Source of the DNA: an uncultured virus (IMG/VR IMGVR_UViG_3300048587_001148)
Lineage: Duplodnaviria; Heunggongvirae; Uroviricota; Caudoviricetes
Reading direction: 5' to 3' (one strand)
Length of the DNA: 64,000 nucleotides
IMG/VR virus record: IMGVR_UViG_3300048587_001148
Position 1 is the stretch's first letter. Every line of letters starts with the position of its first letter. Positions 1-64,000 of this stretch are shown here, in pieces. Under the pieces are notes generated by a model. The model saw only the letters and a list, made by a program, of their open reading frames with translations, ran no database searches and was not told the origin of the DNA. The position numbers and the translations under genes are program-made.

Positions 1-813
1 TCACGCATGTCGTGCCCCCGCGCTGGCTTGCCCCAGGGACTGCAGCTGCGTGACAGTGGCCAGGCCTGCGGCTGCCAGGACGGGATGGGGGTGCCCGAGC
101 CAGAACTGGGAGATGCGCGCGCGGTCGTCCGCGGAGGTGAGTCTGTGCCATCGATCGACAAGCCGCTGTGCGTGCATGGGATTCTTGACTGTGGTGTCTG
201 TTGTGAACGGGGTCTCTTGCTCGGGTGTAACGTGATGGTCGGCGAGGCGCAGGTCGTTGTCTGTCCCGTCACCAAAAACGCATTCATCGCCAAGGAAGAA
301 CGAGGCGTCCTGGACACGGTCGCGCAGCACCCCTGAGATGTCGGTGGTCTTCCGGGTGAGGTACCATTTGAGGTCACCAGCCGGATGGCGCTGAAGTGCC
401 AGTTGTCCATGTGGTGTGTGTACCGAGACGTAATCAACGTGTCGTCCATGGCGCGAGGTCTTGACGTTGTACGAGAGGAGCCCCCCCGCAGCCGCAGGGT
501 GCATCACGTTCTCTTGCTGGTCAGGTTTTGTGGGGCCGACCCAGGCAAATTCCTCGTCCGCGGGGCCGCTCCGCTTGATGATCCAGGGTGCGATGGGGTG
601 GGTGGCATTGACGGTGTCGCGCGTTTGCTGCAGCGCTTCCTTGGCAGCGGCTTCCCCCCATGCCGGGTGATTGACTGCTGGTGGGAGTGGCAGCGGGCGA
701 CCCGGGGTCGCGATTGCCCAGCGCTGCGCCCATTCCGGCAATTCCGGGTAGAGGCGGCGTAGACTGCGGCGCAGCACGGGATCTGCTACGAGCGTGACAG
801 AGATTGCCGACAT
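1..813 (-). CDS. Array paralog 1 (class A1), unknown family, 270 aa
   Basis: LVADPVLRRSLRRLYPELPEWAQRW ... FGDGT ... RWHRL..DDRARISQFWLGHPHPVLAAAGL. Confidence 0.9.
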   Translation of the reverse strand: MSAISVTLVADPVLRRSLRRLYPELPEWAQRWAIATPGRPLPLPPAVNHPAWGEAAAKEALQQTRDTVNATHPIAPWIIKRSGPADEEFAWVGPTKPDQQENVMHPAAAGGLLSYNVKTSRHGRHVDYVSVHTPHGQLALQRHPAGDLKWYLTRKTTDISGVLRDRVQDASFFLGDECVFGDGTDNDLRLADHHVTPEQETPFTTDTTVKNPMHAQRLVDRWHRLTSADDRARISQFWLGHPHPVLAAAGLATVTQLQSLGQASAGARHA

Positions 814-818
814 GTGGC

Positions 819-824
819 ACCATA
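819..824 (-). promoter_or_regulatory. Putative -10 box TATGGT, 5 nt before ATG of paralog 1 (leaderless-type)
   Basis: Minus strand CGAGTATGGTgccacATG; same arrangement recurs at paralogs 6, 8, 9 and 12. Confidence 0.55.
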
Positions 825-910
825 CTCGATAGGACGGGCGTGGCCCCTTACGACGGGCATGGATTGCCCGGCTACCGCGGTGTGTCGGTGCCTGTGATTA
901 GCGTTTGTGG

Positions 911-1756
911 TTACAGCCTGGGCTGCGGGGCGGCCGGCAGGGTCGCGAGGCCCGCCGCCGCGAGCACGGGATGCGGATGTCCGAGCCAGAACTGTGTCAC
1001 GCGTGCCTGATCTGCGGGGGTGGGAAGCCGGTGCCAGCGCCTGAGGAGGATGTCGACGTCCTCATCGCTGGGGACGTCCTCGTCGTGCCGTGTCACCTGC
1101 GTGGAAGATGGGACGAGGATGGGTGGTGGCTCCGCGCTATCGTACGACTGCACACTGAGCGCGTCTGGGCTGCCATCGGCCAGGATTTCCTCGAGCTCCT
1201 CGCGACCAACAAACGCTACTCTGCCCGGTCGTGAGGCGCCCTGCGCGACACGGGAGCCGACATGGAGGTACAACCCCTCGTCGGTGTCCAGGCCCACCGT
1301 ACGCTGCTGCCCGAGGTCGACGCGCAGGAGGCCACCGTACCCGACGACGAAGAGGAGGTCTTCATTGAGGGCACCCCCGCTGTCCGGCGTGAAGCGGTGT
1401 TCGATCACAGAACCGTCCGGGAGGGCCTGGCCCAGTTGGGCGCGATAGCTGCCCGTCCCGTTGGGATCGGGGCGGGTAAGCCCCCGCGCTTCACCGCGAA
1501 GGACCCGAAAGGGTTCCACGGTCCACCCGGACTCCGGGTATTGGCGCTGGAGGATCTCCAGACTCTGCACGAGTGAGGCGTCGCGGGCTTCAACGCTGGT
1601 GAAGATGGGAAGGCTGTAGTCCACCAGCGCCGGCAGGGGCGCCCCGGGCTCAGCGATGAGGTACGCCTGGACGGTGGGGTGATATTCCGGGTAAAGCAGG
1701 CGCAGGCTCGCACGGAGCTCGGGATCCTCCACGAGGGCAATCGCGGTCTCAGACAT
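911..1756 (-). CDS. Array paralog 2 (class B1), 281 aa
   Basis: LVEDPELRASLRLLYPEYHPTVQAYLIAEPGAPLP ... LADGS ... FWLGHPHPVLAAAGL; ATG overlaps stop of paralog 3 by 8 nt. Confidence 0.9.
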   Translation of the reverse strand: MSETAIALVEDPELRASLRLLYPEYHPTVQAYLIAEPGAPLPALVDYSLPIFTSVEARDASLVQSLEILQRQYPESGWTVEPFRVLRGEARGLTRPDPNGTGSYRAQLGQALPDGSVIEHRFTPDSGGALNEDLLFVVGYGGLLRVDLGQQRTVGLDTDEGLYLHVGSRVAQGASRPGRVAFVGREELEEILADGSPDALSVQSYDSAEPPPILVPSSTQVTRHDEDVPSDEDVDILLRRWHRLPTPADQARVTQFWLGHPHPVLAAAGLATLPAAPQPRL

Positions 1757-2351
1757 GCCGGTGTTGCCTCCCGGCGGAGGGTGGGACGCTGGTGTGTGTT
1801 GTGTTCGTGGGCGTGTCCTGGGGCATGACCGCCAGGCCAGCGGCCGCGAGGATGGGGTGCCGGTGTCCCATCCAGAAGGCGGCGATCCGTGCGCGATCCT
1901 CCCCGGAGGTGAGCATCTGGAAACGACGAAGCAGCGCGTAGATGCTCATCCGATGTTTGGCGTCTTCCCGGGTCCCACTTTCGGGCTTGATGGGTTGCTT
2001 GTGGTCGACAGCGCCGCGGGTGAGCAAGAGATAGGCACCGGTGCCGTCCGCGAAGGTGACCTGGAATGGGCCCTTGTCGGAGCTGTTGCCATGGCGAATA
2101 TCGCGGAGATAGCGGAAGGCCAATCGTTCACCCCGCAGGGCATCCCCACCAACCAGCGTGGTGCCGCGGCTGATTTGCCAGGCGATGCTGTCGTCCTCAC
2201 CCCCGAGGTGCCCCGGGGGCTGCGCCAGGGGCGCCCCGGGGGCAGGGGTGATCCAGACACGGGCCCATGGGGGGAGCTCGGGATAGAGGTGCCGCAGACT
2301 TTCCCGGAGCGCCGGGTCGTCGGTGAGGGTGATGGTTTGGGTCTCAGGCAT
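1749..2351 (-). CDS. Array paralog 3 (class A, internally shortened), 200 aa
   Basis: Start reassigned to ATG 2351 (MPETQTITLTDDPALRESLRHLYP); FADGT; FWMGHRHPILAAAGL; 8-nt overlap with paralog 4. Confidence 0.85.
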   Translation of the reverse strand: MPETQTITLTDDPALRESLRHLYPELPPWARVWITPAPGAPLAQPPGHLGGEDDSIAWQISRGTTLVGGDALRGERLAFRYLRDIRHGNSSDKGPFQVTFADGTGAYLLLTRGAVDHKQPIKPESGTREDAKHRMSIYALLRRFQMLTSGEDRARIAAFWMGHRHPILAAAGLAVMPQDTPTNTTHTSVPPSAGRQHRHV

Positions 2352-3306
2352 GCCCGCGTCTCCCGCTGGGGATCGGGACGACGGGGGGCCAAATGGTGGG
2401 GAGTGGAGTGGTGGGGAGTTGGATGGCGCTGAACACCCGCATCCCGAGCTCCGCCAGTATGGGATGTGGGTGGCCGAGCCAATAAGTGGCGACGCGCGCG
2501 CGGTCGACATCGGAGGGCAAGTTGCGCCAGCGGCGGAGGAGCTCCAGCCGACTAATCTCGAGGGTGAGGGCGTCGACATTCTCGTCCGGATCGACAACCT
2601 GCCAGGGGGTGACGCGGCCGCGGGTCAGCGTGAGCTCGTAGGTACCGTCGGCAAGGAGGATCACCGCGTTCTCCCCGGGCTTGTACGCCGGGGCTGGATC
2701 GCGCGAGGGGGGTGCGGCCTGCGCCGCCTCGGCGAACACCGGGGTGGCCTCTCCGTTGTGTCGGAGATAGACCTGTCGGAAGGCAATATGCTCTCTCGCT
2801 CGAACGACTCCTGCGCACCGCATGTCGCCGCGTTCGAAACTCCAGCCTTGCACGCCCGGCTCGAGGCTCAGGAAGAGATGCCCACCATGTTCTTGGATGG
2901 TCAACCGGGTGGCCTGTGGGTTGAGCGCCCTGTCGCTGGGTCGTCGGGCCCTCGTACTCGGTGGGGCAGCGAGTGACACCACGCGCCCCTCCGCCTGTGG
3001 ATGGGTCACACGATCTTTCCTTGTGCATCCGGCAGGCCCAATCCACGCGAAGGCCCCTTCACGTTGCACGACCCATGGCCGCGATGGATGGGTCGCGTTG
3101 ACGGCCGCACACGTCGCCTGGAGCTCTGTCAGGAGGACATCGGTCCGTGTCCGATCCCCCTGGGGTCTCAGGGGAGGCGGTGCCAGGGGCGCCCCGGGGG
3201 TGGGGATCAGCCACTCGCGCGCCCACATGGGGACATCGGGATAGAGGTTCCGCAGGCTCTCGCGCAGCTCGGGGTCGGTGACGAGTGGGATGGTGAGGTT
3301 AGGCAT
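2344..3306 (-). CDS. Array paralog 4 (class A2), 320 aa
   Basis: MPNLTIPLVTDPELRESLRNLYPDVPMWAREW; LADGT; YWLGHPHPILAELGM; 8-nt overlap with paralog 5. Confidence 0.9.
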   Translation of the reverse strand: MPNLTIPLVTDPELRESLRNLYPDVPMWAREWLIPTPGAPLAPPPLRPQGDRTRTDVLLTELQATCAAVNATHPSRPWVVQREGAFAWIGPAGCTRKDRVTHPQAEGRVVSLAAPPSTRARRPSDRALNPQATRLTIQEHGGHLFLSLEPGVQGWSFERGDMRCAGVVRAREHIAFRQVYLRHNGEATPVFAEAAQAAPPSRDPAPAYKPGENAVILLADGTYELTLTRGRVTPWQVVDPDENVDALTLEISRLELLRRWRNLPSDVDRARVATYWLGHPHPILAELGMRVFSAIQLPTTPLPTIWPPVVPIPSGRRGHA

Positions 3307-4183
3307 GCACACGCCTCACTCCAGCGACAGCTGGGGTCGTGAGGAGGGCATTGGCCTCCACGGCGATCGCTAGGCCGGCTGTCGCCAGAACCGGGTGGGG
3401 ATGCCCAAGCCAGAATGCAGCAATCCGTGCCTGATCTTCCGGAGACGCGAGGGCACGCCAGCGTGCGAGCAACGGCTCTGCACGTCGCGTCCGTTCCGTG
3501 TGGCCGCCGTCCCCGTACCCGAACCGCTGGAGGGCCTCCGGCACCATGGTGTCGCTGGGTCGACCGTCGAGGACCGCAGAGGGGGGAGATGTGACGCCGC
3601 GCTCGACACGGAGCTCGTTGGGGCTCCCGTCAGCGAGGTCCTCTTCAAGATCATCCCGACCCACGACGATTATTGTTTGGTTGTCGTACACGCGGAGACG
3701 AAGGCCGGGGCGGGTTTCGAGTACCACGTGTGTTGAGTCTTCCCAGAGTTCGACGTCAAGCAGGCCCTCATGGGCTACGACGGTCGTGAGGTTGCCGAGA
3801 ACCTTTACTGAGCCGTTGTGTCGGTACTCGACGACGGCGCCATCCGGAAGGTTGTACATGGTGTTGAAGTGTGTCTCTGACGGCGTCCCACTCTTGAGTG
3901 TTCGGTTGTAGATCCCCTTGTCGAGGCTTCCGAGCGGCGGCTTCGCTTCCCATGCCATGGTGGGATGGCGGGACTGTAATGTCTCCAGGCTGTGGGTGAA
4001 TGCCGCCTCTTGAGCCGCAGCGTCATTGAAGATCGGCAGGGTTCGATCGTAGAGAGGTGGCAGGGATACATCGGGCTCTGCGATGAGCCACGCCTGTACG
4101 ATGGGCGCGTATTCCGGATAGAGCCTCCGGAGGCTTGCGCGCAGTTTGGGCTCGGCAACGAGGGGGATCGTAAGCTCAGACAC
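3299..4183 (-). CDS. Array paralog 5 (class B1), 294 aa
   Basis: GTG start at 4183 (VSELTIPLVAEPKLRASLRRLYPEY); LADGS; FWLGHPHPVLATAGL; 8-nt overlap with paralog 6. Confidence 0.88.
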   Translation of the reverse strand: MSELTIPLVAEPKLRASLRRLYPEYAPIVQAWLIAEPDVSLPPLYDRTLPIFNDAAAQEAAFTHSLETLQSRHPTMAWEAKPPLGSLDKGIYNRTLKSGTPSETHFNTMYNLPDGAVVEYRHNGSVKVLGNLTTVVAHEGLLDVELWEDSTHVVLETRPGLRLRVYDNQTIIVVGRDDLEEDLADGSPNELRVERGVTSPPSAVLDGRPSDTMVPEALQRFGYGDGGHTERTRRAEPLLARWRALASPEDQARIAAFWLGHPHPVLATAGLAIAVEANALLTTPAVAGVRRVHA

Positions 4184-5036
4184 GCGAGCGCCCCCCGCGT
4201 GCAGGTGGAGCGATGCCCGGGCAGGTAGCCACCTCCCCTGTGGCAAGCGCGGCGAGTGTAATCAGGCCGGCGGCGGCGAGCACGGGATGTCGATGTCCCA
4301 TCCAGAAAGCCGCAATGCGTGCTTGATCCTCGCGAGACGTCAGTGCGCGCCAGCGTGTGAGGAGCGTCTCGCAATCCAGCGCGATAAGATCTTTTGACCA
4401 ATCGCTAATGTCGACCGACTGGACCGCCACGGGCACGATGCTGGTTGACGTCCGAGTGGCGACAAGGCCCGTATCGCTCCCATCAGCGAGTAGTCCGTCT
4501 ACCACTGACCGGTGCGCGATGGTCGCCCCTCCGTCTTTTTTGACCACGATCTCGAGTCCGTCATGGGTTGTGAGCGCCATGTCCACGCCATCGCGGGTCG
4601 CTGTTGCCCGAAACTGCCCATGATGAAAAACAACCCCGACAAGGGTGTCGCGTTGCCTAGTGGGATTAGGGCGATACTCTATCACGGAATACGCTGGGAG
4701 AGCCTGTAGGCCTTCGTCGTGTGCGCTCCGCTTCCGCGATCGACACTCGATTTCCCGGAGAGTGGATCCATAACACGCGATCCCCAGCCGCGGGTTTGCG
4801 ACCCATTGCATGTCCGGGTAGTTGCGCTGGAGAAAATCCAGGCTGTGGTCGAACGACGATTCTTGCGCCGCGACATCGGTAAATATCGGGAGCGTGAAAT
4901 CCACGAGGTCCGGCAGGGGCGCGCCAGGCTCTGCAATGAGCCACGCTTGAATCGTGGGCTCGTACTCCGGGTAGAGCCGTCGAAGGCTTTCGCGCAGGGC
5001 AGGATCTTGGACCAGGGAGATTTCGATGGTCGACAT
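4176..5036 (-). CDS. Array paralog 6 (class B1), 286 aa
   Basis: LVQDPALRESLRRLYPEYEPTIQAWLIAEPGAPLP; LADGS; FWMGHRHPVLAAAGL. Confidence 0.9.
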   Translation of the reverse strand: MSTIEISLVQDPALRESLRRLYPEYEPTIQAWLIAEPGAPLPDLVDFTLPIFTDVAAQESSFDHSLDFLQRNYPDMQWVANPRLGIACYGSTLREIECRSRKRSAHDEGLQALPAYSVIEYRPNPTRQRDTLVGVVFHHGQFRATATRDGVDMALTTHDGLEIVVKKDGGATIAHRSVVDGLLADGSDTGLVATRTSTSIVPVAVQSVDISDWSKDLIALDCETLLTRWRALTSREDQARIAAFWMGHRHPVLAAAGLITLAALATGEVATCPGIAPPARGGRSRV

Positions 5037-5041
5037 ATACC

Positions 5042-5047
5042 ACCATA
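5042..5047 (-). promoter_or_regulatory. Putative -10 box TATGGT, 5 nt before ATG of paralog 6
   Basis: Minus strand TGTATGGTggtatATG. Confidence 0.55.
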
Positions 5048-5094
5048 CAGGCCTGTGGTGTGATGGCCCGCCGTCAGCTGATGCTGGGCGGGTG

Positions 5095-6099
5095 TTAGGT
5101 GGTAGGAGCCCGGCGCTTTGTCATGGCAGGACTAGCCGTGATTTCGCCCGTTGTGATCTCGCCCGCATTGATCGCGGCAAACGTGGCCAGGCCGGCGGCG
5201 GCGAGGATGGGATGGGGATGGCCGAACCAGAACCCCGCGATACGCTCGCGATCCTCGGGGGCCGGCAGCTTTCGCCACCGCTCGAGCAGTCGATCGCGTT
5301 GGTGCATCTGGATAACCGGGGTGGAGCTGATATCCCCTTTTTGTAATGCATCCGGGATGATGCTAGACGTTGTATGTGTGAACGTGAGACAGCGTCCAAC
5401 GCCATCGCCGAGGATTTCGGTGAAGTCGGTTTCAACGAGATCCTTGTCGTGTGCGGGACGCTCTTCGTCTGCCGGGACCCAACGCGGATGCTGCTCGTCG
5501 TAGATGACGCCATCGACAATGGACGGGAAGGTGTCCAGGCCGAAATCCCGCTCTGCGGCCTCAGACTGGCCAACGATGACTGGTGCAGCAGCAAGGGTGA
5601 GTTGAAGGTCACCGTATTCTACGATGGCCTCGTGTGCATCGCCTGGGTAGAGCTCGATGACTGCCCCGTGGCAGGCTCGCTCGGCGACTGGCAAGAACAC
5701 CGGTTTTGCATCCCAGGCGTCGGTGTGATCCATCTCTCTGTACCCTACGAGAGCGCCGTGGGGGAGTGCGGAGGCCACGAGGTCACAGTCAAGATGGGGG
5801 CCGTCCCCGGCGACTGTAAGGTAGCGCTGCTGCCCGCCTCCGTACCTCGCGGGGCTTTCGATGCACCACTGGATGTCGGGCCGGTGGGCCTGTAGATATC
5901 GAAGGCTTTTGCGGAGTTCCTTTCTGAGGTCCTCCGCGACACCAACTGAAGTGGGGATTCCTTCGAGGAGGTCCGGCAGGGGCGCCCCAGGCTCGGCGAT
6001 GAGCCACGCTTGAAGAATGGCCGGGTAGCCCGGGTACAGCCTGCGCAGGCTCGCGCGGAGCTCGGGATCAGCCACGAGGGGAACATTGGCCGCTGTCAT
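5095..6099 (-). CDS. Array paralog 7 (class B, divergent), 334 aa
   Basis: Start ATG 6099 (MTAANVPLVADPELRASLRRLYPGY) in ATGA overlap with paralog 8; LGDGV; FWFGHPHPILAAAGL. Confidence 0.88.
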   Translation of the reverse strand: MTAANVPLVADPELRASLRRLYPGYPAILQAWLIAEPGAPLPDLLEGIPTSVGVAEDLRKELRKSLRYLQAHRPDIQWCIESPARYGGGQQRYLTVAGDGPHLDCDLVASALPHGALVGYREMDHTDAWDAKPVFLPVAERACHGAVIELYPGDAHEAIVEYGDLQLTLAAAPVIVGQSEAAERDFGLDTFPSIVDGVIYDEQHPRWVPADEERPAHDKDLVETDFTEILGDGVGRCLTFTHTTSSIIPDALQKGDISSTPVIQMHQRDRLLERWRKLPAPEDRERIAGFWFGHPHPILAAAGLATFAAINAGEITTGEITASPAMTKRRAPTT

Positions 6100-6947
6100 G
6101 ATGGGACCATACGCGGTGCATGGATCGCCCGGTGACCCGTCGCGCTCGCCAGTCCCGCGGCCGCCAGCACGGGATGCCGGTGTCCCAGCCAGAAAGCGGT
6201 GATCCGTGCACGATCCTCCTCGGAGGTGAGCGCCTCCCACCGGCGGAGGAGGTTGAGCAGGCTGGCCTCCTGATGAGCCCGGTCACGGTCCAGTGTTCCA
6301 ATGCGGACGGTCTGCTGCTCGTGGACGAGTCCCGCGTGCAAACTCAGGTAGCTGTCTGTGCCGTCGGCCATGATGTTGGGCGGCGGTGGCGTGCCGTCGG
6401 CCCCCTTCTCGTGCTCGGTGTATTTGAGGTAGCGGAACGTCGTCTTCCCGCCCTCAAGCATAATGCCGTCCATCCACAGCCCCTTGCGGCGGATGTGCCA
6501 AGTCTTTCCGTGCGGGCCGAGAGCGATGGAGAGGCGCCCCCGTTGGTATTGGAGGGTTACCTCCCCGGCGCGCTTCCCGAGCTTGCCCTTGGGGGCCCAG
6601 TTTCGCGTTTCCAGGGAGACGATACACCCCTCGGCCGCCTGGTGGGAAAGACGATGGCTCGGTTTACTGCCGGGGCGACCGATCCATGCGTGGCCGTCGT
6701 CGCACTGTACCACCCAGGGCGTGATGGGGTTGGTTGCATTGATGGCCGCACGGGTCGCCTCGAGCTCCTCCAGTAGGACGGCGGTCCGCACGCGATCACC
6801 CTTCGGCGTTTCGGGAGGGGCGGCCAGGGGCGCCCCGGGGGTGGGAATGAGCCACTTGCGCGCCCACTCGGGGGCGTCGGGATAGAGGTTGCGGAGGCTC
6901 GTGCGAAGCTCGGGGTCTTCGATCAGCCGGACGGAGATCTGGTGCAT
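6096..6947 (-). CDS. Array paralog 8 (class A2), 283 aa
   Basis: Start ATG 6947 (MHQISVRLIEDPELRTSLRNLYPDAPEWARKW); MADGT; FWLGHRHPVLAAAGL. Confidence 0.9.
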   Translation of the reverse strand: MHQISVRLIEDPELRTSLRNLYPDAPEWARKWLIPTPGAPLAAPPETPKGDRVRTAVLLEELEATRAAINATNPITPWVVQCDDGHAWIGRPGSKPSHRLSHQAAEGCIVSLETRNWAPKGKLGKRAGEVTLQYQRGRLSIALGPHGKTWHIRRKGLWMDGIMLEGGKTTFRYLKYTEHEKGADGTPPPPNIMADGTDSYLSLHAGLVHEQQTVRIGTLDRDRAHQEASLLNLLRRWEALTSEEDRARITAFWLGHRHPVLAAAGLASATGHRAIHAPRMVPS

Positions 6948-6953
6948 GGGGCA

Positions 6954-6959
6954 ACCATA
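6954..6959 (-). promoter_or_regulatory. Putative -10 box TATGGT, 6 nt before ATG of paralog 8
   Basis: Minus strand GGTATGGTtgccccATG. Confidence 0.55.
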
Positions 6960-6978
6960 CCCGGCGGGATGGAGCGCC

Positions 6979-7012
6979 ACATGGTCCGCTGCGCAACATG
7001 GTCCGCTGTGCA
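6979..7012. repeat. Tandem 17-mer x2 (ACATGGTCCGCTGYGCA), between paralogs 8 and 9
   Basis: Read directly from sequence. Confidence 0.85.
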
Positions 7013-7022
7013 ATGCGGCTTG

Positions 7023-7817
7023 CTAGCGTATCGGCCGATGAGGCTGTGGTGTCGTCGCGATCTGGAGGCCGGCGGCGGCGAGTACGGGATGACGATGCCC
7101 GAGCCAGAACGCCGCGATGCGTGCGCGATCCGAGGCGGAGCGCAGGGCGCGCCAGCGCGCCAGAAGGCTGCTGGGATCGCCTGATGTATCCACGTGGGGG
7201 ACCTTCGCGTTTTGCGCGTGCACTGGAACCAAGTTGTCGAGGAGGAGATCTCTCGTCGTCCCGTCGGCAAACACCTCCGCGGCGTACCGCCCCACGAGAT
7301 TGCTGGAAAAGGTGATGCCCCTCCCCTGCATGGTCGATACACCAAGCGTGTTGTCGACGTATGTCCAGTCGATGAGGGGCTTACGGGGGAACTCAAGGGT
7401 GAGGAATCTCGCGCCCTGGCCATGTTGCAGGCTGAGCCGGAGCGGTGAAGTGCCTGCAAGGTCGGTTCGGTACGCCGTAGTGTGGCCGGCGGCGGCGGGG
7501 TGAGTCGCCGGCTCCTTGCGGGTGCTGTTCGGTGGGCCAGCCCAGTAGAACTTGCTACCGAGGCCGGATTCTTCGAGGACCATCCAGGGCTTGGGAGGGT
7601 CGTGCGCGTTCACGGCTGCACATGTGGCCTCGAGGGCCTCGAGGGCGGCGGCGGCACTGTCCCATGCTGTGGCGGCATGCGCGGGTGGCAGGGGGAGTGG
7701 TCGATTGGGGGTGGCAATGAACCAGCCGCGTGCCCACGCCGGCAGCTCCGGGTAGAGCCGGCGCAGGCTCGCGCGCAGCACGGGGTCCCTGACGAGGGGG
7801 ATCTCGATGGTGTCCAT
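7023..7817 (-). CDS. Array paralog 9 (class A1), 264 aa
   Basis: Start ATG 7817 (MDTIEIPLVRDPVLRASLRRLYPELPAWARGW); FADGT; FWLGHRHPVLAAAGL. Confidence 0.9.
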   Translation of the reverse strand: MDTIEIPLVRDPVLRASLRRLYPELPAWARGWFIATPNRPLPLPPAHAATAWDSAAAALEALEATCAAVNAHDPPKPWMVLEESGLGSKFYWAGPPNSTRKEPATHPAAAGHTTAYRTDLAGTSPLRLSLQHGQGARFLTLEFPRKPLIDWTYVDNTLGVSTMQGRGITFSSNLVGRYAAEVFADGTTRDLLLDNLVPVHAQNAKVPHVDTSGDPSSLLARWRALRSASDRARIAAFWLGHRHPVLAAAGLQIATTPQPHRPIR

Positions 7818-7825
7818 GTACTGCG

Positions 7826-7831
7826 ACCATA
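7826..7831 (-). promoter_or_regulatory. Putative -10 box TATGGT, 8 nt before ATG of paralog 9
   Basis: Minus strand CGAGTATGGTcgcagtacATG. Confidence 0.5.
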
Positions 7832-7874
7832 CTCGCCCTACGTGCGACAACTCGACGCTGATGTCCTCGGCGCT

Positions 7875-8687
7875 TCAGTGTGTGCGGCGCCTGGACTGCG
7901 CTTTGGTGGCGATGATGAGGCCGGCCGCGGCGAGGATGGGATGCTCGTGCCCGAGCCAGAAGGTGGCGATGCGCGCTCGGTCCTTGGGGGACGAGAGGCG
8001 GCCCCAGCGGGCGAGCAGCCGCTCTTGGCACGCCGCGGGATCGTCGGGTGACCATCCCTCGGGCGACACAGGTTGGGTGGGACATGGAGTGGGGGCAGTT
8101 GATCCATCAACGACCACAAGGTCGTCTCCGGTCCCATCGGCAAGGACTTCCCCGGCGATCCAACGGCTCACATTGACCGCGGGGGGTGTGTCGTAGTGGC
8201 GAATATCCAGGCCTCCATCGGCGCGAAAAAGGTAGGTCGCCTTCTTGCCCAGCCTTGAAAATTGGAGTACGCCGTCGTGGAGTGTGATGTCGGCCGTGAT
8301 GAGTTCGTCCGCCCAGGGGCTTGCCGGGGCCCTATAGCTCGTCACGGAGTGCTTCGGGAGGGTGATGATCGCATGCAGTCTTGCGGAGGGGACACTGACG
8401 CAAGACAGTCCTCGTTCGATCGAGCCGTGAAAGGTGTCGGTGCGTGTGGCATTCCACTTCATCTCAGGGTGTCGGCGCTGCAGGAGTCGCAGACTGCGCG
8501 TGAAGGAGTGGTCCAGTGCCCCGGCGCCCTGGAAGAGGGGCAGTGTCGGATCCACGAGCGGCGGGAGGGGCGCTCCCGGCTCAGGGATGAGCCAGGCCTG
8601 AATGGTGGGATGGTATTCCCTGTAGAGCTTGCGCAGGCTCTGAAGTAGGGCGGGATCGGCGACCAGATTGGTCGCGTGTTCACCCAT
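7875..8687 (-). CDS. Array paralog 10 (class B1), 270 aa
   Basis: Start ATG 8687 (MGEHATNLVADPALLQSLRKLYREY), 8-nt overlap with paralog 11; LADGT; FWLGHEHPILAAAGL. Confidence 0.88.
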   Translation of the reverse strand: MGEHATNLVADPALLQSLRKLYREYHPTIQAWLIPEPGAPLPPLVDPTLPLFQGAGALDHSFTRSLRLLQRRHPEMKWNATRTDTFHGSIERGLSCVSVPSARLHAIITLPKHSVTSYRAPASPWADELITADITLHDGVLQFSRLGKKATYLFRADGGLDIRHYDTPPAVNVSRWIAGEVLADGTGDDLVVVDGSTAPTPCPTQPVSPEGWSPDDPAACQERLLARWGRLSSPKDRARIATFWLGHEHPILAAAGLIIATKAQSRRRTH

Positions 8688-9588
8688 GTGGACGTCCGGG
8701 ATCCGCACCTCCCAGGCGACTGGTGAGGATCGCGAGGCCGGCGGCGGCCAGGACCGGATGCGGGTGGCCCAGCCAGAAGTTCGCGATACGCGCCCGATCG
8801 TCACAGGAGTCCAGTTGGTGCCATCGCCACAGCAGTCGATCCCGCTGGTATGCGATCTCTTGCCGCCGATGGAGGCCTTCCTGGTCGAAGGGTTGGAGGG
8901 TGTGGGGGATGATGCCCTCATTGGTTTTGTTGACTAAGAGATACGGTTGACTCCCATCAGCAAGTACCTCTGTCGTACTGTCGGCCAAGGCCGCATCACT
9001 GCGCGGATCGCTCTCCGCTGCGCACTCACCAACGTCGTCCGCGGATGTGGGGTCGATTATGCGCGACACGATATCCTCGCCGATCGTATAGCCGTCATCA
9101 ATCGTGAGGGGTGGCATGCTGGTGAAAAAGCAGTGTGTTGGGCTGTCGGTGGTGGTGGAGCACTGCAGGATGCCGTCGTGGGCGACAACGGTGACGGTGT
9201 ACTGATCCCGCTCGGTCCCCTTGATGTAGTGATATTCCAGGACGGCACCCGCCGGTAGCATGTCAGGCTCCCAGATATTCGACGAGCCTATGGCGCCCGT
9301 CGTCAGGCGTCGCTGCTCCCCACCGTTGCGGGCGCGCACTGCGCCGGTGGCAGACCACTGCATCTCGGGATAGCGAGCCTGCAGGAGCACCAGGGTGCGA
9401 TCAAGCGCCTCCACCTGCGCGGCGAGATCGGTCCAGAGGCTGGCGTTCTGGTCGACGAGTGGTGGAAGGGGCACCCCGGGCTCCGCGATGAGCCAGGCCC
9501 TGATAGTGGACGCATACTCTGGATAGAGCAGCCGAAGGCTGTTTCGGAGCACAGGGTCCGTGACCAGGGGGATTTCGACGGTCGACAT
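8680..9588 (-). CDS. Array paralog 11 (class B1), about 302 aa
   Basis: MSTVEIPLVTDPVLRNSLRLLYPEY (alternative ATG at 9600); LADGS; FWLGHPHPVLAAAGL. Confidence 0.88.
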   Translation of the reverse strand: MSTVEIPLVTDPVLRNSLRLLYPEYASTIRAWLIAEPGVPLPPLVDQNASLWTDLAAQVEALDRTLVLLQARYPEMQWSATGAVRARNGGEQRRLTTGAIGSSNIWEPDMLPAGAVLEYHYIKGTERDQYTVTVVAHDGILQCSTTTDSPTHCFFTSMPPLTIDDGYTIGEDIVSRIIDPTSADDVGECAAESDPRSDAALADSTTEVLADGSQPYLLVNKTNEGIIPHTLQPFDQEGLHRRQEIAYQRDRLLWRWHQLDSCDDRARIANFWLGHPHPVLAAAGLAILTSRLGGADPGRPHG

Positions 9589-9639
9589 GTCCGATATCAT
9601 GCGTGGTGAGGATCCTTGGGTGAGGCGGGCTGGGGTACG

Positions 9640-10443
9640 CTAGTAGCGTCCCTGGCCTCCCTGGCGTGTGGCACCCTGGGTGGTGACCGTTAGACCGGCC
9701 GCAGCGAGGGCGGGGTGTTCATGTCCGAGCCAGAACGCGGCGATGCGTGCGCGGTCCGCATGGGATCGCAGGCCGTGCCAGCGCGTGATGAGGTCTGCTT
9801 CGAGCATGGTGCTGGAATCGGCGTATATCCAGCCCACCTGAGTGCGGGTGGGTGTAAAGGCGTCGAGGATGAGTTGCGAACTGGTACCATCCGCGAATCC
9901 GTTCCCGCCTGTGGTGTGGAGTCGCCCGGCACTGCTGTCGGATCCCACGGAGACGGAGGTATGTGCTAACTCCTGATCTCCTTGGACGAGGTCCCAGTCG
10001 ATGGTCGGGCTATCGCGGTAGCTGTAGTGGATCCACGTCTCGCCCGTCCCTCCCTGGAAGATGAGGAGTTCGGGTCTACCATGATTGTCGATCGTCAGGC
10101 CTTGCAGGTGACCGTCGGCCGCCGGATGGGACCGTGGAGCTCCCCACTCGCTGCGGGGTGGTCCAGCCCAGTAGAATCGAGGGTTCCTGTTGCGGCGTGG
10201 GAACACGGACCATGCCTGGGGCGGATTGCTGGCGTTGACCACTGCACAAGTAGTCTCGAGGGCTTTCAGCGCGGCGTCCTCACTGTCCCACGCGGGGTGG
10301 TGGTACGCCGGTGGGAGCGGGAAGGGTCGGCCTGGGGTCGTGATGAGCCAGCGTCGTGCCCATGCGGGGAGCTCGGGGTAGAGCCGACGCAAGCTGGCGC
10401 GCAGGAGCGGGTCTTCGACGAGGGCTACCCTGATTTCGTACAT
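9640..10443 (-). CDS. Array paralog 12 (class A1), 267 aa
   Basis: LVEDPLLRASLRRLYPELPAWARRW; FADGT; FWLGHEHPALAAAGL. Confidence 0.9.
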   Translation of the reverse strand: MYEIRVALVEDPLLRASLRRLYPELPAWARRWLITTPGRPFPLPPAYHHPAWDSEDAALKALETTCAVVNASNPPQAWSVFPRRNRNPRFYWAGPPRSEWGAPRSHPAADGHLQGLTIDNHGRPELLIFQGGTGETWIHYSYRDSPTIDWDLVQGDQELAHTSVSVGSDSSAGRLHTTGGNGFADGTSSQLILDAFTPTRTQVGWIYADSSTMLEADLITRWHGLRSHADRARIAAFWLGHEHPALAAAGLTVTTQGATRQGGQGRY

Positions 10444-10448
10444 GTCCC

Positions 10449-10454
10449 ATCATA
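10449..10454 (-). promoter_or_regulatory. Putative -10 box TATGAT, 5 nt before ATG of paralog 12
   Basis: Minus strand CGAGTATGATgggacATG. Confidence 0.55.
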
Positions 10455-10526
10455 CTCGTCGTGGGGGCCAGACCATACAGGCTGTGCTGGCGTTGGTCGG
10501 GCGCGCCGCATCGCGAAAGTACCGCA

Positions 10527-10574
10527 GTGCGTTGGTGCGTTGGTGCGTTGGTGCGTTGGTGCGTTAGTGCGTTG
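10527..10574. repeat. Tandem 8-mer GTGCGTTG x6 (fifth unit GTGCGTTA)
   Basis: Read directly; the variant unit supplies the TAA stop of paralog 13. Confidence 0.95.
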
Positions 10575-11418
10575 GTGTGGGGTGCGCGCTTTCGCGAAGC
10601 AGCGCGTTGTCGGTGGCAATCGCAAGGCCGGCGAGTGCGAGGGCGGGATGGGGGTGGCCGAGCCAGAACTGCGCAATGCGCTGCCGCGCGTCATTGGAGG
10701 AGAGCGCGTGCCAGCGTTGGAGGAGTGCGCGGGCGCCGGCCTGATAGTCGGTGGAGGTGATGCTCGCGCGCATCTGCTGTTCGGCCAGCGGGCATCCGTT
10801 GGTGAGCGCGAGGACCCCTGGGCTGCCGTCGGCGAATGGCACCCCCAAGATGCCGTGTTCCGCGAGGCCTTCCTTCGATTGGATAACCAGGCGGCGCTCC
10901 GCGATGCGGCCATCGAGCCCGATGTGTCCATGGAGTGTTATGGGTCCGCGGTAGTGCGCCCAACGCAGTGGGGCGTGTGCGGCGATGGTCGCGAGCGTGC
11001 TGCCGCGGGCTTCGCGCCAGGTGGCCTCGAAGACGTGGGGTCCGAGGCCTGAGCCCCTGGGGCCATCGGGGTCGAATGTGCGGATGGTGATGATGCGTCC
11101 GACGGCCTTGGGATGCCTGGTGCGGTGTTTGAACGCGCTCCCGTCCGGTCCAATCCAGGTGATGTGTCCGTTCTGGTGGAGCTGCCACGGTTGTCGCGGT
11201 GCAGTGGCGTTGATGGCCTCGCAGGTCTCGCGCATTTCGGCCAGGAGATTGGCGGTGATGGTGCGCTCGCCTTCCGGCGTGTCGTCAGGGGGGAGGAGCG
11301 CCTGCTCGGGTGGGGCGATAAGCCAGGCGCGAGCCCATGGGGGGCACTCGGGATACAGCTGCCGCAGAGCCGCTCGCAGGTCCGGATCGGTCACGAGGGG
11401 GACGGTGGTGATCGCCAC
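10564..11418 (-). CDS. Array paralog 13 (class A2), 284 aa
   Basis: GTG start at 11418 with GGAG upstream (VAITTVPLVTDPDLRAALRQLYPECPPWARAW); FADGS; FWLGHPHPALALAGL. Confidence 0.88.
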   Translation of the reverse strand: MAITTVPLVTDPDLRAALRQLYPECPPWARAWLIAPPEQALLPPDDTPEGERTITANLLAEMRETCEAINATAPRQPWQLHQNGHITWIGPDGSAFKHRTRHPKAVGRIITIRTFDPDGPRGSGLGPHVFEATWREARGSTLATIAAHAPLRWAHYRGPITLHGHIGLDGRIAERRLVIQSKEGLAEHGILGVPFADGSPGVLALTNGCPLAEQQMRASITSTDYQAGARALLQRWHALSSNDARQRIAQFWLGHPHPALALAGLAIATDNALLRESAHPTPTH

Positions 11419-11565
11419 GTTAGCGGGCTCCGGGTGTGTGGATCGCCGCGGTGTCCCGTGTGAAGTGCAAATCACACGTACAGTACATGTCCCACCTGGG
11501 GGTACACGCTGGTACTGTCCCTCATGCTGCAGCCTCCCTCATGCTGTAGTCGCACGTGGTCGGAT

Positions 11566-12537
11566 TTATCCGCCACGGACTTGCTCGGTGAAGAGGGCCA
11601 GACCCGCGGTTGCAAGCGTGGGGTGGGGATGGCCGAGCCAGAAGTCGGCGATGCGTCGACGATCACCGTCATCCTGCAGCGCGCGCCAGCGTGTCAGCAG
11701 GCGTTGGACATGGATGGGGTTCCCCTGCGGGTGGCTGAGGGGTTGGAAGTACGGCTGGATGCCCTGCGGCACGGTGCGGGTCTGGGGGTCGGTCTGTGGG
11801 TTTGTCTGAGGTGCGGTATGTGCGGCCGGCGCGTGGGGTGTTTGGTGGCTGGTGATCTGGTGGCTGGTGATCGCTTCAATCGGCGAATGGTCAGCCGGGA
11901 TGCGATCGCCGAGGAGAAAGGTGGGGCTGCCGTCGGCTAGGACTTCCGGGAGCTCCATGCGTCCGATGTGGACGCTGCTGGTGTCGTCGTCGTCGTAGTT
12001 GACATCCAGGAAGAGGCCTGTCCGGTCTTCGAAGCGGATGTTGATGGCGCCATCCTTGTGCTCGACCTCGAGGAGTCCTCCGTGGCGGACAACAGTGGCG
12101 CGGACGGCGCCGAGCTCATCGGGATCGTAGTGGTCGATGGGGCGATCGTAGAGGTACGAGGTGACGGCGTCCGCGGGGAGCTCTTGGAGGATTTCGGCGC
12201 GGTCCGTGTCGTCGAAGTATCTGGTGTCGCACACAAGGGTCCGTTCGACGCTGGTGCGGCGGGTGGTCCGGAAGGGGGGTGAGGCTTTCCACTGCATCTC
12301 GGGGTAGGCCTCGCGCAGGTCTTTCAGTTGGGCCTTGAAGGAGGCTTCTTGGGCGGCGGTGTCGGTGAAGATGGGCAGGGTGTAGTCGGCCAGCTCCGGC
12401 AGGGGCGCCCCAGGCTCGGCGATGAGCCAGGCTTGGATGATGGCGGGGTACTCCGGATAGAGTCGGCGCAGGGCGGCACGCAGTTCGGGGTGGCGGACCA
12501 GGGGGATGATGGGTTCGCCATCGGGACGGGGGTTCAT
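11566..12537 (-). CDS. Array paralog 14 (class B1), 323 aa
   Basis: ATG 12537 in ATGA overlap with paralog 15; LVRHPELRAALRRLYPEYPAIIQAW; LADGS; FWLGHPHPTLATAGL. Confidence 0.88.
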   Translation of the reverse strand: MNPRPDGEPIIPLVRHPELRAALRRLYPEYPAIIQAWLIAEPGAPLPELADYTLPIFTDTAAQEASFKAQLKDLREAYPEMQWKASPPFRTTRRTSVERTLVCDTRYFDDTDRAEILQELPADAVTSYLYDRPIDHYDPDELGAVRATVVRHGGLLEVEHKDGAINIRFEDRTGLFLDVNYDDDDTSSVHIGRMELPEVLADGSPTFLLGDRIPADHSPIEAITSHQITSHQTPHAPAAHTAPQTNPQTDPQTRTVPQGIQPYFQPLSHPQGNPIHVQRLLTRWRALQDDGDRRRIADFWLGHPHPTLATAGLALFTEQVRGG

Positions 12538-13541
12538 GCCTGGGTCTCTCCTGTCGGGTCTGGGGCTGCCTGAAGCCCGAGGAGTGCCAGGCCGGCCGCG
12601 GCGAGTACGGGATGTGGGTGGCCGAGCCAGAAGGCGGCGATACGCTCGCGGTCGGCGGGATCGGTGAGGGCCTGCCAGCGTCGGACGAGGGCCTGACACT
12701 GGGCATTCCGGATGTTGGTTGCGGGCTCGTCCTGGGTATCGCGCTGGTGCAGCGAGGGGACGGAGCCTTTGCGCGTGGGAGTGCAGGTGAGTTCGGCGGG
12801 GCTGCCGTCGGCCAGGATTTCCCCGTGGTCAATCCCTTGGCGGTCGACCAGTGCTTGGAGGGCGCCGGGTCGTGTCGCGAGTTCGTCCATCTCATCGGGG
12901 GGGGTGGCGCTGACGAGGATGCGCGCCGCATGGAGTTTTCGGTTGAGGTTGTGGCCGAGGTAGTTGCTGAAGGGCATGCCGAAGGGGATATCGAGGCTGA
13001 GGCCCCGGCCGAAGTAGCGCATCCCATGGGCGCCCCGTCCCCCGGTGATGACCTGTCCCCCCTGGGCGATGCGGGTCATCATTAGGGGGGTGTCACCGGA
13101 GTGGTTGACCATGTAACCAATGAGGGCGCCCTCTTCGAGGGTCTCGCGCGCGAGTTCTTGGGCGCGGGTGTACGGCCGGGGATTGTTCTCACCGTAGTTG
13201 GTGTCCGTGTATTGGGCGGCGGCTTCTTGCTCGGTCCCGTGGCAGATCAGCTCGCGCGACACGCGGCTCTTGGTGGCGTGGGGGATGGTGAGGTCATTGC
13301 TGATGGCCCATTGGAGCCAGGGGCACTCTTCCCGCATGCGCTGCAGGCTGCGCTGCAGCTGGGCCTCGACCTCTGGGGCCTTGCCTTTCTTCATGAGGCT
13401 GCGATCGACGAGTTTGGGCAGCGGGACGTCAGGCTCAACGATGAGGTGTGCCTGGAGGATCGGCGGGTACTCGGGGTAGAGCCGACGCAGGCGCGCGCGC
13501 AGCTCGGCGTCCGCCACGAGTGGGATCTGCCGATTAGCCAT
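12534..13541 (-). CDS. Array paralog 15 (class B2), 335 aa
   Basis: ATG 13541 (MANRQIPLVADAELRARLRRLYPEY...DRSLMKKG), 8-nt overlap with paralog 16; LADGS; FWLGHPHPVLAAAGL. Confidence 0.9.
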   Translation of the reverse strand: MANRQIPLVADAELRARLRRLYPEYPPILQAHLIVEPDVPLPKLVDRSLMKKGKAPEVEAQLQRSLQRMREECPWLQWAISNDLTIPHATKSRVSRELICHGTEQEAAAQYTDTNYGENNPRPYTRAQELARETLEEGALIGYMVNHSGDTPLMMTRIAQGGQVITGGRGAHGMRYFGRGLSLDIPFGMPFSNYLGHNLNRKLHAARILVSATPPDEMDELATRPGALQALVDRQGIDHGEILADGSPAELTCTPTRKGSVPSLHQRDTQDEPATNIRNAQCQALVRRWQALTDPADRERIAAFWLGHPHPVLAAAGLALLGLQAAPDPTGETQA

Positions 13542-14391
13542 GGGGCTGCTCGATGGCTGTCGAGAGGAGCATGGGCGACATGGTGGTGATGGCCAGGCCG
13601 GCTGCCGCCAGGGCGGGATGTGGGTGCCCCAACCAGAATTCGGTGACGATCGCCTTGTCGTTGCGGGAGGGGAGTGCATGCCAGCGTCGGAGGAGTTCAC
13701 GCGCGGTGTCGTTGTGGACCTCTGGTCCGCCCCCTGCCCAGACGCGTTGTTCGGGGGTGGGCTTGCCCTTGCTGAGCGTCAGTGTGCTCGCGGTACCATC
13801 GGCTCGCGCGGCCCCGCTGGGGTGATCGAGAATATCATCGGCTTCTGCGTCGGGATGGAGGATGCGTTCGGCCTCCAGGCCGTTGCGGTCCACATGGCCG
13901 TTCATGATGAGCTTGCCGTAGTGAATGCGCCAATGCAGCGCTTCCGTGGCCGGCGGTCGGGTGACGAGACGTCCATGTTTATCGCACAGGGTGACCTCGA
14001 AGGTGTCGCTACCGAGGCCATCGACCGGTTTCGGGCCGTCGTGGTGGAAGGTTTTGATGTTGATGATGCGGCCGACCGCCTTGGCATGTCGTGCGCGGTG
14101 TGTCGGCTGACTGTTCGCGGGTCCAATCCATGCGACATGGTGGAGTTGTTGGAGGGACCACGGCTTCGTGGGGTTGGTCGCGTTGATCGCCGCACAGGTG
14201 TCCTCGAGCTCCGCCAGGAGGGTGGCGGTCTTGGTGCGGGCGCCTTCTGGTGTGCCTGGGGGTGTCGGGAGTGTCTTGTTGGGGGCAACAATGAGCCATT
14301 CGCGGGCCCACGCCGGGACTTCAGGGTACAGGAGTCGCAGGGCAGTGCGGATCTGGCGATTGGTCACGAGGGGGACGTGGACGTAGGACAT
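13534..14391 (-). CDS. Array paralog 16 (class A2), 285 aa
   Basis: LVTNRQIRTALRLLYPEVPAWAREW; RADGT; FWLGHPHPALAAAGL. Confidence 0.9.
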   Translation of the reverse strand: MSYVHVPLVTNRQIRTALRLLYPEVPAWAREWLIVAPNKTLPTPPGTPEGARTKTATLLAELEDTCAAINATNPTKPWSLQQLHHVAWIGPANSQPTHRARHAKAVGRIINIKTFHHDGPKPVDGLGSDTFEVTLCDKHGRLVTRPPATEALHWRIHYGKLIMNGHVDRNGLEAERILHPDAEADDILDHPSGAARADGTASTLTLSKGKPTPEQRVWAGGGPEVHNDTARELLRRWHALPSRNDKAIVTEFWLGHPHPALAAAGLAITTMSPMLLSTAIEQPHG

Positions 14392-14418
14392 ATGCGGGTT
14401 TCCGGGTTGATGTAAGTC

Positions 14419-14477
14419 GCTGTGATCTGCACTGCTGTGATCTGCACTGCTGTGATCTGCACTGCTGTGATCTGCAC
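14419..14477. repeat. Tandem 15-mer GCTGTGATCTGCACT x4, intergenic
   Basis: Read directly, between paralogs 16 and 17. Confidence 0.95.
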
Positions 14478-14501
14478 CGCAGGGATCGCGGCGTCGTGGT
14501 G

Positions 14502-15500
14502 TTACGGCGGTGACGTGCCCTGGCCCAGGAGTTCCATCCCGACGGCGGCCAGAAGCGGATGGTGGTGTCCGAGCCAGAAGCCACGGATCCGTTCGCGGTC
14601 GACGGGATCGGAGAGGGCCTTCCAGCGCCGGATCAGAGCATCGCGCTGCGCGGCTTGGATATTTCGCGGTGGCTCCCAGTCGCCGTGGTGCTGGTTCGGT
14701 GACGGGACGACGCCGGCGCGGGTGGGCGTACCGTCCAGCTCTTCGGGGGTGCCGTCCGCGAGGGTTTCGCCGTAGCTCACGGGGCGGTCGTTTCCGTAGG
14801 GATCGGTGGTGAGGTGTCGTTCAGGGACTTCGTACTCACCGGGGCTGAGGGTGCTGGCTGCCTCGATGTCGACGTGATTGAGGCTGCGTCGTGGGAGGTT
14901 GTCGGGGGCTGTTTCGAACGGTTGGCCTTGGGGGGTATAGAGCTCGAGCCCGGGGGCGTAGAAGTTCATTCCGAGTGCGTTGCGTCCTGCCGTGACGACC
15001 TGGCCACCGAAGCCGATGCGACTGATGCTCATGGGGGTGTTGCCCTTGGCGGCGCGCATCGAGCCGATGACGGCGCCTTCCGGGAGTGTTTGCAGTGCCG
15101 CCGCCTGCTTGGGGGTATAGGGGGTCTCGCTGTCGCCCCCGAGGACGGAGTGTTCCCAGGGCTCATTGCTCCAGCGGAGGCCGGCTCCGGTGGTGTGGCG
15201 TCCCGTCGGGTCGCAGGTTAGGTATCGGAGGACCCGGTCGTGGTAGCCGCGACCGGAGGCGGCCACCCAGTGCATGTCGGGATACTTCGCCTGGAGGTAC
15301 TGCAGGCTCTGTTGGAGGGCCGCTTCCACCTGTGGGGTCATGCCCTTTTTCATGAGGCTGCGATCGCCGAGTCTGGGCAGGGGCGCCCCAGGCTCGGCAA
15401 TGAGCCAGGCTTGGACAGCGGGCTGGTACTCCGGGTAGAGCCGGCGGAGGCTGTTACGCAGATCGGCGTCCTCAACGAGGGGGATCTGCAGATTAGCCAT
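14502..15500 (-). CDS. Array paralog 17 (class B2), 332 aa
   Basis: LVEDADLRNSLRRLYPEY...DRSLMKKG; LADGT; FWLGHHHPLLAAVGM. Confidence 0.9.
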   Translation of the reverse strand: MANLQIPLVEDADLRNSLRRLYPEYQPAVQAWLIAEPGAPLPRLGDRSLMKKGMTPQVEAALQQSLQYLQAKYPDMHWVAASGRGYHDRVLRYLTCDPTGRHTTGAGLRWSNEPWEHSVLGGDSETPYTPKQAAALQTLPEGAVIGSMRAAKGNTPMSISRIGFGGQVVTAGRNALGMNFYAPGLELYTPQGQPFETAPDNLPRRSLNHVDIEAASTLSPGEYEVPERHLTTDPYGNDRPVSYGETLADGTPEELDGTPTRAGVVPSPNQHHGDWEPPRNIQAAQRDALIRRWKALSDPVDRERIRGFWLGHHHPLLAAVGMELLGQGTSPP

Positions 15501-15502
15501 GT

Positions 15503-15538
15503 TGCTGCTCGGTGTTGCCGTGCTGCTCGGTGTTGCCG
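15503..15538. repeat. Tandem 18-mer TGCTGCTCGGTGTTGCCG x2
   Basis: Read directly, immediately upstream of the paralog 17 start. Confidence 0.9.
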
Positions 15539-15572
15539 TGGTGGTCGGTGGGGCATATGGCGTGGTGATGTG

Positions 15573-16604
15573 TCATGCCGGGTGTACTCCAGTTTGGTGC
15601 TCCTCGAGGTGATGTCCGAGCAGTGCCATGCCGGCCGCGGCGAGGACCGGATGGGGGTGTCCGAGCCAGAACGCGGCGATGTGGCGACGATCCTCCGGGG
15701 ATGTGAGGGTGCTCCAGCGTCGGAGCAGGGCATCACGCTGTGCGGCGTGGATCTTTCGTGAGGGTGTGTTGCTGTAGTCGATGTGCTGGAGCGCCGGTAC
15801 CGACCACGCGCCGGCGCCGGTGCGGACGGTTTCACAGTCGAGCTCGCGCGGGGTGCCATCCGCCAGCACTTCGCCGTACGTGTAGTCCATCGACGGCCCG
15901 GGATACATGGTGTCTGCCTGCTCTGGGCGCGGTGGCTCGACGATGTGGTGGTGGGTCGCGGCGGCTCGCTGGATGGCGGCGACATTGAGGGTGCGGGTCG
16001 TGCTGGTGCCGGTCATCTCTTCGAGGGGCGGCCCTTCGGGCGCGGAGAGTTCCAGGCCGTAGGCGGCGTAGCGCATGCCGACGGGGCTACGTCCGGCGGC
16101 CTGGACGATGCCCCCGTGGCCGATCCGCGAGATGATGATCGGCGTCTGGCCGCTCGCGGAGGCCGTGTAGCCGATGATCGCCCCTTCGGGCAGGGTGTGG
16201 AGCGCCTCAGCCTGGGTGATGGTGTAGTCGTCGCTGTAGGCGTCGGAGCGTTCACTGATCGGGGTATAGCTCGGCTCGGTGGTGGGATCACTGGCCGGGT
16301 CGCTGGGGATATCGCAGGCCAGGTCGCGAAACAGGCGCTCGTTGTAGCCCCGACGCTCGTGCACGGTCCAGTGCATGTCGGGGTGCTGAGCCTGCATGCG
16401 CTGCAGGCTCTCCTGGAGACCGGCCTCGATTTCGGGGACTTTGCCCTTTTTCATGAGACGGCGGTCGGCCAGTGATGGCAGGGGCGCCCAGGGCTCAGCG
16501 ATCAGCCAGGCCTGGATGATGGGCTGATACTCGGGGTACAGCCGGCGCAGGCTCTCCCGGAGGATGGGATCCTCCACGAGGGGGTAGGAGGGATACTGTC
16601 TCAC
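15573..16604 (-). CDS. Array paralog 18 (class B2), about 343 aa
   Basis: Probable GTG start at 16604 (VRQYPSYPLVEDPILRESLRRLYPEY...DRRLMKKG), start uncertain; LADGT; FWLGHPHPVLAAAGM. Confidence 0.85.
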   Translation of the reverse strand: MRQYPSYPLVEDPILRESLRRLYPEYQPIIQAWLIAEPWAPLPSLADRRLMKKGKVPEIEAGLQESLQRMQAQHPDMHWTVHERRGYNERLFRDLACDIPSDPASDPTTEPSYTPISERSDAYSDDYTITQAEALHTLPEGAIIGYTASASGQTPIIISRIGHGGIVQAAGRSPVGMRYAAYGLELSAPEGPPLEEMTGTSTTRTLNVAAIQRAAATHHHIVEPPRPEQADTMYPGPSMDYTYGEVLADGTPRELDCETVRTGAGAWSVPALQHIDYSNTPSRKIHAAQRDALLRRWSTLTSPEDRRHIAAFWLGHPHPVLAAAGMALLGHHLEEHQTGVHPA

Positions 16605-16634
16605 GCGAGCCCGTTGCCGGCTGCATGTGTCCCC

Positions 16635-16699
16635 ACTGCCCGGTTCACGACTGCCCGGTTCACGACTGCCCGGTTCACGACTGCCCGGTTCACGACTGC
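16635..16699. repeat. Tandem 15-mer ACTGCCCGGTTCACG x4.3
   Basis: Read directly, between the 808-aa gene and paralog 18. Confidence 0.95.
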
Positions 16700-16704
16700 T
16701 GGCG

Positions 16705-19131
16705 TCACCACTGCACCCCCAGGCCAACGATCGGCGTGGTGGTGGGGAGAATGGCGCCCCCGCTGAGGGTCACCCGTCCCAACTGGAGGCTGACGAGTCC
16801 CATGCCGTGCGGGGTCCAGGTGGTCGCATCAGCGACGATGTACTGGCCGGCGGGGGCGAAGGTGCGGGTGGGATCGGTGTACTGGATCCGGGTGGCGGTG
16901 TGGAGGAGGCCGCCCTGGGCGCTGAGGTGCACGCGGCCGCCCGCAGTGCGCAGGGTGAGGCCGGCCAGCGGTCCTGTGCGCAGCGTCGACGTCGCACCCG
17001 GGGTGTGCGTCGGATAGACGCGGGCAATGTCGGCCGTGGCCACGCGGCGGACGTCGGTGCGCGCCGCGGTCCCCCAGCGTCCGCCGACCGCGGTGAGGCT
17101 GAGGCCGAGGGACGGGGTGACCCAGCGGGTGAGCATGATACCACCTGTGAGGTCACCGGTGCTGCTGCGCCCACCGAGGGCATGGATCCCCCAGGACATC
17201 GGCAGGGCAGGGGTGTAGGAGGCCGGGTCGAGCGCGCGATCCCGAAGGACCGGACCGGTGCCCAGCCGGTCATCTCCCAGCCGGCCATCTCCCGGCCGGC
17301 CGTCTCCCATGCGCTCGTCTCCCGGGGCGCCCCGGACGCTTGTCGGGGTCACGGTCGGAGTCGCAGCGGGGGGCACAGCGGGAGGCACAGCGGGAGAAGC
17401 CGCCGGGGCCTGGGTCGGCGCAGTGGCCACATCCCGCTCCCGCAGCTGGGCACGTTGCTCGGCTGTCAGATTACCAGTCAGATCACCAGCGAGGGCACCA
17501 GGGAGATCTCCAGCCAGCTCACCGGTCACACCGGTCTGTCCACCGCGGAGTCCACTGGCCAGTCCACCAGCCTGAGCACCCGTGAGCCCACCCGCCGGCC
17601 CGGGGCGCCCCGGGAGGTTGGGAAGGGTCCAGGCTGTGGTCGGGATCACCGGGGGAAGGACCACCGGCAGACCGCCAGCCGAGGTGCCAGCCTGGGCCCC
17701 CGTCCCATCACCCACCTGTCCACCCACCTGCCCAGCCGGCTGACCAGACACCTGGCCACCCAATAGGTCGCGTGGCGCCGGCGCCGCTGCGGTCACCGGG
17801 CTGTCACCCCAGAGCGCTCGGCTCGAGGCGGCCGCCGCGGCCGGGGACAGGAGGACCCAGCTCCCGGGGACAGGAACCAGCGCCACCCGTCCCTCGATCG
17901 CCAGCCAGGGGGCCTGCACCACACCGCCACCCACCAACTGCGGCTGAGGCACCAGGACCAGGGGGCCAATCTCCCCAAGCATCTGCGCCAGCCGCGGGTC
18001 AACGGCCTGGGAAGGGAGCGCCTGCCACCCACGCCCCTCACCCTCGAGGAGGAAGCCAAGGCGGTTCTCCCGGGCCATCTGGAGGGCCTCTCCGGGAGAC
18101 ACCAGGTCCCACTGCCCAGCAAGGGTCGGCACCAGCACCAGCTCCGGGCTCCCGACGATCCACTCCGCCTCCCGGGGCGCCCCGGAGGAGGGGACCGGGT
18201 CCTGCTCACCCCTGGCCTGGGCATCCAAGATCCGGCTGTCCGGCGCTTCCACGCCACGCAGGGGCAGGGCACCAGTAGAGGGGGTTCCAGTAGACGGGGT
18301 TCCAGTAGACGGGGTTCCAGCACTACGGCCCGGGGCGCCCCGGACGGTCGCGGTCACTGTGGGAACCGCCGCGGCCAGAGCATCGGCGGCACGAGTCTCA
18401 GCGGCACGAATCTCAGCTGCACGGGGGGTCGCAGTATCCGGACGGGTCACGCTCGAGTCCAGGCTGGCCAGGACACGCTCACCGGCCCCCGCCTCCCCAC
18501 CCACCACCGCGCTCGTGTCTCGGGCACTCGTATCCTGGGCAGCCGGCTCGGCAGCCCGGCTGATCAACGGCGCCTGTGTCCGACGGGTCTGCGACAGCTG
18601 CGCCTGGGCTTCCTGGTCCAACCGGTCCAGCCGTACCGTCTCCCGGGCCAGATGACGCGACAAGCACCACGCCTGCTCCTGAGAGCTCGTCCCAAACTGG
18701 CTCACCGGTCGCAGCGCACCGCCCCCCTCCGCCGCAGCGAACGCCTGCCAGCGCACCGTGGTCCGGGGCGCCCCGGTGGGGAAGTGGGTCAGGGTCGCCT
18801 GGAGGACGAAGGGCTTCGAGGTCCCGCCTTGCACCCATGCGACCGCATTGCTGTCTTCGCGGATGATTGGTGGTAACGCTTGGTTGCTGAAGGCCAGCTG
18901 GGTCAGGAGGAGTGCCCGGCCGCGCTCCCCTTGGACGACGATGTCGAACCCGAGGATAGAGTCGCTCTTGGTGGGGATGGAGCAGGCCACCTTGGGCAGT
19001 GGGTCTCCGGCTGTTTGCGGTCCACGCGGGAGCAGTTTGGGGGCCGCATCTTGCGCAGAGAGAGTGCTGCCACCCCCAGTGAGGAGCAGGACTACTGTGG
19101 CGAGGACGGACCGGCAAGACAGATGCGACAT
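16705..19131 (-). CDS. Exported protein, 808 aa, low-complexity linkers and possible C-terminal outer-membrane beta-barrel
   Basis: Signal-peptide-like N-terminus (..VVLLLTGGGSTLSA-QD); 5-aa repeats (GTPST, GDGRP); amphipathic strands ending IVGLGVQW. Confidence 0.7.
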   Translation of the reverse strand: MSHLSCRSVLATVVLLLTGGGSTLSAQDAAPKLLPRGPQTAGDPLPKVACSIPTKSDSILGFDIVVQGERGRALLLTQLAFSNQALPPIIREDSNAVAWVQGGTSKPFVLQATLTHFPTGAPRTTVRWQAFAAAEGGGALRPVSQFGTSSQEQAWCLSRHLARETVRLDRLDQEAQAQLSQTRRTQAPLISRAAEPAAQDTSARDTSAVVGGEAGAGERVLASLDSSVTRPDTATPRAAEIRAAETRAADALAAAVPTVTATVRGAPGRSAGTPSTGTPSTGTPSTGALPLRGVEAPDSRILDAQARGEQDPVPSSGAPREAEWIVGSPELVLVPTLAGQWDLVSPGEALQMARENRLGFLLEGEGRGWQALPSQAVDPRLAQMLGEIGPLVLVPQPQLVGGGVVQAPWLAIEGRVALVPVPGSWVLLSPAAAAASSRALWGDSPVTAAAPAPRDLLGGQVSGQPAGQVGGQVGDGTGAQAGTSAGGLPVVLPPVIPTTAWTLPNLPGRPGPAGGLTGAQAGGLASGLRGGQTGVTGELAGDLPGALAGDLTGNLTAEQRAQLRERDVATAPTQAPAASPAVPPAVPPAATPTVTPTSVRGAPGDERMGDGRPGDGRLGDDRLGTGPVLRDRALDPASYTPALPMSWGIHALGGRSSTGDLTGGIMLTRWVTPSLGLSLTAVGGRWGTAARTDVRRVATADIARVYPTHTPGATSTLRTGPLAGLTLRTAGGRVHLSAQGGLLHTATRIQYTDPTRTFAPAGQYIVADATTWTPHGMGLVSLQLGRVTLSGGAILPTTTPIVGLGVQW

Positions 19132-19431
19132 AAGTCATCTCGACGAGAGAGAATTACATGTGGCCACGGGGGCCAGGATCACTCTTTCCACCTAGGGGTG
19201 GAGGCTTGATGCGATGATGGGCGAGTGTGCGGGAGGCCGTCCACTTGGAGGCGGGCATAGGCGGCGGAGGAGGGGGCCACGGAAGGCCAACAGCAATCAG
19301 TTAAAGGGCCCCCCAGGAATTGAGGGGGGTAGGGGGGTCTCCGGCGGTTTTTCGGACAGATCGGCTCCTGGGGCAAAGCCGCAGTAAATCAATGGTTTGC
19401 GGTCTGGCGATCGTGATCGGAAAGCCCCGTA

Positions 19432-19523
19432 GCCGGGCATAGGCCGCTGGGCCTGCATATGCCCGGCAAGGTGAGCGTGTCTGGTGGGGGATGGCGCCTT
19501 GTGGTGTGGTGCGTATGCCCGGC
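19432..19523. promoter_or_regulatory. Inverted repeat GCCGGGCATA-N16-TATGCCCGGC plus a third half-site; candidate oriT or protein-binding site
   Basis: Arms at 19432-19441 and 19458-19467, extra TATGCCCGGC at 19514-19523; inside a 400-bp gene-free gap beside relaxase-like genes. Confidence 0.4.
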
Positions 19524-19531
19524 AGGGGTGG

Positions 19532-20416
19532 CTAGATCAACTGGTCCGGGTTCGGGAGGCCTGCGGCGGCATAGCGGTCAGCCCGCTCTCCGTCTGCGCG
19601 CATCGGATGGGGTCGTGCGGTGAACAGTTCCGTCTGGTGCGTCACGGTGTCGACGCGGTGCTCTCGTCCCCAGCGTTCCAGGCGGCCTTTGACGGTTTCG
19701 AGCTTGTCCTGGTCGGCGCCGATGAGCTCAAAGTGCACCGGCATCATGAGTCCGGAGAGGTTGGTCGGCAGGGCCACGATCGCACGCTGCACCGCGGCGA
19801 TGTCGCGCACTGGCACGATCAATCGCACCTCTGATGTCTGCCGGTGACGGAGCGCGTGCAGCCGGAGCCCGCGCAGGTCGAGTCGGTCCAGTTGCTCGCG
19901 TGCGGCCGCCTGCACGGCATCAAGTGCTCGCCCCCGGAGGAGCGCCTTCGCGCCCTCCCTGAGGCTGGCGGCCGCCACGCTATTGGTGACCCAGGTGAAC
20001 CCCTCAAGCTCTCGCAAGAGGAGCGCTTCTGTGAACTGCAGGCGGTAATGGAGGGTGCGGGGGTCGATGGCGACATCGACGTCGTCCGGCGGAGTGACGC
20101 CGATGTGCAGGAAGCCTTTCCGGGTCAATCGCAGGACGTCACGTGACGCCCGTCCCCGGTGTGGCTCGAGGGGGAACCGCTCGAGCATCCCGCCTTGTTC
20201 CAGTCGACGGATGGCGTGAAATCCCCTGCGCCAGTTCAGTCCACGAAAGACCCAAAACCGATAGACAGCTTGGTGGCTCGTGACCAGGCGGTAGTACCCA
20301 CAGTACCGCAAGACCGCGTTGTCGTAGGGGCCTTCGCGGCCACGTCCCCCTCCTCCGGCTTCGTGGGCCAAGAGGGGAATTTGTTCGAACACCCGACGCC
20401 ATTCGTGTCCCTTCAT
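19532..20416 (-). CDS. Replication-relaxation-like protein (wHTH part recognisable, nuclease motif apparently degenerate), 294 aa
   Basis: VTSHQ..RFW, AIRRLEQGGMLER, VLRLTRKG, LHYRL pattern resembles the Replic_Relax N-terminus; ATG 20416 in ATGA overlap with the upstream gene. Confidence 0.6.
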   Translation of the reverse strand: MKGHEWRRVFEQIPLLAHEAGGGGRGREGPYDNAVLRYCGYYRLVTSHQAVYRFWVFRGLNWRRGFHAIRRLEQGGMLERFPLEPHRGRASRDVLRLTRKGFLHIGVTPPDDVDVAIDPRTLHYRLQFTEALLLRELEGFTWVTNSVAAASLREGAKALLRGRALDAVQAAAREQLDRLDLRGLRLHALRHRQTSEVRLIVPVRDIAAVQRAIVALPTNLSGLMMPVHFELIGADQDKLETVKGRLERWGREHRVDTVTHQTELFTARPHPMRADGERADRYAAAGLPNPDQLI

Positions 20417-21375
20417 GCCACGATAGTGGGCCACGTCAGGAGGGCTGGAGCAGTCCCGGTGAGGTCCGCCGTCCTGGCCTGCGTCTTGATGCTGTCGGTC
20501 ACGAAATGCGTCGTCGGGGCGAGGTCGCGTACCTTGCCCACGATCTCTCGGCTGCGGTAGCCACTGACGAGCGTCTCAAAGTCCTGTCGGATCGTCTCGC
20601 CGGCGGGGCTCCGGTACCAGGCGCGTCCATCTGGGATGCCACCTGCTTGGCGCACCTGGCCGCGTCGGCTTGCTCGTCGAATGTCCTCGTCCCCCCAGAA
20701 GCGTACCAGTCGATGGCCCTGATCGACGCCCAGGGTGAGGGCGGCCTGGAGGGTCATCAGGTGGTGGGGGCCATGGTCCTCTCGCGGGCATTGGGTTGCC
20801 CCGCTGCCTTCGCGTGCTTTCGCGGCGGAGCCAAGCGCCCATGCCTCCACGACCCCAGGGTGCCATCGGCGACCGCGGCGCAGATGCCCATGGGACGCCA
20901 GCCATCGAAAGGGTCGCGCTCTGTCACTCGGGCTGACCCAGTCTGGAAATGTGAGTATGGCGATGTGGTCTTCCGGGACAAGTATCGGAAGCTCCCGGTC
21001 GTCTCGTGGGGTCGCCGGGTGGCTCGCGGACCAGTCCCGCAGGGCTTGCCATGCGCGCCGAGCCTCTGCCGGTGCCCCCTTGGGAAGCTCGCGGCGGAGA
21101 TCGCTCGGCAAGACGCCGAGGATCCGCGGGTTACTCGAGTGGAGCGCCTTGCTGGATGCGGCCAGGTGGAGGCAGCGGATCGTCCCCGTCCTGGCCAGGC
21201 GGCGCAGGCGTGTCTCCGTCTGGAGCACCGATGTCAGTGGAAGGGTCCAGCTCCCACGCCTCAGCATCAGCAGCTGGGTGCTCATGGCCAGACCAACCTG
21301 CGGGAGGGAGGTCAGGATCTCCTGTGTCCGCAGGGGACGGAGGATCGGCGGTAGGGGCGTCTGGGGGGAGGTCAT
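20413..21375 (-). CDS. Replication-relaxation family protein (PD-(D/E)XK-type putative relaxase), about 320 aa
   Basis: RLRRLARTG; HHL; IPDG..DFE..GY..EIVGK resembles the Replic_Relax catalytic core; start ATG 21375 with AGGA upstream. Confidence 0.65.
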   Translation of the reverse strand: MTSPQTPLPPILRPLRTQEILTSLPQVGLAMSTQLLMLRRGSWTLPLTSVLQTETRLRRLARTGTIRCLHLAASSKALHSSNPRILGVLPSDLRRELPKGAPAEARRAWQALRDWSASHPATPRDDRELPILVPEDHIAILTFPDWVSPSDRARPFRWLASHGHLRRGRRWHPGVVEAWALGSAAKAREGSGATQCPREDHGPHHLMTLQAALTLGVDQGHRLVRFWGDEDIRRASRRGQVRQAGGIPDGRAWYRSPAGETIRQDFETLVSGYRSREIVGKVRDLAPTTHFVTDSIKTQARTADLTGTAPALLTWPTIVA

Positions 21376-24031
21376 CCGGTGTGTCCTGCCACGAAGGGTC
21401 CTCTGCCCCCAGGTCGTCAATCTCAGCCAGGCTCGGATCCGGTGTCGGTGTATGCCGGAGACTTGCCCCCATCCAGTCGCCCAAGGCATTCCCTGGCTGG
21501 TCATCGAGCCAGCGCCCCACGACCTCGTAGGCGCGGACCATGGCACGACCGTTCCGTTCGAGGGTCCGTAGCGCCGCGTTGCCTGGGGTGTTCGCTTCTT
21601 CCCAGCTCCCTCGCCGCCGGGCCTCTTTTCCGCTTTCGAGGAGGTAGCGCAGGGCGTCGCGGACGGGTTGGGGGGCATCCTCAGGGAGCTCGAGGGCGTC
21701 CGGGGTGATGGGCCGGATCCCGTCCAGGCCCAGGACACCCTCAAAGTAGGCATGGACCGGCCCGCTCCACGGTGAAATGACTACCTGCTGCCCGGCTGTG
21801 AAGAACTCGGTGATCGATTCAAGCAGTCGTTCGATCGTGTCGAGGGCCGTGATGAATGTGCCTGCCGGGGTGATCCATTGCCACCCGCGCAGGTCGCCTG
21901 ATGCGTCGGCCAACGGCAGGAGAATCGCGTAGCCGCTCTGTGCGAGCCCCGAGCTGAGGTAGGTCTCGTCGTGGCCGTCGACCGCTGTCCGCACCACGGG
22001 GTGTGGCGGCATGGGCGGGGCAGGGGCATCGCCCTGGCGTGCCATCTCGAAGGCTCGGGTCAGGTACCATGGCTGCCCGAAGACCCTCCGTGGGGAGATG
22101 TTCCCATTGCCGTCGAATTCTCGCACGACGAATTCGCCTTGTTGGAGTGACAGGAAGTCGTTCGAGTCAAACCACGGGCGCTCCATCTCTGTGACACGCA
22201 GGTTGGCCCCGGACAGTGAGGGCCCCTTGCCGGTCTTGGGCGAGGCATTGCGGAAGTCCTGGTTCTCACTCCATTGCTGCACGAACACCCGTCGCTTGCC
22301 CATGAGTCGTGCCAGCTGCTCGGCGGACTCTCCTGTGGTCGTCGAGTAGGCGATCTTCGTCCGCAGGTTGTCATTGAAGCTCTGTTGCCCCCCGCGCCCA
22401 CCGGCTTGTTCGAGCTGGCCCTGGGTCTGGTGAGAGCCCGCAAAGACCACGCGGGCTTGGCGGTTGACGCTCACGAACTTCGTCGTGGCCTTGTTGAAAT
22501 ACTGCTGGATCTCGTCCACGACAAAGGCCGCAACGCGGTCCTGATTCCAGTCCGGTCGCATCATCCGCTCTCGTGCCGCGTCCTGCGCATCCATGAGCGC
22601 CAGGATGCCCATGGTTTCGCCGACCGGTCCAAAGATGGCGGGCGGCATCTTCAAGACCACGATGCGCCCTTCGTTGAAGATGCTGGGGTACCCCTCGAAC
22701 GTGGGGGGTTGTTCGGGACAGAGGAAGTCGATGAGCTCGGCGTCCACGAAATACTTCGACATGGCCTTGATGCCGATGAGCACGCCCTGCGTCAGTTGCT
22801 GGTTTGCTTCGTCGCTGTCGAAGTCCTTGAAGAACTCCAGCGCCTCGGGCTTGAGTGTGGGCCCCACGTACGCCTTGCCGACCTGGCGCAGCCGTGCCTC
22901 CTCCTCGCGAATTTCCTCCAGCCGGCGCTGGGCTTCACTCACGATCCGGAGCCGATACGCCTGGGAGCGTGCCATCTGGAGGATGTAGCGGAAGTTGGCT
23001 CGCTTGGGGTCAACGACCCGCAGGATGGAAAGTGCATTCGTGAGCCATTCAACCTGCGTCGAGCGCCAGAAGGCTTGCACGACCTGGCCGCTGGTCGCCT
23101 CAACCCCCTCGAGGACCCGCTCTGCCTGCACCAGCGCGTTCGGGTTGGTCGCAAGTGGATTGATGGTCCAGCGTCCCCCCGGCTCGAGGACACGTACGTC
23201 GTCCTCGCGCTTGTACAGTCGCGCCAGTCGGAGGATGTCATCGGTCATGTCCCCCTTGGGGTCGATAATGAACATCCCCCACCGTTTGTCCTGGTGCGCG
23301 CGCATGAGGCGCTGGTAACGGGCCCGGGCTTGTGCTGCCGTCAGTCCGCCATACAGCTCTGCGTGTGTTGGGGGCATCGGGAGTGAGTCGTGCGGCGCCG
23401 GTCCCATGGTGCCGGTGTACTTGCCGGTTCGTGGGTTGAGCTGGCTCTCGTCCGGCGGCATCGGCTTCGGGAATTTCGCCAACCCTTGGGCCAGGAAGGG
23501 CATGATGAAGCTGGTCGTCTTGCCGCCCCCGATACCGCCGGTGACGTGAATATTGCCGAACAGTCCGCGCTCCGGGACTACCACGTGGGGCCGGGTAAAC
23601 AGGGGCTCGTCGTAGGACTCGGCAAGCGCACCGGGTTGCTTGCCCTCCCTGGTCCACCCAGAGCCGACATAGATGTCGTTGGAGTGCACGAGCTGCGGCA
23701 GGGGCGGGTAGGGGAGGTAGGTCGGACGCTTCGGGGCTGGGTGTCGCCACAGCGTGACGGCCCAGTACAGCGCGGCCAGCGAGCCCAGGATGACGCTGAG
23801 GCCGATTCCGGTCGCGACGGGGTGCTCCGGGATGCCTTGCAGTAGCCTGCCAACCGATCGGAAGTATCCGGCCCCTCCTTCGGGGTGCAGGGCAATCACG
23901 AGTGTCGCGTGGAGCACGATCACTGCGAGGAGCGCTGCGCCGAACGCGAGCCGCGTTTTCAGGCGTTCGCGAGTGTCGTTGGCTGCTTCGCTGGCAGCCT
24001 GGCTGGAGAGGAGGGGGGCTTGTTCTGGCAT
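21131..24031 (-). CDS. Type IV coupling protein (VirD4/TraD-like ATPase) 1, 966 aa
   Basis: Two N-terminal TM segments; Walker A GGIGGGKT; IIDPKGD; Walker B FVVDEIQ; RQARV..HQ..QL. Confidence 0.85.
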   Translation of the reverse strand: MPEQAPLLSSQAASEAANDTRERLKTRLAFGAALLAVIVLHATLVIALHPEGGAGYFRSVGRLLQGIPEHPVATGIGLSVILGSLAALYWAVTLWRHPAPKRPTYLPYPPLPQLVHSNDIYVGSGWTREGKQPGALAESYDEPLFTRPHVVVPERGLFGNIHVTGGIGGGKTTSFIMPFLAQGLAKFPKPMPPDESQLNPRTGKYTGTMGPAPHDSLPMPPTHAELYGGLTAAQARARYQRLMRAHQDKRWGMFIIDPKGDMTDDILRLARLYKREDDVRVLEPGGRWTINPLATNPNALVQAERVLEGVEATSGQVVQAFWRSTQVEWLTNALSILRVVDPKRANFRYILQMARSQAYRLRIVSEAQRRLEEIREEEARLRQVGKAYVGPTLKPEALEFFKDFDSDEANQQLTQGVLIGIKAMSKYFVDAELIDFLCPEQPPTFEGYPSIFNEGRIVVLKMPPAIFGPVGETMGILALMDAQDAARERMMRPDWNQDRVAAFVVDEIQQYFNKATTKFVSVNRQARVVFAGSHQTQGQLEQAGGRGGQQSFNDNLRTKIAYSTTTGESAEQLARLMGKRRVFVQQWSENQDFRNASPKTGKGPSLSGANLRVTEMERPWFDSNDFLSLQQGEFVVREFDGNGNISPRRVFGQPWYLTRAFEMARQGDAPAPPMPPHPVVRTAVDGHDETYLSSGLAQSGYAILLPLADASGDLRGWQWITPAGTFITALDTIERLLESITEFFTAGQQVVISPWSGPVHAYFEGVLGLDGIRPITPDALELPEDAPQPVRDALRYLLESGKEARRRGSWEEANTPGNAALRTLERNGRAMVRAYEVVGRWLDDQPGNALGDWMGASLRHTPTPDPSLAEIDDLGAEDPSWQDTPDDLPPDAPTADPPSPADTGDPDLPPAGWSGHEHPAADAEAWELDPSTDIGAPDGDTPAPPGQDGDDPLPPPGRIQQGAPLE

Positions 24032-24152
24032 GGTCGGTGGGTGCCTTCCGGCGAGTGTCCTATGATGGGACAGTAGAAGCCCTCAGGGCCAGAGAGCCTT
24101 CCGGGGCGTCCATGTTGAATCGGGCGGCGCTGGTCACCCATCATCCGGCTCT

Positions 24153-26858
24153 ATGGCTTGCCTGCGCTTCTGGCGGAGGGCGTCCCGCCGCTTGGTCCTG
24201 GCGCCCTTCCTTGTCTCGGTTCTGCTGCACCCCCTCTCGCTGGCCGCCCAGGTTGCCGGCGATCCATCGGGCGGGTCTTCTGGTGGCGCTCGTAGCTTCA
24301 TCCCGCTCTTTGTGGTCGTCGCGGTCGTCGGCGTGCTCATCGGTGTCTTTGCTGCCCGGGCTATTGAGGGGATGCGGCGTGGGGCGGGCAACATGGACGG
24401 GCGTCCCGTCTGGCCGCGGGACTGGCCCCAAGATCACCAGCTCTTCACCGGTGACCCGTCACCCGACAAGCCTGGGTACCTCACGATCTCCCCCCGAAGC
24501 GCCGTGGGCTCTGGACACGCGCCGATGGGTCGGACATATCCGCGCTATCGCATCTTCCCCGACATCTATCCGTTCCGTGAGTGGCGGCGGCGTGTTGAGT
24601 GGTGGTCGTCGAAGCCCGTGTGGATTCCGTATATGAAGCGGTTCCAGCACTTCGGCGTGCTGGGCGCCACGGGTAAGGGAAAGTCGACGTCCTATGTCTA
24701 TCCCCAGCTCGCCTATGGGGCGTTCGAGAAGAACTCCGCCTACTTCGTTGTCGACGTCAAGAGCCCCGAGTTTGTGCGCGTCTTTGGGAACCTGTATCGC
24801 CGCAACGGCAAGCCCGTAATTTTCTTTGACCCCTTCAGCGAGGAAACTCTTGGCTTTGAGCCCCTATGGCGCTCGACGCCAGAAGCTCGGGACGAATTGG
24901 CGGAAGTCATCATGTCCTACTCGCTTAGCCCGCAGCCGGCACAGGAAGCGGGCAACAGTGAGTTCTTCAAGGACGGAGCCAAGCGGGTCTTGCGCGCCAT
25001 TCTGGACCTGGCGACCTATTGGCCACGACAACAGTGCAATCTCCCGGTGATCCAACAGCTCATCGGCGCCGGTGGCGATGCGATCGTGGAGGCCCTCTTG
25101 GCGGTGGGGGGATTGGAGCCGATGCCGGCAAATGGCTTCGGTCCCAAGCCACCTCCTAAATTCAATCCCGAGCGTGCGGCCAAGTTTGCGGTGCCGACCT
25201 GGGAGGCGGTGGAGGCCGCGCTGCCCGTGCTGCTCTCTGCGCGGACAGACAAGCTGCGTGCGGATTCACAGCACGAGACGCGTGATCCGCGTGTGGCAAG
25301 CGCCCTCGAGCTCCTCAATCGCTTGGGGTATGGTGGGGTCGGCATTATCCGTGAGCAGCGTCAGCGTCGCATCGCCCTGGCGGCAGGTCGTCTGTCGCAG
25401 GATGAATATGACGCAGCCTATCGGCAGATGGTCGCCACGCTCCGCGAGTATCTCGATGCGCGCCGCGCGGATTCTGAGCGCCTGCTCGTGAGTGTGGGCG
25501 AGTTTATCTCGATGCCCGACGAGACGCGCAACAGCGTCATTTCGACGATCACGAACAAGACGTCCTGGTTCAAGGATGGGGCCTTGGCACGCGCCTTCAG
25601 TCGGGACGAACTTCGGTTGGAGGTCCTCACGGAGAAGCCGTGCCTTGTGCTTATTGGGGCCCCGATGTCGAAGTTGCCCTACGGCTCACTCTTTGTGACG
25701 TCCATGGTTGCCAACATGATGCTGAGTGCTGTGTTCGAGCGCGGTCAGCGCATGTCGACGGGTGACAAGAGCGTGAGCAAGCACGGCATCTTCTTCATGT
25801 TGGACGAGTTCGTGCAGTTGATGATCAAGAAGGCTCCGCAGATTTTGGCGACGTTCCGTGGCTTCCGTAGTGGCCTCACCATGATCATCCAGGAGCGCGC
25901 ACAGTTGCGTCAGCTGTACGGTGAAGACATGGCGACCATGGAGGCCAACACCGTACACAAGGTGCTCCTGCAGGGGTCGCATGAGGAGAGCGCCGAGTTC
26001 TACAGCCAGAAGGCGGTGGGAATGGCGACGGTCACCAAGCGCTCGAAGAGTACGGGGTCGGGTGGGGACGTTTCTTACAGTGAGTCGACCGAGCGCGTGC
26101 CGCTCATGTCCGGCGCTGAAGTGAAGAACATGGAGATCAACGGGAAGATGTATCCGCAGCTCTGCCTCTCCGTGGGCGCCGACGTGCCAGCCTTCCCGAT
26201 GCGGAAGGTGGGGTATTACGAGGACCCCGATATCCGGCGGATCCTCGGCATGAAGCGACGCCTCGTCCGAGAGGATTCGGGCGGGAAGAAGACCTGGCGA
26301 TTCTGGGAGTGGCGCGAGGAGTGGTCAACGGTGATGGATGAGACGCCGTTCGTGGTGCGTGCCAAGGCGCTCCCGGCGGCCGAGCGGGTTGCTCGTCAGA
26401 AGCGTGATCCGTCCTTCCGTGATCAGACTTACCTCCGCCGGGTGGACCCGTATACCGACATTCTGGATGTATTTCTCGACGAGCAGGCACAGCACAGCGA
26501 TGAGTTGTTTGTCCCCCGCGTGGACTTGTCGCTGTTGGGGGTGGAGAAGGCCAACCCTGTCAAGACGCAGGCCCCTGCGGCTCCGAGTCAGCCATCCAGT
26601 GCGCCAGGCGCCTCGGCGGGTCAGGGTTCGCCTGCTGCGAGCGCGGATGACTTGATGGCTCCCGTGCTTCCGGCCTACACCGCTGATCTCCGGGATCTCC
26701 TGACGGACGATTACGATGCCGCTCTGGTTGCCGTGCTGCCCCTACCCGTGTCGGGTGGCTCGTTGGTTGAGCGTGTGGCGGCCGATGCGCCTACGAGCGA
26801 TGAGGTGCTCCCGTCTGACGAAGAAGACGCTGCTGGTGCTGACGAGGAGGGTGATTGA
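24153..26858 (+). CDS. virD4: Type IV coupling protein (VirD4/TraG-like ATPase) 2, 901 aa
   Basis: N-terminal hydrophobic segments; Walker A GATGKGKS; VVDVKSPE; Walker B FMLDEF; IQ..QL..LYG; acidic tail. Confidence 0.85.
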   Translation: MACLRFWRRASRRLVLAPFLVSVLLHPLSLAAQVAGDPSGGSSGGARSFIPLFVVVAVVGVLIGVFAARAIEGMRRGAGNMDGRPVWPRDWPQDHQLFTGDPSPDKPGYLTISPRSAVGSGHAPMGRTYPRYRIFPDIYPFREWRRRVEWWSSKPVWIPYMKRFQHFGVLGATGKGKSTSYVYPQLAYGAFEKNSAYFVVDVKSPEFVRVFGNLYRRNGKPVIFFDPFSEETLGFEPLWRSTPEARDELAEVIMSYSLSPQPAQEAGNSEFFKDGAKRVLRAILDLATYWPRQQCNLPVIQQLIGAGGDAIVEALLAVGGLEPMPANGFGPKPPPKFNPERAAKFAVPTWEAVEAALPVLLSARTDKLRADSQHETRDPRVASALELLNRLGYGGVGIIREQRQRRIALAAGRLSQDEYDAAYRQMVATLREYLDARRADSERLLVSVGEFISMPDETRNSVISTITNKTSWFKDGALARAFSRDELRLEVLTEKPCLVLIGAPMSKLPYGSLFVTSMVANMMLSAVFERGQRMSTGDKSVSKHGIFFMLDEFVQLMIKKAPQILATFRGFRSGLTMIIQERAQLRQLYGEDMATMEANTVHKVLLQGSHEESAEFYSQKAVGMATVTKRSKSTGSGGDVSYSESTERVPLMSGAEVKNMEINGKMYPQLCLSVGADVPAFPMRKVGYYEDPDIRRILGMKRRLVREDSGGKKTWRFWEWREEWSTVMDETPFVVRAKALPAAERVARQKRDPSFRDQTYLRRVDPYTDILDVFLDEQAQHSDELFVPRVDLSLLGVEKANPVKTQAPAAPSQPSSAPGASAGQGSPAASADDLMAPVLPAYTADLRDLLTDDYDAALVAVLPLPVSGGSLVERVAADAPTSDEVLPSDEEDAAGADEEGD

Positions 26859-27604
26859 TGCGCGCCGTGTATTGGGCTCCGGGGCTGACTGCTGGCGCGA
26901 GCCACACCCTGTCGAATGGTAGGGAGGTGGATGTCGTCGAGCCACAGGCCTACTACCGTCACTTGCTTCGCGTGCGCTCGAATGTCGTTTTGGTCATAGA
27001 GAACCTTCCGTCCGGTCTCGAGCCGCCGGTGTACCGCGCCATCGAGAAGGAGCTTCTGTCGGCGTACTGGAACGACCACAAAGGACTCGTACTTGGCCAG
27101 CGCGTACTGCGTTTTATCGCCACGGCGCATCGTTCGGACACCTCCAAGGGGCGCATCTGGTTGAGCACGGTCGATCGCATGCGTGAGGGGATCATTGGGG
27201 CAACCTCGCTGGGGACGGCCATTGAGCGGTACGGGGCGGCGCGCCAACAGCTTGTGCAGGCCGGGGTTCGCGGTCTCCTGCCAGAGCCGCATGTGGCCTA
27301 CGCGGAATTGGTGGCGGACATCCTGTTGCTGCAGCGAGGGATCCAGGAGGATGTGCGTGACCTTGAGCGAGCGGCGACCGAGCAGGAGACCACGCTCTAT
27401 GAGGTGATCCAGGAACGTGTGCAGTCCGGCGAGGGATACACCTTTGAGGAGTGCTATGCGCTCGCCATGTCCCCAGACGATGAGTTTCGCGGCACCATCT
27501 CGGCCGAGAAGCGTGCGCAACTCGTGCCGTGGGCGAAAGCCCGCCCCAAGCTGAAGGGTGGATTGTTGGCGGCGATGGGGATCGTGGTCCGGGACGAGGG
27601 TTGA
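26855..27604 (+). CDS. Hypothetical protein, 249 aa, coupled to coupling protein 2
   Basis: Start overlaps the upstream stop, GGAGG upstream; protein-like composition. Confidence 0.7.
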   Translation: MMRAVYWAPGLTAGASHTLSNGREVDVVEPQAYYRHLLRVRSNVVLVIENLPSGLEPPVYRAIEKELLSAYWNDHKGLVLGQRVLRFIATAHRSDTSKGRIWLSTVDRMREGIIGATSLGTAIERYGAARQQLVQAGVRGLLPEPHVAYAELVADILLLQRGIQEDVRDLERAATEQETTLYEVIQERVQSGEGYTFEECYALAMSPDDEFRGTISAEKRAQLVPWAKARPKLKGGLLAAMGIVVRDEG

Positions 27605-27735
27605 GCTCCGGCTCCCGGGACAGCGACTCCCCTGGGGGATGGAGCTCGGGGGGATCGCAGGTGCCACGTGGGGTCGGCTGAGGCTGTTCTTGGTCGTGTC
27701 CATGCCCCCGTGTGGTGTTCGCGGGGGCATGCGGG

Positions 27736-27999
27736 TTACGACTTGACTCCCGTTGGCCCTGACGAGGGGGTCTGTACGGGGAGCGACGCCGGGATCTCCA
27801 GTTGGGTGATCTTGCCGCGCATCAGGTCCAGCAGGCCGTCGAGGATGACGTGGCAGAGGTGGACAACTTGAGACCGGTGGCCGCTCGCAGCCTCCTGGAT
27901 CCGGTATGCTTCCGCGAGCGAGACGTTGTAGTATCGCTGCATGAGCGTGTCGAACACGATCTCATCCCGGTTGGGGGTCTGCTGCGATGTGCCTGCCAT
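27736..27999 (-). CDS. Hypothetical protein, 87 aa
   Basis: AGGAG upstream of ATG; same strand as the T4SS operon. Confidence 0.6.
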   Translation of the reverse strand: MAGTSQQTPNRDEIVFDTLMQRYYNVSLAEAYRIQEAASGHRSQVVHLCHVILDGLLDLMRGKITQLEIPASLPVQTPSSGPTGVKS

Positions 28000-28149
28000 G
28001 GTCGGACTCCTGCAATGGGTATTCGTTGAACTCTATCCCATTTACGTCGCAATCGGGAGTTCCGTTGCCTCCGGCCGCTGGCCGGGTTGATGGACCCAGC
28101 CCCGGTCCGATCGCGGCCGGGGAGTTCGGGGGCGTTGGGCCCTGGCTAT

Positions 28150-28440
28150 TCAGAGTACGGGCAGGTCGTCGTCGTGGGGTGGCGGAGTACCATCCGGTGG
28201 GAGCCCCAGTTGGTCCATCTGTTCCGCGAGGGCCTGTCCCCCAAGGAAGTATGCCGCTGCGAGGGCGATGAGCGCGACGGTCATCGCGCTCGCCACCCAT
28301 ACGATCACCGTAGACCAGGTGGTGGCCGAGGGCGTGAGGACGGCGATCGCTCCGCAGGCTGCCGCCGCCGTCATGGCGTATAGCCCTTCCTTCATGCCCC
28401 GCGGGAAGCCGCCGGCGGGGGATTTCGGTGGGGTGGACAC
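28150..28440 (-). CDS. Small membrane protein, 96 aa
   Basis: Two hydrophobic segments; starts 3 nt after the OmpA-family stop. Confidence 0.6.
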   Translation of the reverse strand: MSTPPKSPAGGFPRGMKEGLYAMTAAAACGAIAVLTPSATTWSTVIVWVASAMTVALIALAAAYFLGGQALAEQMDQLGLPPDGTPPPHDDDLPVL

Positions 28441-28443
28441 GGC

Positions 28444-29529
28444 CTACTGAATGCCGGGGACAATCTCGTGGACGACCAGTACGATCTTCCGGGCTTGCAT
28501 GCTGTTTTTGAACTGTGGATTCACCCCCACAACCTTCACTTGCATGCGCTCTTCGGGGATCTCCTGGATCCGTGCGAGGTAGTCCCGGATGGCGGTGCCA
28601 CGGCGTTCGGCCAGTGACTGGTTGATCGCAATGCCGCCGATGGCGTCGGTGTACCCAATCAGCTCGAGTTCGGCGGTCGGGTTGGCCTTCAGGTAGGCCG
28701 CGGTGGCTTGGAGCATGGGGAACGCGCTCTGCGGGATCCCGTGGGCACCGAGGTCGTAATGGATCTCGCCGGCGGCCTTGGAGGTGGTTGCTGTTCCGAA
28801 GCTCTTGGGTGGTGCCGCTTCAGGGTGGCGGTGGGGGAGGGGCTGCAGGACGCCCGGTGGGGTTTGGGCCGCGATCGGCTGGAACGTGGCGTCTGTAGCC
28901 AGCGGCAGCCAGCGGTCGTCAAGCGACATCCCGGGCGCGCGCTTGCGGAAGAGGAAGCCGGCTTCGATGGCGAGGAATGGCGTCGTGGCGACCCCGCGAG
29001 AGCCAAACGCGATCGCTCCCAATTCGTTGATTCGTGCGAGCGTGAACTGGGCTCCCCCGCGGAGGGTCGCCGTCAGGGGGCCGGCGATGGGGAGCCTCAG
29101 GCTGAGGCCGAGGGCGCCGAAGGGGGTGATCCGAGTCTCTTCGGGTGTTCCGCCAACAGCCCCGAGGGAGAATTCATGAGCCCCACCACCAAGCGTGAGC
29201 CCTACCGAGCGCTGGTGCCCGACGAGAGTCTGACGCCACTCGGCGCTGAATGACCGCTGGCGTTGACTCCGAATGTCGCCCACCGGTGCGATGATGTCGG
29301 GGAATTGGGTAAATCGGAGTTCCAGTTGGCCGCCGCCGGTGAGGCCCAAGACCCCGCCGAGGCTACCGCCCACCATGTCCACGCCTCCCAGGCGATCGCT
29401 CGTGATGACGCCTACCGCGCCCCCCGTGAGGCCGGAGGCGGCGCGTTGAGCCGACAGGGCGGAAGTCCATCCGGTCGCAAGGAGCGCAATGGGCAGGAGG
29501 AGCTGAGGGCGGCGTGTGAAATGGGTCAT
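28444..29529 (-). CDS. OmpA-family outer-membrane protein, 361 aa
   Basis: Signal peptide, beta-strand-rich N-domain, C-terminal IGYTD..G...N..LAERR peptidoglycan-binding motif; ATG 29529 in ATGA overlap. Confidence 0.85.
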   Translation of the reverse strand: MTHFTRRPQLLLPIALLATGWTSALSAQRAASGLTGGAVGVITSDRLGGVDMVGGSLGGVLGLTGGGQLELRFTQFPDIIAPVGDIRSQRQRSFSAEWRQTLVGHQRSVGLTLGGGAHEFSLGAVGGTPEETRITPFGALGLSLRLPIAGPLTATLRGGAQFTLARINELGAIAFGSRGVATTPFLAIEAGFLFRKRAPGMSLDDRWLPLATDATFQPIAAQTPPGVLQPLPHRHPEAAPPKSFGTATTSKAAGEIHYDLGAHGIPQSAFPMLQATAAYLKANPTAELELIGYTDAIGGIAINQSLAERRGTAIRDYLARIQEIPEERMQVKVVGVNPQFKNSMQARKIVLVVHEIVPGIQ

Positions 29530-30056
29530 GGCGGGGTCCCTGGAAGGCGGTACATACGGAAGGTGTTGTTGAGGTCGGCGAGGGCAACGCCGGCCGTGTC
29601 GATCACTATGATGCCTGGGGCGAAGCCAGATCGAGAATCCCACCCGCCCGTCAGGTTTCTCAGGTGGGCCCGCCACGCGACCGCGAGCCTCGAGACGGCG
29701 TTCGCGGTGATGGTGTCGCCCATGACCTGGGGCCATGCCCCGAGGAAGACGTACAGGTTCCCGCGTTTGTCCACCCAATGGGCCTGGATGAGTCCCGCAT
29801 TGGTGGAGTTGACCGTCGCCACCCAGTGGTCCGCTGACTCCCGGAGGCCAGCGGGCGCCTCGGGGACCATGGTGGTGTCGATGGCTGCCTCACCCACCTG
29901 CGGCGCGCGCGCGCCCGTGCTGAGGCGCCAGTACCAGTATCCGTATTGGAATGCGACCCCGGCCAGCAGGAGTCCTCCCAGGAGCCCGAGATTCCGCCAT
30001 CGCAGCAGGGTGCGCCGCGGTGGCGTGCGGGGGGCGTCGGGCCTGACGTTTCTCAT
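29526..30056 (-). CDS. Hypothetical bitopic membrane protein, 176 aa
   Basis: Single N-terminal TM; ATGA overlaps at both ends. Confidence 0.7.
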   Translation of the reverse strand: MRNVRPDAPRTPPRRTLLRWRNLGLLGGLLLAGVAFQYGYWYWRLSTGARAPQVGEAAIDTTMVPEAPAGLRESADHWVATVNSTNAGLIQAHWVDKRGNLYVFLGAWPQVMGDTITANAVSRLAVAWRAHLRNLTGGWDSRSGFAPGIIVIDTAGVALADLNNTFRMYRLPGTPP

Positions 30057-30592
30057 CGGTCGAACGGTGATCGGTAAATCCGGATGGGGCCCTTGCGGGG
30101 TTGCACGGCAAGGGCACCGCGAATGCCCTTGTACGTCAAGGCAATCGGCGCCATCCCGCGTTCGCCACCAATGTTGGTGTCCCCGTTGCTGATCCGGATC
30201 ATCGTGTAGGTGGCTGCAACGGACTCAAACCACTGCTGTCTCTCGTTGGGGCGCAGGGTCTGCCACATGGTGACGGGCCGCGCGGGGGACGGGGGGGCGA
30301 ACTCGAGGACAAGTGTGCTGTCACTGGTGTAGCGCCAGCCGGTGAAGCCGAGGGTTCCCCCTTGGCGTGCGGCCGCCATTTCCAGGCTGCTGATGAAGAA
30401 GTTGGGCAGTTCCTCGGCAGAGAGCACCTCGGCGCTTGTCGCGGGGGGGTCAGGGAGTGACCATTCGGCCACAGCCAGCCCGAAGAATGCCCCCAGCACG
30501 AGCATGCCCCAGGTGCGGGGCGTGTTCCAGCCGCGGAGGGTATCCTTCCAGCCTTGCCCCGGAGAGGGGCGCGTCTTCCGGCTTTGGGCCAT
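30053..30592 (-). CDS. Hypothetical bitopic membrane protein, 179 aa
   Basis: Start ATG 30592 directly after the VirB10-like stop; single TM. Confidence 0.7.
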   Translation of the reverse strand: MAQSRKTRPSPGQGWKDTLRGWNTPRTWGMLVLGAFFGLAVAEWSLPDPPATSAEVLSAEELPNFFISSLEMAAARQGGTLGFTGWRYTSDSTLVLEFAPPSPARPVTMWQTLRPNERQQWFESVAATYTMIRISNGDTNIGGERGMAPIALTYKGIRGALAVQPRKGPIRIYRSPFDR

Positions 30593-30593
30593 T

Positions 30594-31955
30594 TCAGAGG
30601 CCGAACAGAATGATGAATTCTGTTCCCCGCTCGAGGACCACTTCCACCGGCACGTCGTTCGGGTCGGCCTGGTTCCCGAGGAAGATCTGCTGGAGGCTAT
30701 TGCCAGCATTGTCGAGCACTGTGGTGAGGGCCGACCGTTGCTCCACGCAACCCGTCAGCGAGCAGGTCACCCCGCGGTTGTCCGGGTTCAGGGTTGCCAC
30801 GAGGGCCGCTGACCCTGTCGAGAGACCAAGTAGGGCAAGGCGCTGGTTGTATCGGTTGTTCGTCCGCGCCGCCACGGAGACGGTGAGTGTCCGTGGGTCT
30901 CCTGCCATCCCGTTGAGTCCTGTGACGACCCGTCCGTTGGGGAGGGTGAAGCGCGTGAAGTTCATCTGCACCCGTGCGGGTACGCCAGCTCCTCCAATGC
31001 TTCCGGTCGCTTGCCCCTGGGCGATCGTCCCGGCCGGCAACACGGTTTTGCCGTCGACGCGCAGCGGCGACGTGAGCCTGGCCTGGACAGGCCCTGCCCC
31101 CGGGTACGCGCTGTTGTAGGTGCTCATCATTTCGGCACGTGCGTGCGTGTCGTAGCGGAGGAGGGAGGGGTCGATATTGCCGAGATCACCACTCGCCCCA
31201 TCGCCACCTTCTCCGGGGAGGGGGCCGATCGCGGACTGACCCTGCGCATCTCCCTTGTACAATGTCACGGTGACCCCGCGGAGTTTTTCGAGCCGCGCGG
31301 CTTCGGCGGCTGCGCGCGCCGCACGCATGGAGTCCGCGCGCATCTCTCGCAGCTGCTGCCCCGCCACGCGATCGATGGAGTCGCGAAGGGCTTGGTTCTC
31401 AGCGAGCAGTAACGCGGCATTCTCTTCAAGTGTGTCGTTGGTGGCGCCGGATTGTCCGAGTAGCCCTCCGTTGGCTGGCAAGCCACCAGGGCCTAGGTCT
31501 CCGAAGGTGCTGGTGCCGTTGTCGACGCCGTACCCGCCCGCGCTGCCCGGCGTGGTCGTATAGGGGTTTGGAGTGTCCTCCTGGTAGGGCACGAGATCTC
31601 GATCCAGATTGCCACCCAGGGCGGCATCGACGATGGTCATGGTATCGAAGCCGATGCCCGTATTGGTCCCGTCCCCCCGGCCTTGGCCGGAGTCGGCGGC
31701 GATAGCGGTGCCTGGCGCAGGGCCTGTTGCCTCATCCCCATTCGGCAGAAACAGCTTGACCAGAAAGAGGGTGAGCAGGACGGCCACGCCGGCAAAGACC
31801 ATTTTGGCGCGTCGCTTGTTCTGTCGCTGCCCTTCCATGATCGGGTCAGCACTCATTCCGTCGTCGCTGGGCTCCCTGGACCCCCCGAGCGTTTCCTCGG
31901 AGGCGTCAAGGTTCAGGCCCTCAAACAGGTCGTCGTTCTGGTCGAAGCTGCTCAT
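30594..31955 (-). CDS. VirB10/TrbI-like T4SS core protein, 453 aa
   Basis: Acidic N-terminus, TM, coiled region, PVQARLT..VLPAGT..G..RVQMNFTRFTLPNG, C-terminal V..GT.F.I. Confidence 0.8.
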   Translation of the reverse strand: MSSFDQNDDLFEGLNLDASEETLGGSREPSDDGMSADPIMEGQRQNKRRAKMVFAGVAVLLTLFLVKLFLPNGDEATGPAPGTAIAADSGQGRGDGTNTGIGFDTMTIVDAALGGNLDRDLVPYQEDTPNPYTTTPGSAGGYGVDNGTSTFGDLGPGGLPANGGLLGQSGATNDTLEENAALLLAENQALRDSIDRVAGQQLREMRADSMRAARAAAEAARLEKLRGVTVTLYKGDAQGQSAIGPLPGEGGDGASGDLGNIDPSLLRYDTHARAEMMSTYNSAYPGAGPVQARLTSPLRVDGKTVLPAGTIAQGQATGSIGGAGVPARVQMNFTRFTLPNGRVVTGLNGMAGDPRTLTVSVAARTNNRYNQRLALLGLSTGSAALVATLNPDNRGVTCSLTGCVEQRSALTTVLDNAGNSLQQIFLGNQADPNDVPVEVVLERGTEFIILFGL

Positions 31956-32941
31956 CGGTATGCCTCACCGCCGGCTGGGGGTGCTCCGGGCGCCCGAAGT
32001 CCACGCAGGAGTCCTTCCGCTTTGGCGATCAGGCGCCCCTCGCGCGCAGAGAGCTCCAAGGTGATCGTTTCTTCCTCGCCAAGGATCGGCATCTCCATCA
32101 CAAGCAGCCCTCGGATCCGGCGGGCCGCCGGGATCGCTTCGCTGGTGCGGCGATCCTGGACGTCATAGACGTCGATGCGCTGGGTTCTCCCGAGCGAGCC
32201 GGGGCGATTGATCTGCACGCGGAACATGGCATCGTGAATCTCGGCGTTCGATCGATTCTCGAGTGTGTACCGGATGTAGAGTTGTGGCCGGCCGGTCGGG
32301 TCGGGGAGGACCTGCGCTGTCTCGATGATGAGGGCCATCTGGTCCCGCCCGTCGCCATCGGCCGTGACCCGCCTGTTGATGGCGAGCACGTCCCCCGCGT
32401 ACAACAGCCTCTGCTGCAGCTGCTCCTCGGTGACGGCCAGCACGCGCCGCTCGAATGCGTCCTGAAGCCGCATGGCGATGGCCGCCTCGGTCGCGTTGAT
32501 GTGCTCGGCCCGCGGGTCGGCGAATTCCATCTGGTAGACCATTGGGGTCATGGAGTCCGTGCGGACCAGGAAAGTCAGGAGGGTGCGTTGTGCATCCCGG
32601 AGCCTGATGGACATGCTTGTCTCTGCCCGCGCCAGCGAACGGCCGAGCAATACCACGCGGTTGCTGTCGATTTCAGCCGAGAAGAGGGTATTATCGCCCA
32701 CGCGGATGTCATCGACCATGTACGGGAAGAGGACGTCCATGTGGCGGAACGGGTGCAGGTTGATCACCTGAATGGATCGATTGGCCATGGAGACTCGGGC
32801 GATTTCCATGGTCGGAGCCCCGATGATTCGCCCCTGGCTGCGGGGAGAGGTCACCGGGTCTTGCCAGGTGACCGGTGCTTGCCCCGAGAGCGGGGCCGCT
32901 CCAAGCGCGAGGGCCATCAGGGGGAAGAGTGAGGTGCGCAT
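31952..32941 (-). CDS. Exported T4SS core protein, VirB9-like by position
   Basis: Signal peptide, beta-rich N-domain; lies between the VirB8-like and VirB10-like genes. Confidence 0.55.
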   Translation of the reverse strand: MRTSLFPLMALALGAAPLSGQAPVTWQDPVTSPRSQGRIIGAPTMEIARVSMANRSIQVINLHPFRHMDVLFPYMVDDIRVGDNTLFSAEIDSNRVVLLGRSLARAETSMSIRLRDAQRTLLTFLVRTDSMTPMVYQMEFADPRAEHINATEAAIAMRLQDAFERRVLAVTEEQLQQRLLYAGDVLAINRRVTADGDGRDQMALIIETAQVLPDPTGRPQLYIRYTLENRSNAEIHDAMFRVQINRPGSLGRTQRIDVYDVQDRRTSEAIPAARRIRGLLVMEMPILGEEETITLELSAREGRLIAKAEGLLRGLRAPGAPPAGGEAYR

Positions 32942-33624
32942 CAAATGACCCGATTCTCGCCGGTACCGGACACTATGTAGCCCAGTGGGTTGACTGTTTC
33001 CGGCACGCTGCGCAGGCGTAGGGTGAGGGTCGGCTTCCGCTCGATCGGGACCCCCGACCCTGGCGTGCCGTCATTGAAGGTGATGACGGCGGTCGCGGGG
33101 ATCGTCACGGTAAACTCCCCGTCTTGGCTAACAACCGGCTGGATGGCGCTGAGGTCAAGTCGAAGATCCACCGTCAGTCGGCGGTCGAGGACGCTCGCCC
33201 GGAGGTCCATCGCCTTCAGTTTCTCGCGTTCGACGTTGGCCGCGTCCGACGACATGAGGGTGAGCGAGTTTACGACGGGACGCAGGTTGGTCCAGTCGTA
33301 CGCGTAGCGGGCTTGGGCGAACTGCCTGATGACTTCTGTGAGGCGCGCGGGCGAGTAGCTCTTGTTCCCGATCACCAGGGTCGAGTCCGGCTTCCAGATG
33401 ACGGCCTGTTGCCCCTCGAGCGTCACGAAGCTGACAGCCGGTCGGAACTTGGCGGTCACCGTCAGGAGAGTGATCCCCAGGACGACAATCACCACGCCGA
33501 GGAAGATCACGAGCAACCAGAGGCGGTTATGGAACACCAGGTGTTCCGCGTACTTCTCTTGGTCGGGTCCCCCCGCCGGATCGGCGGGCAGATCGACCAT
33601 GTGGGGGGGCGGGAAGCGGGTCAT
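32941..33624 (-). CDS. VirB8/TrbF-like protein, 227 aa
   Basis: N-terminal TM, F...RY.YD, C-terminal NPLGY motif. Confidence 0.7.
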   Translation of the reverse strand: MTRFPPPHMVDLPADPAGGPDQEKYAEHLVFHNRLWLLVIFLGVVIVVLGITLLTVTAKFRPAVSFVTLEGQQAVIWKPDSTLVIGNKSYSPARLTEVIRQFAQARYAYDWTNLRPVVNSLTLMSSDAANVEREKLKAMDLRASVLDRRLTVDLRLDLSAIQPVVSQDGEFTVTIPATAVITFNDGTPGSGVPIERKPTLTLRLRSVPETVNPLGYIVSGTGENRVI

Positions 33625-33654
33625 GGGGCCTGTGGAGGGAAGATGCTAAGGGAA

Positions 33655-33688
33655 GGGCCGGGGCTGGCCTCTTAGCCAACCCCGGCCC
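33655..33688. terminator. GC-rich hairpin (14-bp arms, 1 mismatch) between the VirB6-like and VirB8-like genes
   Basis: GGGCCGGGGCTGGC-ctctta-GCCAACCCCGGCCC. Confidence 0.5.
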
Positions 33689-33708
33689 GGTTTTGCTCCC
33701 CGGATTGG

Positions 33709-36525
33709 TCAGGGTCCCTCGGGGCCCCCGCGGTCATCAACGCCACCAAGTGCGCGCCGTAGCTCTTCGGGAAGCTCTTCCGGTGTGAGGGGGGCCGCGC
33801 CGCGCGCCCTGAGGGCTTCTCGAAGGCGGTTGGCGGCCTCCTCGCGTCTCGCCGCCTCTTCGATGGCCGTCCGCGCGCCCCCTGCCTCCATGCCGCCGAA
33901 CCGTACGGCCCCGGGGGCGAGTTCTCCATCGCCGGCCACGGTCTCCAGGGCCGCCTGGATGGTCAGCATGTCCCGGCGAATGACAAGCTCGAGGGCGGCA
34001 GCAAGCCCAGCGTTGCTCGAGGCGAGCCCATTCCAGTCAATGTCCTGGAGTCGTCCCTTCTCGTCGCGCTTGAGGGCCTCCTCTCCGATGGTCGCCCGCA
34101 GTGTCTCGGCCAGGACCAGCCCTGATTCCGTCTTGGCGCGGAGGGCATCATTGAGTGTCCTCTGCGAGTCCGCGCTCAGACTCACCTGAAGCTTGCCCGA
34201 GAGTTCATCGACGCGCACGTCTCCGGTCATGGCGCCTCGGCCGCCCTCCCGGAGGGCCGATTCCTGGAGGACTGCGTCTGTGCGTTCAGCCAGGGCACGG
34301 GCCTGTGCCAGCGCACCGACGCTGCGGTCCAATTGCGCGGGCGCCAAGGTCAGCAGGCGAGCAGCCATGGCCTGGTTGTCGACCTCATTGCCGGCCAGCC
34401 GGACGGCCTTCATGTCCATCTTAGCGGCCGCCATGGCTCGCTTCGTCGCCTCGATTTTATTGGTGAGCCGCTCGAGGGCCTCCTGATCCTCTCGTGACGT
34501 CCGACTGCTGCCGGCAAGGGTTTCCCGGAGGCGTGCCGCCTCGCCGGACATCCGCTCGCGCAGCTTCTTGCGCCCCTCGTTGGCGGCCGAGGACACCTGG
34601 TCCGGGCTGGTTGTTTGGGCTCCGTCCATGACGACGCGGGCGGCCCCGCGGGTTGCAACGGCTGCTGCGCCGGCGGTGGCCCGGACCGCGCGCCCGGTCT
34701 TGGTGTTCTGTCCTGCGGACTTTACGCGGCCGGCGAGGCTGGCGGCGCCCCGCACAACATTGCCCACGGTTCCGCCTCGCGTGGCAGCTTGGGCGAGGAG
34801 CGATCCGCCTCCGGTGAGCATGGCGCCTCCGGCCGTGACGCCGAGAGCTACGGCGGAGCCGGCAAACTGGCTGGCCACCGACTTGCCGACCGATCCGGCC
34901 GCGTCAGCGACCCGGCCCATCGCCATATCAGTCAGCCCGTTGCTCTTGTAAAGAGACCACGGGACGAAGATGCTGAGCGCCAGCGACATGAACGCCCCGC
35001 CCACGCCGCCAGAGTTGGTGAAGAGAATCGCCATGGTCAAAATCATGAGAAACATTCCCATGAGTTGGACCGCGGCCGGTTTCATGGCGGTCTGCGCATG
35101 GGACTTTGCCCACCCACTGAATTGGCCGAAGTTGTTTGTGGCGGTGGCCCACAGGATAACGATGGGGGCTGCCATGAAGCTGAGCGCGCGCGCCACCTCG
35201 GCGCCGATAGCGCCGAAGAAGACCACCACCCAGATCACCATGGACGCCAGGGTCAGAATCCAGCCCGTGATGGTGTCTCGCAGCATGTTGCCGAGATAGC
35301 GTGCCGGATTGAGTGTGACGCTACCGCTGGCAATGGCTTGCGCCATCCTTGAGCCAACGCACCATCCGTCCAGCCACCAGAACCAGCTTGAAGTGCAGTT
35401 CGTTCCTGTGGGGCTCACGGTGGGGGTGCTACCTGCAAGCGCGCGCCACTTCGCCGGATCTGGCTTGGCGGGATCTCCCAGGGCCAGCATGACCTCGATG
35501 GCGATCGCTGGGTCCGACCGGAAGAGGGCACCGAGCTCGACAAGGGCTCCGTTGGTGGCACTGGTCGAGTTGGGGTCGGCACCGATCTCTCCGACGCTGC
35601 TCGGTGTGAGGCCGCGCACGTACTGCATCGTCGCGATCCGGATGTCTCGGGGGACGCTCGGACCGAAGCAGCGCCCAAGATCTTGCCGCAGGGGGTCTTC
35701 ACGCGGGAGTGCTAGCATGGAGTCAATCGATGTGCCGCGGCTCAGTGCCCCAATACAGATGTCGCGTACGCGACTATAGGACACGAGGGAGCCCGCGGCG
35801 TCGCCGTGCTGTAGTCCCCGCCCCTGAGCGTCCGGCTCCATGTCTATCCACGCCTGCTTAAACGCTGCGTCCGAGCTGCGTGACTCCATGATGCCATCTT
35901 GTACCTTTGTCTTGAAATCGGGTGATCCGATCATGGTCATCAGCGGGGTCGAGATCCCCCAGGTGACGGCGTAGTCGACGAGGGGATAGGTGAGCAGCAT
36001 CAGGAGCCCAAGGAGGATGGGCTTGCTTGAGCTCCAGGCCGCAGCGAGGGCTCCACGCCGCTCGGTGAACATGCGCAGGCCGATGCCGCCAACCAGGAAG
36101 ATGGGAACAAAGTAGAAGAACAGCTCTTCGAACCCCTTCCGGAAGGCGAAGAACGCTCCAGGTTGGTATGGGCCCGTATTATTCGCCCAGGCGGGGACCT
36201 TGGCCCCTGGCTCGAGTGTGCGTCGTACACTCATGATGAACCGCATGTCCACCGAGGTTCCCGCAAAGGCATCGGATCCCGCCAGCCCGTCTGGCATGCG
36301 CGCCGCCATGTCGGCGAAGACTTCTCCGGAGAGTGTGCCGGTTGACTGATTGATCACCGGGGCGCCCTTGGTCCAAGCGCCCTGCCAGGCGGCTGTGATC
36401 GCGCTCGGGTGTGCTGCTGGCCAGCAGAGCAGCGTTAGTCCGAGCGTGGCGACAGCCAGCTTCGCCATGGGGAGGTGTCGTCGCGCGGCAGCGAGGCGCC
36501 GAGGTGTGGGTGTGGACGGGAGCAT
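33709..36525 (-). CDS. Extended VirB6/TrbL-like polytopic membrane protein, about 938 aa
   Basis: Multiple TM segments (MAAPIVILW..W pattern), Ala/Gly-rich region and coiled C-terminus; position in the operon; start uncertain. Confidence 0.65.
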   Translation of the reverse strand: MLPSTPTPRRLAAARRHLPMAKLAVATLGLTLLCWPAAHPSAITAAWQGAWTKGAPVINQSTGTLSGEVFADMAARMPDGLAGSDAFAGTSVDMRFIMSVRRTLEPGAKVPAWANNTGPYQPGAFFAFRKGFEELFFYFVPIFLVGGIGLRMFTERRGALAAAWSSSKPILLGLLMLLTYPLVDYAVTWGISTPLMTMIGSPDFKTKVQDGIMESRSSDAAFKQAWIDMEPDAQGRGLQHGDAAGSLVSYSRVRDICIGALSRGTSIDSMLALPREDPLRQDLGRCFGPSVPRDIRIATMQYVRGLTPSSVGEIGADPNSTSATNGALVELGALFRSDPAIAIEVMLALGDPAKPDPAKWRALAGSTPTVSPTGTNCTSSWFWWLDGWCVGSRMAQAIASGSVTLNPARYLGNMLRDTITGWILTLASMVIWVVVFFGAIGAEVARALSFMAAPIVILWATATNNFGQFSGWAKSHAQTAMKPAAVQLMGMFLMILTMAILFTNSGGVGGAFMSLALSIFVPWSLYKSNGLTDMAMGRVADAAGSVGKSVASQFAGSAVALGVTAGGAMLTGGGSLLAQAATRGGTVGNVVRGAASLAGRVKSAGQNTKTGRAVRATAGAAAVATRGAARVVMDGAQTTSPDQVSSAANEGRKKLRERMSGEAARLRETLAGSSRTSREDQEALERLTNKIEATKRAMAAAKMDMKAVRLAGNEVDNQAMAARLLTLAPAQLDRSVGALAQARALAERTDAVLQESALREGGRGAMTGDVRVDELSGKLQVSLSADSQRTLNDALRAKTESGLVLAETLRATIGEEALKRDEKGRLQDIDWNGLASSNAGLAAALELVIRRDMLTIQAALETVAGDGELAPGAVRFGGMEAGGARTAIEEAARREEAANRLREALRARGAAPLTPEELPEELRRALGGVDDRGGPEGP

Positions 36526-36601
36526 GGGGGACCTGACGGCTGGAGGGACTGCGGGGAGGTGCTGCGGGGAGGTGCTGCGAGCAACTGCGGTGTGTTCTGT
36601 C

Positions 36602-37663
36602 CTACTGTACTTGGGATGAGGCGGCAACGCCCGCGTCAACCATCTTGTTCTGGTTGGCTGTTGCCCCAAGCTCAAGAGCCGTGGTTTGCGCCAGGAGTGC
36701 GAACGCCTTCGAGTCGATGGCCTTCAGTTGGGCAATTTCCTGTAGGATGGCTCGGCTGATCTGCGCCGATCGCTCTGCGGGCACGGGGCCACATGCTGCC
36801 CGCCCCTTTCGCTGTGGGCTCTGGGCGCTGATCGGCGGATAGCCCTCCGGGCACGCTCCCGTTCCGTCTGGGAAGACGAGGCTCGCGTCCTCGAGTTTGT
36901 CGATGTTCACCAGGATGCTGTCGATCGCGGCCAGGGCAGCATCGGCGAACGAGACCGCTTCTTCCGTCATGATCTGCATGTCGGTGTAGAGGCGGTCTTG
37001 TGGCGTCTCGTCGGAGATCGGCGTCGTGGCGAGGACGCGCGGACCGACCGCGCTGTCGACGGCTCCCTTGGCTGGAGCACGTTGTGTGTCGGCGAGTCCT
37101 TGGCGTGCGGTTTCGTTGATCTCCGGCAGGATGTCGGTCATGCGATACTGCCCGGCGCGAATGGCGTCGAGGGTGCGCGTGACCTCATCGGCCTGGATGA
37201 TCATTTGGCACGCCTCCTCGAGGTCCATAATCAGGGCTTTTCGCTCGGCCTTCGCAGCGTCGACGGCGGCGACCGCCGTGAGTCCGCTTGCCACCTGGGA
37301 GAGGAGGTTCATGTGCGGGAGTCCGAACTTCTGTCCCGGCTTCTGTTGTTCCAGGTTCCGGATCTGGGTCATCATCCCGCCGAGGTTGTCGACCAGCCCG
37401 GCGAACTGTTGATAGTTGCATCCTTTGACCATGCCCATTGCCGAGGAGCGCAGGTTTGTGAACGTGGACACCAGATCTAGCGACGGAATACCCTGGCCAC
37501 CTGTGACCCCGTTCATGATATCGAAGGCGCCCTGGACGTCATTCGTGGTGACACCGCCCTGGCCCGGCGGTGGGGGGGCATTGGGGTCTGTCGGCGATCC
37601 CGGGCTTTGGCCAGCCATGCTGCCAGCCGAGGTTAGGAGGAGGAGAAGGAGGAGTCGGGACAT
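36602..37663 (-). CDS. Exported helical protein, 353 aa (T4SS accessory, VirB5/TrbJ-like candidate)
   Basis: Signal peptide MSRLLLLLLLTSAGSMAG; operon position. Confidence 0.6.
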   Translation of the reverse strand: MSRLLLLLLLTSAGSMAGQSPGSPTDPNAPPPPGQGGVTTNDVQGAFDIMNGVTGGQGIPSLDLVSTFTNLRSSAMGMVKGCNYQQFAGLVDNLGGMMTQIRNLEQQKPGQKFGLPHMNLLSQVASGLTAVAAVDAAKAERKALIMDLEEACQMIIQADEVTRTLDAIRAGQYRMTDILPEINETARQGLADTQRAPAKGAVDSAVGPRVLATTPISDETPQDRLYTDMQIMTEEAVSFADAALAAIDSILVNIDKLEDASLVFPDGTGACPEGYPPISAQSPQRKGRAACGPVPAERSAQISRAILQEIAQLKAIDSKAFALLAQTTALELGATANQNKMVDAGVAASSQVQ

Positions 37664-37672
37664 GGGGGGATC

Positions 37673-38848
37673 CTATCGGGCGAGTGTCGAGCCGAAGCCA
37701 AGCCATCCATTGAGCGCCTCTCGCATAGCCATCTCTCGGTTCATGACGGCGCTGGCACGCGAGAGCCCCTGCTGGAGTCGCATGTTCGTGATGGCTGTCT
37801 GAGACAGTTGGCCTTGGGTGTGGGTGTATGCCCGATAGTGGGCAACCACTGGGGGGAGCGCCCGGCTGAGGTCGGCAGACAGCTCACATTCACCGATGGT
37901 CGGCTGGGTATTGAGTGGTACTTCCACGAAGCGACTGGCGCTACTGCTGGTTGCGCGCGAGCGGACGGCTCGTGCATTGACCAGTCTGCCGTTGACTCCT
38001 CCGGTGTTGGCAAGGCGCGCGAGCGGGTCACGGCCCCCAAGGCTGTTCACACTCCCGATGAGGTCTGAGTCGCTTGAGCTGGCCGTGACTTCGGCGCTGC
38101 CGGTGTAGAGGACCCCATTGTTGGCGCGTCCTTCTCCGCCTCCGAGTTCCAGGATGTTGAGGGTGTCGCGACCTTCAAGCTCCTGCGCCGCAGCCACGGT
38201 GGCGTCGCCGACCTGGGCAGACCGAGTATTCGTCAGCTGTGCTAGCCGGAAGAGGTCGTTCGCGGCTGCGTGGAGGAGCGCGTTGCGTTTGTCCCCGATG
38301 ATCTGGGGCATGAATTGTGATTCCTGCGCCTGTGCTCGGAGGCGATTGAGTGCGGCGTCCGCGCTGGGACGCGTCATGATCACCACTCGCTCTGGCAGTG
38401 GGTCTGTGGCGCCGACTGCGCTGAGGTCAGTGCGCTGTGCGAGGGAGTCCGTCTTCTGGAAGACGCGTCGCCACTGATGATACGTCGCATAGCCGGCCAC
38501 GATGGCCAGGGGGACGTTGCGCAGCTTGGCATCGGTCGAGGCGGTGGCGATCCGCACGTTGTTCTCGAGGCCCGCATCGGTGAGGCAGTTCTTTTTGATT
38601 ACCTGGCCCCCGGGGCTGAACGGTACCATGGAGGTAGCGAGGACCACGTAGTCGATGCATCGCGCCAGTGTGCCTGGGGCGAAGTTGTAGTCGAGGTCCG
38701 TCTCCTTCTCGAAGGCGTCCTGCCCGGAGGGGGCGTCATTGATCGGGACCGGAGGCGGAAGGCGTCGCGCTTGGCCGCCGGCAATGGCTGGACAGAGGAG
38801 GCAGAGTAGGGTGGCCCACTGGGTCGCGATGCGGGATGGTGTCGTCAT
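37673..38848 (-). CDS. Exported protein, 391 aa (T4SS accessory)
   Basis: Signal peptide; ATGA overlap with the upstream gene. Confidence 0.65.
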   Translation of the reverse strand: MTTPSRIATQWATLLCLLCPAIAGGQARRLPPPVPINDAPSGQDAFEKETDLDYNFAPGTLARCIDYVVLATSMVPFSPGGQVIKKNCLTDAGLENNVRIATASTDAKLRNVPLAIVAGYATYHQWRRVFQKTDSLAQRTDLSAVGATDPLPERVVIMTRPSADAALNRLRAQAQESQFMPQIIGDKRNALLHAAANDLFRLAQLTNTRSAQVGDATVAAAQELEGRDTLNILELGGGEGRANNGVLYTGSAEVTASSSDSDLIGSVNSLGGRDPLARLANTGGVNGRLVNARAVRSRATSSSASRFVEVPLNTQPTIGECELSADLSRALPPVVAHYRAYTHTQGQLSQTAITNMRLQQGLSRASAVMNREMAMREALNGWLGFGSTLAR

Positions 38849-39714
38849 TGCACGACCGCTTCTGTCCGGCGCCGGTGGTTGTCGACACGGAGCACGGTAA
38901 GGGCATCCTGCGTGCGTCGCCCTCGGGCTTGGAGGCTGTAGAGAGTCTGCTTGGTTACGGCCGCCAGGGAACGCGCCTCGGTCGCCATGAGGATGGTCAG
39001 GATTTGCCCCGTCCGAGTGTCACTCACCTCGTTGGCCCCGAGCAGTTCCGATCGCAGGAGCGAATCGAGCGCGGTAGTCACGCTGTCGGCCCGCAGCATC
39101 AGGAAAGTGCTTTGTGTGGCCAGTGCCGCGTTGGGGATGGCGGAGGCGGAAATGGAGAGCATCTCGGAATCCGTCTGTTTGGCGGCTCGTGATGCGATGC
39201 CCCCATCGTTGAGGAAGGGGTTCTGGTCGGAGGTGCCATACCCCAGGCCTCCCGCCCGTGACGCCGCATCCGCCTCGCTCCCTAGGGTCTTGTCAGTCCA
39301 TGGGCGTGTGGCGTCAGCGACGGGCGTCTCGAAGGTTGCCCCTGTACTGTCCGAGGGGAGACAGACCTTGGTGGTTGTCGAGTCGCTTCGGCACTGGGCG
39401 GCCCCACTGCGGCGGTCGCCGGGATCCCCCCCGGGGGTGCCGAGATCGCCGGTGTGCTTTCGGTCTGTTGCCTCTCGAATCCGGATGGTCAGGTCGCCGC
39501 GTCGCTTCTGTTCGCGCGCCTGGTCCCACATGATGTCGAGCCAGTTGTCGCCACGGATTTTCGCCTCGACAATTGAGAGGGCACTGTTGAGGAGCCATTC
39601 CTTGTCCACCTTGGTGTCATAGCTCACAACAAACTGTGCCTCGGCTGGCCGCGGTGCGACGCTGAGGAGGGTGAGGGTGAGCAGGGCGGCGCGCGCCGTG
39701 GCGAACGGCTTCAT
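38845..39714 (-). CDS. Exported protein, 289 aa, VirB5/TrbJ-like candidate
   Basis: Signal peptide followed by AEA-QFVVSYD, similar to TrbJ/VirB5 mature N-termini; helical C-terminus. Confidence 0.55.
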   Translation of the reverse strand: MKPFATARAALLTLTLLSVAPRPAEAQFVVSYDTKVDKEWLLNSALSIVEAKIRGDNWLDIMWDQAREQKRRGDLTIRIREATDRKHTGDLGTPGGDPGDRRSGAAQCRSDSTTTKVCLPSDSTGATFETPVADATRPWTDKTLGSEADAASRAGGLGYGTSDQNPFLNDGGIASRAAKQTDSEMLSISASAIPNAALATQSTFLMLRADSVTTALDSLLRSELLGANEVSDTRTGQILTILMATEARSLAAVTKQTLYSLQARGRRTQDALTVLRVDNHRRRTEAVVQ

Positions 39715-40532
39715 GGTCCGCCCTTCGGCGCCTGTGCATCGTTCAAGCGGCCACTCGTGCGCTGGGACTCCCCGAGTGCATTGAGTTGGCCGGTGATCCC
39801 GCGCAGCTGCATTTCCGCCGTGAGGATGCGGTTGTACGTCAAGGCACTCTCGAGTGCAGACAACTTGGCTTCGGAGAGGCCGGCCACGTCCGTGGTGGTC
39901 TGGTAGCGTCCGGCACGTTGCGCCCCTTCTCCGGCCAACGTGTCGAGCAGCGCGTAGGTAAGTGCGCGGTAGTCTCGCATCGCGCTGAACTGTGCTTGCG
40001 TAGCGGCAGTCAGCTCTCGGTCGCTCATGCGGCCGCCGCTTCCGAGCCGCGCGTCGCCGTAGATGAGGGACATGCTCTGCTTGCTGCTTAGGGCCTCGAA
40101 GATGGCCTCGGCTTGCCCTTCCTGCAGGCGCGCATCCCCGCCGGCCACCAGTTGCCCTTGCGTATTCAACGTCAGGGTCTCAAGCAGCTCCGAGACCCCC
40201 TCGGCTTCGGCCAGGGAGAGCAGGGGGTCCACGACCTCTTCCCCATAAAGCGAGCGCAGCTTCTCCTCGAACTTGGCGGTTTCGTCGTTGGCCGCCTGCA
40301 TGGCGCTGACTTCACGCTCTGCCACTGCCACTTTGCCCACCAAGAGGCCGATCTGTGCGATCGTGCGGGCGTTCAGCTCGATCATGCGAGCCGCCAGCTC
40401 GTTGTCCTCCGCCTCACAGGGGGGGAGGGCCGCGCCGCCGTGCTTGGTGTGGTACACGCACGCAGCGGCGCCCTCAGGGAGCATCGTCGCCAGGACCACC
40501 ACACCAACCAGCACCATAACGACGCGACGCAT
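39711..40532 (-). CDS. Exported coiled-coil protein, 273 aa (T4SS accessory)
   Basis: ATG 40532 with GGGAG upstream; signal peptide; ATGA overlap downstream. Confidence 0.65.
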   Translation of the reverse strand: MRRVVMVLVGVVVLATMLPEGAAACVYHTKHGGAALPPCEAEDNELAARMIELNARTIAQIGLLVGKVAVAEREVSAMQAANDETAKFEEKLRSLYGEEVVDPLLSLAEAEGVSELLETLTLNTQGQLVAGGDARLQEGQAEAIFEALSSKQSMSLIYGDARLGSGGRMSDRELTAATQAQFSAMRDYRALTYALLDTLAGEGAQRAGRYQTTTDVAGLSEAKLSALESALTYNRILTAEMQLRGITGQLNALGESQRTSGRLNDAQAPKGGP

Positions 40533-40557
40533 GCACGCTCCCATCCCCACAAGTGGG

Positions 40558-43350
40558 CTAGCTGAAGTCCTCCGGAATCGGGGCGCCCGACTCGACCAGC
40601 GCACAGAAGCGCCGATAGTGGTCACGCCACCGCTCCAGGTATCGTACCGCCTCCTCCTCGCTCATTTCAGGGGGGTGGGGTTGTTCCACCCCTGCTGGAA
40701 AGTTTTCTGCCAGCAAGACGAGCACGCCCTCGAGGGGGAATTTCCACTGTTCGACGTACCGCTGGATGTATCTGTTCCGGACTTCTTTGTCCGGCGGGTG
40801 GGTGGATGTCATCCAGTAGGACAGGCCGGGGGCGGGCACGCGGACGACGCCCATGTTGTCGTCTTCACGGATCAGCAGCTCGGAATACTCGCCCCGGCGC
40901 TGCTGGAGTCCGTAGATCGAATCGGAGAGTTCTCGCGAGAAGTTCTGCGACTGGAACGCCTTGTCGTTGTCCGGGCTGCGGTTGTGGGCGAGGATGAGGA
41001 GGTGTCTTGAGTTACTGAGGACCGCCCGCCCGTAGGTGTCCTGGAACACGTCGGAGAGGTTCTGGGTGATCAGGATGGCCTGCGCCCCGAGTTTCCGGCA
41101 CTCTCGCCACAGGGTTTCGATGGCCTTGCCGAAGGTGCTGGTCGAGCCATCCTCGCGCGGTTTGATGAGCGCCCACGCCTCGTCGAGAACGATCATGCGC
41201 TCCTTGCCGTCTTTGCGGCGCAGGCGATTGCCGACGACCCCCGCGGTGATCAGGGTGGCCATCGGCTCCATCAGGAGCTCTTCGTCTTTGATGTCCGCGA
41301 GGTCAAACGTGATGATCTTGTTGTTGACGTCGAACTGCGTCTCACGGTCGGTGTAGCGCGCGTACGCCCCATCGTTGATGTACGGCTTCAGTTGGAGGGC
41401 GATCTTGGCCGCCAGGTCCGTGGCCTGTTGCAGGGAAGGGTGGCGGTAGTTGGTCAGGATCGCATGGAAGTGCCGTAGGAGCGGGGTGGGGTGGGCGGCG
41501 TATGTCGCCTGAGCACATTCCCCAAGGATCGAGTTGGCCAGGAGCATCTGCTCTGGGTCGCGCATGCGGAGCATCGTGAAGATCCACTGCTGGAGGAAGC
41601 GAATCTTCAGCTCGAGCACTTCGTTTTTCTCGGCTTCGCTCATCTCGGCAAAGGACTCGGGCAGGTCGAAGGCGTTGAACGTGTACGGGCAGGACGGCCC
41701 GATACGGATGTGATATCCCCCGAAAGCCTCGGTCGTGTACTTGAACGATTCTCCTGACTCGATGATGATCGCTTCGGTGTTCTCACGCGCCAGGAAGGGT
41801 TGGATCTTGAGGAGCTGGCCGGCGACGCTCTTGCCCGTACCGGTCCGTCCGCAGATGAGGGTGTTTTTCGACTCTGACTTCAGGGGGAAGGAGTCGTGGC
41901 CGACGAGTCGATCCATCCGGTCCGCAAAGATGGTGAGCGGGCGCTCTGACCCCTTCCACCGGTCGAAGAGGGGAAGGAGTGCGGCCAGCTCAGAGGTGAG
42001 AATCTTGCGGGCGCCGAAGTCGCTGGGGAGCCCGAAGGGCCAGGTGGCGCGGATGATGTCCTCCAGGCCGTACTCTTCCCGCGCCAGCTCCATGGCGTCC
42101 ATTTCACGGGCCAGCGACATCACGCTGTCGCAGCGCTGGTCGAGCTCCCGCTGGGACCCCGCCTCAACCACTACCACAAGGCGAACAGTGAACGGGTGCT
42201 GGTGGGCGCCCAGCATCTTGATCATGCGCTCCTCACGCTCCCGCGCCATGGCCACGGCTGCGGGGTCGTCCTTGGCGTCCTTGAAGAGCTTGATGCCAGC
42301 TGCCGCCTCGGACAGGTTGGCCGTGTTCATCGCCTTCTTGAGCTCGGACGCCTTGGCCAGCATGGTGGCCTCAAAGCTGATGGTGCACGGGAATCCGATT
42401 TCACACAACTTCAGACCCATCGTGCGATAGGTATGCGTCGGTAGCAGGCGCATGGTTAGCACCCCGAGGTACCGCTTTCCCAGCTTCATGTAGCCGAGGT
42501 CTGTGCGAAGGGACGTCTGGCAGAGCTGCTCCCGTTCCGTGATGGGCGCCAGTGCAGCCACTCGCGCCATGCCGTGGCTGGGGCGCCGATTGCCAGCTGG
42601 TGCACGGCTGCTCATGTTCGCGAAGGTGCCGACATAGGGGTCGCCCATGGTGGGCTTCCGGATGATGGGACAGGGCTTGCGGAGGCTCATCATTGGGTTG
42701 AGCACCTGCCACGCCAGTTCGTACAACTCCCGGTCCTCGAGCCGCTCCGGTCGCATTCTGGCGCTTTCCATGGCGAGTTGGATGGGCCGAACGATTGCCT
42801 CAAACTCGTCGATGACCTGGCGATAGCGCCGCTCTGTGCGCTGGGTGATCTGGCCCGGCGACAAGATGCTCTGGATGAACTCCTTGATGAGGTCGGCCTT
42901 GTCGCGCGAATGCCACCAGTTGCGGCTTGGGTTGTAGTTGAGGACGATCAAATTCTCGTTCCGAAGCAGGTGTCCGGCTTCCATCTCGGCACGGAGTTCG
43001 CGCTCCCGCGTCCACATCACATACCGCGCGAAGTGGTTCTTCCCATTCATGAGCTCCGTGTGGTGATCGAGCATGTCGCGCCAGTTGTGGTGGATGCGGT
43101 GCAGGACACGCATGGTCATGCCGTTGGGCATGCTGTTGAGCATGCCCTGCAGCCGCTCGACAAAGGAGCCCAGGTTCTGGTTGGTCTCGAGTTCGTAGAG
43201 TGGGCCTGTTACCCGAAAAACCGCGGAGAGGCTACCGTCTGTGAGGACATAGGCTCCATCGCGCACTGTGGCAATGGGCACCAGTCGACTCACGTTGGTG
43301 GATCGATAGTTGGGGTTCCGCGCGAATTCGGTCGGTTCGAAAAGCTGCAT
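40558..43350 (-). CDS. virB4: VirB4/TraC-family T4SS ATPase, about 930 aa
   Basis: Walker A GRTGTGKS; FNAFD; Walker B IVLDEAW; RKLGA..ITQ. Confidence 0.92.
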   Translation of the reverse strand: MQLFEPTEFARNPNYRSTNVSRLVPIATVRDGAYVLTDGSLSAVFRVTGPLYELETNQNLGSFVERLQGMLNSMPNGMTMRVLHRIHHNWRDMLDHHTELMNGKNHFARYVMWTRERELRAEMEAGHLLRNENLIVLNYNPSRNWWHSRDKADLIKEFIQSILSPGQITQRTERRYRQVIDEFEAIVRPIQLAMESARMRPERLEDRELYELAWQVLNPMMSLRKPCPIIRKPTMGDPYVGTFANMSSRAPAGNRRPSHGMARVAALAPITEREQLCQTSLRTDLGYMKLGKRYLGVLTMRLLPTHTYRTMGLKLCEIGFPCTISFEATMLAKASELKKAMNTANLSEAAAGIKLFKDAKDDPAAVAMAREREERMIKMLGAHQHPFTVRLVVVVEAGSQRELDQRCDSVMSLAREMDAMELAREEYGLEDIIRATWPFGLPSDFGARKILTSELAALLPLFDRWKGSERPLTIFADRMDRLVGHDSFPLKSESKNTLICGRTGTGKSVAGQLLKIQPFLARENTEAIIIESGESFKYTTEAFGGYHIRIGPSCPYTFNAFDLPESFAEMSEAEKNEVLELKIRFLQQWIFTMLRMRDPEQMLLANSILGECAQATYAAHPTPLLRHFHAILTNYRHPSLQQATDLAAKIALQLKPYINDGAYARYTDRETQFDVNNKIITFDLADIKDEELLMEPMATLITAGVVGNRLRRKDGKERMIVLDEAWALIKPREDGSTSTFGKAIETLWRECRKLGAQAILITQNLSDVFQDTYGRAVLSNSRHLLILAHNRSPDNDKAFQSQNFSRELSDSIYGLQQRRGEYSELLIREDDNMGVVRVPAPGLSYWMTSTHPPDKEVRNRYIQRYVEQWKFPLEGVLVLLAENFPAGVEQPHPPEMSEEEAVRYLERWRDHYRRFCALVESGAPIPEDFS

Positions 43351-43352
43351 GG

Positions 43353-43697
43353 TCAGGCCAGCCAAGAGTCAAAGGGGGGTGGCACGTTCGGTTCCTTGGT
43401 GATGGGCGGGCGCCATTGGATATCGCGGGCCGCATCCCGGAAGAGGACTGGCCCACTCCAGAGGTGGGCGATATACCGGCTCAGGAAGCGCTCGGGAAGG
43501 AGTTCCTCCGTCAGCTTGAAGTAGCCAGCGAGTCCGATCCCGACGAGGAGGCCGAGGAGGCGACTCCCGGACATTGCGATGGCCAGAAAGGGAACGATCG
43601 TCACGGCCACGAGTTGTGAGGCGGTGAACATGTTCAGGATCCGTACGGGGCGCTCGTTGCGGCCGTAGACCTTCTCCCTGGTGAATTCGACTGTCAT
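43353..43697 (-). CDS. VirB3-like small membrane protein, 114 aa
   Basis: Two TM segments; between the pilin and VirB4 genes. Confidence 0.65.
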   Translation of the reverse strand: MTVEFTREKVYGRNERPVRILNMFTASQLVAVTIVPFLAIAMSGSRLLGLLVGIGLAGYFKLTEELLPERFLSRYIAHLWSGPVLFRDAARDIQWRPPITKEPNVPPPFDSWLA

Positions 43698-43730
43698 GCC
43701 GGTAGGTGTGGGCAGCGCCGGGTGCCATGA

Positions 43731-43760
43731 CAAGGGAGCCCGGATGACCGGGCTCCCTTG
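43731..43760. terminator. Perfect 13-bp hairpin downstream of the pilin gene
   Basis: CAAGGGAGCCCGG-atga-CCGGGCTCCCTTG. Confidence 0.7.
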
Positions 43761-43787
43761 GTTCCTGCGTGAGCTGACGTTCTCAGC

Positions 43788-44159
43788 CTAGAATCCCCAC
43801 TTCGCCATTTCGACGGCCACGCTGTCAAAGCCGATGGCCGAGATGAGCTTCGATGGGCCAACGATCAGGATGACCGCCATGATCAGGGAGAAGACGGCGG
43901 AGAGGAGGCCGTCAGACTTCCCACTCTTCGCGGCCATGGCGAGGTTGTAGAGGGCGAAGACCGCCAGGACGACACCGCCGACGATAAGCACCGGGGTGAC
44001 GATCGGCCGGGCGAAGGCCGCCATCTTGTCCGGGACGGTCGAGAGGCCAAAGGCGTCCTGCGCGGCCGCCAGGTCGGGGGTGATCATGCTGACCAGGGCG
44101 AGGAGCCCAAACATGGCCAGGCTGAGCAGGTGGGTACGACGAATCGCGATGCGGTGCAT
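43788..44159 (-). CDS. VirB2/TrbC-like pilin, 123 aa
   Basis: Long signal peptide ending AAA-Q, two hydrophobic helices; GGAG upstream; directly before VirB3/VirB4. Confidence 0.7.
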   Translation of the reverse strand: MHRIAIRRTHLLSLAMFGLLALVSMITPDLAAAQDAFGLSTVPDKMAAFARPIVTPVLIVGGVVLAVFALYNLAMAAKSGKSDGLLSAVFSLIMAVILIVGPSKLISAIGFDSVAVEMAKWGF

Positions 44160-44218
44160 GGGGTTCTCCGGGGGTGAATGGCATAGTCTCTGCCCTAAGA
44201 ACCGGTGCGAGTCGTTTC

Positions 44219-45244
44219 CTAGGGGGTCCCACTGTTCGAGAGTACAGTGGGACCCCCGTCCGACACCAAGCCCCCGTGGATGGTAAATGCATGTGGGGCT
44301 GACACTTTCCGCTCTAGGGCCGCTTCCAGCATCGACCTGACAGAATCGGTCTCTGGAGAGAGGCGCAAGAAGATGTGCCAGGAGACGGAAGGAACTGGCG
44401 CGGTGCGATCGTACGCGATGCTGTCTCCCGCGACGGTGCGTGCAATCTGCGTGAGCTTCGTTTGAAACGGAGTACCTGCGATCACAGTGGCGATCCCCGT
44501 GATACCGAGTTGGTCGGTGCATCCATCGGGTGTCGCGGTGCCTTCTCGTTCAGCCCACGAAAGCCCTAATGCCGCGGCGACGGAGGTCGGAGCCCAGCTG
44601 AGCGCGCGATCGAGTGTGGTATCCCCTCGTTGCCTGAGTATGCGCGGTGCGACGTTGTACTGCAGGTGAAGTGCGTTGCCGGTAAAGGAGCTCGTGCTTC
44701 GGAAGACTTCACCGGGTTCTCCACGCAGCACTTCGGCTGTTCCCTCGATGGCCATGCGTAATGCAATGCGTCCGTCCGTCGTCGTGCGTGACGCCATTGT
44801 CCGCATCCTTCCTGCTGGCAACTGATCCTCTAGCGCATGGACGTATTCATGCCCGATGGAGGCGTTGTCAGACCCGAGCAGGAAGAGGGTGTCCGTGCCG
44901 GGGACATAGAACGCCTCCAGCCCGTTGGGCGCGCGGAGGCCAAGGGGTAGGAGCGGTTTGCCGTCTTCAATCACGGCTTGATTTGGGGCCAAGAGCCCGA
45001 GGCTCTGTAGCGCCTCAATCTGACATCGCTCGAGTGCGGTCGTGCTGTGTGCTTGTGCCGCGGTGAGTCGTGCGCTCGCCGCGTCCCGGCCGAGTGATGT
45101 GATTGTGATGGGGCGTGCGGGGCGTGGCCATGTGTCGGGCGGCGTGAACGGGGCGGACATTGGGTGGGTCACGGCGTATGCCGTAAGTGCAACGGCAATC
45201 GCGGCAACGGTCACGAGGAGCTTTGTGTCTCCCGTGGGGCTCAC
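44219..45244 (-). CDS. Membrane-anchored zincin-like metallopeptidase, 341 aa
   Basis: AFYVP..L, HEYVH motif, downstream EG.AE third ligand. Confidence 0.75.
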   Translation of the reverse strand: MSPTGDTKLLVTVAAIAVALTAYAVTHPMSAPFTPPDTWPRPARPITITSLGRDAASARLTAAQAHSTTALERCQIEALQSLGLLAPNQAVIEDGKPLLPLGLRAPNGLEAFYVPGTDTLFLLGSDNASIGHEYVHALEDQLPAGRMRTMASRTTTDGRIALRMAIEGTAEVLRGEPGEVFRSTSSFTGNALHLQYNVAPRILRQRGDTTLDRALSWAPTSVAAALGLSWAEREGTATPDGCTDQLGITGIATVIAGTPFQTKLTQIARTVAGDSIAYDRTAPVPSVSWHIFLRLSPETDSVRSMLEAALERKVSAPHAFTIHGGLVSDGGPTVLSNSGTP

Positions 45245-45897
45245 TGGCGCAGCTTCTCTGCGATTTGCCGCGCCTGTCGCCAGACAGCGAGCGGGTCGAC
45301 GGTCGCGCCGTTGTAGAAGATTTCGTAGTGCAGGTGGGGCCCCGTCGAGAGCCCCGTTGAGCCGACAAGCCCGATCCGTCGCCCTGGCTGTACGGAGTCA
45401 TTGAGGGACACATTGATGCTGGAGAGGTGGGCGTACCGCGTGATCCATTGTACCCCGTGCGCAATTTCAATGGTTCGTCCAAACCCGCCGCGCCACCCCG
45501 TGTAGACAACGCGTCCCGGCGCCGCGGTGTAGACAGGGGTCCCGTGCGGCGCCGCGAAATCAACTCCCCAGTGGGCAGTCGGAATTCCGAGGATGGGATG
45601 CCGTACCGGTCGACTGCTGTAGCCGCGACTGAGTGACCCTGCGCGGAGGAGTGGGTCTCGCCATGGCACCCCAGCGAGGACGTTGGCGGCGCGTGGCTTG
45701 CGCCCTCCGGGGCCGGTCCCGTCGGCGAGTAGTGGTCCTGGCCCAGGATCATGTTCGGTGGAATCCCTCACAAGATCAGCATCGAGCACCGCCTGCTCCG
45801 GTAGCACGGTGGTTGCTGGGTCCGGCAGACGGAGGGCCATGAAGGAGCCCGCCAGGAGTAGTCCCACTCCCTTGACTGCAAGCCGTCGTCCGTTCAT
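45241..45897 (-). CDS. M23-family peptidoglycan metallopeptidase, 218 aa
   Basis: HWGVD, YAHL, STGPHLHYE. Confidence 0.93.
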   Translation of the reverse strand: MNGRRLAVKGVGLLLAGSFMALRLPDPATTVLPEQAVLDADLVRDSTEHDPGPGPLLADGTGPGGRKPRAANVLAGVPWRDPLLRAGSLSRGYSSRPVRHPILGIPTAHWGVDFAAPHGTPVYTAAPGRVVYTGWRGGFGRTIEIAHGVQWITRYAHLSSINVSLNDSVQPGRRIGLVGSTGLSTGPHLHYEIFYNGATVDPLAVWRQARQIAEKLRQ

Positions 45898-46652
45898 GCC
45901 TGCCCCTTGCTCGGTGTGCTGGTGGTGCGCTGCACCTGCTTCGGTGTTGGAGTGGGTGTCGTGGGCTGGCCCGGAGTGCCGGCGATGTCTGCGGACTGGA
46001 CGATGACCCGACCCGGGCCTGTCAGCTGGTTGATCAGGAAGCCCTGATTGCCGAAGAGGAGCGCCCAGACATTTCCTGCGGTTTGAATGTCGTACCCGAT
46101 GGTCGCATCGAAGCCAACAAGGTTGCGGGGGCTGGTCTGAATCTCCACCTTCTCACCCAGGTTCCAACGGAGCGCGCGGCCCGTCGCTCGCAGGAAGAGG
46201 TCACCTTCGCCGGTGTAGCGGGCGAAGACAAACCCCTGTCCCCCGAAGAGTCCGGCGCGAATGCGGCGGGTAAATCCAACGCTCATGGTCATGTTGCCAG
46301 TCGAGGCGAGAAACGTCCCTCGCGCCGCGAAGAAGCTATCCCCCTTGCGGAGGGGAACCCGAATGATTCGACTGGGGGTGGGTGAGGCGAGCACGACCGT
46401 GGTTGGCGCCTTGGGGGTGATGCTGGCCATGATCGGGTTTTCTCCGGCGAGCCGACGCCACATCGGCTCGAGCAGGCGGTCTCCCCAGGCGACGTCAAAT
46501 CCGGGGAAGTGGCCCGCGGCCGCGAGGAAGGCGCGGCCGTCACACATGACGCGGTCGCCGGCCCCGAGGCGGAGTTCCAGGGTTTGTGCATCGAATCCGC
46601 TGATCCGACCAGGGGCTGGCCCGTCATCCCATGAGTAGTGCTTGTCTGACAT
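45894..46652 (-). CDS. AIM24-family protein, 252 aa
   Basis: AGENP, GLFGGQGFVFARYTGEG, LFGNQGFL..LTGPGRVIVQS repeats. Confidence 0.85.
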   Translation of the reverse strand: MSDKHYSWDDGPAPGRISGFDAQTLELRLGAGDRVMCDGRAFLAAAGHFPGFDVAWGDRLLEPMWRRLAGENPIMASITPKAPTTVVLASPTPSRIIRVPLRKGDSFFAARGTFLASTGNMTMSVGFTRRIRAGLFGGQGFVFARYTGEGDLFLRATGRALRWNLGEKVEIQTSPRNLVGFDATIGYDIQTAGNVWALLFGNQGFLINQLTGPGRVIVQSADIAGTPGQPTTPTPTPKQVQRTTSTPSKGQA

Positions 46653-46691
46653 GCCGTAGGATGGGGGACGCCCGAAAGCCCTGCCAAGAAC

Positions 46692-48599
46692 TTAGGGCTT
46701 CGGCCGTCCCTGCGGAGGGCGTTGGGACGGCGGTGGGGCACTTGGGCGTGCTGGGCTCGGGGCGAAACCCGGCCTGGGGGGTGGCTCGATATCTCGGTGG
46801 CGCCGGTTCCAGGAACGTTCGATGACGCGGATCCTGAAGCTCGAGATCTGTTCGTCCGTCGCGGTCGTTCCGCTGAGGAAGATCGGCCGGAGGAACGGCT
46901 GCATGACCGCGGCAGTCGAGGCGGGCATCTCGTGGGTTTGCGGCGGAGAGGTGGCCCCAGCCACGTGGATCCGTGCCCAGCAGTGTGCCAGCTCGATGAG
47001 GCTCATGGCGCGCAGCGTGACCAGGGTGACCAGGCTTGGTGCTCCCTCAAGGTCGGTGGCGCATTGCTCAAGCTCGGCTTGGGTGATTTCGTCGCGGGTC
47101 AGGGCCCGAGATAGGCTGCTGGCGACGGCTTCGTGGTAGTAGTCCCAGAGCGAGACCCAGTCCACGTTGTCGCTGGGGGGAGCCGGCAGTCGGGAGAGAA
47201 GGTTTGTTTCCCACTGGCGCAGCGTTCGGCGCTGGCGCTCAAGTCGGGCGAGGGATCCGTGGTCGTGGGGGGCTCCCGTCAGCTGGAGTCCCCACCACTG
47301 ATCGGTGCTGGGGACAGACAGGTGGTCGGCCGCCACTTGGAGCGCGAGGTGCTGGAGCTCCACGGCCTCCGTGCCGCGAATGACCTCGTCGGTCATCCAT
47401 TTCTGTACCATCGCGATGAGCGCCCCAGCGGGCGTGCCGAGCCCTGCTTCCTCGTGGAGGAGCAACGCCAGGAGCTCGAGTGAGGTCCCCGCGGGGAGCG
47501 GGAGCGGTTCCGTCGTCGCGTTACGCCGTGGTGCCGGCGCGGCATTGCGACGTTCATGATCGTTGATCCAACGATCCCTAAGTTGGCGCATCTTCTGTTG
47601 CAGTCGACGGGCCTTGGTGTCGCTCGGTTCCTCTCGCCCCAGGCGAGTCGTCAACGTGCGGATGACTTCCTCCGACCAGGGGTAGCCGATCGGTGGTGGG
47701 CCATCGCCTGTTGCCCCCATGATTTCGGCTTCCATGTAGAGCATGTGGCGCAGCATGGTTTGCGTGTACCACAACTGCAGCTTGACGCCGCCAACGGGTG
47801 GCGGCAGTCTGCCGTCATGGATGAGTTGGGTTGGTGCAGGACCTCGGTCCGGATCCCTGAGCGGCTTGTTTTGCTGCTTACTCGGGGTGAAGGGGCCGAA
47901 GGCGCCTTGGGTTAGCGCGGGCACTGGTGCACCCGGAATATCAACCACGGGGTCGGGGAGGTATGAGGTTGCCCCGACGAATCCCGCCTGATACATGCGG
48001 ACCCAGGCACGGTGAATGCCTGCGCGGACAGCAGCTCCATACTCGTCGCGCGCGCCATTGCGATCCGGATCTGTCGAGGAGGCGGAGGGGTTAGTCTTGC
48101 TCGCCTCAATCAGTGCGTGGTGGCGTCGGGCGCTTGCTCGACTCCCCGATAGCCCGCTCTGGGTGATCTCGGTTTCCACTTCGCGCCAGACGACTTGTTC
48201 ATCAATGTCTTGCAGGAACCGATCGCACATGTGCCGCAAGAGGTGCTCGTTAATGCCGGCATGCCGGCCTGCGGTCAGGAGTGTCCACATGTCCACGAGC
48301 GCATCGCCAAGCATCCAGCTCCACTGCGTATCGTCGATCGCTCCGGGCGACCCTTCGGGATGCCGTGCGGCGCGACGAAGCGCTTCGCTGGTGCGCGACC
48401 AAAGGCTCCAGAGCGCCTCTGTGACAGGGCCAATGTCGGTGTGCCCCTCGCTGGTTGCCTCACGCAGTGAAGGTGGGAGCGTATCAGCGCTGATCCCCTG
48501 GAGGCGTTCCTGGACCCAGGCAATGGCTGTGTCGCCCTTCAGTGTAGCAAGGGGTGCGATGGGGTCCCAGGCGGCAAGCGGGAGGTGGGTCTTCTGCAT
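46692..48599 (-). CDS. Hypothetical helical protein, 635 aa
   Basis: Long ORF; TATCGT 6 nt upstream of ATG. Confidence 0.75.
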   Translation of the reverse strand: MQKTHLPLAAWDPIAPLATLKGDTAIAWVQERLQGISADTLPPSLREATSEGHTDIGPVTEALWSLWSRTSEALRRAARHPEGSPGAIDDTQWSWMLGDALVDMWTLLTAGRHAGINEHLLRHMCDRFLQDIDEQVVWREVETEITQSGLSGSRASARRHHALIEASKTNPSASSTDPDRNGARDEYGAAVRAGIHRAWVRMYQAGFVGATSYLPDPVVDIPGAPVPALTQGAFGPFTPSKQQNKPLRDPDRGPAPTQLIHDGRLPPPVGGVKLQLWYTQTMLRHMLYMEAEIMGATGDGPPPIGYPWSEEVIRTLTTRLGREEPSDTKARRLQQKMRQLRDRWINDHERRNAAPAPRRNATTEPLPLPAGTSLELLALLLHEEAGLGTPAGALIAMVQKWMTDEVIRGTEAVELQHLALQVAADHLSVPSTDQWWGLQLTGAPHDHGSLARLERQRRTLRQWETNLLSRLPAPPSDNVDWVSLWDYYHEAVASSLSRALTRDEITQAELEQCATDLEGAPSLVTLVTLRAMSLIELAHCWARIHVAGATSPPQTHEMPASTAAVMQPFLRPIFLSGTTATDEQISSFRIRVIERSWNRRHRDIEPPPRPGFAPSPARPSAPPPSQRPPQGRPKP

Positions 48600-48651
48600 G
48601 GCTGAACGATACTTGGGGGGCAGGGGTCACCCATAAGGGCGTGGGCTGCAC

Positions 48652-48673
48652 AAAAAGGCACCCAAGCGCCTTT
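48652..48673 (-). terminator. Rho-independent terminator-like hairpin
   Basis: Minus strand AAAGGCGC-TTGG-GTGCCTTTTT. Confidence 0.5.
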
Positions 48674-48764
48674 GCCGTCCCCGTGCTGCCTGGTAGGTTC
48701 CTGTTGTGGGTGCTGGTCGGCTGTCACTGGGTTCGCCTTTCTCTCGTCCTTGCACGAGGTCCTG

Positions 48765-48995
48765 ATGGCGTTGGCGTCCTGTCGTGACTGTGGGAATGAT
48801 GCCCCGTCCGGAATCCGGATCTGCCCCTACTGCGGCACTGTGGCCCCTCACAGCGCCGGTGGCAGCGTCCGGGCGCGTCTTGTGTCTTTCCTGCTGCTGG
48901 CCGTGTTGATCGGTTGGCTCTGGGCTGGCAGTTGTGCGGACGTGCCCGTCGTGGTGTTCGTGGGTTCCGGTCGATGGCTCTCACCCGGAGGTTGA
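48765..48995 (+). CDS. Zinc-ribbon membrane protein, 76 aa
   Basis: MALASCRDCG..ICPYCG followed by a TM segment; GAGG upstream. Confidence 0.7.
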   Translation: MALASCRDCGNDAPSGIRICPYCGTVAPHSAGGSVRARLVSFLLLAVLIGWLWAGSCADVPVVVFVGSGRWLSPGG

Positions 48996-48997
48996 TC

Positions 48998-49555
48998 GTG
49001 CTGCGTTGTCTGATGTGTGCACTGGTGGTGATGTCGATCACCGTGCCGTCTCGGGTGGCTGCCCAGAAGAATTGCACTCGTGGCATCCCCTGCGGGAATA
49101 CCTGCATTGCGGCAAACCGTACTTGTCGCGTGGGGACCACTCGTTCGGCGGTACCGCGCGCGCCGTCATCCCCACCAGTGGCTGCACGTGTGTCGGAAGG
49201 CCGTGCACAGTATGTCGCGTCCCGTCGCGGCAAGGTCTACTATCGCAAGGGGTGCCGTGCGGCCGCTGCGTTGGCACCCCAGAATGTGATCACGTTCGCG
49301 AGCGCGTCCGCGGCGGCGGCTGCGGGCTATCGGCCATCCACTCAGGCTGGCTGTGGTCCGGTCCAGGAGCTCCCTGGGGGGACAGAGGAACAGCCTGCGG
49401 CGTCCGCGCGGGTGTTCCTGTCCAGTCGGAATGGTGGCTTTTTCTATCGCGCCGGGTGCCCGGTCGCCGCGGAACTCGCCGACACGGTGTGGTTCCCCTC
49501 GGCCGAGGCCGCGACGCAATCCGGACGACGGGCCAGCGCGGTGCCTGGTTGCTGA
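48998..49555 (+). CDS. Exported Cys-rich protein with two Ada metal-binding-like repeats, about 185 aa
   Basis: GGAGG then GTG; C..G.PCGNTCI...TC; YVAS..GKVYY..GC..F.S..AA..AGYRP, repeated twice. Confidence 0.6.
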   Translation: MLRCLMCALVVMSITVPSRVAAQKNCTRGIPCGNTCIAANRTCRVGTTRSAVPRAPSSPPVAARVSEGRAQYVASRRGKVYYRKGCRAAAALAPQNVITFASASAAAAAGYRPSTQAGCGPVQELPGGTEEQPAASARVFLSSRNGGFFYRAGCPVAAELADTVWFPSAEAATQSGRRASAVPGC

Positions 49556-49582
49556 CTTGCCGTCCATTGGAGGCTTCTGCAC

Positions 49583-51913
49583 TTAGGTGATCCGCAGCGT
49601 GGATTCCTTCCTCTTCGCTCCCTGGTCTTGGCGTAGGCGCTCCGCCAGGTGTGAGCGGCGGATGACGCCGTCCATGTTTTGCGCCGCCCGCTCGAGCAAC
49701 GTGAGGGGGCCGAGCCAAATGGCTCCCTCTTTTGCCCGTGTGATGCCCGTGTAGATCAATGGGCGATTCAGCATGCGCATGTTCATGCTGGAATCCGCCA
49801 CGAGGAAGGCATAGCGCGCCTCACTCCCTTGTGCACGGTGAATCGACATGGCGTACGCTGGTCCCAGCTGCCCGTACTCTGCAGCACCACGATACCGCAC
49901 TGGACTGGTCCAGTCATCGTAGCGCACGTCGATCGTGCGGCTCTTCGCATCAAGATCGACGATGGTGCCTACGGTGCCGTTCATGACCTCCGCCACGGCC
50001 TCGTCGGCCGCCAGGCGCAGCTTGTAGTTGTTGGCGAGCTGCATGACCTTGTCGCCGATTCTGGGGACGAATTTCCCGTCGATCGTCATGCGCCCTTCGG
50101 CAGCTGTCCCGTCGGGGTTCAGGGCGGCCTGCAGTGCTTCGTTGAGGCGGTAGAGGCCTGCGCGCCCTGGGCGTTGCGGCGCGTACACCTGGACATCCTG
50201 CAGGGGGTGCAGGTTCAGTTGCTCGATCCAGCGACGCACCGCCTGGACGGTCCAGCGAAGGACGACGTCCCCTTCGCTGCCTGTATCCGGGGTGTGGAAG
50301 GCGCGCAGGCGGTAGCCGTCCGTTTCGAATGTGGGCATCTCGCCGCGATTGATGGCATCAGCTGCGTCGACGATCGGTGAGCCGCCGGCCTGACGCCACA
50401 CCTCGGTCAATCGTGCCGTCGGCACCTGCTCGGAGTCCAGCAGATCCCGAAGGACCTGTCCGGGGCTCACGGACGGGAGTTGGTCCGGGTCACCGACCAG
50501 GATCAGGGCGGTCCTGCCGGCGCGAATGCGCCGCACGAGCTCCACGAAGAGTGCCAGGTCAACCATCGAGACCTCGTCGACGATGACTACGTCCTCCGTG
50601 AACTTTTCCCTGGGCGCGAGCTTCCGTGCGGGTTTGCCGCTGTGCAGTGCGACGTCGCCCGTCAGGCCTGCGGCCTTGTGGATCGTCATGGCGGGACGTC
50701 CGGTCATGTCGGCCGCTCGCTTGGCGGCCTTCCCGGTCGGGGCCAGCATGAGTACGCTCCGGCCGTGGGATTCCAGGAGGTCCATGAAGGACTTGAGTGT
50801 CCGCGTTTTGCCGCGGCCCGGTCCACCGACGAGGAGCGCAACAGGCGAACGCGCGAGGGTGGCAACCCCTTCTTGCTGCTCGAGCGAGAGTCCGCTGTCG
50901 GCCAGGAGTCGCAGGATCGCGGTACGCGATTTCGGCAGCGCCTGGGCGCCGCCGGCAATCAACTTGAGGAGGCCCGTCGCAGCCCCTTGTTCCAGGCGTT
51001 GCATCGCCCGCGTGTAGAAGTCGCCGTATTCTTCCCCGAGCACGCGCCGATCGACCGCTTCACGGAGGGCGCGCTCGAGCGCTTCTTGTGTCGCCTGTCC
51101 TTGGGGAATGCCAAGCGCCTTCGGTGCCCGACGCAGGATGTCATGGCGATGAATGCACACGTCACCCTCGCGAGTGAGCTCCCCAACGAGGTCGCGCAGT
51201 CCGAACAGCAGTCGCTCGGGATCCATGGGGTCGAGCGGGCGCCCGACCTGATCGGCGAAGAATTGGGCAACTCGTTCCGCCGTCCGGAACCCGACTTGCG
51301 GGAGCTGACAGAAGCGATATGGTGTCTCCCGCGCCAGCTGGAGCAGGGATGCTGCGCCGAATGAGCGCACCAGGTCGGCGACCTGATTGGCGTGCATGCC
51401 AGCGGACTGCAGGGAGGCGAAAACATCCAGGTCCCGGAAGCGCTGCGACCAGTCAGCGGCGCGCAGTCGTGCGCGCAGCCGCGGCGCCTTCGGGAAGAGT
51501 CGCTGCAGTGTTTCGGGGTCTTCGGTGGCAATCCGAATGGCTCCATCAAGGCTCCCGCCGGCGGTCAAGAGGGATTCCGCCTGCGGCTTGGCGAGCCCTT
51601 TGACCATGCCCCGCAAGAAGGCCACTTCGCCTTCGCGCGTGACCGGGGGGACCCGCTCGAGCTCATGCCATCGGAACCCCGGGCGACCATCCTCGCCGCG
51701 GGTGCGTTGCCCGCGGAGGCGCAGGATGTCACCCTCTTGGACCGGGCTCGCAGCGTCTCCCCAGCAGACCATGTCCTGCTTGCCGCCACCGCTCTCCGGC
51801 ACCAAACGCACACGCAGGAGGCCTTGGCGTGGATCCCAGCGCAGTACGCTGGAGACGCGGCCTCGAAACGTGATCAGGTTAGGCGCGGCGACGCGCTCTC
51901 CGGTGGCAGTCAT
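49583..51913 (-). CDS. recD2: RecD2-like SF1B DNA helicase, 776 aa
   Basis: HhH VGFRTAE; GGPGRGKT; APTGKAAKR; DEVSMVD; VGDPDQLPSV; AYAMSIHRAQGSE; YTGITRAK. Confidence 0.92.
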   Translation of the reverse strand: MTATGERVAAPNLITFRGRVSSVLRWDPRQGLLRVRLVPESGGGKQDMVCWGDAASPVQEGDILRLRGQRTRGEDGRPGFRWHELERVPPVTREGEVAFLRGMVKGLAKPQAESLLTAGGSLDGAIRIATEDPETLQRLFPKAPRLRARLRAADWSQRFRDLDVFASLQSAGMHANQVADLVRSFGAASLLQLARETPYRFCQLPQVGFRTAERVAQFFADQVGRPLDPMDPERLLFGLRDLVGELTREGDVCIHRHDILRRAPKALGIPQGQATQEALERALREAVDRRVLGEEYGDFYTRAMQRLEQGAATGLLKLIAGGAQALPKSRTAILRLLADSGLSLEQQEGVATLARSPVALLVGGPGRGKTRTLKSFMDLLESHGRSVLMLAPTGKAAKRAADMTGRPAMTIHKAAGLTGDVALHSGKPARKLAPREKFTEDVVIVDEVSMVDLALFVELVRRIRAGRTALILVGDPDQLPSVSPGQVLRDLLDSEQVPTARLTEVWRQAGGSPIVDAADAINRGEMPTFETDGYRLRAFHTPDTGSEGDVVLRWTVQAVRRWIEQLNLHPLQDVQVYAPQRPGRAGLYRLNEALQAALNPDGTAAEGRMTIDGKFVPRIGDKVMQLANNYKLRLAADEAVAEVMNGTVGTIVDLDAKSRTIDVRYDDWTSPVRYRGAAEYGQLGPAYAMSIHRAQGSEARYAFLVADSSMNMRMLNRPLIYTGITRAKEGAIWLGPLTLLERAAQNMDGVIRRSHLAERLRQDQGAKRKESTLRIT

Positions 51914-52001
51914 GATTCCTTTCAGTTCCCTCAGCGAGAGTAGGGGGCCGTGGTGGTCTTACGTTAGAGGAGGGGCGGGCCGTTGCATCCCCGCCCGTGC
52001 C

Positions 52002-52715
52002 TCATGTGGTGCGCAGGCGGAGGGCCTTCGGCAGGACCCAGACACGGTCCTCGCTCCATGGGAGGAAGAGCGGCACCCCGGTGATCGTCATGGCATCTCC
52101 CAGCAAGTGCGACAACCACCCGAGCCAGACTCCCCACCAGAGGGGAATCCATCCCAGGAGGGCGGTTCCCCCCATGAATGTTCCAAGCTGCAGATACAGA
52201 CGGTCCCCAAGGGCGCCGGCCGCATGACCGACCGTCCACAGGCTGTCCCCCACCGGGGCGCCCCAGGATTGCGCCCATGCAGCCGAGGTCAGGATGCCAC
52301 TGCCCCATCGGGCGATATCATCGGAGACCATCAGCCCCCAGACGCCTGCGGCGACCAGGAGGGCGGTCACCAGCGGGAGCGCCACACTTCCTGCGAGGGC
52401 CCCGAAGAGGCTGTGCGTGATCTGTCGATGCCCGAGGAATCGTCGTGCCCGCACGCGTCCCTTCCGCCAGCCACCATGGTCTCGCCCGAGCATCACCCAC
52501 GTGACCGGGTTACTCCCGATCCATCCGAGGATCCAGCGATAGACGGGGACCCTGCGGCTGAGCCACGCTCCATGGTGGTCGAGGTCCGGTGCAAGACTGC
52601 CGACAAGGGCCCCGGCCATGATCATGGCGCCCGCCGGGCTGGTCGGGTTCTCCAGGACCATGAGTCCGGCCACCCCGGCCATGGCCCCGAGGGTGGCATG
52701 GGCCTTGGCCTTCAC
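52002..52715 (-). CDS. Membrane metal-dependent hydrolase (YdjM-like), 237 aa
   Basis: GAGGAGG then GTG 52715; H, LAPDLDH, HRQITHSL, SHLLGDAMT..GVP. Confidence 0.85.
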   Translation of the reverse strand: MKAKAHATLGAMAGVAGLMVLENPTSPAGAMIMAGALVGSLAPDLDHHGAWLSRRVPVYRWILGWIGSNPVTWVMLGRDHGGWRKGRVRARRFLGHRQITHSLFGALAGSVALPLVTALLVAAGVWGLMVSDDIARWGSGILTSAAWAQSWGAPVGDSLWTVGHAAGALGDRLYLQLGTFMGGTALLGWIPLWWGVWLGWLSHLLGDAMTITGVPLFLPWSEDRVWVLPKALRLRTT

Positions 52716-52971
52716 GCCCCACCTCCTCGGAGGGGTCGGCACGCGTGCGCTGCACGCATTGGGCGTGTGGAGGTGGTCGTCATGGGCATGTGAGACCATA
52801 CACGCTGATGGCCTCATGGCGGATGGCGCCTCGACGGCCTGAGTCTCGACGGCCTGAGCCTCACAGCCTGGCAGTACAGCCTGGCGGCGCATCTTGGTGG
52901 TACATCTTGGCATCCGGGGCCCTCTCCACCCTCCCTTGGAGCCTCCCCCTTGCCGCCGTGAGTTCTTCCGT

Positions 52972-54000
52972 ATGCTGAACGCTCTCTACCGTCTTGACCC
53001 CCGCGTCCCCGCTGCCTCCCTCAGCCCGGCTGGCAAGTACAGCGTGCAGGGTATCCTCCGGCAGGTGGAGAGCGTCCCCTGGGGGGAGATTGACGGCAAG
53101 CAGGTGCGCCGGTGGGCCGGCCATGCGGATGACCGCGTGGCGATCGCTGTCCTGGAGGCGATCTACGCCTCCCCAGAGGCACAGCGACGAGATTGGTTCC
53201 AGGGCATCATGCGGGAGGTGGCCGATCGCGCCCAGGCGGCCGCGACCGCAGACCACGTGATGTGGGCCCCGCTGATTGACCGCGTGGCCATGTTCGAGGA
53301 CGGACGTCGGTATATCACCGACTTTGCCGATCGCCTCAGTGCCATCCAGGACTGGATCCGCAATGGGGCACCGGTCCCCCAGGTGATGGGTCTCCTGGAT
53401 TTCAAGTGTGAGCAGGTCGGCCTGATGGCCCTTCGGCAGGTCCGCCGCCTCGAGCCCTCGATCATCCCCCAGCTGGAGCGCAATCCCCGCTGGCTCCTCA
53501 TTCTGGTCCGCGAGAACTTCTATCTCACCGCGGAGGACACCGCCGTCCTCTGGCCGTGGCTAGAGAGCCGCTGGATGGACGGGGACATGCCGGCGGGTCG
53601 GGCCGTGGCGGAGCTCGTCGCTCGTCGGATGGTGAATCGTGGACGGGTGCGGGAGGTCATGTTGGATCTCTGGGCGCGTGCCACCGAGGCCACCGCCCCG
53701 GTCATCATGCCGACCACACTCGCGGGGCAGTGGCGTCTGGAGCCGGCAGAGCGTGACCGGATCATTGCCGGCATCGCGCGCGCTGGATTGATCGACCTCG
53801 CCATCGAAGCCATCGAGGCCCACCTGGTCCAGACGACCGAGCAGGCGCTCGAGCTGGCCCGCGCCTTCCCCCGGCCCAGCTTTGCCAGACGCCTGCAGGA
53901 GGCGGTTCCCAAGCTGGTCGAGCAGGTGGAGGCCATCGAACTCCTCGCCACGGCGCAGGATGATTCAGGGCAGGTCGAAGGTCTTGCCGCCGACCTGTAA
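52972..54000 (+). CDS. Hypothetical alpha-helical protein, about 342 aa
   Basis: Long ORF with GC3-rich codons; start uncertain. Confidence 0.7.
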   Translation: MLNALYRLDPRVPAASLSPAGKYSVQGILRQVESVPWGEIDGKQVRRWAGHADDRVAIAVLEAIYASPEAQRRDWFQGIMREVADRAQAAATADHVMWAPLIDRVAMFEDGRRYITDFADRLSAIQDWIRNGAPVPQVMGLLDFKCEQVGLMALRQVRRLEPSIIPQLERNPRWLLILVRENFYLTAEDTAVLWPWLESRWMDGDMPAGRAVAELVARRMVNRGRVREVMLDLWARATEATAPVIMPTTLAGQWRLEPAERDRIIAGIARAGLIDLAIEAIEAHLVQTTEQALELARAFPRPSFARRLQEAVPKLVEQVEAIELLATAQDDSGQVEGLAADL

Positions 54001-54091
54001 GCCGGTCACCTGCAGGCTGGTCGCTGGTGGGCCGACGTCCGCACGTCCGACATCCGCACGCCCAGTGGGGGCACCGGACGCCTGGACGGTT

Positions 54092-54166
54092 GTTCCCGTG
54101 CCCATCGTTCCCGTGCCCATCGTTCCAGTGCCGCTCGTCTCAGTGCCACTCGTCTCAGCGCCACTC
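54092..54166. repeat. Five drifting tandem 15-mers (GTTCCCGTGCCCATC to GTCTCAGCGCCACTC)
   Basis: Read directly; a further 15-mer pair at 54032-54061. Confidence 0.85.
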
Positions 54167-54189
54167 AGTGTCCGCAGGGGCTCCTGAGG

Positions 54190-54993
54190 GTGCCCGCCAT
54201 CCCGGACCCGACCCCGAACCCGGGGCGCCCCGGAGGGAGGGCAGGGGGGCTGAGCGGCGGCCGGGTCTTGAGGGGCTTGAGGGGCTTGAGGGACGCTTGT
54301 TCAGCGCTGCCCTTCCTAGTGGTTCTCCCCGGGCTCTTTCTGGGCCTGCACGGGGTCTCAGCCCCGCTTTCGGCACAGGCGACGATGGGATCTCCCGTCG
54401 TCATTGTCCCGCATCGCGTCGGGCCCATCTTGCGCTGGCGTGAGGATCTGTTGGCCTTCCGGCGGAGTGTGGCTCCAGATTTTCAACCTCTGGTTTGGGA
54501 ACACTTCGCGTATCCGATCCGTCGTGCCTACCCCTTGAGTGCGTGGTCCACGCCGATGCTTATCGTCGCGGACGTCAATGGGGATCGCATGTCCGATGTG
54601 GTGGTACAGGGGGTGACCCGAGATGCAGAGCAGGTGCTCCTGTTCCGTTTTGATGACACGGCCCCTGCGCAGTGGTCGCTCGATACGGTCCGCTCCACGC
54701 CGCGGCCGCCTGTCCGTGTGCCGTTGGCCCAGAAGCGCCCCGTCCTGGTGCCCGCGCCGCCCGGTCGGTATGGCACTGACTCGACGGGGATGACACTCCT
54801 GAGCACGGGCGTCTTCTGGGTCCCGCGCAACACCCCTGGTACGCAGCTCTGGACGTGGGACCTTGCACGCCGCGCGCTGCGTGCCACCGATACTCCGGCC
54901 GCTACGTCGCAGCCGCTTCCGGACTGGTGGCCGCGCTGGCGCCGGCGAGCATTGGCGTACTGGGACCTGATGCCGCGTCCCAGTTTCCGATAA
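54190..54993 (+). CDS. Hypothetical exported protein with one FG-GAP/VCBS-like Ca-binding loop
   Basis: Hydrophobic segment then LSA-Q; ADVNGDRMSDVVV; 3' end overlaps topA convergently by 92 nt. Confidence 0.55.
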   Translation: MPAIPDPTPNPGRPGGRAGGLSGGRVLRGLRGLRDACSALPFLVVLPGLFLGLHGVSAPLSAQATMGSPVVIVPHRVGPILRWREDLLAFRRSVAPDFQPLVWEHFAYPIRRAYPLSAWSTPMLIVADVNGDRMSDVVVQGVTRDAEQVLLFRFDDTAPAQWSLDTVRSTPRPPVRVPLAQKRPVLVPAPPGRYGTDSTGMTLLSTGVFWVPRNTPGTQLWTWDLARRALRATDTPAATSQPLPDWWPRWRRRALAYWDLMPRPSFR

Positions 54994-57307
54994 ACGAACA
55001 GACAGGGTAGGTCGCGCAGCTCCAGAACCGCGCCTTGTCGGACTTCCGGCGCCGCGTGATCAGGTCGCCCTGGCAGTTCGGGCAGGCTTTGGCCCGGATG
55101 TGGGCGTCGGTGTCGGCGATGAACTTGCACCGTTCGCGATCGCTGCACGCCAGAAACCCAGAGCCTCCATCGCGATCCACGCGACGGAGCGTGCCCTTGC
55201 GACACTTGGGGCAGCTCACGGCGAGATCCTGCTGTGTGGTCCCGCCCATCTCCCGGCCCGCCATGTCCTCCGCGTGCGTACACTTCGCCTCCGGGTCATC
55301 GAAGCGCACGCACAGCCAATACTTGAATCCCTTGTTCTTCATGCTCTCGCGCTGCATCAGCGCACTCCCGCACTTGGGACACGCTCCGGCACGCATGGTG
55401 GCCCGCACGGGACGCATCATCTGGCAGGCTTCACACTTCAAGAAGGGCTTCTTGTCCTTCTTCCGCACCAGCTTGATGTACGTGGTCGTGCCGCAGCGGT
55501 CGCATGGCGTCTTGGTCGGCTCGCCGCCACCACCGCCAGACCGCACGATCCCGCGCTCGGCACAGAAGCTGGCCACGGCCGGGCCCGCCCGGTCGAGCTT
55601 GGCGCGGAAGTCCGCATACCACTCACCCAGGTAGCTTGCCCGCGAGAGGTTGTCTCCGCTTTCGATGCGGTCGAGCGCGTCCTCCATGGTGGCCGTGTAG
55701 CTCGACTCGATCAGTTCCGGGAAGACCGCCAGCAGGAGATCGTCGACCTCGAGCCCCTTGTCGGTCGCGCGCAAGACCTTCTTGTTGCCCTTGCCTCGGC
55801 CGTCCATCTCCTCGATGTATCCCCGAGACAGGAGCGTCTGCATGATCATCGCGTAGGTGGAGGGGCGCCCGACCCCTGCGCTCTCCAGTTCCTTGATCAG
55901 GGCAGCGTCATCGTAGCGCGACGGCGGCGTGGTCTTCTTCTCTTCCTGGGTGATCTCCGGCGTCGGCAGGGTCTCTCCCGCTCGTGTCGCCGGCAAGAGC
56001 ACGTCATCCTGGCGCGCGTAGGGACCCCAGATCTCGAGGAACCCCGGCACCACCACGACGGCGCCCTTGGCCACCCACGTGGTGTCGCCCGCGGTGATCG
56101 TGACCTGGGTCCGGTCGATCGTCGCGGGCTTGCACTGGCTCGCGAGATACCGTGCGCGTACGAGGTCGTACAGCGGCTTCAGGTTGTGTGGCGGCTGCAC
56201 AGTGTCCGAGAGTGCGGTCGGCCGGAGGGCTTCGTGGGCATCCTGGGCGCCCGACTTGCCGCGCCCCTTCGGGGCCTGCGCCGGGGCAGCCTGTGGATGG
56301 TGCGTCTGCAGCCAGGCGTTTGTTTTCGCCGCAAATTCCGGATCCACGCGCGGGGAGTCCGTGCGGTGGTATGTGATGAAGCCGCCCTCGAACAGCTGCT
56401 GGAGTGCCGCGGCCGTGGCGGCGGTGTTCAGACCGAGCTTCCGACTCGCATCCTGATAGCAGGTCGAGGTGATGTAGGGCGGCGGCGGGCGCTTCGTGTC
56501 GGCCGCGCGCAAGACATCCGTGACCTGGTGGGGGGCGGCCAGGGCGGCATCGCGGTAGGCGGCGGCTTCCGCGGCACTCGCGAACCGTCGCGGGACGGCG
56601 CGTCGCTCATGCTGTTCCTCGGGGGTCGCTTCGGTACCGGCATCGGCGTCCGGCTCGCCCGGGTCGGCCTCGCCCGCGTCTGCGCCGGCCGAGACATCGG
56701 GCGCGAACGCCACGAGGCCGTTGGCGTAGCTTGCCTCGAGCGACCAGAAGGGCTTCGCCACGAACCCACGAATCGCGCGCTCCCGGCGACACACCAGGTG
56801 GAGCGCCGGGCTCTGCACGCGCCCAGCGGATTGCGCATTGGCCGGCCAGCAGACCTCCTCTGACACGATGAAGCCGACCAGGCGATCGAGCACACGTCGT
56901 GCGCGCTGCGCATCGACACGGTCCAGGGCAATACGTCGGGGCGACGCGATCGCCGCGCGTAGTGCCTCTGGTGTGACCTCGCCATATTCGATGCGCTCGG
57001 CGTTGGCTGGCTTGATCCCGAGGGCGCGAGCCAGGTGCCATGCGATCGCTTCCCCCTCACGGTCCCGGTCGGAGGCGAGGAGGATGCGCTTGTGGCTCTT
57101 CGCCAAGGCTCGCAGGCGCGCAATCTGGTCGGGCTTGGAGAAGGCGTACTCCTCCTCGAACGTCTCGAGGTTGACGCCGAGACTCTTGGGGGGGAGATCG
57201 GCGATGTGACCGACCGATGCCTGAACCGTGAAGTCCGATCCCAGATACTTCTGGATGGTCTTCGCCTTGTTGGGCGACTCAACGATGATGAGGGTCTTGT
57301 CGCTCAT
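54902..57307 (-). CDS. topA: Type IA DNA topoisomerase with C-terminal zinc ribbons, 801 aa
   Basis: IVESPNKAKTI, DRDREGEAI, SAGRVQS, catalytic ITYHRTDS, AQDAHEALRPT, GVGRPSTYA, multiple CxxC. Confidence 0.95.
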   Translation of the reverse strand: MSDKTLIIVESPNKAKTIQKYLGSDFTVQASVGHIADLPPKSLGVNLETFEEEYAFSKPDQIARLRALAKSHKRILLASDRDREGEAIAWHLARALGIKPANAERIEYGEVTPEALRAAIASPRRIALDRVDAQRARRVLDRLVGFIVSEEVCWPANAQSAGRVQSPALHLVCRRERAIRGFVAKPFWSLEASYANGLVAFAPDVSAGADAGEADPGEPDADAGTEATPEEQHERRAVPRRFASAAEAAAYRDAALAAPHQVTDVLRAADTKRPPPPYITSTCYQDASRKLGLNTAATAAALQQLFEGGFITYHRTDSPRVDPEFAAKTNAWLQTHHPQAAPAQAPKGRGKSGAQDAHEALRPTALSDTVQPPHNLKPLYDLVRARYLASQCKPATIDRTQVTITAGDTTWVAKGAVVVVPGFLEIWGPYARQDDVLLPATRAGETLPTPEITQEEKKTTPPSRYDDAALIKELESAGVGRPSTYAMIMQTLLSRGYIEEMDGRGKGNKKVLRATDKGLEVDDLLLAVFPELIESSYTATMEDALDRIESGDNLSRASYLGEWYADFRAKLDRAGPAVASFCAERGIVRSGGGGGEPTKTPCDRCGTTTYIKLVRKKDKKPFLKCEACQMMRPVRATMRAGACPKCGSALMQRESMKNKGFKYWLCVRFDDPEAKCTHAEDMAGREMGGTTQQDLAVSCPKCRKGTLRRVDRDGGSGFLACSDRERCKFIADTDAHIRAKACPNCQGDLITRRRKSDKARFWSCATYPVCSFIGNWDAASGPSTPMLAGASAATSPEAAAT

Positions 57308-57392
57308 GCGGGTGCGCGGGTGTGGGTCATGGTCCGCACCATACGCGACTCAGGGGGGTCTTTGCCAAGTCCAGAGTGCCTTGGTGTACCCC

Positions 57393-58601
57393 TTACGGGC
57401 TGAGCTGCTCGCGGATGAATCGAATGCGGGGGGTCGCGTGGCGCAGCACGACGACCTCCTGGGGCAGGGTGCCCCGCCCGGCGCGGAGGTCGTAGCGTGC
57501 AATGGCGGCGATGCCGGCGGCCTGGGCGGCATCAAGGAAAGCGTGGTGGCCCGAGTCATCTTGCCGCGCCGCCTGCTGCCAGAGGTGAAATTTTCGCTGC
57601 TCTTCGGCTCGATCGGGGCGTCCCAGACTGAGAATCTCCGTGGGGCGCAGTGCAATCGCCGCCACAAGGCCGAGGGGATGGCCATGCCCCCCCCACTGTA
57701 GGGTGGGGTCGTCGACGAGGGGGTACAGGGGGATCCCCGGCCAGTTGTCCGGTACGGGAAGTGTGGTATTGGTCCAGGCCGCGCGCATGGCGTGTGCCCG
57801 ATCGGCAGGCCCTAACGGGTAGATCATCGGCCAGGGCGTCCCGCCGGCCTGCTCGGCTTCGCTTTGCATCTGGGCGGCAGTCGCCACAAGGGTACCGCTC
57901 GGCGGAAGGCGGTGTGTGGCTGGCGGAACGGGGCGGAGATAGGTGATAAGGTCGTCGAGGGGGTAGTGGCTCGTGTCCCAGGCCGCCTGTGCCTTGTGGC
58001 ACGCCGTCAGCTGCTCCACAACCTGGTCCGGCCGGTACATCAAGGGAAGATTGGGGGTCGTGTCCCAGTCTCCCTGGGAGCCCGCTCCCCACGCCCGGCG
58101 CAGTGCCTCCCGGGCAAGCGCGGCTTCCGCCCCGGTGGTGGTTGCCGACTGCTGCAGCCGCGCGAGTGCATGCGCCCACTCGCCGATGGTGTCGTTCATC
58201 GGGGGTGGGGGCTCGTCCCAGAACGAGGCGGACAGGGGAGGGGGAGGGGTCTGCTCCAGCACGTCCGTGACCCGCGCGAGCACCTCCAAGCGTGGGGGGC
58301 GCCGATCCGCCGGGAGTGTCCTCGCGTCGGCTTCGGCGATGGCCATCCGTTGTACCCTGGCGGCTTCGGCGAGAACCGCCGTGGCCGCATCGTGGGGGAT
58401 CAAGCCCTCCCAGGACGCGAGCCGGCGCTCCCAGTCCTCGCGCAGTGGAAGGTCCATTTGAAGATATGTTGCTACGATGAGCGGGGGTACGAGGGCAGCC
58501 CGATGGTCCAGCGCACCCTCAGCGCGCGCCGTATTGCCTTCCGGCTGCAGGAGCTCCTGCATGAGTGCATGCAGGTTCTCCTGGGCATTTCTTTGTTCCA
58601 T
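57393..58601 (-). CDS. Hypothetical protein, 402 aa
   Basis: Start overlaps the UvrD stop (TGATG); GGAG upstream. Confidence 0.7.
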   Translation of the reverse strand: MEQRNAQENLHALMQELLQPEGNTARAEGALDHRAALVPPLIVATYLQMDLPLREDWERRLASWEGLIPHDAATAVLAEAARVQRMAIAEADARTLPADRRPPRLEVLARVTDVLEQTPPPPLSASFWDEPPPPMNDTIGEWAHALARLQQSATTTGAEAALAREALRRAWGAGSQGDWDTTPNLPLMYRPDQVVEQLTACHKAQAAWDTSHYPLDDLITYLRPVPPATHRLPPSGTLVATAAQMQSEAEQAGGTPWPMIYPLGPADRAHAMRAAWTNTTLPVPDNWPGIPLYPLVDDPTLQWGGHGHPLGLVAAIALRPTEILSLGRPDRAEEQRKFHLWQQAARQDDSGHHAFLDAAQAAGIAAIARYDLRAGRGTLPQEVVVLRHATPRIRFIREQLSP

Positions 58602-60658
58602 CAGGCATGGCTCCAGCTATTCCCCATTTCGCGAATATGCCACCGCTCTGGAAGAACAGCAAGGAACCTGCTCGGCAGTAGGGGGCGACCGCTCGCTTCT
58701 CTGTCGTCTCGCTGATGAGACCATGAGATGGTGAGGCCATCCATGGCCCGTGTGGCGGCGACGTACCATAGGCGCGCCTCCTCCCCGAGCTGTGCACCGG
58801 CGGCTGCGGGGAGCACCCCTTCCTCCGCCCCAATGAGGTACACCCGGCGCGCCTCGAGCCCCTTCGCGCCGTGGATAGTCATCAGGCGAACGGCGCCCAG
58901 GTCATCGTCCGCGTCGCGCCCACAGCGCACCGCCCATTCGTCGGTTGAGCCGAGGGCTAGATGGGTCAAGAAGGCGTCCAGCGGTACTGTTTCGTGGGGG
59001 GCGGGTGCCCACCGTGCAGCAATTGTTTCCAGCGCCTCGATGTCTCGGAGGCCTCGCTCTGCCTGCCAGTAGGCTGATGCGTCGTCTGCTTCCTCCGCTG
59101 ACGCCATCGCGGCAATCAGCCGCGGGCGAGACTGGCTCAGCTCAATGGCCAGCTGGACGGTCTCCTCAACCGGGAGGTGCCGTCGCGCCTCGAGCTGGAC
59201 AATGTCATGCCCCAGCTGGACGAGCGAGGCGGCGGCGCGATGGGAGACCCCCGTGAGGTGGCCCGCTCCGATGCATGCTCGACCAATGCTGACGCCGAGG
59301 CCCTCACCGGAATGGAGGACACGTCCGAGGGTACGGGGTCCGACGGCGGCAAGTTCATCCACCAGTTGGAGGAGGGCGTCGCGATCGTGCGGAAACGCGG
59401 CGAGCCTGAGGCGGCAGAGGCTTCCCCGCACGCCGATGCGTTCATAGAATGGGGCACCGCTGGCGACGGTGCAGGGGACACCATGGCGAAGGAAGGCTTG
59501 TTCGACCTGGTGCATGACGGCGTGTGTGCGTCCGAGGACCAGGATGTCGCTGGCGGAGTCCACCGTGCCGAGGCGAAGCTGTTCTCCGATGTCATGCGCA
59601 AGTGCATCCGCTTCACTGACCGCGTCGGTATGCTGTAGCACTCGCACCTTTTCGCCGTCGAGGCGTGCCGTGTGCGCGTCCTTGTCCAGTGCCTCGTGGT
59701 CGCCGGCGCGGAGCCCCGCTTCACCACACGCAAGGATCGCCGGCGTGCAGCGATAGTTGGTGGCCAGATTGATCGTCGTGGTGCCCGGGAACCGCTGAGC
59801 AAAAGATCGTATCTGCTCAACCGATGCCCCGCGCCACTGATAAATGGCCTGCGCGTCGTCACCCACAACGCAGAGGTTGCCATGGTGGCCGGCCCACCAC
59901 TGCAGCAGGGCGTCCTGGAGGGGGTCTGTGTCCTGGTATTCGTCCACCATGATGTACCGCCACCGCAGGGCCCATCGTGTTGCCAGCGCTGTATCCGCGG
60001 CCGCAAGTGCCACTGGCAGGGCGAGGAGGTCATCCAGGTCGAGGAGGCCGGCCTCGCGCAGGCCAGATTGGTAGGCCTGCAGCGCGCTCGCCACCGCTTC
60101 GGCAGGTGCGTCATCAGGGAGCTCCGGTAGCGGCAGGCCGCGCCCATCGCGGTAGCTTTCGAGGAGCTGGGGATCGCAGACTCCCGCACGCACCGCGGGG
60201 AGGTGTGTGTTCGCCCAGGTCGCCTTCGCCCCCCGAAGCCAGGTGTGGAGGGTTCCCCCTTTGGCAAACGCGGTATGACGCGGCAACTCTGCCTGTAGCT
60301 GTCGCAGGCGAGCCCGTTGCGCATGGTCATCGATAATGCCGAGCCGATCTTCGAGTCCATCCGATGTGGGGATAGCTTCGCGAATCAGTCGCCAACCGAG
60401 CTCGTGGAAGGTGCCAATCATGGCGCGGTCGGCCAGATCAGTGCCGATGAGCGCGCGCAGTCGATCGCGAAGCTCCCCGGCAGCCTTCCGCGTGAAGGTG
60501 ATGGCGAGGACTTCCTCGGGGGCAGCAAGCCCCTCGCTGATGAGGCGGCGCATGCGCTCGATCAGCACTCGGGTTTTTCCAGAGCCCGCGCCAGCAAGGA
60601 CCAAGACGGGGCCCTCGGTGGCAAGGACGGCGCGTGCCTGCGCATCATTCAGCGCCAT
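58601..60658 (-). CDS. UvrD/PcrA/Rep-family SF1A helicase, 685 aa
   Basis: [60 protein letters not shown]. Confidence 0.95.
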
Positions 60659-60715
60659 GCCGACTCGCTTTGTGTATGTTCGTCATGCACCCCGCCACCG
60701 CGGCGGGGTACTGGT

Positions 60716-61780
60716 TTACTTCCTGCTGGTCGCGCGTTCCGCCTGCAGCGAGACCGTCAGGGTCGGCGTGTCGCCACCCGGCCACGTGAGTGTCATCGAC
60801 GGCCCCCGTACGCCCTCTGTGGCTGTCAGGGGGATCGTCACGATCTGTTGCTCGCGTGTCGCGCGGAGGTGGGCTACTGTCCGGTATCCCTTCTCCGCAC
60901 CCAGCCAGAGTACGCGAGTTAGGTCGGTCTCGTTGCCCACCTGCCGGATCAGCCACTGACCCTTGCCGTCCGGCACGTCAACGAGCGGAACGGCGGCAAC
61001 GATGTCGGTATTGAGGTCGTACGTCCCCGATTGCGCGATTCGCTTGACATCACGCCATCCCAGTCGGGCAAGCGCCGTGGTGCTGAAGACATCCTCGCTC
61101 GCTTCTGGGAGGACGCCGCGCTCGTCGGCATTGAGTCCCCAGCCAACACTGAGCGAGCGCACCATCTCGCGACCGATCAGCGATTGTCCCGGATCGCCCA
61201 GATGGATGACCCAGGCGCCACGCACCCGCATATCACCGCGGCTGGTCTTGACCTTGCCGAGGTCATCGGGGATATACACCGACCGCATAGGCATTCGTGG
61301 GTCGTCGATCGCGATGATCAGCGCGTCAATGATGCCGTCGTCGTCTGCGGACGCCGGGAGGCCGTCCACGCCGTCGTTGTCATACCGGGCAAAGTCGATC
61401 TGGGAGGCGTGCTCGGCCAGGAGGTTACGAATGAGCTTGGTCGTTGCTTTCCGCTGCCGCATGGGGTCGAGCCCCTTCGGGTTCGCAACATCCACCATGA
61501 TCGGGGCAATGTCCGCTTCCCAGCGGAACGTGCCCTGGCTGGCGATCCAGAGGTAGCTCGTTACCGAGGCCTCCGGGCTCGTCCCGGGACTCCCCGGTGA
61601 TCCCACGAGTGACCGGAACATTGCGTCGGTGCTCCAGGTGGGCGTGACCTCGCCCTGGACCACGGGAAGGATGACTCCCCGCACCACCCCTCGCGAGGGG
61701 AGAGGGGCACCGCTGATCTGCTGCCCGGCCAAGGGATGCGTCACCAGGGCCAGGGCAAGGAGGGGGGTCGCGTGTCGCAT
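60716..61780 (-). CDS. Exported immune-inhibitor-A/M6-like protein lacking HEXXH, about 354 aa
   Basis: SVTSY...SQG, IDFARYDNDG.DG....DDDGIID, LGW; REMVR at the expected zinc-motif position. Confidence 0.6.
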   Translation of the reverse strand: MRHATPLLALALVTHPLAGQQISGAPLPSRGVVRGVILPVVQGEVTPTWSTDAMFRSLVGSPGSPGTSPEASVTSYLWIASQGTFRWEADIAPIMVDVANPKGLDPMRQRKATTKLIRNLLAEHASQIDFARYDNDGVDGLPASADDDGIIDALIIAIDDPRMPMRSVYIPDDLGKVKTSRGDMRVRGAWVIHLGDPGQSLIGREMVRSLSVGWGLNADERGVLPEASEDVFSTTALARLGWRDVKRIAQSGTYDLNTDIVAAVPLVDVPDGKGQWLIRQVGNETDLTRVLWLGAEKGYRTVAHLRATREQQIVTIPLTATEGVRGPSMTLTWPGGDTPTLTVSLQAERATSRK

Positions 61781-61813
61781 GGGTACAGGAAGGCGGGGGA
61801 GGCCCACTCTCGC

Positions 61814-63076
61814 CTACCCGGCCCGTTGGAGGCCTGAGTGGTCGCAGAGACTCGCCAGGGCGAGCTCTGCCAGCCGCTGCTCTGGGTGCCCCAGGAGGCT
61901 GGCCCGTGTCGCGGGGAGGGTGTGGAGCCCGTACTCGAGGAAGTCCTCCAGTGGCTCGTCCCAGAGATCCGCCTGGGCGATGGCCTCGACGGCCTGGGCG
62001 ATGTCTCGATCACCCATGGTCGGGTCCCATAGGGGGATCAGGGGAACCGCTTGAATGCTTCCCGCATACGATGCCCCGATACACCAGGCGGATTCATTGT
62101 GCCATCGCCGTGTGGCCCCCGGGTTATCGTTTCGCTGCGGCCCCCAGCCTAGCGCCCGGCGCGTGCCCAGGATGAGCGCATAAATGCCGTCGGCGGACCT
62201 CCTGGTGCCCGGATCCATCCGCTCGGCTTCCGCCGCGAGACTGTCCAGGTCGCTCCAGCAACACGCGGGGGAGAGGGCGGCGCCGGCCAGGAGCTCGCAC
62301 ATGGCCGAGCCGGCGTCATCGCCTGCACCCCGGTGAACGGCGTGGAGTGCATCGTGCCAGTCCAACGGTGTGCCTCGCTCCTGAAGCTGTGTAATCGCAG
62401 CGCGGAGCGCGTAGGGGCATCCCGCCGCACTCCTACCGGCCAGGTACTCAATCTCCTCCACAGCCGGTGTATCGGTTGCTCCTTCGAGCCATCGAAAGTG
62501 GGCGGTCCAGGCAAGGTCGGAGCTTCCCTCTGCTTCGCTCGCGGCAATCATCCCGCGCGCCGTGGTGATGGGCGGCGCCCCGTCCGGGATGAGGAAGTCG
62601 TGCTTGATCGCGTTGGACCGGGCGTAACCGTGTACCGTCTCCCTGCTGCAGTGGGGGTATGCGGTCGCCAGGCGATCGCTCCAGGCGTCGATTGTCTCCT
62701 TGCTTGAGGCTACCTCAACGTAGATCTTGGCATGCGCGAGTGGGATCGGACTCAGGAAGTATCGTAGTGTCGTTGCGTACGACTCGACGGTCTCACCGCG
62801 TTCGAGGTTGCGCCGAATCACTGCGTGGTACCAGGCGCGCAGTGTCGCTTCGGGGAGGCCAACCGGTGCGGGCGTCAGGGCGTTTCCGTGAGTGATGCGG
62901 TACGGCATTCCGTGGATATGCCTGCGCATGGCCTCGAGGTCACCCTGCCATGCTGCCTGTGCCGCCGCGGCATAGTGTGCCGCGGAGAGAGCGTACATCG
63001 AATCGTCGCGCGTCGCGCCCGCCCCCTCGGGGGAAGGCAACATTTTCCAGAGCGGGTTCACCGGCGCGCCAGTCAT
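61814..63076 (-). CDS. Hypothetical helical protein, 420 aa
   Basis: Long ORF; TACAGT 6 nt upstream of ATG. Confidence 0.7.
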   Translation of the reverse strand: MTGAPVNPLWKMLPSPEGAGATRDDSMYALSAAHYAAAAQAAWQGDLEAMRRHIHGMPYRITHGNALTPAPVGLPEATLRAWYHAVIRRNLERGETVESYATTLRYFLSPIPLAHAKIYVEVASSKETIDAWSDRLATAYPHCSRETVHGYARSNAIKHDFLIPDGAPPITTARGMIAASEAEGSSDLAWTAHFRWLEGATDTPAVEEIEYLAGRSAAGCPYALRAAITQLQERGTPLDWHDALHAVHRGAGDDAGSAMCELLAGAALSPACCWSDLDSLAAEAERMDPGTRRSADGIYALILGTRRALGWGPQRNDNPGATRRWHNESAWCIGASYAGSIQAVPLIPLWDPTMGDRDIAQAVEAIAQADLWDEPLEDFLEYGLHTLPATRASLLGHPEQRLAELALASLCDHSGLQRAG

Positions 63077-63099
63077 GGGCCCACTGTACAGGGCACATG

Positions 63100-64000
63100 T
63101 CAGGGTGGCAAAGCCCCTCGTCGCGCATTCTGCTCGACCGCCTTCATGCAGGCCGTGAAGGCGGAGTCGCTCTTGAAGGTGGTCTTCGTGCCGGGCACCC
63201 TTGGGCCATTGACGAGTCTCGCCGAGTCCATGCTAACCCGCTTCCGACAGAAGAGGCCGACGGCGTCGTCCAGGGCGAGTGTGGTGTTCGTTCCACGGCT
63301 CCCCGTGCGGAATTGCCGCCGCTGGGCGTCGTTCAGCCAGGTGGTGCGTTCACTCGAGTTCTGGGTGGGAGGGGGTGCCGGTGGGTTGCTCTGCGTGGTG
63401 CCGACCGGAGCCGGGGCCCCGCGGGTCCTCCCTGGGGAGACGACGGCCTGGCCGGGGCGCTCCAGGGGTGCCACCAGTTCTGCGGCGCGTTCCGCCTCTG
63501 TGGTCCGCATCTGTTGCTGGGCGAGCGGGTTTTTGTCGTCACACCCCCCACCGGTGAGCGCCTCGCACAGCTGATCGGCTCGCAGAACGTCATCGGTGCC
63601 TGCGATATAACGAATAACCGACGGTAGCTTGGTGGAATCCGGCGGTGTGATGTCTCCGCAGGCCTTGAGGCCACCACAGTGGCCCACCACGCGGATGACC
63701 GCTTCGATCCATTCGATGTCGCCGCCGCTCTGTGGGATGCATGTCGCTGTGTTGCAACTACTCTGCACGACCGGGCCGTAGGCGCCGTCGTCGACCGCCT
63801 CAAAGCCGGCCGCCAGCTCTGACCCCCCTGGGAAGTGGCTCTGAAACCCCTGCCGTTGATCCGAATAGAAGCGCTTGCGCACCTCCCCGACGATCTTGCG
63901 CTGCAGGAAGGGGCGTCGGATCACGCACCCAGGGACACCGTTGCCGCAGGGTGACTCTCGAAAATCAAGCAGCCATCCACCGCGGAGCTCGAAGTCGAAG
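63100..64000 (-). CDS. Hypothetical Cys-containing protein, 5' end outside the window
   Basis: Frame of ORF 63100-63924 stays open to the window edge (FDFELRGGWLLDFRESPCGNGVPGCV...). Confidence 0.6.
   Translation of the reverse strand, partial: FDFELRGGWLLDFRESPCGNGVPGCVIRRPFLQRKIVGEVRKRFYSDQRQGFQSHFPGGSELAAGFEAVDDGAYGPVVQSSCNTATCIPQSGGDIEWIEAVIRVVGHCGGLKACGDITPPDSTKLPSVIRYIAGTDDVLRADQLCEALTGGGCDDKNPLAQQQMRTTEAERAAELVAPLERPGQAVVSPGRTRGAPAPVGTTQSNPPAPPPTQNSSERTTWLNDAQRRQFRTGSRGTNTTLALDDAVGLFCRKRVSMDSARLVNGPRVPGTKTTFKSDSAFTACMKAVEQNARRGALPP

Follow-up and report, generated by a model that had tools for sequence, protein, structure and literature searches.

An 18-gene tandem array with conserved ends and two diverged versions of one core, whose products may be cargo of a neighbouring type IV secretion system

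A family of 18 intact paralogs, 200–343 aa in length and arranged back-to-back on the minus strand, occupies positions 1–16604 of the window, the whole 64-kb stretch of DNA analysed here. We consider it highly probable that this array arose by old tandem expansion within one lineage-specific family whose genes have not exchanged parts, that its two classes, A and B, go back to a single core that has diverged, and that both cores adopt a single predicted fold. Judged from their sequences, the copies appear to be ancient duplicates that selection has maintained, and their products may be cargo of the type IV secretion system encoded next to them. The combination of old tandem expansion, one fold and secretion cargo provides the best explanation as a whole, and it is held with modest confidence.

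Searching every six-frame ORF of the 64-kb window with a family HMM returned these 18 genes and none besides, and no interleaved non-family gene was found within the array by the HMM and ORF survey. In each of the 18 complete ORFs, a start codon lies 7–12 codons ahead of a conserved LVxDPxLRxSLRxLYP motif. Paralog 1 (1..813; class A, 270 aa) has a TATGGT box 7 nt before its ATG; a further ATG at 8..6, overlapping the stop of this copy, would begin another gene past the window edge. The start of paralog 2 (911..1756; class B, 281 aa) overlaps by 8 nt the end of paralog 3 (1749..2351; class A, 200 aa), which matches the HMM in two stretches, 1–47 and 136–268; the first half of its core is absent through an internal deletion. 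Overlaps of 8 nt also join paralog 4 (2344..3306; class A, 320 aa) to paralog 5 (3299..4183; class B, 294 aa, GTG start at 4183), and paralog 5 to paralog 6 (4176..5036; class B, 286 aa, TATGGT box). Paralog 7 (5095..6099; divergent class B, 334 aa) and paralog 8 (6096..6947; class A, 283 aa) overlap by 4 nt and carry a TATGGT box each, as does paralog 9 (7023..7817; class A, 264 aa). Paralog 10 (7875..8687; class B, 270 aa) overlaps paralog 11 (8680..9588; class B, 302 aa) by 8 nt, and is followed along the coordinates by paralog 12 (9640..10443; class A, 267 aa), with a TATGAT box, and paralog 13 (10564..11418; class A, 284 aa), with a GTG start. Paralog 14 (11566..12537; class B, 323 aa) overlaps paralog 15 (12534..13541; class B, sub-clade B2, 335 aa) by 4 nt, and paralog 15 overlaps paralog 16 (13534..14391; class A, 285 aa) by 8 nt. 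Tandem repeats lie upstream of the last three copies: a perfect 15-nt repeat in 3.9 units (14419–14477) for paralog 16, an 18-nt repeat in 2.7 units directly upstream (15503–15550) of paralog 17 (14502..15500; B2, 332 aa), and a perfect 15-nt repeat in 4.3 units (16635–16699) for paralog 18 (15573..16604; B2, 343 aa, GTG start). The pattern TATGRT-N5-8-ATG occurs eight times against 0.56 expected, and six of these occurrences fall at array gene starts, giving 6 of the 18 copies their own box 5–8 nt before the ATG. The array appears to be expressed from several predicted promoters of a leaderless type, combined with translational coupling.

The division into two classes, as well as their membership and interleaved transcription order (BBABBAABBAABBBAABA), agrees with the preliminary description: the core tree separates the eight A copies from the ten B copies at 100/100. 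The alignment reproduces the class A motif LYP[ED]xPxWAxxW, followed by T..[VI]NA..P...W...WxGP...H..AxG, and the class B motif LY[PR][EG]Yxxxx[QR]A[WYH]LIxEP..LP.L, followed by SL..LQ..YP.M.W, with small deviations (WIGRP in copy 8; the M of YP.M.W missing in copy 2). Identity in alignment columns 28–50 is 52–86% within a class versus 30–56% between classes, and in the core 16–44% versus 10–20%; identity matrices for columns 1–27 and for the C-terminal block (C-block, columns 361–407) contain no class structure. The sub-clades proposed earlier fared unevenly. B2 (15, 17, 18) is recovered in the core at 98/98, and B1 reaches just 71/57; A1 (1, 9, 12) has 85/89 in the N-terminal block (N-block) and is compatible with the core (p 0.33), and A2 (4, 8, 13, 16) is simply not rejected (p 0.215). 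Within class A, the core tree pairs copies 9 and 12 at 89/78 and copies 13 and 16 at 91/87.

The earlier model is recombination through the conserved ends, which would serve as handles for shuffling cores between copies, with A and B proteins forming hetero-pairs. End blocks shared by both classes without class structure speak for this model, which we nevertheless regard as quite improbable. The C-terminal variants do cross the classes, with FWMGHRHP in copies 3 and 6 and GHEHP in copies 10 and 12, but they are coded differently (arginine as CGG, CGA, CGG and CGT; glutamate as GAG and GAA). The fraction of identical codons at columns with identical amino acids, used as the silent-site measure, is 0.446–0.514 in the N-block, 0.466–0.481 in the C-block and 0.408–0.437 in the core, against 0.41–0.42 predicted from codon usage. 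The small excess in the end blocks (0.45–0.51 versus 0.41–0.42) would fit exchange, but silent sites remain near random, the longest exact DNA match between any two copies is 35 nt, and a test for runs of silent-site identity gave p<0.05 in 6 of 153 pairs against 7.65 expected, and p<0.01 in none. The end blocks keep 38–76% amino-acid identity over nearly random synonymous sites, which indicates real protein-level conservation; the likeness of the ends across classes is very probably due to purifying selection on their amino acids and not to homogenisation of their DNA.

Trees of the separate segments are congruent within their resolution, which also goes against exchange. Class-A monophyly is rejected neither by the C-block (p-AU 0.248) nor by the first 27 codons (p-AU 0.141), the core topology is compatible with the C-block (p-AU 0.207), and no supported core clade conflicts with the end segments. 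In the C-block-only tree of 58 members, a short third class, recognised by its N-terminal motif, forms a monophyletic group (14/14, SH-aLRT 90), and class labels need 9 changes versus 22.2 when shuffled, so ends and cores have been inherited together. On the side of the recombination model, copy 9 (A) groups with copies 6 and 11 (B) in the first 60 nt at 90/79, and the core DNA topology, taken fully resolved, is rejected by the N-block (p-AU 0.00024), so that stretches close to the 5′ ends may have been exchanged long ago. Antigenic-variation cassettes resemble this array in their tandem copies, conserved flanks and variable cores, and they are the known arrangement closest to the recombination model. 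In those systems, silent cassettes that are promoterless or truncated are recombined through their flanks into one expression site, and such arrays have long near-identical flanks and detectable conversion tracts. A recombining cassette array is ruled against here by the full length of all 18 copies, each with a start codon and six with their own promoter-like box, and by flanks sharing at most 35 identical nucleotides over saturated silent sites. Conserved ends around divergent cores in a tandem array therefore need not imply shuffling; the silent-site test tells protein-level selection from DNA homogenisation, and selection is indicated here.

The A/B hetero-pairs likewise found no support. 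The order of A and B genes comprises 10 runs versus 9.9 expected if random, and the translationally coupled sets (16A-15B-14B, 11B-10B, 8A-7B and 6B-5B-4A-3A-2B) follow no fixed pairing. Among 53 family sequences from outside the window, core scoring assigns 14 to the A type and 2 to the B type. Since A-type copies thus occur largely without B elsewhere, this distribution and the random order argue against obligate pairs.

Comparison of the two cores points to one diverged fold. Profile alignment of A-core and B-core by hhalign gives a probability of 71.8% (E 3.5e-5) over 88 columns, and a DG, an L and a Q are invariant across both classes in the alignment. AlphaFold models of paralog 9 (class A, pLDDT 90.6) and paralog 6 (class B, pLDDT 90.8), with pTM 0.86, agree in DSSP state at 104 of 152 aligned core positions, 44 of 44 in the N-block and 39 of 47 in the C-block, although this likeness is not independent because both models derive from the same mixed-class alignment. 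With segment trees congruent within their resolution and cores aligning as one fold, the results largely match what the preliminary description had itself named as evidence against its reading. The weak structural neighbours of the two models are identical, and no library or solved-fold match was found for the family. In the predicted architecture, a conserved frame consists of an N-terminal strand and two helices (~45 aa) and three C-terminal helices (~50 aa) containing RW...DRARIxxFWLGHPHPxLAAAGL. Between these ends the models place a long helix together with an antiparallel beta-meander sheet of 8–10 strands, and a short disordered tail, usually Arg-rich, would follow. Two compact designed helical bundles align across residues 7–273 and 13–268 of the class-B model, an indication that the helices of the two termini pack against each other.

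Two structural analogies were considered. Flagellin has conserved N and C termini around a hypervariable middle. The conserved helical termini and diverged beta-rich middle found here resemble that layout by analogy only; the terminal helices are much shorter than those of flagellin, and flagellin matches in the PDB sequence search (E 0.25–0.26) were not significant. A VirB2-type pilin array does not fit: such pilins are small (about 100 aa), with a signal peptide and two membrane helices, whereas the proteins here are 200–343 aa with a modelled soluble helix-plus-sheet fold free of long hydrophobic helices.

The family occurs almost exclusively on a single large contig and accounts for an unusually high proportion of the genes there. 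A search among 1.84 billion representatives gave 66 family matches, and each of the 30 members from outside the window that were looked up maps to a contig of 609,694 bp. Across the family, at least four core types share one frame. No members were found in any curated library.

Upstream of the array is a type IV secretion cluster, whose last gene ends ~100 nt before the array begins. In the 27 kb upstream, the cluster holds two VirD4-like genes, TrbI/VirB10 and VirB4/TraC, mostly on the same strand as the array: a weak VirD4/TraG-like coupling-protein homolog (21131..24031, minus strand; TraG-D_C 1.4e-07), a VirD4/TraG-type coupling protein (24153..26858, plus strand; T4SS-DNA_transf 2.9e-36), a TrbI/VirB10-like protein (30594..31955, minus strand; TrbI 2.8e-12) and a VirB4/TraC-type ATPase (40558..43365, minus strand; P-loop_TraG 2.1e-23, TraC-F-type 1.6e-57). 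The system is divergent. Genes for a RecD2-type helicase, a topoisomerase and UvrD are also linked to the array. The domain searches recognised neither a relaxase nor any known effector or toxin domain. That the array proteins are substrates of this adjacent system is a tentative proposal, one we would stop short of calling likely. Under it, the C-terminal helical block and a positive tail would form a two-part recognition signal for the VirD4-type coupling protein, and the diverged sheet would act on, or bind, the various targets. Tails are net positive in 56 of 66 non-redundant family members and 12 of the 18 window copies, and the final 15 residues carry a net positive charge in 62 of 71 family sequences versus 13 of 30 other window ORFs (Fisher p 1e-5), counts that are not independent because family members share ancestry. 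As at least 30 members lie elsewhere on the contig of 609,694 bp, the adjacency of array and secretion genes may be incidental.

Known secretion substrates offer partial parallels. Bartonella effector proteins (Beps) and other BID-domain substrates of VirB/VirD4 systems carry a bipartite signal, made of a folded helical domain at the C-terminus and a short positively charged tail, while the rest of the protein diversifies (PMC6509941). The paralogous substrate genes lie beside their secretion locus; here the array lies beside VirD4/VirB4. The helical BID domain (a bundle of about 100 aa) and the positive tail would correspond to the modelled three-helix C-block and the net-positive tails. However, no match to BID by sequence or fold was found: Pfam and NCBIfam matches of the 18 proteins at E<=1 were at chance level only, and no BID domain appeared among the Foldseek and VIA matches listed, which may have missed one. 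Unlike in the Beps, the N-terminus is conserved too, the copy number is far higher, and the host is an uncultured high-GC bacterium rather than an alphaproteobacterial pathogen. The X-Tfe effectors of bacteria-killing type IV secretion systems in Xanthomonadales are defined by a conserved C-terminal domain of ~120 residues, XVIPCD, that binds VirD4 through the VirD4 all-alpha domain and is attached to variable effector parts (PMC8740702). The likeness lies in the conserved C-terminal part, and neither a BID nor an XVIPCD match came from any search. XVIPCD ends in a glutamine-rich tail, whereas the tails here are rich in Arg (11.6%), Pro (13.1%) and Thr (10.6%), with Q at 6.1%. X-Tfes also have recognisable toxin domains and paired immunity genes, neither of which is recognisable here; an N-terminal toxin domain with an adjacent immunity gene is ruled against by known domains in 0 of the 18 proteins and by an array without an interleaved non-family gene.

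Two other functional readings bear on the same evidence. The proteins might stay in the cell as a diversified binding or immunity-like family, in which the frame would be a scaffold or a dock for one shared partner, recognition of many ligands, such as invading proteins, would fall to the variable sheet, and the secretion neighbourhood would have arisen by chance. We think this unlikely, although it has several points in its favour: no signal peptide or membrane segment was seen on reading the alignment, a large family spread over the contig shares one frame among its core types, and copies 13–18, the nearest to the secretion genes, account for the 6 of 18 window copies with neutral or negative tails, a point that also counts against the secretion proposal. 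The intracellular reading leaves the positive tail of the other family members unexplained, no PADLOC defence model matched, and the array has no interleaved partner gene. Alternatively, these could be establishment or anti-defence genes of a conjugative element, switched on soon after entry into a new host by strong promoters of their own, with the individual paralogs directed against different host factors. The many separate promoter-like boxes and the linkage to conjugation-type genes (VirD4, VirB4/TraC, TrbI, the RecD2-type helicase, topoisomerase and UvrD) would suit such a role, but Pfam, NCBIfam and PHROGs gave no similarity to known anti-restriction or anti-defence families, and with neither a relaxase nor an origin of transfer identified a leading region cannot be placed. 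Arrays of 18 paralogs from one family are not known from conjugative leading regions, and we consider this reading very doubtful.

The family is of interest as a high-confidence predicted fold without a solved match beside a divergent type IV secretion system. A bolder form of the secretion-substrate proposal, which we offer as speculation and consider improbable as it stands, is that these proteins represent a new class of type IV secretion substrates, with a recognition module split between the two chain ends and closing around an exchangeable beta-sheet "warhead", expanded to some 50–65 paralogs on one ~610 kb replicon of an uncultured high-GC diderm bacterium. If true, this would be a single-family effector library of a size so far known only from multi-family repertoires. 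Should the proteins prove to be secretion substrates, their conserved frame would constitute a new recognition signal, and the array would provide a natural variant series for how one system handles many cargoes.

The 64-kb window holds 18 complete genes that match the family profile, and no other six-frame ORF within it does so. They occupy positions 1–16604 on the minus strand, where they are numbered from left to right, and their products measure 200–343 aa. In each copy, the start codon lies 7–12 codons ahead of a conserved LVxDPxLRxSLRxLYP motif; in copy 5, it is a GTG at 4183. The preliminary description had sorted these paralogs into two interleaved classes with shared termini, A (copies 1, 3, 4, 8, 9, 12, 13, and 16) and B (copies 2, 5, 6, 7, 10, 11, 14, 15, 17, and 18), and this observation is confirmed. 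An alignment of the 18 copies reproduced both motif sets along with class membership and the order BBABBAABBAABBBAABA, and C-terminal variants shared across the classes were found as described. Columns 1–27 and the conserved end, or C-block (columns 361–407), carry no class structure, with the same identity of about 40–76% between as within classes. The classes are separated by columns 28–50 (52–86% inside a class versus 30–56% between) and by the divergent core (16–44% versus 10–20%). The core tree supports the A/B split at 100/100 and groups copies 15+17+18 (98/98), 9+12 (89/78), and 13+16 (91/87). Among the proposed sub-clades, that of copies 15, 17, and 18 is thus well supported in the core, and the others are compatible with the data at weak support.

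Eight genes overlap their upstream neighbor by 4 or 8 nt, and the translationally coupled sets are 16A-15B-14B, 11B-10B, 8A-7B, and 6B-5B-4A-3A-2B. The 8-nt junctions share the layout (C)RTGNNTRA independently of class, coding H/R-V/A-stop in the upstream gene and M-S/P-E/N in the downstream gene. Since an ATG at window 8..6 overlaps the stop of copy 1, the array probably extends past the left window edge, and recurrence of the 8-nt layout at window 1–8 points to a probable nineteenth gene there. Similarity between copies shows a weak and nonsignificant relation to rank distance along the array (r −0.24; p 0.13 for A and 0.07 for B). Duplication of a three-gene block was considered and dropped, because the classes fail to correspond between blocks.

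The array also carries recurrent noncoding elements. The hexamer TATGRT stands 5–8 nt ahead of an ATG eight times in the window, versus 0.56 expected. Six of these matches fall at array gene starts on the minus strand (811–824, 5034–5047, 6097–6111, 6945–6959, 7815–7831, and 10441–10454), and the others lie at 52787–52800 and 57328–57343. They look like −10 boxes of leaderless transcripts, and transcription of the array would then begin at six or more separate sites. Perfect or near-perfect tandem repeats occupy the noncoding DNA just upstream of copies 18 (16635–16699, 15 nt × 4.3), 17 (15503–15550, 18 nt × 2.7), 16 (14419–14477, 15 nt × 3.9), 12 (10527–10577, 8 nt × 6.4), and 8 (6974–7013, 17 nt × 2.4); they could serve as regulator sites or as length-variable promoter spacers. 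In-frame 15-nt tandem repeats also occur in the tail of copy 7 (5138–5173, GEITTGEIT) and inside a long Pro/Thr/Gln-rich insert of copy 14 (11843–11872, ITSHQITSHQ).

The two cores appear to share one fold. Profile–profile comparison of the A and B cores gave a probability of 71.8% and an E value of 3.5e-5 over 88 columns spanning the long helix, the P...W motif, and the first strands, and ADG, L, and Q near the core end do not vary in either class. One member of each class, copy 9 for A and copy 6 for B, was modeled with AlphaFold, each with a pLDDT of about 91 and a pTM of 0.86. The models agree in the succession of their elements: a short strand and two helices come first, then a long helix and an antiparallel sheet of 8–10 strands, and finally three helices. 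DSSP states mapped through the sequence alignment agree at 44/44 positions in the conserved start (N-block), 104/152 in the core, and 39/47 in the C-block. Weak structural neighbors of the sheet common to both models are OspA variants, the CPAP G-box, and phage spike proteins. Congruent segment trees together with a single fold, the outcome that the preliminary description had set against its own recombination reading, are largely what was found, with the caveats that both models were built from the same mixed-class alignment and that they were compared by way of the sequence alignment and their DSSP states.

Recombination through the conserved ends, which had been put forward to explain the shared termini, is unsupported in view of near-random silent sites, exact matches of at most 35 nt, a null tract test, clade congruence, and differing codons. 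Recent homogenization would drive the fraction of identical codons toward 1. At columns with the same amino acid, this fraction was 0.446–0.514 in the N-block, 0.466–0.481 in the C-block, and 0.408–0.437 in the core, and family codon usage predicts 0.41–0.42. No two copies share an exact nucleotide stretch of more than 35 nt; this maximum occurs between the class-B copies 7 and 14, and the next longest matches measure 24 and 23 nt. A GENECONV-style test, which scanned the silent columns of 153 pairs for stretches with identical codons, yielded p<0.05 in 6 pairs versus 7.65 expected, and p<0.01 in none. Class-A monophyly was not rejected by C-block DNA (p-AU 0.248) or by the first 27 codons (p-AU 0.141), nor was the core topology by the C-block (p-AU 0.207). 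The Arg codon of GHRHP is CGG, CGA, CGG, and CGT in copies 3, 6, 8, and 9, and for the Glu of GHEHP copy 10 uses GAG and copy 12 uses GAA; the cross-class variants are parallel single-base changes at one variable site. In a tree of 58 members based on the C-block only, a short third class, recognized by an N-terminal motif, forms a single clade (14/14, SH-aLRT 90), and class labels change 9 times versus 22.2 when shuffled; ends and cores were therefore co-inherited. However, the end blocks show a slight excess of identical codons, and the fully resolved topology of the core DNA is rejected when tested on the 129 nt of the N-block (p-AU 0.00024). Because no supported clade of the core or N-block was rejected by the other segment, this rejection stems from those portions of a saturated tree that lack resolution. 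Some exchange long ago near the 5′ ends is possible, and nothing demonstrates it. Taken as a whole, a shuffling model for the family is improbable.

The suggestion of A/B hetero-pairs likewise found no support. The classes form 10 runs along the array versus 9.9 expected at random, the coupled sets follow no fixed A/B pattern, and core scores assign the 53 non-window sequences to A (14), B (2), or neither (37). The preliminary description is thus right as a description, and its inferences of recombination and pairing are unsupported.

Beyond the window, the family is narrowly distributed. Searched exhaustively with HMMER, a set of 1.84 billion representatives yielded 66 matches at E≤0.001, all of at most 360 aa and none fused. 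All 30 non-window members looked up are placed on a 609,694-bp contig, either in their own right or by way of a mate from the same 90% cluster; this is assumed to be a single contig because the same length recurred in every case. The family comprises at least four core types on one common frame, including the short third class (175–240 aa), which bears LFPE[FL]PxW at its N-terminus and FWLGHxxPxLAxLG at its C-terminus. Searches of Pfam, NCBIfam, PADLOC, and PHROGs produced no rows above chance level, and the best hit of a PDB sequence profile search was flagellin at E 0.25. Foldseek returned nothing at E≤0.001 for both models against PDB or for the A model against BFVD; the best Z scores of the VIA wide fold search (5.1 for A, 4.4 for B) were at background level, and the best ESM Atlas score (0.80) was noise. 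No relatives were found in a plasmid collection (DNA and protein), species-representative genomes, or metagenome contigs. The sole match among viral contigs, 22 residues within an RNA-virus polyprotein, was judged to be chance. The family is thus a real, uncharacterized, and unusually expanded orphan, with a predicted fold that is confident but unmatched.

The array adjoins a divergent type IV secretion system. Secretion and DNA-processing genes, mostly on the array's strand, lie between 19.5 and 64 kb and include an OmpA-domain protein, TrbI/VirB10, a VirB4/TraC ATPase, a RecD2-type helicase, a type IA topoisomerase, and UvrD. Two VirD4/TraG-like genes, one scoring strongly and one weakly, stand back to back on opposite strands (21131–24031, minus; 24153–26858, plus). 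The weakly scoring gene shares about 620 nt with an ORF called at 20413–21753, which means that one or the other has been called too long. No relaxase was recognized in the window. An AIM24-family gene (45894–46652, minus; 1e-36) directly upstream of an M23 peptidase gene (45241–45897, minus) is an unusual companion within a secretion cluster. An 808-aa ORF without a family match (16705–19131, minus) lies between the secretion genes and the array. It contains numerous short peptide repeats, and its sequence, judged by eye, combines a hydrophobic N-terminus with a C-terminus that is rich in strands and has W as its last residue, a common trait of outer-membrane barrels. Host placement has one protein as its basis, the topoisomerase, which shares 46.5% identity with a topoisomerase of Gemmatirosa kalamazoonensis plasmid 2. 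It is the only common gene in the 37 kb compared, and the whole plasmid record contains no family member. For VirB4, identity to genes of Thermus plasmids is only 23%. A literature search combining Gemmatimonadota, type IV secretion, and plasmid gave nothing relevant by title or abstract.

Past the last conserved helix comes a short tail, modeled with low confidence, in which Arg, Pro, and Thr abound. Of 66 non-redundant members, 56 have a tail with a net positive charge. The final 15 residues carry such a charge in 62/71 family sequences versus 13/30 other window ORFs (p 1e-5). BID-domain substrates are described as carrying a bipartite signal of a folded C-terminal domain and a positive tail (PMC6509941), and X-Tfe effectors as being defined by a conserved, VirD4-docking domain at the C-terminus (PMC8740702). 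The family resembles the former in its predicted helical C-block and mostly positive tails, and the latter in the conservation of its C-terminal block. Because of the positive tails, these parallels, and the adjacency to secretion genes, type IV secretion cargo is our leading, if tentative, guess at function. Against it, no search matched the family to BID or XVIPCD, and although the tails of copies 1–12 are all positive, those of copies 13–18 (10564–16604), nearest the secretion genes, are neutral or negative. An intracellular binding or immunity-like family is a more doubtful reading, and a role in establishment or anti-defense seems unlikely. As to the family itself, our results show an old, selected multigene family that combines a conserved frame with a diverged sheet. 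The frame may be a module shared for docking or recognition, and the sheet would carry the activity specific to each copy.
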